Part shown: piece after piece, positions 1-13,787 of the stretch | How positions within the stretch are numbered: the first letter of the stretch is position 1 | How the letters are laid out: each line of letters begins with the position of its first letter | IMG/VR virus record: IMGVR_UViG_3300036943_000626 | Coordinates: 1-13,787 of that record | Length of the DNA: 13,787 nt | Source of the DNA: a virus | Direction: 5' to 3' (one strand) | Program-made: the position numbers and the translations under genes | Notes under the pieces: generated by a model | What the model saw: only the letters and a program-made list of their open reading frames with translations | What the model was told of the DNA's origin: nothing | Databases searched by the model: none

Positions 1-127
1 TAAGGCTTACAAATTCAGGTTTGGCTGTTCTTCGAATCCCGATTGCTGTCAATCATTACAAAAAGAAAACTGATGGCGAAAGAGTTGAGGAATCCCATTT
101 TTTTCAAGTTATTTTCTTTGGAAAACT
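1..127. repeat. Terminal overlap copy A, identical to 13661..13787 (127 nt); indicates circular closure or terminal redundancy with a unit length of 13,660 bp
   Basis: Compared base by base: taaggcttacaaattcaggtttggctg...attttctttggaaaact occurs at both window ends with no mismatch. Confidence 0.95.
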
Positions 128-368
128 TGCTGAAACTGTTGAAAAATACATGGTTAAAGGTCAAGTCATGCTTGTTGAAGGAAGATTATCAACCTCAAAA
201 TATACAGACAAAGAAGGGATTGAAAGATATACAACCGAGATAATTGCTGATACAATGCAAATGGGAGCTAAACCTATGAAAAATCAAAATTTTTCATCAC
301 CCGAAACATCACCTCAAAAAACCTCCGAACCTGACGACGATATAAAAATTGAAGATATACCATTTTAA
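1..368 (+). CDS. ssb: Single-stranded DNA-binding protein, 3' portion (codon phase: first full codon starts at base 3)
   Basis: OB-fold-like core (HFFQVIFFGKLAE...GQVMLVEGRLSTSKYTDKEG...TEIIAD), a Ser/Pro-rich linker, and an acidic C-terminal tip DDDIKIEDIPF resembling the bacterial SSB tip DDDIPF. Confidence 0.85.
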   Translation, partial: RLTNSGLAVLRIPIAVNHYKKKTDGERVEESHFFQVIFFGKLAETVEKYMVKGQVMLVEGRLSTSKYTDKEGIERYTTEIIADTMQMGAKPMKNQNFSSPETSPQKTSEPDDDIKIEDIPF

Positions 369-406
369 GATTTAAAAAAGTGTAGTATTAAAATAATTGA
401 GGAATA

Positions 407-613
407 ATGAAAAAAATAATAAAATCAACTCACAACTCAATGCCTCACATATTAGCTTCTTGTTGTTGTGGCTGGATGGGTGGAGGGAATAATAATATCA
501 CAGAAGCTAGGAGAGAGCTTTTCTCACATATGAGAAAAAATAATTGCAAAACAGCCAGATTAGAAATAGGGAGAGTTTCGCATTATGAGTTAATAATTAA
601 ATCAAAATTATGA
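407..613 (+). CDS. Hypothetical small early protein (68 aa, CCCGW motif)
   Basis: ORF with GAGGA 5 nt upstream of the ATG, the only clear Shine-Dalgarno in the genome. Its stop overlaps the next start (ATGA). Confidence 0.6.
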   Translation: MKKIIKSTHNSMPHILASCCCGWMGGGNNNITEARRELFSHMRKNNCKTARLEIGRVSHYELIIKSKL

Positions 614-840
614 GTTTTCAGCCTGCTGGTGGAAACCGACAAAATCCACACACTCCGCCACGTGGAAAAAAAATCTGCCCTTTTATGTCTAGCGGAAAAG
701 ATATTGTTCCTTGCTCTCCTGATTGTATGCTTTACAGAGAGGGAAAACAAGGATCAAAATATCAATGTCCATTTCAAGAATTACCAAATATGTCTTGGAA
801 TATGTCCGTTGCATTAAAAAATCATACTAACGGATTCTAA
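610..840 (+). CDS. Hypothetical Cys-containing small protein (76 aa; CPF..C...C..CPF spacing, possible metal-binding)
   Basis: ATGA-coupled to the upstream ORF and followed by a terminator. Four Cys arranged C-x11-C-x3-C-x13-C, with CPF repeated. Confidence 0.55.
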   Translation: MSFQPAGGNRQNPHTPPRGKKICPFMSSGKDIVPCSPDCMLYREGKQGSKYQCPFQELPNMSWNMSVALKNHTNGF

Positions 841-854
841 TTTTACCCCTATTT

Positions 855-891
855 AAAAAACCGCCCCTATTGGTCATTGAGGCGGTTTTTT
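855..891 (+). terminator. Intrinsic terminator closing the early operon
   Basis: aaaaaaccgcc / 15-nt loop / ggcggtttttt: an 11-bp stem with a T-run, 15 nt after the stop at 840. Confidence 0.75.
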
Positions 892-895
892 AATT

Positions 896-927
896 AAAAA
901 AAAACACCTCCGAAGAGGTGTTTTTTT
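896..927 (-). terminator. Intrinsic terminator for the minus-strand gene (bidirectional in form)
   Basis: A9-cacctc-cgaa-gaggtg-T7. On the minus strand the hairpin directly follows the stop at 931 and is followed by a U-run. Confidence 0.8.
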
Positions 928-930
928 CTT

Positions 931-1206
931 TTACATTTTTTGAACCAAATCTCCGTTGAAGACAACTGCTATTCCAAAATTTCTTTTTTCTTTTTCTTTT
1001 GTTTTTTTGTCTTTTGTTTCTCCAATTTTCCAAATTCTCACACCCTTTCCTTTTGCTCCAACCAATTTCAAGCCCAACATTCTTGCTTGAACAAAAGTGA
1101 TCCATTCGTTGCTTTTATATCCCTCATTTTCTTTGACTTCTTGAAGAACATCCTGATTTCTCCCTTGATACTCTTTTTTTGACATTTTGTTTATTTGTTG
1201 TTTCAT
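931..1206 (-). CDS. Small ArdC-N / DUF1738-like protein (putative ssDNA-binding or anti-restriction), 91 aa
   Basis: EGYKSNEWITFVQARMLGLKLVGAKGKGVRIW...IAVVFNGDLVQ resembles, from memory, the ArdC N-domain hallmark W-x-T-F-x-Q-A-x-x-L-G-x-x-V-x-K-G-x-K-G ... V-F-N-x-x-Q. It is the only minus-strand gene and has its own terminator. Confidence 0.5.
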   Translation of the reverse strand: MKQQINKMSKKEYQGRNQDVLQEVKENEGYKSNEWITFVQARMLGLKLVGAKGKGVRIWKIGETKDKKTKEKEKRNFGIAVVFNGDLVQKM

Positions 1207-1274
1207 TTTTTTTATTTAAATTTTTATTAAAAAAAATGTTTCATAGGCAATTTTCTTAATTCTTATGTCTGTTA

Positions 1275-1367
1275 TTAAACAACTGATTGCTTATATCAAA
1301 TCAAGGTGGAGATTGACGAACAGAGTGAAGTCAATACTACCTTGAATTGATATAAGCTGTTGTTAAA
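1275..1367. repeat. Long imperfect inverted repeat (about 93 nt, over 30 bp of pairing) in the divergent intergenic region
   Basis: gcttatatcaaatcaaggt (1289-1307) pairs with accttgaattgatataagc (1339-1357) with one mismatch. There is an inner attgac/gtcaat pair and an outer aacaac/gttgtt pair. Confidence 0.8.
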
Positions 1368-1393
1368 ATAAAAAGACTAAGAATTAAAAAAAC

Positions 1394-1422
1394 TTGACTT
1401 ATTATTTGCTTTAATTTAAAAT
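1394..1422 (+). promoter_or_regulatory. Sigma70-type promoter TTGACT-17-TAAAAT
   Basis: TTGACT at 1394-1399, a 17-nt spacer, TAAAAT at 1417-1422. It lies about 175 nt upstream of the 1599 ATG. Confidence 0.6.
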
Positions 1423-1457
1423 GTTGATAACTAAAGAAAGAAGAAGCAAGAAAGAAA

Positions 1458-1507
1458 GCTAGACATTCTTCTAGCGATCCTTTCGACTCGTCTAGCTAGA
1501 AGCTAGT
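1458..1507. promoter_or_regulatory. Cluster of CTAG-centred palindromes in the 5' leader (candidate operator or structured leader)
   Basis: gctaga-cattct-tctagc hairpin at 1458-1475, a perfect 10-bp palindrome tctagctaga at 1491-1500, gctagt at 1502, and actagac at 1538. Confidence 0.45.
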
Positions 1508-1598
1508 AAGCGAAACCTATTCTATGAGTTTTTTTTACTAGACTTTCTTCTCTCTTTCATTCTTTTTTTAAATTTTTTTAACAAACTAACATCTAACC

Positions 1599-2192
1599 AT
1601 GACTAAACCCGCAAACGAACCAAACGACAAACTTTCTCCCAAAAACTTGACTTCAACTTTCCCGAATTCTCCTCTCTGTCGTTCTTCTTGTATCACTTGC
1701 AGTTCTCCTTATTTACAAGAAATTCATAAAATGAGGTATGATGATAAAATGTATTTAAAAGATATTTCCGCGAAATTAGAAAAAGAATTTGGCGAAAAAA
1801 TCTCTTATTCTGCTTTACATAGGCATTTTACTAACTTTAATAAAAATATAAAAAGGGCTGTCGAAACTAAAATGATTAAATATCTTGAAGAAGATGTTGA
1901 CCAACGGGCGCAACATTCTGCTAAATTGACAACTTTGATTAATGCTATGTTTGACAAATTGGCTCAAAACTGGCAAGATGTTGCACCAACTATTGAAAAC
2001 TTGGAAAAATTGACAAAATTGAGATATTTGGTTATGGAAAATAAAATTTCAATGGGTGATTATGATGAACAAATTAAGTTGATTATTAAAAATGCTGAAA
2101 ATGTTGATGCAAGACAATTAAGTTTATTTTCCCCCGAAGCAATTACTCAAAAACCAGAAGAAGAAAACAGAGGGGTTGCTGACGAGCAATAA
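1599..2192 (+). CDS. Zn-ribbon + helix-turn-helix-like DNA-binding protein; positional candidate for small terminase subunit or late regulator
   Basis: CRSSCITC followed by YLKDISAKLEKEFGEKISYSALHRHFTNF (Cys cluster plus an IS..AL.RH HTH-like pattern seen in some phage TerS or regulator proteins), a coiled-coil-like middle and an acidic tail. It is the last ORF before TerL. Confidence 0.45.
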   Translation: MTKPANEPNDKLSPKNLTSTFPNSPLCRSSCITCSSPYLQEIHKMRYDDKMYLKDISAKLEKEFGEKISYSALHRHFTNFNKNIKRAVETKMIKYLEEDVDQRAQHSAKLTTLINAMFDKLAQNWQDVAPTIENLEKLTKLRYLVMENKISMGDYDEQIKLIIKNAENVDARQLSLFSPEAITQKPEEENRGVADEQ

Positions 2193-2230
2193 AACCTAAA
2201 AGGGGGTTTGGGGGAAGCCCCCATTAAGAA

Positions 2231-2292
2231 CCGCCGCTGAATTTTAAGGTTTTTTTCGAGGAGGGACGACGAGAAAAAAACCGTTAAGGCGG
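2231..2292. repeat. Stem-loop
   Basis: ggttttttt (2248-2256) pairs with aaaaaaacc (2274-2282), flanked by ttaa/ttaa and ccgcc/ggcgg. Confidence 0.7.
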
Positions 2293-2351
2293 AATGGAGG
2301 GGGTGAGCCGACCAGCGGGAGGCGAACAAGGAGCGTAGCGACCACCATTCC
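2291..2351. repeat. Stem-loop followed by the CCGACACACC tail
   Basis: ggaatggagg pairs with ccaccattcc (7+2 bp with one A.A mismatch). The loop carries GAGCGTAGCGACC. Confidence 0.6.
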
Positions 2352-2376
2352 CCGACACACCTTCGCCAAGGGGTAT

Positions 2377-2471
2377 GCGGGGAGGAAAGGAGGGGCTTGC
2401 CGGGCGAGAAAAAATAAGAAAAAGAGGAGCGAATGCGACCTTTTTCTTTTTTTCTCCTTTCCACTCCCCGC
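2377..2471. repeat. 95-nt two-tier hairpin with polypurine/polypyrimidine arms
   Basis: gcggggag..gaaag pairs with ctttcc.a.ctccccgc, and gagaaaaaataagaaaaagagg pairs with cctttttctttttttctc. The apical loop is agcgaatgcga. Confidence 0.75.
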
Positions 2472-2506
2472 AAAAAATGAGCGAATGACGAGTTTCAAAA
2501 CCCGAA

Positions 2507-2537
2507 CCTCCCCCGACCAAAGGCGGGGAGGGGGAGG
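2507..2537. repeat. Stem-loop
   Basis: cctccccc (2507-2514) pairs with gggggagg (2530-2537). Confidence 0.6.
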
Positions 2538-2546
2538 CAAAGTGAA

Positions 2547-2592
2547 GGGCGGGAGCGGAATTCAACAAAAACCTACATCTCCGCTCCCGCCC
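2547..2592. repeat. Stem-loop with a perfect 13-bp GC-rich stem
   Basis: gggcgggagcgga (2547-2559) pairs with tccgctcccgccc (2580-2592). Confidence 0.85.
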
Positions 2593-2687
2593 TGAACGGC
2601 AAGAGCGAACACCTTATTTTGAAATTTTTAAAACCAGTTACCCCCCTTGGGGGGGTTAGGGGGGGAATATGAAATAATTTTTTTATG

Positions 2688-2796
2688 TCGCACAACACAG
2701 ATTCTTGCGACATTATGGAAACAAACAAAAACCGACCCTCACAGGAAGCGGTTTTTGATTTGTTTCCAAATGTTTCGCAAAATCTATGTTGTGCGA
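2688..2796. repeat. 109-nt rod-like element: an outer helix of about 21 bp enclosing an 18-bp helix
   Basis: tcgcacaacacagattcttgcga (2688-2710) pairs with tcgcaaaatctatgttgtgcga (2775-2796) with one mismatch and one bulge. The inner pair is ggaaacaaacaaaaaccg (2717-2734) with cggtttttgatttgtttcc (2749-2767). Confidence 0.8.
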
Positions 2797-2801
2797 GTCA
2801 A

Positions 2802-2842
2802 GCCAATGAAACACAATATAAAATTTATAAAAATTCATTGGC
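2802..2842. repeat. Stem-loop
   Basis: gccaatgaa (2802-2810) pairs with ttcattggc (2834-2842); the loop is AT-rich. Confidence 0.7.
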
Positions 2843-2883
2843 GAAGACCTTGCATAAAAAAACACCTTGAGGGAGAGGGGTTT

Positions 2884-2908
2884 GGGGAGAACCGCAGTGG
2901 TTCTCCCC
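2884..2908. repeat. Stem-loop (10-bp stem, 5-nt loop)
   Basis: ggggagaacc-gcagt-ggttctcccc, followed by attttaaa. Confidence 0.8.
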
Positions 2909-2922
2909 ATTTTAAAGAGCGA

Positions 2923-2987
2923 GGGAAAAGAGGAAAAAAAACTGTTGTGTGTCTATCTTAACAACAGATTTTTTTGACTCTTTTCCC
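2923..2987. repeat. Long hairpin, paralog 1 (loop contains TATCTTA)
   Basis: gggaaaagag pairs with ctcttttccc, A-run with T-run, ctgttg with caacag. The loop is tgtgtctatcttaa. It is followed by GAGCCACCGC plus ttttatataaaaa. Confidence 0.85.
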
Positions 2988-3013
2988 GAGCCACCGCTTT
3001 TATATAAAAAAAT

Positions 3014-3080
3014 GAGCGTAGCGAACACCTTTTAAATATAAACTAATGGAGCGAAGCGACCACCTTTTATTATATAAAAA
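3014..3080 (+). repeat. Two tandem short units (35 and 32 nt), each with a GCGNAGC mini-hairpin, a GA(A/C)CACC tail and a TATA-type linker
   Basis: gagcgtagcgaacacc-ttttaaatataaactaatg (3014-3048) is followed by gagcgaagcgaccacc-ttttattatataaaaa (3049-3080). Confidence 0.75.
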
Positions 3081-3086
3081 GAGGGA

Positions 3087-3151
3087 GGGGATTTGAGAAA
3101 AAAAGACTGTTTCGCGTTTATCTTAGAAACAGCTTTTTTTCTCAATTCCCC
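3087..3151. repeat. Long hairpin, paralog 2 (loop contains TATCTTA)
   Basis: ggggatttgag pairs with ctcaattcccc, gagaaaaaaag with ctttttttctc, ctgtttc with gaaacag. The loop is gcgtttatctta. It is followed by GACCCACCGC plus ttaatataaaaa. Confidence 0.85.
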
Positions 3152-3178
3152 GACCCACCGCTTAATATAAAAAGAGGA

Positions 3179-3237
3179 GTGATATTAAAAAGCAAATGTC
3201 TTTTTTGGAAAAAAAGTCTTTTGCTTTTTAATATCAC
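3179..3237. repeat. Long hairpin with a perfect 18-bp outer stem
   Basis: gtgatattaaaaagcaaa pairs with tttgctttttaatatcac, followed by GACACACC plus tacttatataaaa. Confidence 0.85.
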
Positions 3238-3274
3238 GACACACCTACTTATATAAAAGATGAGCCAAAAATAG

Positions 3275-3318
3275 GGAAAAGGTAGTTGAGTTGGCGAAAC
3301 TACCTTTTCCTTTTTTTT
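3275..3318 (+). terminator. Strong intrinsic terminator at the 3' end of the hairpin array
   Basis: ggaaaaggtag - 14-nt loop - ctaccttttcc (perfect 11 bp) followed by T8. Confidence 0.8.
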
Positions 3319-3345
3319 GGCGAACACCTATTATTATGTTAAAAT
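3317..3345 (+). promoter_or_regulatory. Candidate extended -10 promoter for the TerL/structural operon
   Basis: TTGGCG (3317-3322), a 17-nt spacer, TGT-TAAAAT (3337-3345), about 25 nt upstream of the TerL ATG. Confidence 0.45.
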
Positions 3346-3370
3346 GCAAATATAAATTTAAAACTAAACT

Positions 3371-4774
3371 ATGATAGCATTAAAAGATAAAATTAGTTTT
3401 GCAACTAAATTCTTTGATGTTAATGAAGAATATTTAAAACTTAATAGACACTGGCAGTCTTTTGATTATTATGTTTTGGCTGGTGGTGATCCTGTTAAAT
3501 ATGAAAATATAGGTTCACACCCTGGGCAATTAGATTTTTTGATAAACTCAATACACACTGAAAACTTATTACATTCTGGTAACGGATTTGGTAAGACAGA
3601 TATTATTGCACGCAAGCACTTAGTTAAACACTTAATTCATTTTTATGATCCACTCTTAAAGAATATAGAATATAAAACTTTGAATATTGCTATTACTAGA
3701 GAGCAGGCTGAGTTAGTTCAAGATAGGATAATTCAGTTAGTTCGCATTTCTCCTTTGCTTGGTGATTGGTTTATTAAGAGATATGTTAAGTCGCCAGTTC
3801 CTGAAATAGAATTTATTAATGGTGGTAAGATAGAATTTAAAACTACTAAACGAAAGGCTGAATCTGTTGAAGGTCATCAGTATGGCTATATCTCTGCTGA
3901 TGAGATAGCACTTGAGCCACACTTAGAATTTATTAGAGAAAAGATATTGTTGCCACGATTAAGAAAGTTTGAAGATGGTCAATTAGATTGGTTTGCTACT
4001 CCGAAAGGATTTAATTCATATTATAGAATCATGCAACAGATAAAGAGATCTGGTGGCTTTGTTCGTTCTGGTTCTAGTTATGAGAATCCACACATCAATC
4101 ATAAACTTTTAGATTATATGATTAAGAATTGGAGTAAAGATAAAGTTAGACAAATTGTTTATGGTGAGTTTGTTGATAATGCTCAATTTATGTTTGCTAG
4201 TAGGATTGATAAACTTATTGATTATGATCTAGGCTTTGAGAAAGTTAAACCTGATTCTAAATATATTGAGGGTTGGGATTTGGCAAGAGGTAAGAAAGGA
4301 GAGCAAGCCGACAAGACTGTTGGTTTTAGAATAAGAAAAGGAAAGCCTAATGTTATTGTTGATTGTTTTGCTTTTCAACTTCCTTGGACTGAAGAAGAAA
4401 GATTAAATTTATTAAAAGATAATAAAGAAAAACATAATTCATCTACTGAAAGAGAAATAAGAAACAAACAAAAAGAATCTAATTCAGAATGTTATATAGA
4501 TTCAACTGGTGTTGGTGATACTTTATTTGGTATGCTTCAAGATGTTGCCCAACCTGTTGACTTTCGAGGAAAAAAAGATAAAATACTAGAGCATGCACAA
4601 GCTGTTATTGATGCCGGACTTATTAAATGTCCTTTTATTCCCGAGCTTGTGGAAGAATTAACTACTTATGAAAGAGATGATAAAAATCTACCAACTGATT
4701 ATGTTATGGCTTTTTGTATCGCTTGCTATTCTATTCCTGTATTGGATTCGTTTATTGGAACTGTTGACATATAA
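3371..4774 (+). CDS. terL: Terminase large subunit
   Basis: Walker A HSGNGFGKTD, Walker B-like YGYISADEIA, and C-terminal nuclease-type acidic motifs IEGWDLARG and YIDSTGVGD. 467 aa, directly upstream of the portal gene. Confidence 0.9.
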   Translation: MIALKDKISFATKFFDVNEEYLKLNRHWQSFDYYVLAGGDPVKYENIGSHPGQLDFLINSIHTENLLHSGNGFGKTDIIARKHLVKHLIHFYDPLLKNIEYKTLNIAITREQAELVQDRIIQLVRISPLLGDWFIKRYVKSPVPEIEFINGGKIEFKTTKRKAESVEGHQYGYISADEIALEPHLEFIREKILLPRLRKFEDGQLDWFATPKGFNSYYRIMQQIKRSGGFVRSGSSYENPHINHKLLDYMIKNWSKDKVRQIVYGEFVDNAQFMFASRIDKLIDYDLGFEKVKPDSKYIEGWDLARGKKGEQADKTVGFRIRKGKPNVIVDCFAFQLPWTEEERLNLLKDNKEKHNSSTEREIRNKQKESNSECYIDSTGVGDTLFGMLQDVAQPVDFRGKKDKILEHAQAVIDAGLIKCPFIPELVEELTTYERDDKNLPTDYVMAFCIACYSIPVLDSFIGTVDI

Positions 4775-4798
4775 TTAAATAAATTTTAATATGTTAAT

Positions 4799-5011
4799 AT
4801 GCAAGATTTAAATTCTTTATCTTTTTTGTCTTTAAAAAAAATGACAAAAAAAAACAAACAAGATTCAAAAAAAATTCTTACTTCCCTTTATACTGATTTA
4901 AACCATAACCGATTTTATATTGTCCGTTTTAAAAAAATTCCTAAATTTATTCCAAACTTTTTTTACAAATTTTTAATAAAAAGAATTCTTAATTTAGATT
5001 ATAAATGTTAA
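4799..5011 (+). CDS. Doubtful small basic ORF (70 aa)
   Basis: Lys-rich and low complexity. It overlaps the portal start (ATGTTAA), which would fit translational coupling, but composition alone could generate it. Confidence 0.3.
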   Translation: MQDLNSLSFLSLKKMTKKNKQDSKKILTSLYTDLNHNRFYIVRFKKIPKFIPNFFYKFLIKRILNLDYKC

Positions 5012-6342
5012 ACAAACAAGAAGTTTCCGAAGAATTACGGACTAAAATTCAATCAGTTAAATCTCTTACTAATAAGCGTGAGAATTATTTTAATAAATAT
5101 TTTTCTTTTGCTTTTAAAGGAAATCAATGGACTCAATCTGAATATAATGAATTAGTTGCAAAGGGTGTTGATCCAGTTACTCTTAATAATTCCGAAGATT
5201 ATTTTGAAGAATATTTATCAAAATTATTTCCTCGAGATCCAAATACCGGGACTTTGTCTATTGGTGTTTCTGCAAAAGATTTGGTCAATCGTGAAAAATA
5301 TGAAAATAAAATTCTCGAACAATATCGAGAAAATAATTTTCCTAGTGTTTTACTTGAACAAGGTCAAAATTTTTTAATTGGCGGTGCTGGTTGTTTTTAT
5401 TTTCCTCCCGACGGTTTTGGTGGTGCTAATATAATTTCTGTTGATCCTCGTTTTGTTTATCTTGAATGGTCTGGTCGTAGATTACTTTGGTTTGCCTACT
5501 ATAATGAAGATACTGAAACCTATACTTATGTTGATAAGGATTTTATTATAACTTTAGATAAAAATTTTGAAATTATTTCTGATCAAACTCATAAACTCGG
5601 CTTTATTCCTGTTGCTTGGGTTCCAAATATGCCTCAATCTCACACAATGGAGGGAAAAACAAAAATTGCTTCAATTTATGATTTAGATCGATCAATAAAT
5701 AAAAACTTTACTAATTACAATAAACGAATTGACGAAAATACCGAACCTCATCAAGCTGTTTATTCTGATAATGCTAAGGTAAAATCAATTAAAAGAGGAA
5801 AAGGAAAAACTACTATTTTACCTGTTGGCTCAAAAATGGAATATCTTGAACTCAAAGAGGGTTCTGAAATTCAAAATTACAATGAATATTTACAAGAAAA
5901 AATTCGGGCCAAGACTGGCCTTATAGATACTGGCGGTGCTGTTAAAACTGCAATTTCTGGTTTGTCTTTATCTTTTCAATATTCTGGGATGTTAAGCCGA
6001 ATTGCTTTTATGCGAGTTTATTGGGATCATGCTTTTAGACAATTAAATGAAGCTATTTTAACTTATGCTTTCCGTTCTGGTAATTTTGAAACTGATCCTA
6101 TCTATAATGAATCAATCGCAGTTGATATTTCTCAAAAAGTCAAAGATGTTATTGCTCAAGTTGAGGCTGGAATTATGAGTAGAAAAGATGCTATTGATAC
6201 TTTGCGAGGTTCTGAAAATTCTGAACAGAAATTAAAAGAAATTCTTGACGAGGAGAAAAAAATAAATGATAATAAACCAAAGGAACAAATAAAACAAGAT
6301 TTAATAATTAATAAAAATAAAGATGGATCAAAAAATTCTTGA
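5005..6342 (+). CDS. Portal protein (putative)
   Basis: 445 aa, located between TerL and the scaffold/capsid genes; called from size and position. Confidence 0.7.
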   Translation: MLNKQEVSEELRTKIQSVKSLTNKRENYFNKYFSFAFKGNQWTQSEYNELVAKGVDPVTLNNSEDYFEEYLSKLFPRDPNTGTLSIGVSAKDLVNREKYENKILEQYRENNFPSVLLEQGQNFLIGGAGCFYFPPDGFGGANIISVDPRFVYLEWSGRRLLWFAYYNEDTETYTYVDKDFIITLDKNFEIISDQTHKLGFIPVAWVPNMPQSHTMEGKTKIASIYDLDRSINKNFTNYNKRIDENTEPHQAVYSDNAKVKSIKRGKGKTTILPVGSKMEYLELKEGSEIQNYNEYLQEKIRAKTGLIDTGGAVKTAISGLSLSFQYSGMLSRIAFMRVYWDHAFRQLNEAILTYAFRSGNFETDPIYNESIAVDISQKVKDVIAQVEAGIMSRKDAIDTLRGSENSEQKLKEILDEEKKINDNKPKEQIKQDLIINKNKDGSKNS

Positions 6343-6910
6343 CACATTCAGAAAGCAATTTGCCCTGGATGAGGAAGCTCTGCCTGATTCAATGTCTACT
6401 GAAGATTTCAGCAAATTCATTGAAAATCAAGCCGGAAAACTTTTTGTCAAACCTCAAGATTTGAAAAATCTACAGAGGAAATTGAGTGAAAAAGATTTAA
6501 TGATTAAGGAATTGTCCGAAAAAAAATCTGACGACAAAAACCCTGATCCGAAACCTGATTCCAAAATTTCCGAACTAGAAAATCAAATTAAAACTCTGAC
6601 TGAATCAATTACCAAAATGACAAATTCTAGTCGAGTTGAAAAATTAACTGAAATGTATCCCGATATTTCACCTGAAATTTTGGCAAATACTAGCGACGAA
6701 AATCTTGAAAAAGTCGTTGAAAGTCAAAGGAAAATTAGTAAAAAGATTTATAAAGATTCTAAAGTTTTTACTTTACCTCAATATAAATCTATTTCTGATG
6801 TTGATAAGGCTATAGAAAAAGTTAAGGCTGATAAAAATTTATCTGCCATGGAAAAAGCCTCTGAAAGTTTGAAACTCCAAAGACTGAAAACGAGTTTTGA
6901 TTCTGAATAA
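6323..6910 (+). CDS. Scaffolding protein (putative)
   Basis: 195 aa, highly charged with a Lys/Glu/Asp-rich helical character, located between portal and major capsid. It overlaps the portal 3' end by 20 nt. Confidence 0.6.
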   Translation: MDQKILDTFRKQFALDEEALPDSMSTEDFSKFIENQAGKLFVKPQDLKNLQRKLSEKDLMIKELSEKKSDDKNPDPKPDSKISELENQIKTLTESITKMTNSSRVEKLTEMYPDISPEILANTSDENLEKVVESQRKISKKIYKDSKVFTLPQYKSISDVDKAIEKVKADKNLSAMEKASESLKLQRLKTSFDSE

Positions 6911-6941
6911 TTTTAATATAATCAATTAAAAAATTAAAAAA

Positions 6942-8081
6942 ATGTTTAATACTCAAAGTGTTCGAGAGAGAGAATCTCTTTCGGAGCAAGTGGATATTTT
7001 ACTGGCCAATGATCGAGACATGAAATTTTTGTCTTTTGTTAATCATTTGCGAGCTCCAAAATCTCCAATCATTGCTCAAAAACATGAATGGTTAGATATT
7101 TCCGCTCGACCTGTTGAAGTTACTTCTGGAACTTCTGGAACTGGTGTTTTGTGGGATTCTGCTTCTGCAACTGCTGATTTACCAATTAATTCATCTCATA
7201 CTGCTAAATTGCGAGAAGGTGATATTTTGCTTTTGGGGGATGGTTTGGAACAAGTTATTGTTAAATCTGTTGATACCGCGGCTAACACTATCGATGTTTA
7301 TGCTCGAGGTCATGGTTCAACTGATGGCGCTGCTCAAGGTGAAACTGCTTTCACAATCAAGATAATCGGAAATGCCCAAATCGAAGATGATGATCCAATA
7401 GATGCTTATTTCCAAGGATTCACTGCTGGATATAACTATACTCAAATTTTTGAAGATGTTGCTGATCAATCAGGAACAATTCGAAGATCTAGAGTAAGTG
7501 GAGGTGATACTCTTGATACTGCAATTATGGTTAAATTAAAGGAATTGATGAGGCAGTTGAATCGAGCTTGTATTTATGGAGTTAGGAATCTTGATACAAC
7601 TAACAAAATTGGCACAATGGGTGGTGTGAGAGAATTTTTCACAACTACCAAAAACATTAACGCCGCTTTGACTCTTGCTTTGCTTGAGGCTACTGTTGTT
7701 GAGGCTATAGACGCTGGTTGTAATCCTTCTGCAATTCATGCAAGTCCTGATATAATTTCTAAAATTTCTCAACTTTTCGTTGGAAATGTCAGATATCAAA
7801 CTACTGATAGACGAGCTGGTCTTTCTGTGGCTGTTGTGAATATGTCTGGTTTGGATATTATGCTTTTGCCTGATAGAGATGTTCCAAGTGGAGAAATGTT
7901 GTTAGTTGATCATGATAGAGTTTTCCTTGGTGCTTTAAATGGTAATGAGTCTGGGGATTGGGCTGTTTATGAGACTATGAACAAGAACTTGAAACAATGG
8001 GAGAAACAAGTTGGTGGAGAGTTCACAATGGAAGTTCGAAGCCCGGCTGGTGCTGGAGTTAGGGCTTATAATATAAGCTAG
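6942..8081 (+). CDS. Major capsid protein (putative HK97-fold)
   Basis: 379 aa, follows the scaffold gene, has less AT-skewed codon usage consistent with high expression, and is followed by a hairpin. Confidence 0.8.
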   Translation: MFNTQSVRERESLSEQVDILLANDRDMKFLSFVNHLRAPKSPIIAQKHEWLDISARPVEVTSGTSGTGVLWDSASATADLPINSSHTAKLREGDILLLGDGLEQVIVKSVDTAANTIDVYARGHGSTDGAAQGETAFTIKIIGNAQIEDDDPIDAYFQGFTAGYNYTQIFEDVADQSGTIRRSRVSGGDTLDTAIMVKLKELMRQLNRACIYGVRNLDTTNKIGTMGGVREFFTTTKNINAALTLALLEATVVEAIDAGCNPSAIHASPDIISKISQLFVGNVRYQTTDRRAGLSVAVVNMSGLDIMLLPDRDVPSGEMLLVDHDRVFLGALNGNESGDWAVYETMNKNLKQWEKQVGGEFTMEVRSPAGAGVRAYNIS

Positions 8082-8097
8082 AATTGAATGGTTTTTT

Positions 8098-8121
8098 GGC
8101 GGTTTTTCCATAAAAAACCGC
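8098..8121 (+). terminator. Hairpin after the capsid gene (terminator or attenuator candidate)
   Basis: gcggttttt-ccat-aaaaaaccgc; the downstream T-run is weak. Confidence 0.45.
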
Positions 8122-8151
8122 TTCTAAAATCATTAAATTTAAATTAAAATT

Positions 8152-8346
8152 ATGGCAATTTTTAGACGAAGAAGTAAAGATTTAGAGGGTATTTCCAGTA
8201 CTGTTGTTGCTGGAAAAGAAATCAAGTTAATGGGTAATCAAGTTTATAAAACTAAAAATCCCAAAGAAATAAAGGCTTTAAGAGAGGATAGTGTTTTTTT
8301 TGAACTTCCTGTTAAACTTAAAGTAAAAGCTACTAAAAAAGATTAA
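8152..8346 (+). CDS. Hypothetical small structural-module protein (64 aa)
   Basis: ORF in the structural operon with basic termini. Confidence 0.55.
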   Translation: MAIFRRRSKDLEGISSTVVAGKEIKLMGNQVYKTKNPKEIKALREDSVFFELPVKLKVKATKKD

Positions 8347-8355
8347 TAAAATATC

Positions 8356-8958
8356 ATGACATTTAATGAAATGGAGGCCAAAATTCAGGCTCAAATTGAC
8401 GACACAACCACAAGTATTGACGAAATGATTTATAATTCCATTCGGTATTTATATAATTATTTTGCGCTTGAAGATTGGGATGACGCTTTGGTGACTGTTG
8501 CTGATCAAAATTTTATTGAAACTGGCCTCTCTGATGTTATTGATGTTGATGTTTTGATTTATAATGGTGAACAGATTGAAAAACTTGATGAAGATGATTT
8601 TGATAAAATTCCTCAATTTGTTGATAATAATGTTAGGCGATTTTATTTTCTTCAAGGTAAAATTTATTTTACTTTCACTCCGACAGAATCTGATTTAGAG
8701 GTTAAGGTTTTGAAGAAATATCAGTTTACTTTAGCAACTACAACAAATTCTCTAGATGTTCCTCCTGAACTTCTCGAACTGGTTGAACTTGGGGCTATTT
8801 CAAGATATTATTTATATTTACTTTCATTAAATGCAAGATCAAGAGAAGACTTGCCTGATGTCAAACCTGATGAGGTTCGGCGGGCTAAAAAGAATGTTGA
8901 TGATAGTTATAATTATCTTCTTAATGAGCTTCGTAATAATTCCAATTATGCGTTATAA
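8356..8958 (+). CDS. Hypothetical structural protein (possible head-tail adaptor, by position)
   Basis: 200 aa, acidic, located between the capsid and tail genes. Confidence 0.6.
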   Translation: MTFNEMEAKIQAQIDDTTTSIDEMIYNSIRYLYNYFALEDWDDALVTVADQNFIETGLSDVIDVDVLIYNGEQIEKLDEDDFDKIPQFVDNNVRRFYFLQGKIYFTFTPTESDLEVKVLKKYQFTLATTTNSLDVPPELLELVELGAISRYYLYLLSLNARSREDLPDVKPDEVRRAKKNVDDSYNYLLNELRNNSNYAL

Positions 8959-10468
8959 AGAAATTGTTTTTAAAAATGTTGAAGATGGAATTTCTGATAA
9001 TCAACTTCAATTAGAAACTAGTAAAAATAATATTATCAAAGGACTTATTGATTCTGATTCTATAATTCCTTCTCCTAATACTTCTTCTCCTATTTTGAAT
9101 CGTCTTTTTGAAGTTAAAAAAACTATTTCTGGTGTTTCTTATTCTATTGATGAGGTTCTTTATAATGCTAGTGCTTTTTTTATTAAAGAAGGAACTTTAT
9201 TTAAAGCTACTTTAAATAATACTGATAATCATGTTCATCTTTATAAACTTTTAAATGATTCTGATGATGATACTTTTGATTATGTTGGAGATGCTGGTGA
9301 AGCTGATTTGATTACTGGTGCTTTTTCTATTCAAAATAAAATTGTTGTTTTTGGAGATTTTGCTTCTGGTCATTTATGTAAGGTTTCTGAGGATAATGGT
9401 TTAACTTGGTCTGGTTTTGACCCTCAATATTCTGGCTCTGATATTCTTATTCATCCTGCTAAACCTGTTTATAAAAATGGAAAATATTATTTTCATGAAT
9501 CCTTTCCTGGTTTTAGCACAAATCCAGCCTATCGTCGTATTTATACTACTACTGATTTTACAACTTTTACTAAAATTCATGATTCAGATCCCGGTCCTTG
9601 GGAAATAACATATATGTTTCAGTTTTTGGATGATATTTATATTGTTGAAGACAAAACGACTGGTATAGGTTCTAATGTTCGTAATTCAACAACTAAATTA
9701 TCTCGTTATGATGAAATTAATGATACTTTTGAGCTCATTAAGTTTGTTAATAATGTTCAATTTAGTGTTACTAATTTTTTTGTTTTTCAAGATAAGATTT
9801 GCTCTATTTTTTCTGATGGTCGTAATCGTCGTTTATGGATGTTTGATGGTATGAATTCTACTTATAAATCAATGGAAAAAAATCAAGATCTTAAAGATAA
9901 AGCTAATAGAATATACGGCGTTAGTGATGATTATTTATATTGGAGTGATGGTAGTGATGATATTCATGTTATTGATAAAAATTTTTCATATTTTAGAAAT
10001 TTTTTAAAAATTTCTGATTTTTTAAATACTAATGAAGATCGTCAAGATTTTATTGTTTATCAAGATAATATTTTCGTTTCAACTTATAACAGTGATACTG
10101 ATGATGAGAGAATTTTTCACTTTTCTTCTGATAAAATAATTGCTTCTGGTTCTTTTGTTTTTCCTACAATTAAAAATAATCAAATTATTCCCAAGCAAAT
10201 TATCTTATATCATAAAGAATTAGGAACTGGTTCTAAAATAGAAATTTATTATTCAACCGAAGATCATCCTATAGATGGATTTACTTATACAAAATTAGGT
10301 GAGGAAACTGTTGCTGGTGCTACTCGTTATGTTTTGGATTTTCCTTCTGGTCTGGTCTTTAATAGAATTACTTTTAAGGTTATAATTTATGATGATACAA
10401 ATAATTTGATTGGAGTTGATGATTTAACTTTAAAATTTTTGTATACAGTTAAAAATTTAGATAAATAA
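8948..10468 (+). CDS. Tail or receptor-binding protein with an Asp-box (BNR) motif; probable beta-propeller
   Basis: I prefer the ATG at 8948 (MRYKEIVFKNVEDG), which gives an 11-nt overlap, over the track start at 8831, which gives a 128-nt overlap. SEDNGLTW at 9385-9408 matches S-x-D-x-G-x-T-W. Confidence 0.65.
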   Translation: MRYKEIVFKNVEDGISDNQLQLETSKNNIIKGLIDSDSIIPSPNTSSPILNRLFEVKKTISGVSYSIDEVLYNASAFFIKEGTLFKATLNNTDNHVHLYKLLNDSDDDTFDYVGDAGEADLITGAFSIQNKIVVFGDFASGHLCKVSEDNGLTWSGFDPQYSGSDILIHPAKPVYKNGKYYFHESFPGFSTNPAYRRIYTTTDFTTFTKIHDSDPGPWEITYMFQFLDDIYIVEDKTTGIGSNVRNSTTKLSRYDEINDTFELIKFVNNVQFSVTNFFVFQDKICSIFSDGRNRRLWMFDGMNSTYKSMEKNQDLKDKANRIYGVSDDYLYWSDGSDDIHVIDKNFSYFRNFLKISDFLNTNEDRQDFIVYQDNIFVSTYNSDTDDERIFHFSSDKIIASGSFVFPTIKNNQIIPKQIILYHKELGTGSKIEIYYSTEDHPIDGFTYTKLGEETVAGATRYVLDFPSGLVFNRITFKVIIYDDTNNLIGVDDLTLKFLYTVKNLDK

Positions 10469-11293
10469 ATGTTTAATGGTCGTTTTTATAGATTGTTTGT
10501 TAAGATTTACGAAGCCCTTCTTAAAATTGCTGATAATATTTTAGCAACTACTTATAACGATTCTTGGATAAATATTACTTCTTCTGTTACTTATTCAAGT
10601 GTTGATGATCCAACTGGAGTTATAACTATTGAAGAGGATTTAACTGGAGTTCTTTCAGTTGGGATGAGAATAAAATTCACTAATGGCGGAAACACAATTT
10701 ACGGAATTATTACTAAAGACCCAACCTATTCCTCACCAAACACAACAATAACTTTTCTACACGAAATTAACCCAACAGATTCTCAAGCTCTTCACTTACT
10801 AGCTAATTCAGCAATTACAGATGTCTATTATTCACACCAAAAAGCACCGTTTGGTTTTCCTTTGGAGAAGAATAAATGGACGGTTTATATTTCTAGTTCT
10901 GGGCAAATAGACCAATTAAACCCGACACAAAATACTTGGTATAATATTAATTCGGATTCCTTGTCTATACCGATAGGAACTTATTTGGTGTATTATTCCA
11001 CCCACGCTGGTATCGAGACATCTGCAGATTATATCTACGATATGGAGGTGACTTTATCTACTGGCTCTTCTTCAGAAAGTGATGGAGATTTATCCGCTGG
11101 GTTTGGCTCTGATATTTCGGGAAATACAGCGTTAAAACGTATGCGTTCAACTGTTTCTCGACAAAAAGAAAAGACTTTCGCTAGCAAAACAACTGTTTAT
11201 CTAAATTATAGAACAATAAGAAGTTCTATAGATAAAATTAGTAAAATAGGAGAAGTACCAACTGTTATTAGAGCAACTTCTTCCTATCTGTAA
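10469..11293 (+). CDS. Putative tail or receptor-binding protein (274 aa)
   Basis: The ATG immediately follows the upstream TAA. The protein is Ser/Thr/Asn-rich and beta-like, and is the last structural gene. Confidence 0.55.
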   Translation: MFNGRFYRLFVKIYEALLKIADNILATTYNDSWINITSSVTYSSVDDPTGVITIEEDLTGVLSVGMRIKFTNGGNTIYGIITKDPTYSSPNTTITFLHEINPTDSQALHLLANSAITDVYYSHQKAPFGFPLEKNKWTVYISSSGQIDQLNPTQNTWYNINSDSLSIPIGTYLVYYSTHAGIETSADYIYDMEVTLSTGSSSESDGDLSAGFGSDISGNTALKRMRSTVSRQKEKTFASKTTVYLNYRTIRSSIDKISKIGEVPTVIRATSSYL

Positions 11294-11413
11294 TATAATT
11301 AAATAATCGAAGATAATAACTAATACTCATAAACAACACAGAAACCAGAACACCAGGTTCAAAACTAACAAAATGTTCGGAGATAATATGTATGTAAAAA
11401 ATAATTAAAAACA

Positions 11414-11536
11414 ATGAAACTGTTATACTTTTTATTAGGATGGTGTAAATATTATAATAAATGCGGTTCAGATTGCCACACTTGTCGAAATGGTGGCGGT
11501 TCGTACTGTGGTAAATTTAGAGAATTAAATAAATAA
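11414..11536 (+). CDS. Candidate 40-aa Cys-rich peptide with a hydrophobic N-terminus (below the ORF-track cutoff)
   Basis: MKLLYFLLGWCKYYNKCGSDCHTCRNGGGSYCGKFRELNK, read by hand. It ends 9 nt before the endolysin ATG. Confidence 0.35.
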   Translation: MKLLYFLLGWCKYYNKCGSDCHTCRNGGGSYCGKFRELNK

Positions 11537-11545
11537 TTCAAAATC

Positions 11546-12181
11546 ATGAATCTATCAAAACCATTTCAAGGATCTTATCCAATTACTCAATATTTTGGTG
11601 AAAAATATGAATATAATGGAAAGGTATTAAATCACGAGGGTGTAGATTTTGCGACGCCCAAAAATACCCCTATTATTGCTCCTATGGATGGAGTAGTATA
11701 TAGAATCGAAAAATGGAGGCTAACTGGCTATGGAAAAACAGTCTATGTTCGAGGTTTAGACGGTGTTTCTACTTATTTTGTTGCTCATTTAAACTCTATT
11801 AATGTTGAATTAAATCAAAGAGTTTATAAAAATGGGACTATACTCGGCCACTCTGGCCGGACTGGATTCTGGCGAGGTAAAACTGGCTATCATTTACATT
11901 TTTCCTTGTTAATCAATAATAAATATGTTGATCCATTAAATTATATGGAAGGCTATAAAAATAATTTAATAAACAACGAAGAATTAAAAAAGCTCGATGT
12001 AAAGAATAATGACGACCGATATTATAAAGTTAAAAAAGGTGAAAGTCTTTGGATTATAGCTGGAAAACTTTATGGAGATAATAACAAATGGTTTGAAATT
12101 TATAATGAAAATAAAAAATTAATTGGTGATAATCCTGATCTAATTTACCCTGGGCAGAGATTAAGACTACCAAAAAAATGA
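11546..12181 (+). CDS. Endolysin: M23 (LytM-type) metallopeptidase plus a C-terminal LysM domain
   Basis: M23 motifs HEGVDF (H-x-x-x-D) and GYHLHFS (H-x-H). The C-terminus YYKVKKGESLWIIAGKLYGDNNKWFEIYNENKKLIGDNPDLIYPGQRLRLP is LysM-like. Confidence 0.85.
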   Translation: MNLSKPFQGSYPITQYFGEKYEYNGKVLNHEGVDFATPKNTPIIAPMDGVVYRIEKWRLTGYGKTVYVRGLDGVSTYFVAHLNSINVELNQRVYKNGTILGHSGRTGFWRGKTGYHLHFSLLINNKYVDPLNYMEGYKNNLINNEELKKLDVKNNDDRYYKVKKGESLWIIAGKLYGDNNKWFEIYNENKKLIGDNPDLIYPGQRLRLPKK

Positions 12182-12447
12182 ATATAAATTTTACTGCAAA
12201 TTATCCAATAAAAAATTTTGACGAACTGGAAAATTATTTAAAAATTCCAAGAAAATTTAATGGTATAACAGTCAATTTTTTTTACAAAGAAAATTATGTT
12301 AATATCTGGTTTCATCATAATTCTTTTGTTCTTGAAATTGATAATGATAATGAATTTGATCCTCCCTCTATTTATAAGGAACTTGGGACTTCTTTTGATG
12401 TCGTTGACGAGATTAAAAAATTTTTTGAAAAGATTGACAAAAAATAA
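12178..12447 (+). CDS. Hypothetical protein (89 aa)
   Basis: ATGA-coupled to the endolysin gene. Confidence 0.6.
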   Translation: MNINFTANYPIKNFDELENYLKIPRKFNGITVNFFYKENYVNIWFHHNSFVLEIDNDNEFDPPSIYKELGTSFDVVDEIKKFFEKIDKK

Positions 12448-12474
12448 TAAATTGTTAAAATTAAATAGAGAAAC

Positions 12475-12594
12475 TTAAAAATTAAAGGAGAGAAAAAAAT
12501 TTTTTGGCGCAGAAAAATCTTTTAGTATCTCGGGAGTATAAAGATATTCTACAAAAATACTAGTTATAGAATATCCCTCTCCTTTAGTTTTTAA
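12475..12594 (+). promoter_or_regulatory. 120-nt two-tier stem-loop ending 9 nt before the holin-like ATG
   Basis: 18-bp closing helix 12475-12492 / 12577-12594 (10 perfect bp taaaggagag/ctctccttta plus an A/T extension with one T.G pair). The inner helix is gatattcta (12543-12551) with tagaatatc (12567-12575). Confidence 0.6.
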
Positions 12595-12603
12595 TTTCTT
12601 TTT

Positions 12604-12786
12604 ATGAATAACGATGTAGGCGATCACCCTTTAGGCTTACCAAAAGGCAGTATTCGAGCAATACTGGTTTTAATTTTGACAGTTTTTTTTGCTATCTGTA
12701 TTTATGTTGAAAAAGAAATTCCCAAAGATGTCGGAATTGTTTGGATTTCAATGTTGAGTTATTATCTTGGTCATAGATCTCCTTGA
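12604..12786 (+). CDS. Holin-like small membrane protein (60 aa, two hydrophobic segments)
   Basis: IRAILVLILTVFFAICIYV and VGIVWISMLSYYLG, located next to the endolysin module. Confidence 0.55.
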   Translation: MNNDVGDHPLGLPKGSIRAILVLILTVFFAICIYVEKEIPKDVGIVWISMLSYYLGHRSP

Positions 12787-12811
12787 CAAATTTTTTCTTT
12801 TTCTATATAAT
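12783..12811 (+). promoter_or_regulatory. Perfect-consensus sigma70 promoter TTGACA-17-TATAAT
   Basis: TTGACA at 12783-12788 overlaps the holin TGA, followed by a 17-nt spacer and TATAAT at 12806-12811. Confidence 0.7.
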
Positions 12812-12873
12812 CAAATTGCAATAAGAAATTTTTTAAGTTTTGTTTTTTTCTTTTTGCTTTTTCTATCTTTTTG

Positions 12874-12915
12874 AAATTAAAATCCCGTTTCCTTCATTTT
12901 CGGGATTTTAATTTT
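12874..12915 (+). terminator. Intrinsic terminator (perfect 14-bp stem)
   Basis: aaattaaaatcccg - 13-nt loop - cgggattttaattt; the 3' arm is T-rich. Confidence 0.7.
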
Positions 12916-12918
12916 CTC

Positions 12919-12957
12919 TTGACAAAAATTCCCATTTTAGTAAACTTATAATATAAT
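12919..12957 (+). promoter_or_regulatory. Second early promoter region
   Basis: TTGACA (12919-12924), a 16-nt spacer, TAAACT (12941-12946), followed by two overlapping TATAAT hexamers (12947-12957). It shares cttgacaaa and tataatcaa with the 12783 promoter. Confidence 0.5.
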
Positions 12958-13100
12958 CAATGACCACACTTTTTTGCAAGCGATTGTCGATCACTTTCAA
13001 ACAAGTGGTAAAATTATGTTTATTATTTTTTTAAAACATCTTCTTATTCTAAAGCCTAGTTTTTAGGTGGTTTTTTTGATTTTAATAAATAATTTTAAAA

Positions 13101-13274
13101 ATGAAAAAAAACAGGTATGCTCTTTTATGGACTTCTTTTGGTTATGTTTTGACCAATGGAAAATCTCGTTGCGGTTACTTCAAAAATAAGTTTGAAGTTC
13201 AAAAATTTCTTTTGCTTTTAAAAAAGGAATTAGGCGATGAGAAAATGAATGTTTTTAGTTTAATAAATAAATAA
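13101..13274 (+). CDS. Hypothetical small early protein (57 aa, below the ORF-track cutoff)
   Basis: MKKNRYALLWTSFGYVLTNGKSRCGYFKNKFEVQKFLLLLKKELGDEKMNVFSLINK, read by hand. The stop lies 2 nt before the next ATG. Confidence 0.5.
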   Translation: MKKNRYALLWTSFGYVLTNGKSRCGYFKNKFEVQKFLLLLKKELGDEKMNVFSLINK

Positions 13275-13276
13275 TT

Positions 13277-13612
13277 ATGAAAAAACAAAAAATTAATTAT
13301 GTCGAATTGGTCGGCATGCAAAAAGAAAATACTGAAAGACATGGAGATAAAATTTATAATCTGATGATGGTTTTTCAATTTTCTTCTGATCGATTCTTTA
13401 AAAAATTTAATAAAAAATTCAAGAGAGATGTTGGTGAATTTTTCAAAATTAAATCTATTGAAGAATCAGATTTCCCTCTTGAAATTAAATTTTTGGGTTA
13501 TAAAGGAAAAAATACTGTTGGCTTTTATATTGATGATATTCTTGCTAATCTTGGCTGGACTTTTTTTCAAGAACACATTGAGGCATTTATCATTAACAAA
13601 ATAAAAAAATGA
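13277..13612 (+). CDS. Hypothetical early protein (111 aa)
   Basis: ORF tightly packed between the 57-aa ORF and ssb (ATGA overlap). Confidence 0.65.
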   Translation: MKKQKINYVELVGMQKENTERHGDKIYNLMMVFQFSSDRFFKKFNKKFKRDVGEFFKIKSIEESDFPLEIKFLGYKGKNTVGFYIDDILANLGWTFFQEHIEAFIINKIKK

Positions 13613-13787
13613 ACTACAACAAAACAATTCTAGCCGGAAGAATTTGTATTGATCCAAAAGTAAGGCTTACAAATTCAGGTTTGGCTGTTCTTCGAATCCC
13701 GATTGCTGTCAATCATTACAAAAAGAAAACTGATGGCGAAAGAGTTGAGGAATCCCATTTTTTTCAAGTTATTTTCTTTGGAAAACT
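13609..13787 (+). CDS. ssb: Single-stranded DNA-binding protein, 5' portion (runs off the window end; the true gene is 13609..13660 joined to 1..368, 420 nt, 139 aa)
   Basis: ATG at 13609 overlaps the TGA of the upstream ORF (ATGA). It translates MNYNKTILAGRICIDPKVRLTNSGLAVLRIPIAVNHY... and is in frame with the 21..368 ORF through the repeat. Confidence 0.85.
   Translation, partial: MNYNKTILAGRICIDPKVRLTNSGLAVLRIPIAVNHYKKKTDGERVEESHFFQVIFFGK
13661..13787. repeat. Terminal overlap copy B, identical to 1..127
   Basis: Same comparison as copy A. A length of 127 is typical of a maximum-k de Bruijn assembly overlap on a circular or permuted template. Confidence 0.95.

Follow-up and report, generated by a model that had tools for sequence, protein, structure and literature searches.

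Phages of the phi29 type carry a family-B DNA polymerase and a terminal protein, and phi29 itself has a packaging RNA and no TerS. Genomes of SU10 and Kuravirus phages are about 77 kb long and encode their own replication and transcription factors, while phage satellites possess an integrase and a primase or replicase and are missing tails or capsids. P4 is an example of such a satellite, and the smallest isolated tailed phages, of 11.6-11.7 kb, are protein-primed mini-podophages (PMC7762592). Cultured lytic actinophages of 14.3-17.5 kb, including Rhodococcus phage RRH1 (14.27 kb), Arthrobacter cluster AN (~15.5 kb) and Microbacterium cluster EE (17.0-17.5 kb), contain few non-structural genes and no integrase (PMC7302621, PMC5513430), and some Caudoviricetes have next to no replication genes (PMC11348598). 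The premise of the preliminary description of this locus, that most known very small tailed phages carry a protein-primed polymerase, holds for phi29-like phages and fails for the ~14-17.5-kb actinophage siphoviruses (PMC7302621, PMC5513430).

The window, which is the whole 13,787-nt stretch of DNA analysed here, is likely to be the entire genome of a miniature podophage, autonomous and probably strictly lytic, that belongs to a Patescibacteria-linked family and relies on the host to run its replication. Genes for packaging, head, short tail and lysis are present, together with sigma-70 promoters of the host type (Table 1).

Table 1. Coordinates of genes and other features in the window
Feature	Position	Strand	Remarks
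Assembly overlap	1..127	.	Same as 13661-13787; circular map, 13,660-nt unit
SSB gene, remainder	3..368	+	139 aa in total; acidic C-terminal tip ending DIPF
68-aa early ORF	407..613	+	No Pfam or PHROG match
76-aa Cys4 protein (c10)	610..840	+	Last gene of early operon in window
Two back-to-back terminator-like hairpins	859..930	.	Close early operon and antisense gene
91-aa ArdC-N-only protein	931..1206	-	Only minus-strand gene; Pfam ArdcN E 1.9e-9, phrog_7245
Intergenic region	1207..1598	+	Promoter-like TTGACT-17-TAAAAT (1394-1422), hairpins upstream of terS
TerS-like protein (c4)	1599..2192	+	Cys/His motif, HTH, long helices, conserved C-terminal tail
Hairpin array	2193..3370	+	ORF-free, GC-richer, strand-specific
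Large terminase	3371..4774	+	Pfam Terminase_6N; phrog_2 E 3e-27
70-aa basic protein (c11)	4799..5011	+	Conserved between terL and portal
Portal, SPP1 type	5005..6342	+	SPP1_portal/phrog_64
Scaffold-like protein (c1)	6323..6910	+	By position: between portal and capsid, 18 genomes
Major capsid protein, SU10 type	6942..8081	+	Pfam SU10_MCP (PF17236) E 1.5e-36
64-aa protein (c5)	8152..8346	+	Conserved, capsid-adaptor interval
Head-tail adaptor, SU10 type	8356..8958	+	Pfam SU10_adaptor (PF24175), 29.8 bits, over cut-off
Beta-propeller tail nozzle candidate (c7)	8831..10468	+	True start may be downstream of 8831
Tail fibre candidate (c9)	10469..11293	+	N-terminal anchor common, C-terminus variable, 11 members
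Peptidoglycan hydrolase, M23 peptidase + LysM	11546..12181	+	Profile matches
89-aa ORF	12178..12447	+	No Pfam or PHROG match
60-aa two-TM holin-like protein (c17)	12604..12786	+	
Two tandem sigma-70-type early promoters	12783..12957	+	First is a perfect TTGACA-17-TATAAT; ATATAATCAA in both
57-aa early ORF	13101..13274	+	No Pfam or PHROG match
111-aa early ORF	13277..13612	+	Predicted small beta-barrel, no replicase-like fold
SSB gene, N-terminal part	13609..13787	+	Carries on at window position 128

The two ends of the window are 100% identical over 127 nt, giving a unit length of 13,660 nt. The same 127-nt overlap recurs in four relatives, each time at another map position, and since 127 nt is an assembler k-mer length, it indicates a circular map and not a physical terminal repeat. 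In IMG/VR the record is listed under direct terminal repeats, with a CheckV completeness of 100%. The SSB frame runs across the junction to give a 139-aa protein, and P0121, a 139-aa protein found independently on other JGI contigs, matches both sides, with identities of 98% over the last 59 codons of the window and 96% over the first 121, so the junction is contiguous in nature. One member of the P0121 cluster sits on a 13,812-nt contig. The preliminary description had reported an exact end overlap with ssb intact across it and a complete 13,660-bp tailed-phage genome; the present results, together with the circular relatives, bear out both. Its count of about 22 genes was close, the credible protein genes numbering 20-21 (~81% coding).

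Nine of the 19 genomes in the family set are independent circular assemblies. These nine syntenic relatives form circles of 11.9-15.5 kb with junctions at differing map positions, six of which fall inside genes, and one further contig (L109) is permuted. This phage family of 11.9-15.5-kb genomes is previously undescribed; a tblastn search with the capsid protein gave zero matches in 50,697 GenBank phage records. Five close relatives were found among 185,579 species genomes, all of them stand-alone contigs of at most 14.8 kb.

The virion genes include the large terminase, portal, HK97-fold major capsid protein and tail genes by which Caudoviricetes are recognised. Profile matches back the earlier assignments of portal, capsid, SSB (Pfam SSB domain E 6e-23; phrog_44 E 2.5e-31) and ArdC-like protein, the last being an ArdC-N ssDNA-binding domain with no protease domain. 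They also back TerL, for which Pfam covers the ATPase domain only; the nuclease domain that had been claimed for it is predicted from how long the protein is and from a PHROG_2 match that extends to residue 454. The capsid profile matches the SU10 capsid 7z45 (E 1e-3) and VP1 9in6, while c1, the putative scaffold, has no family match in Pfam or PHROGs. A profile of 14 c7 members matches beta-propellers (Tako8, 1.7e-14; sortilin), and of the 14 genomes having c7, 13 place it after the adaptor. One member of the c9 group has collagen-like repeats, and the biggest non-core family proteins map to the tail region. A short tail is inferred because the Pfam and PHROGs scans of the window gave no tube, sheath or tape-measure match.

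Pfam and PHROGs were searched with every ORF of the window and with 150 accessory ORFs from the 19 family genomes, and no polymerase, primase, helicase, Rep, integrase or recombinase was matched, which extends the absence of such genes first noted in the window to the whole family. The only matches among accessory ORFs were to ArdcN, SSB, DUF3310, C1q, Peptidase_C39, a deacetylase and Zn ribbons, and no repressor or partition family was present in the 19 genomes. The small ORFs singled out earlier for profile searches at 13101-13274, 13277-13612 and 407-840 gave no match to a replication enzyme in Pfam or PHROGs, and that at 1599-2192 (c4) was weakly TerS, matching Pfam Phage_Mu_Gp27 (7.6e-5) and the small terminase phrog_426 (1.7e-4). 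About eight small ORFs of the window are without assignment, the longest ORF with no assigned role being 111 aa. A profile search that returns no match is not equivalent to absence of the function.

Of the two explanations originally offered for this gene content, replication fully outsourced to the host is the better fit. After entry, host RNA polymerase would transcribe the five-gene early operon from the two strong promoters, and the phage DNA would be copied by the host replisome, with the phage adding only DNA-handling accessories. These accessories may include SSB, which ends in an acidic DIPF tip of the sort to which host primosome and repair proteins dock; in some members, an ssDNA binder of the ArdC-N type; and very small proteins with a zinc finger or HTH, by which the start site may be marked. 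TerS and TerL would then cut concatemers or circles and package them, probably by a headful mechanism, into a small capsid, which from genome length could be of the T=3 class. Within the family SSB occurs in the window and L002 only and so cannot be a family-wide solution, and ArdC-N-only genes (96 aa) are also found in L031 and L033.

The hallmark of the family is the hairpin array between terS and terL, which is the leading candidate for a cis element, whether origin, pac site or RNA. It ranges from 0.66 to 1.66 kb across the family and has a fold z of -14.5 in the window, compared with +0.9 in a control stretch of coding sequence. Each of the 12 co-oriented genomes is structured at the corresponding gap, with the + strand the more stable. 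GCGNAGC occurs in the array with a strand ratio of 23:0, an 11-mer is present in 21 same-strand copies, and the motif GAGCGNAGCGA is family-specific. No Rfam family reached threshold in the array and there was no tRNA match. The array is inverted together with terS and terL in L035, as is the terS-gap-terL block in L036 and L038, and a role in packaging or as a transcript therefore fits at least as well as an origin. A cis-acting start or pac site is the first choice for its function, though a tentative one. G-run motifs (4 in the window, 11 in L002) lie on the sense strand only and in the array only; they are absent from most of the remaining relatives, and the few found elsewhere are isolated occurrences on one strand or the other. 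ColE1-type replicons have a primer RNA II, an antisense RNA I and a hybrid of G-rich RNA with C-rich template at the origin. No Rfam match to plasmid copy-control RNAs was found. DnaA boxes gave seven scattered matches with at most one mismatch against 4.6 expected, using the E. coli consensus, and no boxA signal was enriched in the window.

The putative association of the family with ultra-small Patescibacteria (CPR) is based on binning and gene sharing. Four of the five close relatives sit in MAGs named Patescibacteria, Parcubacteria or Moraniibacteriota, two such contigs being in a single MAG, and priA is above the curated cut-off in three of the five MAGs holding close relatives. The NCBI names of homologues are consistent with a link to the Patescibacteria group, and the family has genes in common with a larger siphophage in a related MAG. 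Relatives also carry a LamG/concanavalin-like gene, of a kind reported in CPR phages (PMC11310336). The closest named relative of the SSB lies outside Patescibacteria, and host prediction through CRISPR spacers, proposed in the preliminary description, gave no spacer-like match.

The same genes allow a reading in which replication is not fully outsourced, and a tiny conserved protein, as a novel initiator or recruiter, binds a phage origin and loads the host helicase there. Phage lambda, with its O and P proteins, provides a larger-format precedent for such loading. Candidates are c10, c4, the 111-aa beta-barrel, and two kinds of protein from the early region of relatives, HTH (c16) and Zn-ribbon (c22, c28). 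The Cys4 protein c10 closes the early operon in the window, lies a short distance upstream of terS in the relatives possessing it, and has four invariant Cys across eight family members. The c4 protein, kept in 16 genomes, combines an invariant Cys/His motif with an HTH and, on every contig that has both its gene and terL, precedes the array and terL, and the repeated 11-mer of the array could equally be an iteron. However, none of the candidates resembles initiator families in Pfam, PHROGs or PDB, c10 has no PDB, Pfam or usable fold match, the sole matches of c4 are the weak ones to small terminases in two libraries, and no early protein is common to all family members. Taken as a whole, this initiator reading is possible but doubtful.

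It is unlikely that the phage is temperate or persistent with no recombinase of its own, using Xer-type integration by the host or existing as a plasmid-like episome. Contigs of 65.9 kb and 114 kb assigned to a Moranbacteria MAG carry a capsid homologue of 51% identity, because of which integrated or larger relatives may exist, and the repeated binning of relatives with host MAGs suggests that coverage and composition are similar. However, the 19 genomes have no repressor, partition or recombinase family, all five close relatives in species genomes are stand-alone, and the one long contig inspected belongs to another, larger phage.

A satellite-like or helper-dependent element, comparable to capsid-forming PICIs or P4 and borrowing replication or virion parts from a larger phage, was the other explanation first offered, and is now disfavoured as improbable. 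Small size and absent replication enzymes agree with it, as do the two genes in common with the larger siphophage, but the genome encodes an adaptor, nozzle, fibre, hydrolase and holin-like protein of its own along with a full head set, and is without the integrase, primase-helicase and repressor typical of satellites. Copies in the genome collection are all free contigs and not islands, and cultured phages with similar content are autonomous (PMC7302621). That the contig is an incomplete fragment with a coincidental or internal end repeat is very improbable, being favoured only by the general weakness of short-read assemblies and opposed by the exact, k-mer-length overlap, the intact junction gene seen on other contigs too, the nine circular relatives with the same gene set, and ~100 homologues for which close-relative contigs are all at most 15.7 kb, bar a few unexplored long ones.

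Compared with known systems, the window shares its size class and short tail with the phi29-like mini-podophages (Salasmaviridae, Rountreeviridae, Mycoplasma phage P1 and Salmonella phage astrithr; 11.6-20 kb), but no family-B polymerase or terminal protein was found and a TerS-like gene is present. Genomes of the phi29 type are linear, with inverted terminal repeats and protein-capped ends; the assembly map of the window is circular, its ends overlapping directly and one gene spanning the junction. No Rfam family, pRNA included, reached threshold, and the structured array sits inside the packaging module. The capsid and adaptor belong to SU10 Pfam families, a remote similarity to SU10/phiEco32-like phages (Kuravirus), from which the window differs in its 13,660-nt unit and in having no recognised replication genes. 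The cf-PICI and P4 elements are of 10-15 kb and may encode capsid, portal and terminase, whereas the window has tail and lysis genes and neither integrase nor primase was found. Published CPR phages have the same putative host group and LamG/concanavalin-like genes as the relatives described here, but their complete genomes are 36-55 kb (PMC11310336), the present family being about one-third that size. The actinophage siphoviruses are similar in size, cultured and autonomous, with nearly all genes devoted to virion and lysis, a few regulators and no integrase (PMC7302621, PMC5513430). They differ in having tape-measure tails, a protease-scaffold-capsid fusion and actinobacterial hosts, where the window has a short tail, separate capsid and scaffold genes, Patescibacteria bins and a 1-kb terS-terL hairpin array, and the tblastn search with the capsid showed no sequence similarity to them. 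These small actinophages are the best functional precedent for replication run by the host.

The exact overlap of the ends was confirmed: the first 127 nt are identical to the last 127 nt, leaving a unit of 13,660 nt, and the ssb frame is intact across the junction, as had been described, opening at position 13609, running off the end and resuming at position 3 to encode 139 aa with a clear SSB domain. The database SSB P0121 (139 aa), found on other JGI contigs, matches the last 59 codons in the window at 98% and the first 121 codons at 96%, and one member of its cluster lies on a 13,812-nt contig; since P0121 matches both window ends, the SSB junction is no assembly fiction. The IMG/VR record is classed as having direct terminal repeats and is 100% complete according to CheckV. 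The length of 127 nt is also a common final assembler k-mer, and the overlap has this length again in four relatives (L028, L034, L036 and L039) and measures 125, 114, 69 and 25 nt in others. Across nine circular assemblies the position of the junction varies along the conserved gene order, and six of the junctions are inside genes. Given the k-mer length, its recurrence in four relatives and the scatter of the junctions, we take the repeat to be what a circular assembly path leaves behind. We read the molecule as circular, or as circularly permuted and concatemeric, and the 127-nt repeat as something other than a physical terminal repeat. One relative, L109 (contig C71 of MAG G005), has a circularly permuted assembly in which the two ends each carry part of terL.

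The genome is ~81% coding, and 20-21 genes were counted, slightly below the earlier figure of about 22. Genetic code table 11 is adequate for the window; under table 4 the large ORFs are unchanged and no convincing frame appears in the hairpin array that separates terS from terL. The window contains no tRNA or tmRNA genes, and its Rfam search (E<=1) returned only sub-threshold hairpin look-alikes. The 545-aa protein encoded 3' of the adaptor is the sole unassigned ORF large enough to hide an enzyme, and its 14-member family profile matches PDB beta-propellers (Tako8, 1.7e-14; sortilin), a match that presumably fits the nozzle of a short-tailed phage, as in T7-type tails. The following gene belongs to a fibre family with a common N-terminal anchor and variable tips. 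The fibre homologue of relative L037 (5803-8010) reaches 736 aa through long collagen-like G-x-x repeats and has its C-terminal domain in common with the 274-aa fibre of the window. The M23 hydrolase is flanked by holin-like two-TM proteins, and no tube, sheath or tape-measure proteins were found in the window. With adaptor, nozzle, fibre, hydrolase and holin-like genes all present, the virion and lysis modules are complete for a podophage.

Features of the window and the evidence for each
Feature	Position	Strand	Evidence
SSB	13609..368, across junction		profile search
Cys4 protein, 76 aa	610-840
Two hairpin terminators (predicted)	859-930
ArdC-N-only protein, 91 aa	931-1206	minus	profile search
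Promoter-like site 5' of terS	1394-1422
TerS-like protein	1599-2192		Mu gp27 and phrog_426 matches, weak but concordant
Hairpin array	2193-3370
TerL	3371-4774		profile search
SPP1-type portal	5005-6342		profile search
SU10-type major capsid protein	6942-8081		E 1.5e-36
SU10-type adaptor	8356-8958		profile search
M23 peptidase with LysM domain	11546-12181		profile search
Two tandem sigma-70-type promoters	12783-12957		consensus matches
AT-rich early-promoter region	12787-13100
Hairpin between the early promoters	12874-12914

Every window ORF was scanned against Pfam and PHROGs, as was each of 150 accessory or unassigned ORFs (>=65 aa) from 19 family genomes. No polymerase, primase, helicase, Rep/HUH or integrase family was found in any window ORF, which bears out the preliminary description, or in any of the 150 ORFs of the 19 genomes, and neither set matched initiator, recombinase, partition or repressor families. 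The families seen were ArdcN (3), SSB (2, plus one SSB_1), DUF3310 (2), C1q, Peptidase_C39, polysaccharide deacetylase and zinc ribbons, and all of the larger non-core proteins are encoded in the tail region. Within the sensitivity of these scans, the mini-podophage family lacks replication and integration enzymes.

The window is probably the genome of an autonomous lytic podophage that is expressed and replicated by its host, brings its own binding accessories and packages by TerS/TerL. Host RNA polymerase would express the phage genes and the host replisome would copy the DNA, the phage supplying only single-strand-binding and small DNA-binding accessories, and TerS and TerL would package from concatemers, giving a circular map. 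A serious refinement of this host-run reading, though a somewhat unlikely one, is a cryptic small initiator encoded by the phage. No PDB sequence matches the 111-aa ORF, which the Atlas models as a generic small beta-barrel, and fold searches were uninformative for both the 76-aa Cys4 protein and the TerS-like protein. For the TerS-like protein, Foldseek returned nothing at E<=0.001 and in VIA-align the G20C small terminase came second, with a noise-level Z of 6.4; its homologues among 5.8 billion proteins are only members of the mini-podophage family, all hypothetical. The model of the Cys4 protein was unusable (pLDDT 52), its Atlas matches being phage hypothetical clusters only.

The transcription layout is compatible with expression by the host, and no phage RNA polymerase was found. 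The first of the two tandem early promoters is a perfect TTGACA-17-TATAAT, and the 10-mer ATATAATCAA is common to both -10 regions. These promoters are predicted to drive a five-gene early operon (57-aa ORF, 111-aa ORF, SSB, 68-aa ORF and 76-aa Cys4 protein) that would end at the two hairpin terminators. The order after terS is array, terL, structural genes and lysis genes.

The accessory DNA-binding proteins vary among genomes. The window SSB has an acidic tail with a DIPF tip, and that of relative L002 has a similar tip, DIAF; bacterial SSBs recruit primosome and repair proteins through such an acidic-tip motif. Within the family SSB is limited to these two genomes and is therefore an accessory rather than the common solution. 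As a host marker it was uninformative, its nearest named relative being from a Betaproteobacteria MAG (43%). Three family members encode ArdC-N-only proteins of 91-96 aa, which comprise the ssDNA-binding part and lack the metalloprotease. The window gene is antisense and bracketed by terminators; since sense-strand ArdC-N-only genes (96 aa, above the Pfam cut-off) occur in L031 (7370-7657) and L033 (14925-15212), gene comparison indicates that the window protein is not a relic. Other family members have HTH and zinc-ribbon proteins in place of ArdC-N. The Cys4 protein, which has no known relatives, has four invariant cysteines (C-x11-C-x3-C-x13-C) and a conserved SISW motif; its gene lies at the end of the early operon in the window and upstream of terS in 8 genomes, and it might be a late-gene regulator or DNA-binding factor.

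An ORF-poor gap separates terS from terL in every co-oriented genome (0.66-1.66 kb; 1,178 nt in the window), and the array is also present at 9452-10588 of L002 and in the gaps of L003, L004, L007, L028-L034, L039 and L109. In all 12 gaps, folding is far better than that of dinucleotide shuffles (z -3.5 to -16.4, against -3.3 to +1.6 for same-length coding controls). The sense strand folds more stably than the complementary strand in 12/12 gaps and has more G.U pairs in 10/12, the window array being an exception on G.U, with near-perfect Watson-Crick stems. The mini-hairpin GCGNAGC occurs in the gaps 23 times on the sense strand and 0 times on the other, ~17-fold denser than in the rest of the genomes. 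The 11-mer GAGCGNAGCGA has 21 copies in the family, all within the gap and all on the terS/terL sense strand, which it keeps in L035 even though the terS-gap-terL block is inverted there relative to the head genes; outside the family it was found twice in roughly 87 other loci. G-run motifs are confined to the sense strand and the array in the window and L002, and are not general in the family. The L002 array has 11 of them, all on the sense strand, and its 10090-10520 region contains tandem duplications of a ~55-nt unit with a G6-TTT-G5 hairpin motif. Sequence conservation from gap to gap is patchy and frameless. A coding array was rejected: no ORF cluster is common between genomes, and tblastx gap matches are spread over several frames and both strands, a pattern that conserved non-coding DNA would give.

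From these comparisons, the array is a conserved cis element that would be read single-stranded or with a fixed orientation. Action as an RNA, as single-stranded DNA or as a protein-binding site with a direction would each fit the data; the G.U excess leans towards RNA. In DNA, hairpins with a GNA triloop have unusual stability and are found repeatedly at single-strand origins. DnaA boxes and boxA are not enriched. That the array inverts together with terS-terL suits a role in packaging or as a transcript no less well than one as an origin. A start or pac site may tentatively be placed within the array, and the AT-rich early-promoter region is a second candidate. The array might even be a protein-free replicon whose start is primed by RNA or by a hairpin (ColE1, single-strand-initiation or primosome-assembly type), in which SSB-coated DNA would expose the stable GCGNAGC mini-hairpins to host primase, PriA or RNA polymerase, and may double as a packaging site. 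Such a replicon would explain the loss of replication proteins and, if true, would be an initiation mode not described for tailed phages, but we consider it improbable. The conserved array is a well-defined cis element for testing. Of the two options offered in the preliminary description, replication outsourced to the host is favoured, and a satellite-like or helper-dependent element is very unlikely, as no particle or lysis function is missing and satellite hallmarks are absent.

A search of 5.8 billion proteins with the capsid protein gave 129 homologues (E<=1e-10), and their longest contigs pile up at 12-15.7 kb. Eighteen close relatives, chosen from the capsid alignment (capsid identity >=37%), have a common order of terS, gap, terL, small basic protein, portal, scaffold, capsid and (LamG protein), followed by small protein, adaptor, nozzle, fibre, holin-like, M23 hydrolase and small early genes. 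The Laminin_G_3/concanavalin-like protein (~230 aa) of the capsid-adaptor interval is found in L003, L005, L028 and L031-L034 and is absent from the window; it may decorate the capsid or serve in adhesion, and proteins of this kind have been reported for CPR phages. No GenBank phage record matches the window capsid, and TerL is only 24-27% identical to T4-like and haloarchaeal terminases. The lineage has no cultured relative. A capsid homologue with 51% identity and a Moranbacteria MAG name (P0024/P0183) lies on contigs of 65,856 and 114,284 nt, which could hold integrated or larger relatives, and further related capsid genes occur on contigs of 41.6, 25 and 22.8 kb.

Among 185,579 species, represented by one genome each, five close relatives were found, all on stand-alone contigs of 8.7-14.8 kb, four of them in MAGs named Patescibacteria, Parcubacteria or Moraniibacteriota. 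The five MAGs measure 0.6-1.5 Mb, and priA is above the curated cut-off in three of these incomplete assemblies. NCBI names on other homologues agree with the link to Patescibacteria. The Moraniibacteriota MAG G005 holds two distinct mini-phage contigs, C13 (L007; 13,769 nt) and C71 (L109; 13,590 nt), whose capsids are ~65% identical. A related MAG carries a larger siphophage (L110/L111; G024:C6, 25,437 nt) with tail tube, tape-measure and hub genes and an SU10-type capsid. Two genes of this siphophage also occur in mini-phage L003, LamG (38%) and one encoding 143 aa (68%); this would be gene exchange as expected between phages of one host group. A nucleotide search for spacer-like matches in 400 Patescibacteria genomes gave only AT-rich noise and two chance-level 23-mers. 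Binning and gene sharing make a Patescibacteria host plausible for the family, which poses the problem of how a phage gets its DNA copied by a host whose own genome is so reduced.

The cultured phage RRH1 reportedly encodes essentially only structural and lysis genes. RRH1 and the phages of clusters AN and EE, lytic siphoviruses of 14.3-17.5 kb, are without most non-structural genes and have no integrase (PMC7302621, PMC5513430), and some other tailed phages are without almost all replication genes (PMC11348598), so that a small tailed phage without replication enzymes is of a known kind. New here are a short-tailed SU10-capsid lineage of that kind, the CPR association of a mini-podophage lineage and the conserved hairpin array. 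The mini-podophages known to us are protein-primed, and the present family suggests that a short-tailed phage is viable without their polymerase. Its ~20 genes, all for virion, lysis and DNA-binding accessories, also come close to the minimum set for a tailed virus that is self-sufficient. No paper describing the family was found which, literature coverage being incomplete, is a weak sign that it is undescribed. Complete published CPR phage genomes are 36-55 kb, about three times the size of those of the family (PMC11310336). At 11.9-15.5 kb, the family genomes are near the smallest tailed phages known (11.6 kb) and within the length range in which the 'missing' T=3 tailed-phage capsids are expected (PMC7762592).

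Follow-up and report, generated by a model that had tools for sequence, protein, structure and literature searches.

A conserved plus-strand module of about 16 stem-loop elements between the terS-like gene and terL of a small podophage

Gene context and non-coding character of the gap

The DNA analysed here, referred to as the window, is the complete 13,787-nucleotide stretch IMGVR_UViG_3300036943_000626, and the feature under study occupies positions 2193-3370 within it. Based on a 127-bp direct overlap at the window end, the genome is a circle of 13,660 bp, and it is that of a tailed dsDNA podophage with terminase, portal and SU10-type capsid protein. The gap is flanked on the plus strand by a terS-like gene (1599-2192) and by terL (3371-4774). 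The terS assignment is weak: the 197-residue product, a helix-turn-helix followed by long helices, gave weak matches only (Pfam Phage_Mu_Gp27, E 7.6e-5, under the family cut-off; PHROG 426 'terminase small subunit', E 1.7e-4), its structure model is poor, and a PDB fold search with it returned no match. The large terminase is of the T4 type, matches Pfam Terminase_6N above cut-off and has 233 homologues, many of them on contigs of 13-15 kb. The order of terS-like gene, gap of 0.4-1.6 kb and terL is kept in about 35 non-redundant relatives, even where the portal and other structural genes are inverted. Among the ORFs of the genome, no polymerase, primase, helicase or initiator was found, and neither an RNA-binding protein nor a transposase was identified in it; it encodes an SSB, an ArdC-N-like ssDNA-binding protein and, nearby at 610-840, a conserved putative 76-residue protein with four cysteines.

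A preliminary description of this DNA had regarded 8.6% of the genome as devoid of credible coding capacity, and that figure stands (1178 of 13,660 bp). The longest stop-to-stop frame in the gap has 115 codons; no long frame appears there when TGA or TAG is read as sense, and with TAA as sense the longest has 253 codons. A tblastx comparison of 2193-3370 with the same region of the relatives, a check for a conserved ORF, found nothing, hence no conserved peptide. The G+C content is 42% across the region and 52.5% in 2193-2640 compared to 30% in the remaining genome, and the earlier hand counts (40/60 at 2281-2340, 14/60 at 9001-9060) are exact. Family-wide, the 5' halves of the gaps average 46% G+C compared to 39% in terL; raised G+C in an A+T-rich genome is typical of structured RNA genes. 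The gaps do not exceed the terL coding sequence in GC skew and therefore lack a special R-loop signature. Chimeric assembly, which the preliminary description had wanted excluded, is ruled out since four independent assemblies from other samples (L254, L255, L256 and L257) place the region immediately downstream of terS, with 50-85% identity between the terS products.

Folding of the gap and its elements

The proposed hairpin array is real, with a mean folding z-score of -4.5 compared to -0.4 elsewhere and about 16 elements. Resolved by strand, 150-nt windows average -4.5 (plus) and -4.9 (minus) inside the region and -0.46 and -0.34 outside. The minimum free energy (MFE) of the whole region is -459.8 kcal/mol, compared to -232 to -317 kcal/mol for four coding stretches of the same length, and the plus strand folds 19 kcal/mol below the minus strand. 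The fold is a string of local, simple hairpins, of a kind absent from the other intergenic regions of the genome; across the family, hairpins number 151 in 33.9 kb of gaps compared to 20 in 37.6 kb of terL coding sequence. The assertion that almost every base lies in a hairpin was somewhat overstated: the 16 discrete elements do hold 76% of the bases, but the MFE structure pairs 65%, and coding controls are paired to about the same extent. Of 14 elements folded on their own, 10 reach z <= -3, and those at 2201-2226, 2231-2292, 2291-2361 and 2640-2670 are weak or non-significant alone.

All elements are described for the plus strand. The array begins 9 nt past the terS stop with a G-run element of type a (GGGGG-TTT-GGGGG-AAG-CCCCC-ATTA, 2201-2226; z -2.1); at this place, type a is found in L255, L254, L257, L091 and L071, and type b in L060, L063 and L045. 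There follow a hairpin CCGCC...GGCGG with an inner A7/T7 stem (2231-2292; z -2.1), which is present in both MFE and centroid folds and alignable in L254, L255 and L256, and a loosely structured segment (2291-2361; z -1.2, non-significant) with the motif GGAGCGTAGCGACCACC (2330-2346) and the tail CCCCGACACACC. The 17-mer is conserved, reading GGAGCGAAGCGACCACC at the corresponding place in L257 and GGAGCGGAGCGACCA in L254 and L255. A 95-nt hairpin (2377-2471; z -4.0, 0 of 200 shuffles folding as well) is purine-rich in its 5' arm and pyrimidine-rich in its 3' arm, and its apical motif is GGA-GC(GAAT)GC-GAC; it is identical in L255 and replaced by a different hairpin in L254. The next one, rich in G+C (2507-2537; z -3.3), has unrelated but likewise hairpin-forming sequence at its place in L254. 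A perfect 14-bp hairpin with a 20-nt loop (2546-2593; z -7.3) shows compensatory changes in the alignments, two G-C to A-T and one A-T to G-C relative to L255 and one G-C to A-T relative to L254. Behind it, a motif scan located the minimal motif GAGCGAACACC (2603-2613), conserved in L254, L255 and L256. A G-run element of type b (CCCCCC-TT-GGGGGGG-TTA-GGGGGGG, 2640-2670; z -0.9) comes next. Its orthologous place is occupied by type b in L254 and by type a (GGGGTTTGGGGGGAACCCCCATTA) in L255, and the C-run can thus flank the G-TTW-G core on either side.

Then comes a 109-nt hairpin designated H (2688-2796; z -12.4), of the form TCGCACAA...ATT.TTGCGAC // GTTTCGCAAAAT...TTGTGCGA, in which a C·A or C·C mismatch is conserved. 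It is succeeded by an A+T-rich hairpin followed by GAAGACC (2802-2842; z -3.4) and by a further G-run element of type a, a hairpin GGGGAGAACC-GCAGT-GGTTCTCCCC followed by ATTTT (2869-2912; z -3.1), whose layout recurs in tandem units of L063 and at 1243-1275 of L257. The 3' part of the gap consists of six units. U1 (2917-2995; z -7.4) and U4 (3081-3160; z -7.8) enclose hairpins with 12-nt loops, arranged as GAGCGA-[loop GTGTCTATCTTA]-GAGCCACC and GAGGGA-[loop GCGTTTATCTTA]-GACCCACC, respectively; covariance model R1 scores them at 86.9 and 90.4 bits on the plus strand compared to 30 and 29.4 bits on the minus strand, and the U4 loop is also present in L027, L089, L090 and L257. Between them lie two mini-units, U2 (TGA-GCGTAGC-GAACACC, 3013-3031), a GNA-triloop mini-hairpin with a G·A/A·G clamp that lies within a 35-nt tandem repeat, and U3 (GGA-GCGAAGC-GACCACC, 3047-3066), of which an identical 17-mer exists in L257. 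U5 (GAGGA-[hairpin]-GACACACC, 3174-3245; z -7.7) is built on a near-perfect 28-bp hairpin, an inverted repeat of 93% complementarity that model R1 recognizes with E 3e-5, and U6 (GATGA-[hairpin]-GAACACC, 3259-3330; z -6.9) contains a canonical intrinsic terminator at 3273-3318.

Recurrent motifs and loop types

Six copies of GAGCG[AT]A and five of CGA[AC]CACC, the recurrences noted before, occur on the plus strand only and in region 2193-3370 only. The heptamer GCGNAGC has three exact copies here (2333, 3016 and 3051). As DNA, d(GCGNAGC) forms a mini-hairpin in which two G-C pairs and a sheared G·A pair close a one-base turn. In the family gaps, the plus strand has 101 copies of GCGNAGC and the minus strand five, and the density of the heptamer is raised 28-fold relative to other sequence; N is A in 39%, G in 36%, T in 21% and C in 1%. 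Part of this enrichment comes from tandem NAGCG pentamers, which automatically contain the heptamer. Frequently the heptamer forms the tip of a G+C stem or is lengthened by G·A pairs, and tandem sheared-type G·A closings are found in 19 of 491 stems of at least 8 bp compared to two on the other strand. The commonest small loops are the triloops C(GAA)G and C(GGA)G (GNA 46 compared to 15 for the reverse complement); GNRA (16 compared to 8) and UNCG (3 compared to 3) show no notable enrichment. Cores of the form G4+-W2-3-G4+ number 43 on the plus strand of the gaps and one on the minus strand, a roughly 100-fold excess over the remainder of the loci, and G5-TTT-G5 with a C-run on either side could fit an intramolecular purine-motif triplex or a G-quadruplex.

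The only regular repeat of this gap is the 35-nt unit (2.4 copies, 78% matches), and many relatives (L060, L036, L043 and L071) have dense direct NAGCG repeats towards terL. Where units carry a hairpin, it separates the mini-unit motif exactly into its two halves, and in many units an inner hairpin is followed by a T-run paired to an upstream A-run.

Conservation, covariation and strand specificity

The element types common to the gaps of relatives are the H hairpin, hairpins of about 80 nt with the conserved 12-nt loop GNGTYTATCTTA, the GCGNAGC mini-hairpins and the G5-TTT-G5 cores, all of them strictly on the plus strand. The H element was found in 24 distinct relatives, in the gap only. Its basal 16 pairs are 89.8% paired compared to 73% in shuffles and 28-49% in slid controls, and cells changed on both sides number 58 compared to 17 in shuffles, with none of 500 shuffles reaching 58. 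Compensatory changes affect 18 of 27 pairs among five units with the 12-nt loop. Compensatory changes are seen in orthologous hairpins of close relatives as well. In L257, whose terS product is only 50% identical, the elements have the same order as here and one 17-mer is exactly conserved, as would be the case in a multi-domain RNA. Close relatives have some hairpins swapped for unrelated ones, and unit copy number varies between near-identical strains (three in L027, one in L089), arguing against a machine part of fixed stoichiometry.

The mismatches within stems are informative of strand. G·T (53-56) exceeds A·C (14-15), and among isolated mismatches T·T is found 24 times and A·A once, where composition predicts about 17 and 15. 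Both asymmetries indicate that the structures form in the single plus strand. RNA helices tolerate U·U and G·U and avoid A·A and A·C, whereas in DNA the T·T and A·A mismatches are thermodynamically near equivalent. The mismatch spectrum therefore leans to RNA and the loop types, on the other hand, lean to DNA. The gap, in short, is non-coding and its structures are real, covarying, strand-specific and conserved in order. That so small a phage would not carry this DNA without a function had been surmised before; with position, strand and element content conserved in about 35 relatives, together with compensatory changes, a function of the region is strongly supported.

Transcription signals and DnaA boxes

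A sigma70-like promoter (TTGACT-17-TAAAAT, 10 of 12 consensus matches) at 1394-1422 on the plus strand, upstream of the terS-like gene, is presumed to start the transcript into the array. No canonical terminator follows the terS stop in this genome, and no canonical promoter precedes individual units. The hairpin at 3273-3318 (15-bp stem with five G-C pairs, tail TTTTTTGG) is the gap's only one of canonical hairpin-plus-T-tract form, in agreement with the preliminary description, and it has the intrinsic-terminator form also seen at 859-886, 898-927 and 12879-12910; canonical terminators and perfect sigma70 promoters are present elsewhere in the genome. Overlapping its T-run is a promoter-like site for terL (TTGGCG-17-TGtTAAAAT, extended -10; 3317-3345, plus strand). 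In many relatives, only 6-7 nt separate the end of an (extended) -10 from the ATG of terL, and that mRNA would therefore be leaderless. The idea that the array and gene 1599-2192 form one transcription unit is plausible here but not general, because several relatives have strong terminators early (L028 at 51-74, L091 at 59-80, L062 at 77-98) or in the middle of the gap.

Perfect DnaA boxes (TTATCCACA) are absent from this genome, which has a DnaA-box-like TTATCAACA at 1423-1431 on the minus strand beside the terS promoter. The family loci, 334 kb in total, contain 35 perfect boxes compared to 2.5 expected, with 12 located within 450 nt upstream of terS, eight within 200 nt after terL and six in the 3' end of the gap, in tandem in L053, L054, L078 and L060. 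This distribution places the terS-gap-terL module of the relatives within a DnaA-marked zone. When one mismatch is allowed, gaps show no enrichment of boxes.

Search for known families and classes

The earlier failure to recognize a known family was confirmed. With the covariance models of Rfam 15, among which are those for GOLLD, ROOL, phi29 pRNA, riboswitches, ribozymes, 6S and tmRNA, the best hits to the region in the window were noise from miRNA-type hairpins (21-36 bits compared to thresholds of 64-230); the loci of 18 relatives (148 kb) gave no hit at gathering score, as did the window, and ARAGORN found no tRNA or tmRNA gene in the window. GOLLD and ROOL, once named as precedents, are excluded as the identity of the region by the Rfam result. 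The analogy to phi29 packaging RNA (pRNA) found no support on any count: there is no Rfam hit, the genome has a terS-like gene and a terL of T4-type Terminase_6N with no polymerase among its ORFs, and 2193-3370 folds into simple hairpins with no three-way-junction unit. Genuine pRNA, one RNA measuring about 120-174 nt, is built around a three-way junction and assembles into rings by pairing of its complementary left and right loops, and phi29 itself lacks TerS, has its own type of packaging ATPase and replicates by protein priming with a B-family polymerase.

Other classes were rejected as well. A kink-turn or box C/D motif has a 3-nt bulge and a canonical stem directly before its tandem G·A pairs; such pairs are present, but inspection of U1-U6 and of the units of L086 showed the unpaired ACC/CACC to lie 2 nt beyond them and on the wrong side. 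With the hammerhead ribozyme, defined by the core CUGANGA...GAAA with A15.1-U16.1 and three stems, only GA[stem]GA is shared; C3, U4 and A15.1 are absent and there is no Rfam hammerhead hit. A CRISPR array is discounted by the single regular repeat (2.4 x 35 nt, 78%) and by units that differ in length and sequence. A sponge of the CsrB/RsmZ type, which has many A(N)GGA motifs in hairpin loops, is discounted because the GGA loop motif recognized by CsrA is not conserved: the loop N varies, with GGA triloops at 36% across the family and the copies here being GTA and GAA.

Discussion

Based on the collective evidence, the gap is understood as a conserved cis-module whose roughly 16 stem-loop elements act single-stranded on the gene-sense strand and which is most likely expressed as one long structured ncRNA. 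It matches no known RNA family and most likely represents a new structured ncRNA or an ssDNA control region. The evidence favours a single-stranded plus-strand role over plain duplex-DNA sites, RNA and ssDNA being inseparable by sequence; RNA rather than DNA, the transcript boundaries and a protein-binding function are what we infer. The reading we tentatively prefer, plausible though short of probable, is a long structured ncRNA, made as a 3' extension of the terS transcript, that would serve as multivalent protein-binding scaffold. Transcription from the terS promoter (1394-1422) would pass the terS stop, where there is no canonical terminator, cross the array and stop at the terminator 3273-3318 just before the terL promoter. 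The RNA would display ordered domains, namely G-run elements, the H hairpin, hairpins with a GNGUYUAUCUUA loop and GNA-loop mini-hairpins with tandem G·A clamp and GA(A/C)CACC tail. These domains could be repeated sequence-specific docking sites through which the RNA would engage a protein as multivalent scaffold or sponge. The preferred partner would be the packaging machinery (TerS or terminase), since the module stays with terS and terL through rearrangements; a host RNA-binding factor is the alternative. Speaking against RNA is the dominance of GNA triloops with GNRA and UNCG not notably enriched. GCGNAGC, moreover, is the classic extraordinarily stable DNA mini-hairpin whose RNA counterpart is much less stable (PMC13037366), which likewise argues against RNA.

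These same loops would suit a clearly less likely alternative, in which hairpins forming on the plus DNA strand, once this is unwound or displaced, would signal host enzymes to prime or to assemble a primosome; that strand could be a rightward fork's lagging-strand template, could be displaced during rolling-circle replication or could belong to an R-loop. The phage would then depend on host DnaA, DnaB, DnaG and polymerases, and the module would resemble the G4 complementary-strand origin, plasmid ssi/sso signals and the Ff intergenic hairpin array. The plus-strand enrichment of GCGNAGC, the sheared-type G·A closings, the possible triplex or G-quadruplex at G5-TTT-G5 with C-run, the perfect DnaA boxes that bracket the module in relatives, and a genome in which no replication enzymes were found but which encodes an SSB and an ArdC-N-like protein are all consistent with it. 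The excess of T·T over A·A, however, is hard to square with DNA hairpin energetics, this genome has no perfect DnaA box and near-matches are not gap-enriched, the GC skew is not above that of terL, an origin of DnaA type does not need 16 hairpins, and origins with high G+C are unusual. Improbable, on the mismatch and covariation evidence, is a duplex-DNA pac or cos site in which GAGCG/NAGCG pentamers and A+T-rich spacers would be TerS sites, kept beside terS so that protein and site are co-inherited, and the hairpins would be secondary. Adjacency to terS, survival of the module between terS and terL through gene-order inversions, the direct NAGCG and GAGCG repeats (the former dense towards terL in many relatives), and the 35-nt tandem repeat and strain-variable copy number agree with such a site. 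Many contigs of relatives end within the gap and these could be physical genome ends, but assembly breaks at repeats explain them equally well. From duplex sites one would expect neither compensatory stem changes nor an excess of G·T relative to A·C and of T·T relative to A·A, nor 60-100-nt hairpins inserted mid-motif; the terS assignment is weak; and 1.2 kb far exceeds known pac or cos sites, those of lambda (cosB), SPP1 and P22 (pac) being far smaller. The earlier suggestion of a pac site or origin with iterons and cruciforms is thus weakened by the strand asymmetry of mismatches, and its replication part is kept alive by the DnaA boxes of relatives.

The neighbourhood of terL lends itself to yet another explanation, to which we attach rather little probability: stacked terminator-like hairpins could insulate the late terL operon from terS read-through, alongside activator binding sites for the (often leaderless) terL promoter. 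The promoter at the 3' edge of the gap with a canonical terminator directly ahead of it, the many units with inner hairpin and T-run paired to an upstream A-run, and the conserved four-cysteine protein encoded nearby would fit. Elsewhere in the genome, though, a single terminator is enough, terminator placement is inconsistent among relatives, and the H element about 600 nt upstream, the 12-nt loops and the G-run elements are left unexplained. The position of hairpins exactly between the halves of the mini-unit motif, their unrelated replacements between close relatives and the varying copy number could also be read as selfish palindromic elements (REP-, MITE- or PATE-like) piled up in a tolerant intergenic site, with mini-units (GAGCG-NAG-CGACCACC) as 'empty' and hairpin units as 'filled' targets. 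This we consider very unlikely, given that a transposase is absent, that hairpins are confined to one gap instead of being scattered, and that order, loops and H element are conserved across deep divergence with covariation.

Regarding known systems, phi29 pRNA offers the parallel of a small podophage with, if the array is RNA, a structured RNA tied to packaging genes, and repeated hairpin units could give multivalency; the unit number here, unlike in pRNA, varies between strains. The intergenic hairpins A-E of the Ff phages (M13/f1/fd) are likewise an ORF-free block, several hundred bases long and located between genes, with an ordered one-strand array, combining packaging and replication signals in a very small genome. 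Ff is, however, an ssDNA phage with its own nickase gpII whereas the present genome is that of a tailed dsDNA podophage, there is no sequence similarity, and the array here is 2-3 times longer with other motifs. The GCGNAGC mini-hairpin is known from the G4 origin and the N4 hairpin promoters (GCGGAGC), with the related CCGAAGG in RSF1010 ssiA, and the known cases mark single-strand initiation sites (PMC13037366). The gap shares with them the exact heptamer (N being A, G or T) in strand-specific, 28-fold enrichment; yet the G4, N4 and ssiA sites are one or few hairpins rather than arrays within 1 kb, and the present genome encodes neither an RNA polymerase of the N4 type nor a primase of the plasmid type. 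With ColE1 RNA II and mitochondrial CSBII, the gap has in common an ORF-free, unidirectionally transcribed (here predicted) region of multiple stem-loops that carries G-runs in its non-template strand (here GGGGGTTTGGGGG, immediately past the terS stop), in a replicon with no initiator gene; it differs in its GC skew, which is not above neighbouring coding sequence, and in that no antisense unit like RNA I was identified. Compared to GOLLD and ROOL, the gap is a string of local hairpins and not a multi-branched ornate fold. It resembles them and CsrB/RsmZ in its size class of about 0.5-1.2 kb, many hairpins, phage association and short motifs repeated on hairpins, and it shares with the sponge RNAs (CsrB/RsmZ) a variable number of units.

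Results

Coding capacity and folding of the terS-terL gap

The array (window positions 2193-3370, plus strand), located between the terS-like gene and terL, lacks coding capacity as the preliminary description had stated, its longest stop-to-stop frame reaching only 115 codons. No long frame emerged on recoding with TGA or TAG as sense, the longest with TAA as sense comprised 253 codons, and tblastx found no match between the array and its counterparts in relatives; protein coding is rejected, also under TGA or TAG recoding. The G+C content is 42% in the array, 52.5% in its 2193-2640 part and 30% elsewhere, and the earlier hand counts of G+C proved exact. The hairpin richness noticed by eye was recovered in folding calculations, in which 150-nt windows had a mean z of -4.5 inside the array compared to -0.46 outside, and the minimum free energy of the array was -459.8 kcal/mol compared to -232 to -317 kcal/mol for coding controls of equal length. 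Folded singly, 10 of the 14 elements reached z ≤ -3, the best (-12.4) being the 109-nt hairpin at 2688-2796 (H), and those at 2201-2226, 2231-2292, 2291-2361 and 2640-2670 were weak. The six copies of GAGCG[AT]A reported before are indeed all there, found in the array only and on the plus strand only; the five copies of CGA[AC]CACC are likewise confined to the array and to that strand. An Rfam search returned noise as the best matches of the array, which belongs to no Rfam family, in line with the earlier statement that none was recognizable, and ARAGORN detected no tRNA in the window. Comparison by eye with hammerhead, kink-turn, box C/D and group II domain 5, as well as with tRNA-like CCA ends, anti-Shine-Dalgarno mimicry and lambda boxA, found a defining feature missing in each.

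Genome and gene content

The window of 13,787 bases has an exact 127-bp overlap at its ends, which makes the assembly a circle of 13,660 bp. Encoded are an SU10-type major capsid protein and adaptor, an SPP1-type portal, a T4-type large terminase (terL, 3371-4774), an M23/LysM lysin and an SSB whose gene crosses the circle junction. The sole clear minus-strand gene (931-1206) specifies a 91-aa ArdC-N-like ssDNA-binding protein (Pfam E 1.9e-9 to the N-terminal ssDNA-binding domain of the ArdC anti-restriction protein). No polymerase, primase, helicase or initiator was recognized among the window's genes. The 197-aa product of 1599-2192 is weakly similar to Mu gp27-type small terminases, and its sub-threshold profile matches together with synteny give a weak indication that it is terS-like. 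Only eight homologues of it were retrieved, the sequence profile gave coiled-coil noise only against the PDB, the AlphaFold model was poor (pLDDT 57) and unfit for fold comparison, and Foldseek against the PDB found nothing with E < 1.

A 76-aa four-cysteine protein (CPF...C..C...CPF; 610-840, plus strand) is conserved near terS in most relatives and has no match in Pfam or PHROG; in size and cysteine pattern it would resemble P2 Ogr and other small zinc-finger late activators. The 545-aa ORF at 8831-10468, without family match, overlaps the adaptor gene (8356-8958) by 128 nt as listed, so that its true start is probably further downstream. Shine-Dalgarno sequences are absent from all 16 ORF starts examined (30 nt upstream of each), the leaders being A+T-rich, whereas GGAG and GAGG strings abound in the non-coding array.

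Conservation of the gap in relatives

Homologues of TerL numbered 233 at E ≤ 1e-5, many of them on 13-15-kb contigs. A search of metagenome and viral collections with a TerL alignment yielded 59 loci (L-numbers below denote contigs or loci, whether relatives or other database matches), to which closer relatives were added by protein look-ups. The alignment query was required, TerL as a single query giving no match among viral contigs; DNA searches with the whole window and with the array found no match in 50,697 phage records. The few named TerL homologues come from metagenome bins labelled Moranbacteria, Peribacteraceae and, in one case, Promethearchaeia, and on these labels the hosts of the ~14-kb phage family are probably Patescibacteria (CPR), which we treat only as a lead.

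Every locus carrying both genes has the order terS-like gene, gap of 0.4-1.6 kb, terL. The order is kept also in a subfamily in which portal and the remaining structural genes have the opposite orientation to terL, and the gap is therefore understood as a family character tied to both terminase genes. Judged from this inverted subfamily (L028, L053, L054, L060/L249, L071, L073 and L078), in which the 76-aa four-cysteine ORF converges on terL, the terminase module acts as a separate block.

The gaps diverge rapidly in primary sequence and contain recurrent element types, all on the gene-sense strand. In L254, L255 and L256, whose terS products are 82-85% identical to that of the window, the hairpin at 2546-2593 has several compensatory substitutions, and other hairpins are swapped for unrelated sequences that still form hairpins; at the level of sequence, these close relatives show selection on structure. 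L257, with a terS product only 50% identical, has its elements in the same order as the window: G-run element, hairpins, GGAGCGAAGCGACCACC (identical to window 3050-3066), long hairpin, H, hairpin, G-run element, 12-nt-loop unit, GAGCG mini-units and terL promoter.

Contig ends often fall inside the gap (L027, L086-L090, L041, L052, L066, L069, L076), near-genome-length contigs of 13-15 kb included, and the terS contigs L253-L256 also end there, a few hundred bases past the gene; these ends may be assembly breaks at repeats or physical genome ends. Long tandem repeats occupy the 3' part of the gap in L064 (1940-2130) and L067 (4700-4900), with A+T-rich units of ~31 nt (AATGTTGAAACTTGAATGTTT...), and L063 (4500-4960) has tandem units of ~240 nt with G-run elements in each.

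Recurrent structural elements

The H element, of consensus TCGCAYAA...ATT..GCGA // TCGC..AAT...TTRTGCGA, was found at 24 distinct loci, in the gap only. In a two-arm alignment of 22 distinct sequences, its basal 16 pairs were 89.8% paired as against 73% in shuffles, and 58 cells were changed on both sides as against 17; none of 500 shuffles equalled the observation, slid controls gave 28-49%, and one position is kept as a C·A or C·C mismatch. A second type comprises ~80-nt hairpins sharing the 12-nt loop GNGTYTATCTTA, present twice in the window (U1 and U4 of the six units at 2917-3330), three to four times in the L027/L088/L089/L090 lineage and once in L257. Five copies show compensatory changes at 18 of 27 pairs, and a covariance model of the unit scores 87-91 bits on the plus strand compared to ~30 on the minus strand, all strong matches lying in gaps. 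Copy number differs between strains with identical or near-identical TerL: CGA(A/G)CGGAGCGAGCACTTATTTAATATAAAAGA is repeated three times in tandem in L027 (31-140) and occurs once in L089 (185-225).

The heptamer GCGNAGC occurs in gaps 101 times on the plus and five times on the minus strand (2.8 per kb, compared to 0.10 per kb elsewhere), a count due in part to tandem NAGCG pentamers, which generate the heptamer automatically. N is A in 39%, G in 36%, T in 21% and C in 1%. These mini-hairpins cap G+C stems or are flanked by GA...GA. L029 and L028 have an outer Watson-Crick stem that extends past GA/GA and places the G·A pairs inside a continuous helix. Among 491 stems of at least 8 bp, 5' GA/3' GA was the top outer flank on the plus strand (19 cases, compared to two on the minus-strand reading), with a Watson-Crick pair beyond the flank in 15 of the 19.

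The G-run element consists of a G4-7-TTW-G4-7 core and a C-run, which lies downstream of the core in type a and upstream of it in type b. Its cores in gaps number 43 on the plus strand compared to one on the minus, ~100-fold denser than elsewhere, and in at least nine genomes the element directly follows the terS stop on its 3' side. The C-run would pair with the adjacent G-run, while the other G-run would fold back via TTT, suggestive of a fold resembling a triplex or quadruplex. The orthologous element at 2640-2670 is type b in the window and L254 and type a in L255; a C-run on either side at one orthologous position is a rare sequence-level pointer to a selected folded element.

Motifs were also searched for beyond the family. 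The 17-mer GGAGCGWAGCGAMCACC had 26 matches in viral contigs, about chance and none from relatives, among them L001 (two copies) and L010. An exact GGAGCGAAGCGACCACC is intergenic at 5622-5638 (minus strand) of L010, an unrelated 87-kb viral contig of 28% G+C, and is trailed there by ATATAAAC as in the window; L001, of 57% G+C, has it twice, 68 nt apart (12345-12429, minus strand), with overall matches at chance level. A loose H pattern gave 120 chance matches in genome contigs and no family members. Arrays of (GAGCGRAGC)n in viral contigs amounted to 41 heterogeneous matches (~12 expected), that of L231 being coding low-complexity sequence; unrelated viral contigs with such arrays include L212 (1300-1460, minus strand), L241, L247, L237 and L250, and the L212 array, in a 98-kb virus of 36% G+C, is intergenic and adjoins a TATATATA tract. 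The survey of these arrays provided no functional lead. As a possible genome target for pairing of the conserved loop, the complement TAAGATARA was not enriched.

Strand and polymer

Hairpins for a mismatch tally were collected with equal penalty for every kind of mismatch. Stems contained 53-56 G·T mismatches compared to 14-15 A·C, and isolated mismatches were T·T in 24 cases compared to one A·A, where composition predicts ~17 and ~15; the H alignment shows this pattern again. Since a duplex-DNA site or a cruciform is blind to G·T versus A·C and to T·T versus A·A, it is in the plus strand alone that the structures are selected. In principle, homogenization of the arms can produce covariation in inverted repeats, an origin against which the wobble asymmetry speaks. 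RNA helices typically accept U·U and G·U and avoid A·A and A·C, while T·T and A·A score roughly alike in DNA nearest-neighbour data; the mismatch spectrum is thus moderate evidence for RNA. The small loops count against that reading: the commonest are triloops, C(GAA)G and C(GGA)G, with GNA at 46 compared to 15 for the reverse complement, and others are unremarkable (GNRA 16 compared to 8, UNCG 3 compared to 3). GCGNAGC is a classic hyper-stable DNA mini-hairpin, much less stable in RNA form, known from the G4 origin and the N4 hairpin promoters, with the related CCGAAGG in RSF1010 ssiA (PMC13037366).

Signals for transcription and replication

Near-consensus sigma70 promoters and textbook intrinsic terminators were found elsewhere in the genome. 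A perfect consensus promoter (TTGACA-17-TATAAT, 12783-12811) and a second TTGACA-type site (12929-12958), both assigned to the non-coding region 12787-13276, are probably early promoters. No canonical terminator follows terS in the window genome, and 3273-3318 is, as maintained before, the sole hairpin with a T-run in its gap. Overlapping that T-run, a promoter-like site (TTGGCG-17-TGtTAAAAT) starts at 3317, before terL (3371). Many relatives have a -10 or extended -10 (TGnTATAAT) whose end is 6-7 nt upstream of the terL ATG, from which it would follow that terL has its own promoter and a leaderless mRNA. Sites of this kind at the gap edge lie at 3317-3371 in the window, 4915-4940 in L029 and 3980-4003 in L091, and others in L028, L036, L072 and L074. 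One sigma70 promoter per unit was rejected: the spacers hold -10-like TATAAA boxes and no -35, and the genome's real promoters are near-consensus. The proposal that the array is transcribed as one unit with terS stands as the simplest picture in the window and does not extend to all relatives, for L028, L091 and L062 have strong terminators less than 100 nt past the terS stop and others have mid-gap terminators.

Perfect DnaA boxes (TTATCCACA) number 35 in family loci, compared to 2.5 expected (14-fold excess). They bracket the module: 12 are at most 450 nt upstream of terS, eight at most 200 nt after terL and six at the 3' end of the gap, the gap boxes belonging to the inverted-order subfamily (tandem in L053, L054, L078 and L060). 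Examples are L028 3317 and 4899, L053 3224-3254, L060 3153 and 4893, L064 46-334 and L050 6370. The window has no perfect box and only TTATCAACA at 1423-1431 (minus strand), next to the terS promoter. In GC skew, gaps do not exceed terL coding sequence and thus show no special R-loop signature.

Discussion

On the comparative sequence evidence, the array is real, non-coding, ancient within the family, ordered and selected as a plus-strand single-stranded structure. We tentatively read it as a long structured ncRNA on the terS transcript, to which we would assign a little under an even chance. A single transcript would span terS and the 1.18-kb array, and the repeated hairpins, with their conserved loops and GA-clamped bases, would offer multivalent docking sites for protein. 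A link to packaging is preferred for such an RNA, given that the module stays with terS and terL throughout. The main rival, rather unlikely in our judgement, places these hairpins in plus-strand ssDNA, where they would provide priming or primosome signals to a phage that has to borrow the entire replisome of its host. In its favour are the mini-hairpins of DNA type, the genes for SSB and ArdC-N, and the DnaA boxes of family loci; the excess of T·T over A·A and the high G+C speak against it. A duplex pac site is improbable, a terminator or insulator combined with a late-promoter control region more doubtful still, and selfish palindromic elements would be a considerable surprise: each explains some features and leaves covariation, strand asymmetry and conserved order unaccounted for.

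A bolder reading, which we consider as improbable as the duplex pac site, takes the array as a third, nucleic-acid component of the terminase module: the ordered hairpins of a long RNA (or of the plus DNA strand) would dock on the TerS/TerL/portal machinery as a covalently concatenated pRNA-like cofactor or a single-stranded structured pac signal. The ~14-kb phages, probably infecting Patescibacteria, would then make up a large family that had not been described before. The several readings are not mutually exclusive, since the Ff intergenic region combines packaging and replication signals in one hairpin array.

Lastly, tailed phages of ~14 kb have almost no spare room, and this family spends 3-11% of its genome on a non-coding structured module joined to the terminase genes, which is not the quirk of one genome. 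If RNA, the module would represent a new class of large phage ncRNA with unusual building blocks; apart from phi29 pRNA, it would be the sole hint so far of an RNA linked to a packaging module. If plus-strand DNA, a tailed phage without replication enzymes would use the host replisome via Ff- or G4-style hairpin signals. Either way, clean conserved motifs are available for experiment in phages whose likely hosts, the Patescibacteria, are poorly understood.

A literature search on ncRNAs of Patescibacteria phages and on structured terS-terL intergenic regions found nothing relevant. Regarding known systems, the array failed the tests for membership in phi29 pRNA, hammerhead, kink-turn, CsrB-type sponge, CRISPR and tRNA. 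We regard it as a structured cis- or RNA module of a kind already known from phages, and there is a real chance that its nature is more unusual. We know of no earlier description that brings together GA-clamped GNA-triloop mini-hairpins and a side-switching G5-TTT-G5/C-run core. The array does include genuine GCGNAGC mini-hairpins at the level of sequence, and one canonical terminator. In concept, its nearest counterparts are the Ff intergenic region and the large phage ncRNAs.

Follow-up and report, generated by a model that had tools for sequence, protein, structure and literature searches.

A strand-specific array of hairpin-forming units beside the terminase genes of a small Moranbacteria podophage

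A hairpin array fills the gap between the terminase genes

What does a 13.66-kb phage gain from a 1.18-kb non-coding region that is filled with hairpins? The DNA analyzed here (the window, 13,787 nucleotides) covers the complete 13.66-kb genome of a temperate Moranbacteria (CPR) podophage, with a circular assembly and prophage integration. The gap separates a TerS-like gene, whose product is a zinc-ribbon/HTH protein, from TerL; its G+C and purine content exceed those of the genome, and a homologous gap of 0.36-1.6 kb lies at the same place in all relatives. Among the phage proteins are an SSB, an ArdC-N-like ssDNA-binding protein and a conserved Cys-rich protein of 76 aa (610-840). We recognized no replication gene other than SSB in the complete 13.66-kb genome, which encodes no polymerase, primase, helicase or initiator and no N4-type RNA polymerase. 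Shine-Dalgarno sequences are absent from the phage genes, and good sigma-70-like sites occur only at 1394-1422 and at 3317-3345, the latter serving TerL. Neither the DNA nor the TerL protein matched a GenBank phage, TerL and TerS peptide patterns matched nothing in IMG/VR, and we found nothing usable in the literature on small CPR podophages. Samples containing phages of this family include SRR24302424. Contig breaks cluster in the gap, a clustering that the repeats alone would explain.

A first-pass annotation had described six consecutive repeat units, palindromic linkers and further copies upstream. We confirmed that the array repeats are real: all six units are present, the linkers read as palindromes, and the upstream copies include one with an ACACC tail (2296-2361) and GGAGCGAATGCGAC in an apical loop (2426-2439). 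Beyond the six units we found at least five more copies upstream, between 2296 and 2849. The features, in order, are:

2193..3370, + strand: non-coding gap, 1.18 kb, between the TerS-like gene (1599-2192) and TerL (3371-4774)
2202..2222, + strand: G5-TTT-G5-AAG-C5 triad, directly after the TerS stop codon
2296..2361, + strand: upstream unit, G-GA-(GGGG...CCCC stem)-GA-C, tail ACACC
2330-2346, + strand: mini unit GGAGCGTAGCGAC+CACC, enclosed in unit 2296-2361
2426..2439, + strand: mini-hairpin G-GA-GCGAATGC-GA-C (GCGNNAGC type), in the apical loop of hairpin 2403-2469
2543-2596, + strand: T-GA-(14-bp stem)-GA-A
2603-2613, + strand: hairpin-less frame copy GAGCGAACACC, next after the 14-bp-stem unit
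2641-2665 and 2877-2908, + strand: further triads of the same G5/G5/C5 type
2802..2849, + strand: hairpin GCCAATGAA...TTCATTGGC, tail GAAGACC
2917..3013, + strand: unit 1, GAG-C-GA-(65-nt hairpin, apical loop GTGTGTCTATCTTA)-GA-G-CCACCGC, linker TTTTATATAAAAAAAT
3014..3048, + strand: unit 2, T-GA-GCGTAGC-GA-A-CACC, linker
3049..3080, + strand: unit 3, G-GA-GCGAAGC-GA-C-CACC, linker
3081..3173, + strand: unit 4, GAG-G-GA-(65-nt hairpin, loop CGCGTTTATCTTAG)-GA-C-CCACCGC, linker
3174..3261, + strand: unit 5, G-GA-(59-nt near-perfect hairpin)-GA-C-ACACC, linker
3262..3328, + strand: unit 6, T-GA-GCC(...)GGC-GA-A-CACC

These units share one frame, X-GA-(hairpin or GCGNAGC)-GA-X' followed by (N)CACC and a T-rich/ATATAAA linker. 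The flanks form a bracket, X-GA...GA-X', in which X and X' are Watson-Crick partners in 10/10 window units (G-C in six, T-A in three, C-G in one), and every unit measures 25-32 nt once its hairpin is subtracted. Tandem copies keep the same orientation and recur about every three helical turns, as 35 nt x 2.4 in the window and as 33 nt x 4.4 in the relative L043. Units 1 and 4 are paralogues with 77% identity. Unit 6 has a terminator-like look, with an inner hairpin (3274-3310) followed by T8 (3311-3318), and its tail overlaps the sigma-70-like TerL promoter. The complement of the conserved apical loop TTTATCTTA is not enriched elsewhere in the genome, as judged by a test for kissing partners, and flank logos from a generic hairpin census carried too much noise for use.

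Relatives conserve the bracket and cap, and the tail varies

The conserved part had been proposed to be a stem of any length followed by a GAxCACC tail. The stem half of this proposal stands: stems of any length or sequence are interchangeable with a GCGNAGC mini-hairpin within the fixed frame, and close relatives keep the frame around entirely different stems with compensatory substitutions. In L061, the closest relative, the counterpart of hairpin 2802-2849 has the stem GGCACGGAA/TTCCGTGCC, with three compensated pairs. The tail half does not stand, as the CACC form is lineage-specific and degenerates to GA-N2-4-CC in relatives; the L061 tails read GACCAACC, GAAAACC, GACAACC, GACCTACC, GAACACC, GAACACT and GACACTCC. 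Family-wide, GA-N1-2-CACC occurs 19 times on the + strand against 7 expected, with 9 of the 19 in the window. What homologous phages conserve instead is the GA bracket and the GNA cap. Across 26 gaps, GCGNAGC is found 76 times on + and twice on - (3.8 expected; loop base A in 31, G in 31, T in 13 and C in 1). With the GA bracket the same gaps hold 25 copies on + and 0 on - (0.08 expected), and the other 188 kb hold 1. On sequence comparison, the GA-bracketed GNA mini-hairpin is the invariant of the whole family.

Unit number is variable, with 0, 1, 3 or 4 copies among near-identical strains, and L044 carries a hairpin-less array (30 nt x 9.1) at the same position. We also considered a Chi-like reading of AGCGG/GAAGCGG and rejected it, as the covarying closing pairs point to structure, not sequence.

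The array is specific to one strand

The bracketed-hairpin pattern occurs 13 times on + and once on -, and this recurrence was not reproduced in 100 dinucleotide shuffles (mean 1.03, maximum 4). GANCACC is found 8 times in the window against 1.95 expected, a count reached in 0/200 shuffles; five of the eight lie in the gap, all on +. CGA-N1-2-CACC or a similar sequence is present in about ten copies, again all on + (9 exact by regular expression). The fold of 2900-3345 has z = -11 to -13 relative to shuffles. The long stems are near-perfect palindromes, and the + and - strands fold equally well; the only strand-specific parts are the GA brackets, the GNA caps and the tails. From these parts the strand of action, which the first-pass annotation had left open, can be assigned to +. 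Its view that a protein would recognize structure plus tail agrees with our data, in which the element is strand-specific and looks like a single-stranded fold with a tail for a protein to read, and the strict one-strand bias together with the covarying closing pairs indicates that the array probably works in a single-stranded form.

The array resembles a DNA element more than an RNA

Triloops outnumber tetraloops 3:1 and GNRA preference is absent. Mismatches in long stems are G·T in 15 cases and A·C in 14 (58 and 42 when the flanks are shorter). Only 4.6% of stems have a T-run behind them, and hairpins of the G+C-rich relative L050 lack any T-tract. Rfam, at gathering and E-value thresholds, returned no family and only sub-threshold microRNA-like hairpin matches, and ARAGORN found no tRNA. 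Because of the triloop excess, the missing GNRA bias, the near-equal G·T and A·C counts, the scarcity of T-tracts and the lack of an Rfam match, the evidence points to a DNA element rather than an RNA gene. Loop statistics and mismatch spectrum likewise disfavor the RNA processing that had been suggested for the tails. In published work, d(GCGAAAGC)/d(GCGAAGC) has a Tm of 76.5 °C versus 39 °C for r(GCGAAAGC), and the 2-bp stem of GCGNAGC is weak as RNA (PMC13037366).

Several RNA and promoter candidates were rejected along the way. Shuffles reproduce the overall G·U excess of the + strand, which is hence compositional. Sigma-70 promoters in the TATA linkers have unsuitable spacing to any -35 element. 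A scan of 1200-3450 for intrinsic terminators on + found none, the tails separating stems from T-runs; a terminator reading was rejected for most units, and the inner hairpin of unit 6 alone fits. By inspection, the GA...GA bracket is not a K-turn, K-loop or C/D-box, having no 3-nt bulge and a CACC without C-stem partner, and the tail register is incompatible with the NCCA of RNase P substrates, tRNA minihelices or CCA tails.

We consider it improbable that the array is an RNA leader of the late operon, in which a + sense terS transcript would fold into hairpins serving as a tandem-terminator barrier or as processing/stability or antitermination signals for TerL, structural and lysis genes in the lysogen. 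All late genes lie downstream of the gap, with the motifs of the family on their sense strand, and the relatives are prophages that must silence their lysis genes. Units 1, 4, 5 and 6 have an A-tract/stem/T-tract layout, the T8 of unit 6 precedes the promoter-like TerL site, and the region folds as RNA far beyond shuffles (z = -13). Against such a leader, the - strand folds as well as the +, the stems have G·T mismatches at about the A·C frequency and the triloops no GNRA bias, T-tracts are missing in L050 and follow few motifs elsewhere, and the 2-bp stem is weak in RNA form. Moreover, other phages mostly carry the motif antisense to TerL, on a strand that does not follow the orientation of neighboring genes (168 same, 219 opposite).

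Similar arrays recur upstream of TerL in other phages

We scanned IMG/VR with paired GAGCGNAGCGA as the query and found it in at least 120 contigs, against about 3-15 expected by our own estimate. Among the matches listed, 25 contigs have a TerL by tblastn, and in 22/25 the array lies 0.05-2.1 kb upstream of the TerL start; copies downstream of that start occur, among the matches listed, only in L176, which has dispersed copies. The TerL-bearing loci span at least five TerL lineages. Relative to TerL the motif is antisense at 16 loci and sense at 6, the latter being its orientation in the window's family. Arrays also occur in circular CRESS ssDNA virus genomes, which have no terminase and encode HUH Rep proteins, and they adjoin helicase genes in 2/20 loci, with RNase H neighbors also seen. 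We found no earlier description of GA-bracketed GNA mini-hairpin arrays as a class of element.

Packaging and priming are the leading candidate roles

Tentatively, we favor reading the array as a hairpin-forming DNA element that acts in cis and marks the region beside the terminase genes where packaging starts. Its repeats measure about 30 nt, and each carries a palindrome of arbitrary length. When the + strand palindrome folds, it would give a hairpin with a GNA loop as its cap or tandem G·A pairs as its bracket; the very stable d(GCGNAGC) mini-hairpin has both features. The easily melted TTTTATATAAAA linkers would favor extrusion or unwinding, after which the folded + strand would present a regular row of stable stems, each with a short single-stranded GA-N-CACC tail, and we infer that a DNA-recognition protein of the packaging machinery reads this row to start or orient packaging. 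The obvious candidate reader is the upstream TerS-like protein with its predicted zinc-ribbon/HTH fold. Among the readers suggested earlier, TerS is viable because arrays recur upstream of other phages' terminase genes, and a Y1/HUH enzyme lacks support, none being encoded in the complete 13.66-kb genome.

The array has features of pac and cos sites, adjoining the terminase genes and consisting of multiple same-orientation repeats with 30-35-nt periods. Throughout the family it is located between the TerS-like gene and TerL, and the small hairpins and short repeats at the T7 genome end supply a precedent. Pac and cos sites are recognized as duplex DNA, and we know of none built from mini-hairpins and of no terminase that needs a single-stranded form. 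The packaging reading is further weakened because the motif strand relative to TerL varies between phages and because arrays occur in terminase-free CRESS viruses and beside helicase genes. The association with the region upstream of TerL could merely reflect the main non-coding region of small phages.

Nearly as likely is a priming role, in which the array would supply ssi/sso-like single-strand initiation signals on a + strand exposed either as the template of the lagging strand or by displacement in rolling-circle replication. SSB-free mini-hairpins and fork-like stems with a 3' tail would direct host primase or a PriA-type primosome, and the resulting complementary-strand start would offset the missing replication genes; the phage has its SSB and ArdC-N-like protein and lacks its own polymerase, primase, helicase and initiator. 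As the first-pass annotation noted, such mini-hairpins are linked to phage origins: d(GCGNAGC)/d(GCGNNAGC) hairpins are found at the complementary-strand origins of G4, St-1 and alpha3 and near RSF1010 ssiA, and are bound poorly by SSB (PMC13037366), and a fork-like hairpin makes up the phiX174 pas (PMC5778457). The DNA-type signatures, the arrays in circular CRESS ssDNA genomes and those beside helicase or RNase H genes also fit. Many relatives have clusters of perfect DnaA boxes upstream of their TerS-like gene, and a rightward fork from these boxes would make the + strand of the gap the lagging-strand template; in the window the DnaA boxes have 1 mismatch. Known ssi elements have far fewer copies than the ten or more in the array, the L044 array at this position has no hairpins, and a priming site does not predict the upstream-of-TerL position seen in 22 of the 25 TerL contigs among the matches listed.

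Nuclease recognition is much the least probable role. The classic HUH substrate joins a hairpin to a conserved single-stranded tail. The units do carry a hairpin and conserved 3' tail on +, the Y1/HUH enzyme of the first-pass annotation would use them as oriT-, Rep- or IS200/REP-like sites, and CRESS viruses with the motif do encode HUH Reps. Pfam and PHROG matches in the complete 13.66-kb genome and its prophage relatives include no HUH/Y1 protein, a nick site in more than 10 copies would have no precedent, and the tail is not conserved beyond the lineage. Grouped with this reading is a decoy of the 16S rRNA 3' end (GAUCACCUCCUUA), also raised in the first-pass annotation. The CCUCC core is missing from all units, the L061 tails vary (AACC, TACC, CTCC), and the phage genes do not use Shine-Dalgarno sequences.

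Comparison with known elements

One close likeness is to the mini-hairpins of the G4, St-1 and alpha3 origins, RSF1010 ssiA and N4 virion-RNAP promoters (PMC13037366), which share identical cores with the array (GCGAAGC, GCGTAGC, GCGGAGC, GCGAAAGC, GCGATAGC). Like them the array is strand-specific and lies in a phage non-coding control region, and its phage encodes an SSB. Unlike these, the array has a core bracketed by tandem G·A pairs and a covarying closing pair, at least ten tandem copies interchangeable with 60-nt palindromes, and a location between the terS and terL genes of a tailed dsDNA phage that has neither a primase nor an N4-type RNA polymerase of its own. Like the array, phiX174-type pas and plasmid ssi elements (PMC5778457) are one-strand, fork-like hairpins with single-stranded arms, but they are single or few, 50-100 nt long and outside any 30-35-nt tandem frame; they are usable by host replication proteins, and the array might be so used by analogy.

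HUH relaxase/Rep, IS200/IS605 and REP sites are alike in combining structure with a short conserved single-stranded tail; the array differs in its many copies, its variable tail and the absence of an encoded cognate enzyme. TerS-binding repeat arrays include the lambda cosB R sites, SPP1 pacL/pacR and the P1 pac hexamers. These also adjoin terminase genes and comprise several same-orientation repeats, but they are read as duplex, and to our knowledge no site of this type has strand-specific hairpins or tolerates arbitrary palindromic inserts. Streptomyces telomere 3'-overhangs and parvovirus termini have adjacent one-strand GNA-loop hairpins with sheared G·A closure (for example CCCGCGGAGCGGG), read by end-processing proteins. 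The array resembles them in its several adjacent GNA hairpins on one strand; they differ in lying at linear replicon ends and using terminal proteins or self-priming, whereas the window genome has a circular assembly and a prophage stage.

In T7 (NC_001604), small hairpins and (A/C)ACCTAAAG short repeats (SRL/SRR) surround the terminal repeat. As in the array, tandem short repeats on one strand, ending ACC-T..AAAG, lie among small hairpins, in T7 at the packaging/concatemer junction, and the L050 tails ACCTAAGAG and AACCTAGAG come close to the T7 repeat. T7 differs in having no GNA or GA-bracket motif and in placing its repeats downstream of gene 19, at the genome end. We take this resemblance as a lead, the function of the T7 repeats being itself unsettled; we found nothing usable on it in the literature.

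A dif-like hairpin lies within the gap

The gap also contains a conserved hairpin that we had considered as a member of the array and rejected as a separate element, built of dif-like sites:

2685..2799, no strand assigned: central hairpin, two dif-like sites in inverted orientation
2685-2712, + strand: dif-like site A, ATGTCGCACAA-CACAGA-TTCTTGCGACA
2772-2799, - strand: dif-like site B, GACTCGCACAA-CATAGA-TTTTGCGAAAC

Twelve of its 24 pairs covary. A broader proposal, which we regard as rather unlikely, is that GA-bracketed GNA arrays form a widespread class of strand-specific cis DNA elements marking the start of packaging or replication in small tailed phages and CRESS viruses, joined in this CPR family to an integrase-free Xer/dif-type attachment site with two inverted dif-like sites, as in CTXphi. 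If this joint reading were true, a tailed dsDNA phage would use folded single-stranded DNA for priming, packaging recognition and perhaps lysogeny. Were the array a structure-based packaging or priming signal, it would show how a 13.7-kb tailed phage without replication genes recruits host machinery, and mini-hairpin DNA, so far tied to a few model origins and promoters, would become a signature that can be searched for generally. Pairs of GAGCGNAGCGA, usually just upstream of terL, could then help to find pac or ori in uncultivated phages. The family also offers a testable case of CPR tailed prophages that apparently integrate at a dif-like site without an integrase of their own.

The G5/G5/C5 triads of the gap share the array's strand bias, with 25 on + and 0 on - across the family.

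The repeat array is non-random and strand-resolved

The repeat array between the TerS-like gene (1599-2192) and TerL (3371-4774) is real, non-random and resolved as to strand. Rereading the sequence, we found the six consecutive units that the first-pass annotation had placed at 2917-3328, along with the two extra copies that it lists. Flanking bases bracket each stem as X-GA-[stem]-GA-X', in which X and X' are Watson-Crick partners, of three pair types, in 10/10 window units. This bracketed-hairpin pattern has 13 matches on the + strand and one on the - strand (100 dinucleotide shuffles: mean 1.03, maximum 4), and GANCACC has 8 matches versus 1.95 expected, a number reached in 0/200 shuffles; motif recurrence is far above the shuffled controls that the annotation had named as a refuting condition. 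Unit length minus hairpin is 25-32 nt in all units, one copy lacks a hairpin altogether (GAGCGAACACC at 2603-2613), and TRF gives the period at 3002-3087 as 35 nt. As near-perfect palindromes, the long stems fold no better on one strand than on the other (z about -11 to -13), so strand specificity sits in the GA brackets, the GNA caps (hairpin loops of the form GNA) and the tails.

Two further motifs were noted in the same region. Several long hairpins with differing stems, in at least four genomes, share an apical-loop motif that resembles an enlarged GCG...AGC cap; the complement of this motif shows no enrichment elsewhere in the genome. G/C triads are found at 25 sites across the family gaps, on the + strand only (25 versus 0), and the first in the window lies right behind the TerS stop codon. 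Either triad order would be compatible with an intramolecular G·G-C triplex or with a switch between alternative pairings.

Additional motifs in the gap
2951-2960 and 3115-3126: G(Y)GT(Y)TATCTTA hairpin apices; also in hairpins of the relatives L043, L061, L063 and L006
2202-2222, 2641-2665 and 2877-2908, + strand: triads G4-5-(TTT/TTA)-G4-5-loop-C4-5, or in reverse order C-G-G

A GA-bracketed mini-hairpin is the family invariant

GenBank phages and a first IMG/VR search yielded no matches. TerL homologues are numerous in metagenomes, many on 13-15 kb contigs; many relatives are themselves 13-15 kb, and every recovered locus has a 0.36-1.6-kb gap between a ~190-aa TerS-like gene and TerL. The closest relatives by TerL identity (L061, 78%; L043, L063 and L008, 73-76%; L006, 72%) keep the frame ATATAAA, 4-6 nt, (G/T)GAG, hairpin or GCGNAGC, GA-N-(C/A)ACC, optional GC, TTTT. 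In sequence, the stems of these relatives bear no relation to the window's, and stems that are shared differ through compensated pairs, which bears out the annotation's main claim that any stem is acceptable. Its structure-plus-tail layout with interchangeable stems also stands; its choice of GAxCACC as the conserved core does not, since tails in relatives vary (AACC, TACC, CACC, CTCC, CACT) and GA-N1-2-CACC, counted family-wide, is essentially restricted to the window lineage. Near-identical strains carry 4.4, 3, 1 or 0 copies of a 33-nt unit. The G+C-rich relative L050 has an array of GAG-[G+C hairpin, GAA or GTA loop]-(A)ACCTA(A)GAG without T-tracts, and in L044 a 30-nt x 9.1 tandem repeat (2003-2273, 97% matches) without any mini-hairpin occupies the place upstream of TerL held by hairpin units in the window.

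We counted motifs across 26 family gaps (26.7 kb). GCGNAGC has 76 matches on the + strand and two on the - strand (3.8 expected); GA-GCGNAGC-GA has 25 on + and none on - (0.08 expected), with a single occurrence in the remaining 188 kb. The invariant across the family is a GA-bracketed GNA mini-hairpin. Its closing pair is Watson-Crick in 30/34 cases and often runs on into a longer outer stem, and the elements mostly cluster 50-400 nt from the TerL start. The strand of the motifs, left undecided in the annotation, is the + strand.

Mini-hairpin arrays recur upstream of TerL in other viruses

An IMG/VR scan for GAGCGNAGCGA pairs separated by 12-42 nt returned at least 120 contigs, against about 3-15 expected by our estimate; among the matches listed, 1/120 belongs to the window family. 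In the listed contigs, 77% of 346 motifs have a Watson-Crick closing pair, 27% an outer stem of at least 3 bp and 4.6% a following T-run. Listed low-G+C loci carry the motifs between genes (185 versus 14), in orientations unrelated to neighbouring genes among the matches listed (168 same, 219 opposite). PHROG annotation at 20 loci identified an array neighbour as TerL in 5-6 loci and as a helicase in 2. By tblastn, TerL was found in 25/120 listed loci, and in 22 of these 25, from at least five TerL lineages, the array lies 0.05-2.1 kb upstream of the TerL start (antisense to it in 16 loci, sense in 6). That the arrays seem to lie quite generally upstream of terminase genes is, of all the outcomes, the most interesting and the most readily tested.

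Circular assemblies account for 13 of the listed loci: two tailed phages of about 11.2 kb and 11 circles of 2-4.7 kb. Six of eight ORF-scanned small circles (L084, L093, L099, L145, L160, L162) encode an HUH Rep, most with a helicase domain, and are therefore CRESS ssDNA viruses.

The array most likely acts as DNA

The array is built from a known DNA motif in a new form: its core matches the "mini-hairpin DNA" motif exactly. The Tm is 76.5 C for d(GCGAAAGC) and d(GCGAAGC) versus 39 C for r(GCGAAAGC); such motifs occur at the G4, St-1 and alpha3 complementary-strand origins, RSF1010 ssiA and N4 virion-RNAP promoters, and are bound poorly by SSB (review PMC13037366). Family triloops outnumber tetraloops (76 versus 26), and the tetraloops show no GNRA preference (15/26 in the family; in other viruses, loop position 3 is a purine in 17 and a pyrimidine in 23). 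Single mismatches are balanced between G·T and A·C (15 versus 14 within long Watson-Crick stems, 58 versus 42 with shorter flanks), unlike structured RNA, and the G·U excess of the + strand is compositional, because shuffles give the same excess. We found no Rfam families or tRNAs and, by a standard scan, no + strand terminators. From motif identity, loop statistics, mismatch spectrum and these negative searches, our conclusion is that the element most likely works at the DNA level, in a form where the + strand folds.

A complete genome with SSB but no recognised replication enzyme

The exact repeat of positions 1-127 at 13661-13787 is an overlap from assembly, which makes the window a complete tailed-phage genome of 13,660 bp. 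Besides SSB and TerL, it encodes an SPP1-type portal, a capsid protein and adaptor of the SU10 type, and an M23/LysM lysin; the TerS-like product has weak matches only (Mu gp27/phrog_426). Among its genes, which lack Shine-Dalgarno sequences, we found no polymerase, primase, helicase, initiator, integrase or HUH enzyme. The non-coding gap (2193-3370, 1,178 nt) exceeds the rest of the genome in G+C and purine content.

The sole clear - strand gene encodes a putative second ssDNA-binding protein beside SSB in this ~20-gene genome. Just 5' of the TerS-like gene, family-wide, sits a gene for a Cys-rich protein without Pfam or PHROG matches, which may bind zinc and have a DNA-binding or regulatory role.

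Small genes near the gap
931-1206, - strand: 91-aa ArdC-N-like protein, matching anti-restriction phrog_7245 (ArdC-N-like ssDNA-binding region)
610-840: Cys-rich protein of ~76-78 aa (CPF...C...C...CPFQEL); also L048 7337-7573 and L050 about 8120-8360

Packaging recognition and single-strand initiation

Two readings fit the array: its location argues for packaging recognition, and its structure for single-strand initiation signals. We tentatively rank a packaging-recognition element slightly ahead, at clearly less than even odds. It is consistent with the terS-terL position, the recurrence upstream of TerL elsewhere, the same-orientation 30-35-nt tandem repeats, the hairpin-less L044 array at the same place, and an analogy to T7 ends: around its terminal repeat, T7 (NC_001604, 1-360) has short (A/C)ACCTAAAG repeats and small hairpins, and the repeats resemble the tails ACCTAAGAG and AACCTAGAG lying between GNA-capped hairpins at L050 9890-9995. 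Initiation, the slightly less likely candidate, draws on the DNA mini-hairpin cores, the fork-like stem-plus-tail layout, the arrays in ssDNA viruses, a genome with SSB but without replication enzymes, and compatible pas-hairpin literature (PMC5778457). It also draws on perfect DnaA boxes (TTATCCACA), which are frequent (45 in 25/66 loci), mostly upstream of the TerS-like gene, where they cluster in several relatives, and directly behind the TerL stop; boxes in that upstream position would turn the gap's + strand into the lagging-strand template. The window has the 1-mismatch form TTATCAACA only, five times (1422, 4171, 5529, 6799 and 8619, all - strand).

An RNA leader or terminator-barrier role is unlikely. 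The first-pass annotation had also considered an HUH enzyme as reader and a likeness to the 16S rRNA 3' end; no HUH enzyme was found in this complete genome, we judge the 16S lead wrong, and we consider the two together very improbable.

dif-like sites and lysogeny

Relatives occur as prophages integrated within Moranbacteria/Parcubacteria contigs, with direct repeats of 17-19 nt on both sides (ACGTCGCACAATATATC, ACGTCGCACAATGTAGA, GCATGTCGCATAAGTTACA). The reconstructed attB, ACGTCG-CACAA-TGTAGA-TTTTG-CGAAGT, is identical at 18/28 positions to the E. coli dif sequence. Together with the lack of an encoded integrase, this suggests that a tailed phage integrates in an Xer-dependent, IMEX-like manner; the IMEX phages we found in the literature are inoviruses, double jelly-roll phages and microviruses only.

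Prophage flanks and dif-like sites
L048 6969 and 20056; L050 7797-7813 and 20401-20417; L058 114 and 13914: prophage flank repeats
2685-2712, + strand, and 2772-2799, - strand: inverted pair of dif-like sites in the window, making the central hairpin

The conserved central hairpin (2685-2799), in which 12/24 pairs covary across 13 loci, is an element separate from the repeat units in the same hairpin-rich gap. Its two inverted dif-like sites are reminiscent of the CTXphi attP (attP1/attP2).

What the first reader, a model, noticed from the sequence alone, without database searches (positions are those of the whole stretch)
2923..3151. Two paralogous 65-nt hairpins keep the loop TATCTTA while their stems change in a compensatory way
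Seen in the sequence: hairpin 2923-2987 has inner stem ctgttg/caacag and loop tgtgtcTATCTTAa. Hairpin 3087-3151 has ctgtttc/gaaacag and loop gcgttTATCTTA. Both have an A7-8/T7 middle helix, but their basal helices differ and each is self-complementary (gggaaaagag/ctcttttccc versus ggggatttgag/ctcaattcccc). Pairing is kept despite sequence divergence, and the loop is conserved. Inference: this is the pattern of selection on a folded nucleic acid whose loop is read by a partner.
Basis: seen in the sequence. Interest (0 to 1): 0.62.

Follow-up and report, generated by a model that had tools for sequence, protein, structure and literature searches.

The report
Conserved-loop hairpins in phage array

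Summary
H1 (2923-2987) and H2 (3087-3151) fold far better than shuffled sequence.

I found eight more distinct hairpins of this type upstream of the terminase large subunit gene (TerL) in two related phage lineages. Across all ten:
- The loop G-N-G-T-Y-W-A-T-C-T-T-A is 90% identical on average; the stems are 52% identical.
- 97% of inner-stem cells pair, and 6 of 7 pairs show changes on both sides.
- G·T wobbles occur only on the + strand.

The window is a complete 13.66-kb short-tailed phage, probably of Patescibacteria, with no recognisable replication enzyme. The hairpins are one module type in a + strand array. Each unit reads GA-[hairpin]-GA-NN-CACC-..-TATATAAAA, and long hairpins share their slot with GCGNAGC mini-hairpins. 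The array lies in a 1.18-kb gene-free stretch between the TerS-like gene and TerL, and every relative examined keeps such a stretch.

Function is inferred only:
- Single-stranded-DNA signals in a replication or priming region, about 0.4.
- Sense-RNA elements, about 0.35.
- Packaging or genome-end signals, about 0.12.

Nothing matched in Rfam. Earlier notes of this scan on the same window describe the array; none reports this hairpin family on other DNA.

The parts
2923..2987 (+). Hairpin H1: 10-bp basal helix, GA/GA internal loop, A7:T7 helix, 7-bp inner stem, 12-nt loop GTGTCTATCTTA (2949-2960)
   Evidence: The ortholog in L028 (259-324) has loop GTGTCAATCTTA.
3087..3151 (+). Hairpin H2, a paralog of H1, with 12-nt loop GCGTTTATCTTA (3114-3125)
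   Evidence: It scores 75 bits with the family model R1, which was built partly from it.
2917..2922 (+). 5' flank GAGCGA. Every hairpin of the array is preceded by GA and followed by GA, which could form tandem G.A pairs.
   Evidence: Read from the sequence and from the linker list.
2988..3010 (+). Linker box after H1: GAGCCACCGCTTTTATATAAAAA
   Evidence: Five boxes lie on the + strand of the gene-free stretch and none on the - strand.
3016..3022 (+). Mini-hairpin GCGTAGC in the slot that long hairpins occupy in other units
   Evidence: The motif is described in PMC13037366.
3023..3045 (+). Linker box GAACACCTTTTAAATATAAACTA
3051..3057 (+). Mini-hairpin GCGAAGC
3058..3079 (+). Linker box GACCACCTTTTATTATATAAAA
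3152..3173 (+). Linker box after H2: GACCCACCGCTTAATATAAAAA
3179..3237 (+). Hairpin H3 in the same array slot; its loop is GGA, not the TATCTTA loop
   Evidence: (inverted repeat I7).
3238..3258 (+). Linker box GACACACCTACTTATATAAAA
3264..3321 (+). Hairpin H4 in the same array slot, with a different loop and one G.T wobble on the + strand
   Evidence: (inverted repeat I19).
3322..3345 (+). Last box. It is the only one that passes the sigma-70 scan (TTGGCG-17-TAAAAT with TG) and it ends 25 nt before the TerL ATG at 3371.
   Evidence: The L029 lineage has CACCTGTGTTATGAT at the same place.
2193..3370 (+). Gene-free, relatively GC-rich hairpin region between the TerS-like gene and TerL that holds the array
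   Evidence: Every relative examined has a comparable gene-free stretch here.

Best explanation
H1 and H2 belong to a family of + strand hairpin signals. A stem of about 26 bp, free to change as long as it pairs, holds out a fixed 12-nt T-rich loop (G-N-G-T-Y-W-A-T-C-T-T-A) that a trans-acting factor reads.

They are one module type in a modular array. Each unit is GA-[hairpin]-GA-NN-CACC-..-TATATAAAA, and a long hairpin can be replaced by a GCGNAGC mini-hairpin. The array sits in the 1.18-kb gene-free stretch between the TerS-like gene and TerL.

Most likely mechanism (inferred, not shown): the stretch is the replication and priming region of a phage that has no replication enzymes of its own. 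The hairpins would act on the + strand when it is single-stranded DNA, either displaced during replication or displaced in an R-loop. The stem would keep SSB off, and the loop would be offered to a host primase or RNA polymerase as a start site. This is how the G4 complementary-strand origin, RSF1010 ssiA and the mitochondrial OriL work.

Shown here: the hairpins, the conserved loop, the covariation, the strand specificity, the array grammar and its presence in relatives.

For: - Structure and covariation.
- Strand specificity: all 10 hairpins fold better on the + strand. There are 10 G.T wobbles on the + strand folds (6 of them independent) and none on the - strand folds.
- Array grammar: the linker box is found only on the + strand of the stretch.
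- DNA-type loops: GCGNAGC occurs 39 times on the + strand and 0 on the - strand in 11.6 kb of these stretches from 12 relatives, against 13 and 4 in the other 88.7 kb.
- Loop choice in GC-containing hairpins: GNA triloops 15 to 0 between strands, GNRA tetraloops 1, UNCG tetraloops 0.
- The review PMC13037366 states that GCGNAGC mini-hairpin DNA occurs at the G4 priming site, in RSF1010 ssiA and in N4 promoters, and that the RNA versions are much less stable.
- OriL precedent: a stem-loop that excludes mtSSB and starts primers at a T-stretch in its loop (PMC4256270).
- Gene content: two of the few recognisable non-structural genes are an SSB and an ArdC-N-type single-stranded-DNA-binding domain. 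No polymerase, primase, helicase, Rep or integrase was found.
- DnaA boxes: perfect TTATCCACA boxes lie 54-175 nt upstream of TerL in three more distant relatives.
- GC skew is positive on the + strand over most of the genome.
Against: - No direct evidence exists that this strand is ever single-stranded DNA, or that priming occurs here.
- The + strand is also the sense strand of all flanking genes, so an RNA with the same hairpins almost certainly exists, and G.U pairs fit RNA at least as well.
- CTTG loops, a stable RNA tetraloop class by my own recollection, are the commonest tetraloop in these stretches.
- The window's own stretch has no DnaA box.
- GC skew is confounded by transcription direction.
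- The mini-hairpin argument concerns the neighbouring units, not H1 and H2 themselves.
- Tailed dsDNA phages are not known to depend on hairpin priming signals of this type.
Confidence: 0.4

Rival explanations
1. The hairpins work as RNA. The stretch is transcribed in the sense direction, either by read-through from the TerS-like gene or from the AT-rich boxes acting as activator-dependent late promoters that start at the GA before each hairpin. The hairpins would then be cis- or trans-acting RNA elements, and their loop would bind a protein or a complementary RNA. Possible roles are antitermination (as with nut or put sites), RNase III processing or 5'/3' end protection, or small decoy or antisense RNAs released by cuts in the AU-rich linkers.
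For: - The folding strand is the sense strand, and G.U pairs occur only on it.
- No intrinsic terminator follows the TerS-like gene.
- The stems are about 26 bp, the size RNase III needs.
- The inner stem followed by a U5-7 run is conserved (alignment A2) and looks like a weak terminator.
- The last box sits where the TerL promoter should be and has an extended -10.
- CUUG-type loops are common in relatives.
- The loop contains a YUNR-type CUUA, a motif I recall as common in antisense RNAs.
Against: - There is no Rfam match at or near a gathering score.
- The internal boxes lack a -35, while the phage's other promoters are canonical TTGACA/TATAAT.
- No conserved complementary target was found. 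AAGATAAA near the TerL start is explained by coding and does not track the hairpins.
- GNA triloops and 2-bp GCGNAGC units are poor RNA structures.
- G.U pairs make up only about 3% of pairs.
- In L006, L008, L066 and L068 a terminator-like hairpin and a sigma-70-like -35/-10 pair (TTGACT... in L006/L008/L068, as read from the sequence; not run through the promoter scan) separate the stretch from TerL, so it is not simply the TerL leader.
Confidence: 0.35
2. The hairpins are DNA-level packaging or genome-end signals. The stretch next to the terminase genes would hold the pac or cos site, or the physical ends of the virion DNA. The palindromes would be extruded or bound by TerS/TerL, and hairpins would take part in end processing, as proposed for T7 concatemer junctions.
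For: - The stretch lies between the TerS-like gene and TerL.
- A sequence-conserved long palindrome (2688-2796) is present in all relatives and looks like a protein-binding site.
- Assemblies of relatives often break in this stretch.
Against: - Binding to double-stranded DNA does not explain strict strand asymmetry (G.T only on the + strand; GNA 15 to 0).
- It also does not explain covarying arms around a non-palindromic centre.
- Copy number differs between contigs that encode the identical TerL.
- Known pac sites usually lie inside or upstream of terS (my own knowledge).
- The 127-nt end overlap of the record lies inside the ssb gene and is an assembly overlap, not a mapped terminus.
Confidence: 0.12
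3. The array is a stack of promoter/stem-loop cassettes of the PeSL type, left over from gain and loss of small genes. Its main effect would be transcriptional insulation and recombination, and the loop would be conserved only because the copies are young.
For: - AT-rich box plus stem-loop units are repeated in tandem, with G-run/C-run stems in relatives, as described for PeSLs (PMC2839356).
- The order and number of units differ between closely related contigs.
Against: - Stems have diverged to 52% mean identity, and as low as 31%, while the loop stays at 90%, so the copies are not young.
- There are no ORFs between units.
- The internal boxes lack a -35.
- The stretch is kept in every lineage of a phage with a very small genome.
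Confidence: 0.08

Closest known systems
Single-strand initiation hairpins: G4 complementary-strand origin, RSF1010 ssiA/ssiB, mitochondrial OriL
   Same: These are strand-specific hairpins whose stem excludes SSB and whose loop or 3' flank is the start site for a primase or RNA polymerase. GNA-type mini-hairpins are typical of such sites (PMC13037366). OriL starts primers at a T-stretch in its loop (PMC4256270). The elements they serve rely on host enzymes.
   Different: No priming has been shown here. The elements form a tandem array of 4-8 heterogeneous units in a tailed dsDNA phage. The loop sequence has no known counterpart. The window's stretch has no iterons, no DnaA box and no plasmid-type primase.
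PeSL (promoter-early stem-loop) cassettes of T4-type phages (PMC2839356)
   Same: Both are repeated composite units of an AT-rich promoter-like sequence plus a stable stem-loop, often with G-run/C-run stems. In both, unit content differs between near-identical phages, which suggests recombination between units.
   Different: PeSLs carry consensus -35/-10 promoters, flank small ORFs and are scattered through the genome. Here the internal boxes lack a -35, there are no ORFs, the units are strictly tandem and on one strand, and one hairpin class keeps a 12-nt loop.
RNase III processing hairpins between phage T7 genes, and nut/put antitermination hairpins of lambdoid phages
   Same: These are hairpins of about 60 nt, or smaller protein-binding hairpins, in sense transcripts between or ahead of phage operons. 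Their stems covary and their loops or internal loops are conserved.
   Different: This comparison rests on my recollection only. No cleavage or antitermination has been shown here, no boxA or N-like protein is present, and the 12-nt loop is unlike boxB.
Integron attC sites
   Same: Both are arrays of hairpins that conserve structure but not sequence and act as single-stranded DNA on one strand.
   Different: There is no integrase, no R/L core sites and no gene cassettes between the hairpins.

Membership tests
Any Rfam 15 family | Covariance-model score at or above the family's gathering score | tested here: not met
   The only overlapping hits are microRNA, sRNA and leader models at 21-31 bits against thresholds of 60-80, which is generic long-hairpin noise.
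Intrinsic (Rho-independent) terminator | GC-rich stem with a 3-8-nt loop, followed directly by a U-tract | tested here: not met
   flags nothing at H1 or H2. The full hairpins are followed by GAGCCACC and GACCCACC, and the loop is 12 nt.
Intrinsic (Rho-independent) terminator | Sub-element: inner stem followed by a run of U | tested here: inconclusive
   All 10 family members have T5-7 within 1-5 nt after the inner stem, and columns 48-53 are nearly invariant T. The stem is AT-rich and the loop is long.
PeSL promoter/stem-loop cassettes | Consensus sigma-70 -35 and -10 in each unit | tested here: not met
   Only the last box (3317-3345) passes the scan. Canonical promoters exist elsewhere in the genome (1394 by the scan; about 12784 and 12919 read from the sequence).
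PeSL promoter/stem-loop cassettes | Units flank small ORFs | tested here: not met
   There is no credible ORF between units, and only 26-29 nt separate neighbouring hairpins.
PeSL promoter/stem-loop cassettes | Repeated AT-rich box plus stem-loop, with unit content shuffled between close relatives | tested here: met
   Short-read misassembly of repeats could contribute to the apparent shuffling.
Single-strand initiation signals (G4 origin, ssiA/B, sso, OriL) | Hairpin that functions on one strand only | tested here: inconclusive
   G.T wobbles and better folding occur only on the + strand, and GNA loops run 15 to 0. This shows strand-specific folding but does not separate DNA from RNA.
Single-strand initiation signals (G4 origin, ssiA/B, sso, OriL) | Primer synthesis starts in or beside the hairpin on SSB-coated DNA | not testable with these tools
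   This needs biochemistry or mapping of nascent strands.
Single-strand initiation signals (G4 origin, ssiA/B, sso, OriL) | Lies in a replication origin | tested here: inconclusive
   Perfect DnaA boxes lie in the homologous stretch of L020, L021 and L023, but none in the window. No origin has been mapped.
Integron attC | Integron integrase nearby and conserved R/L core sites | tested here: not met
   No integrase was found in the whole genome. The flanks are GA...GA-NN-CACC, not the attC core sites as I recall them.
Rolling-circle double-strand origin (HUH Rep nick site in a hairpin loop) | A Rep/HUH endonuclease gene in the element | tested here: not met
   No such domain appears in any ORF, even at E up to 1. 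The resemblance of TTATCTT to nick sites of the pC194 type is only my recollection.
Antisense RNA with a kissing loop | A conserved complementary target that co-occurs with the hairpin | tested here: not met
   The best candidate, AAGATAAA at TerL codons 5-7, is also present in L035, which lacks the hairpin, and absent in L028, which has it.

The most novel reading that the evidence does not exclude
A family of 13-15-kb tailed phages, probably infecting Patescibacteria, encodes no replication enzymes. Instead it carries a roughly 1-kb cassette array of + strand DNA hairpins with three components: twin G-runs, GNA mini-hairpins and conserved-loop hairpins such as H1 and H2. The array would recruit host enzymes for R-loop or DnaA-dependent initiation and for hairpin-loop priming of the displaced strand. 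That would be a plasmid- or mitochondrion-style replication strategy in a tailed dsDNA phage.
Probability: 0.3. Interest if true: 0.8.

Novelty: new variant of a known kind. Interest (0 to 1): 0.6.

Why it matters
The phage spends 8.6% of a 13.66-kb genome on gene-free hairpins, and every relative examined keeps such a stretch, so it very probably does something other phages do with proteins.

The H1/H2 family gives a clean handle on that function. It has a fixed 12-nt loop, freely covarying stems, a defined strand and a defined slot in a modular array. Loop, stem and compensatory mutants can therefore be designed directly.

If the hairpins are DNA priming signals, they would show how a minimal tailed phage of ultra-small bacteria replicates using host enzymes alone. 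If they are RNA, they define a new phage RNA motif with an unknown reader. In either case the motif is absent from Rfam.

Tried and rejected
- **tRNA, tmRNA and Rfam:** nothing credible.
- **Homologs elsewhere in IMG/VR:**
  - Two pattern scans gave 4 and 27 hits. I checked one of the first four (L012), which lies in coding sequence, and folded all 27 of the second scan. None of those forms the hairpin.
  - The family model R1 found no further true members in 20 loci.
  - TerL relatives at 64-69% identity lack the loop motif.
- **TerL-based scans:**
  - The GTDB genome scan found nothing.
  - The first IMG/VR scan found nothing.
  - The JGI metagenome scan found two contigs of the L029 lineage.
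  - The major capsid protein had no match in the GenBank phage collection.
- **Antisense target:** complementarity to the TerL start is explained by coding and does not co-occur with the hairpin.
- **DnaA box in or near the loops:** none in the window's stretch.
- **Rolling-circle nick site:** no Rep gene.
- **Intrinsic terminator or sigma-70 promoter at H1/H2:** not supported.
- **CRISPR-like or toxin-antitoxin type III-like repeat array:** considered because of the 35-nt unit spacing, and dropped. There are no cas or toxin genes and the units are irregular.
- **PDB sequence searches of three unannotated proteins:** uninformative.
- **Nearest-neighbour folding of the mini-hairpins:** it does not predict them, as the review warns.

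Full report
**1. The observation**

The window is a whole virus record. Bases 1-127 repeat at 13661-13787, which gives a 13,660-bp circle or an assembly overlap that falls inside the ssb gene.

- As RNA they fold at -29.4 and -34.3 kcal/mol (z -7.9 and -8.6), and 0 of 200 shuffles fold as well.
- As DNA they fold at -19.6 and -22.2 kcal/mol (z -6.8 and -8.7).
- In both, the inner stem is 7 bp and the loop is 12 nt: GTGTCTATCTTA and GCGTTTATCTTA.
- TATCTTA occurs three times in the genome, twice in these loops.
- The two copies are 83% identical in the loop and 67% elsewhere, so they are not a recent duplication.

**2. What surrounds them**

The genome is a small short-tailed phage. Recognisable genes:

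| Gene | Coordinates |
|---|---|
| Mu-gp27/TerS-like | 1599-2192 |
| TerL | 3371-4774 |
| SPP1-type portal | 5005-6342 |
| SU10-type major capsid protein | 6942-8081 |
| SU10-type adaptor | 8356-8958 |
| M23 + LysM lysin | 11546-12181 |
| SSB | across the record ends |
| ArdC-N-like domain (the only minus-strand gene) | 931-1206 |

No polymerase, primase, helicase, Rep or integrase appears, even at permissive thresholds.

Capsid and TerL relatives are numerous contigs of 12-15 kb. Several sit in bins labelled Patescibacteria, Moranbacteria, Parcubacteria or Peribacteria. The host assignment rests on those labels alone.

H1 and H2 lie in a 1,178-nt stretch with no credible ORF (2193-3370). It has 40-55% G+C in a genome of about 30%, and almost every base of it is in a hairpin.

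**3. The array grammar**

From 2917 to 3345 the + strand reads as repeated units: GA-[hairpin]-GA-NN-CACC-N2-3-TT-N-TATATAAAA-(N)-GA-[next hairpin].
- The hairpin slot holds, in order: H1, GCGTAGC, GCGAAGC, H2, H3 (3179-3237) and H4 (3264-3321).
- The linker box occurs five times on the + strand of the stretch and never on the - strand.
- The internal boxes have no -35, whereas the phage's other promoters are canonical TTGACA/TATAAT.
- Only the last box passes the sigma-70 scan. It has a TG-extended TAAAAT that ends 25 nt before the TerL ATG.

**4. Homologs**

Every relative examined has a comparable gene-free stretch between the TerS-like gene and TerL. I retrieved the closest accessible TerL relatives by exact-protein look-up.
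- L028 (TerL 78% identical) has an ortholog of H1 with loop GTGTCAATCTTA, followed by the same two mini-hairpin units.
- Contigs L029-L034, L064 and L065 belong to one lineage. L029-L034 encode the identical TerL protein (73% identical to the window); L064 and L065 match at 73% and 76% in the best segment. They carry one to four hairpins with loops G(T/C/A)GTTTATCTTA and quite different stems.
- In total there are ten distinct hairpins. They align on the loop without gaps.
- Eight of 12 loop positions are invariant. Mean pairwise identity is 0.90 in the loop and 0.52 outside it, with a minimum of 0.31.
- On the 7-bp inner stem, 97.1% of cells pair against 65.5% after shuffling. Six of 7 pairs change on both sides.
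- The covariation score is 0.83 against 0.24 shuffled, and 0 of 500 shuffles reach it. Sliding the partner columns gives at most 0.18.
- RNAalifold finds compensatory changes in 17 of 23 pairs.

The family is narrow.
- Relatives with TerL at 64-69% identity lack it.
- A family model finds no new members in 20 loci.
- Pattern scans of IMG/VR gave no further member. I checked one of the four hits of the first scan and all 27 of the second, and none forms the hairpin.
- L035 (TerL 72%) has hairpins of the same build with other loops. One contains TTTATCT.

**5. Which strand, and RNA or DNA?**

All ten hairpins fold better on the + strand.
- The + strand folds contain 10 G.T wobbles, six of them independent. 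The - strand folds contain none.
- H1 has a GA/GA internal loop that would be TC/TC on the other strand.

The fold therefore belongs to one strand. That argues against a purely double-stranded palindrome or a symmetric cruciform.

The + strand is also the sense strand of all flanking genes. An RNA copy probably exists, and these data alone do not separate RNA from single-stranded DNA.

Evidence that leans to DNA:
- GCGNAGC occurs 39 times on the + strand and 0 on the - strand in 11.6 kb of these stretches from 12 relatives. In the other 88.7 kb of the same loci the counts are 13 and 4.
- Among GC-containing hairpins, GNA triloops run 15 to 0 between strands, against one GNRA and no UNCG tetraloop.
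- GCGNAGC, with any base at N, is the very stable mini-hairpin DNA motif. It is found at the G4 priming site, in RSF1010 ssiA and in N4 hairpin promoters, and its RNA versions are much weaker (PMC13037366).
- In the window these mini-hairpins fill the same slot as H1 to H4.
- The phage encodes an SSB and an ArdC-N-type single-stranded-DNA-binding domain, and no replication enzyme.
- Three more distant relatives carry perfect DnaA boxes 54-175 nt upstream of TerL, inside the homologous stretch.

Evidence that leans to RNA:
- The hairpins lie on the sense strand and contain G.U pairs.
- CTTG tetraloops are frequent.
- The stems have the length RNase III needs.
- The inner stem followed by a U-run is conserved.
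- The last box is promoter-like.

**6. Mechanism**

I commit, at about 0.4, to single-stranded-DNA signals of a host-dependent replication or priming region. The stem would exclude SSB, and the T-rich 12-nt loop would be offered to a primase or RNA polymerase. This follows the logic shown for mitochondrial OriL (PMC4256270) and proposed for the G4 origin. This step is inference, and nothing here shows priming.

The other readings:
- Sense-RNA elements, about 0.35.
- Packaging or genome-end signals, about 0.12.
- Inert PeSL-like cassette scars, about 0.08. This reading is disfavoured by the contrast between loop and stem conservation.

**7. Comparison with known systems**

No Rfam family matches. 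The hairpins fail the tests I could run for several known kinds:
- an intrinsic terminator or a sigma-70 promoter;
- an attC site or a rolling-circle nick site, since there is no integrase or Rep;
- an antisense RNA, since no co-occurring target was found.

The array most resembles two known things.
- Single-strand initiation hairpins, in logic and in loop chemistry.
- PeSL promoter/stem-loop cassettes of T4-type phages, in layout and apparent shuffling (PMC2839356). A note from another window of this scan led me to that paper.

The array differs from both. It is strictly tandem, has no ORFs, lies on one strand, and includes a hairpin class with a fixed 12-nt loop.

**8. Limits**

- Near-identical relatives of the window are withheld by the tools.
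- Differences in unit number between contigs that encode the same TerL may be partly assembly artefacts at repeats. One relative has an N-gap there, and many contigs break there.

Noticed in passing
window 2202-2222, 2641-2665, 2877-2909, and the homologous stretches of the relatives: Twin G-runs (G4-8, 2-3 nt, G4-8), usually next to a C-run that can pair with either G-run, occur 38 times on the + strand and 2 times on the - strand of the TerS-TerL gene-free stretches of 12 relatives. The rest of those loci has 2 and 0. Two G-tracts on the non-template strand recall R-loop or hybrid G-quadruplex elements of ColE1 and mitochondrial origins; that comparison is from my own memory and untested.
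   Followed up: partly
window 2688-2796: The 109-nt palindrome has a sequence-conserved base (TCGCACAA..TTGCGAC / GTTGCAAAAT..TTGTGCGA) in the relatives whose stretch reaches it (L006, L008, L010, L018-L023, L028, L033, L065, L066, L068; only its 3' end in L035, and not obvious in L067 or L069). Its apex differs completely yet still pairs. It is a candidate protein-binding site, for an origin or pac site, or a conserved RNA.
   Followed up: partly
L020 3812, L023 3893, L021 3783-3860: Perfect DnaA boxes (TTATCCACA) lie 55, 54 and 175 nt upstream of TerL in three distant relatives, and L021 has two more near-perfect boxes within 70 nt. None is present in the window's stretch.
   Followed up: partly
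gene-free stretches of 12 relatives: GCGNAGC mini-hairpin motifs occur 39 times on the + strand and 0 on the - strand, often in runs such as GAGCGAAGCGAAGCGTAGCGAG in L020 and L023.
   Followed up: yes
L029-L034, L064, L065: Contigs from one lineage (L029-L034 encode the identical TerL protein; L064 and L065 match at 73-76%) carry between one and four TATCTTA hairpins and different numbers of mini-hairpin units. This is either real array turnover between strains or repeat collapse in short-read assemblies.
   Followed up: partly
window 1-13787: This is a complete 13.66-kb tailed-phage genome with no recognisable polymerase, primase, helicase, Rep or integrase. It does carry an SSB and a 91-aa ArdC-N-like domain. 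It belongs to a large family of 12-15-kb contigs, some of them in Patescibacteria bins.
   Followed up: partly
window 12784-12812, 12919-12950, 1394-1422: Canonical TTGACA/TATAAT promoters precede the early region and the TerS-like gene. The host RNA polymerase therefore seems to use ordinary sigma-70 signals, unlike the boxes in the array.
   Followed up: no
L006 6290-6420, L008 3815-3935, L068 1560-1650: In more distant relatives the array units are G5-6..C5-6 hairpin, then ATATAAAAAA, then a GC hairpin with a GAA loop, then a T-run. These look like tandem bidirectional terminators. As read from the sequence, a sigma-70-like -35/-10 pair follows just before TerL (TTGACT in L006, L008 and L068; L066 reads TTGACTC); the promoter scan was not run on these loci.
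   Followed up: no
L035 594-659, 700-770, 890-960: Hairpins of the same build as H1 and H2 (GA flanks, A-run:T-run helix, loop of 11-14 nt) carry other loop sequences. One loop contains TTTATCT. They may be diverged members of the family or other classes of it.
   Followed up: no
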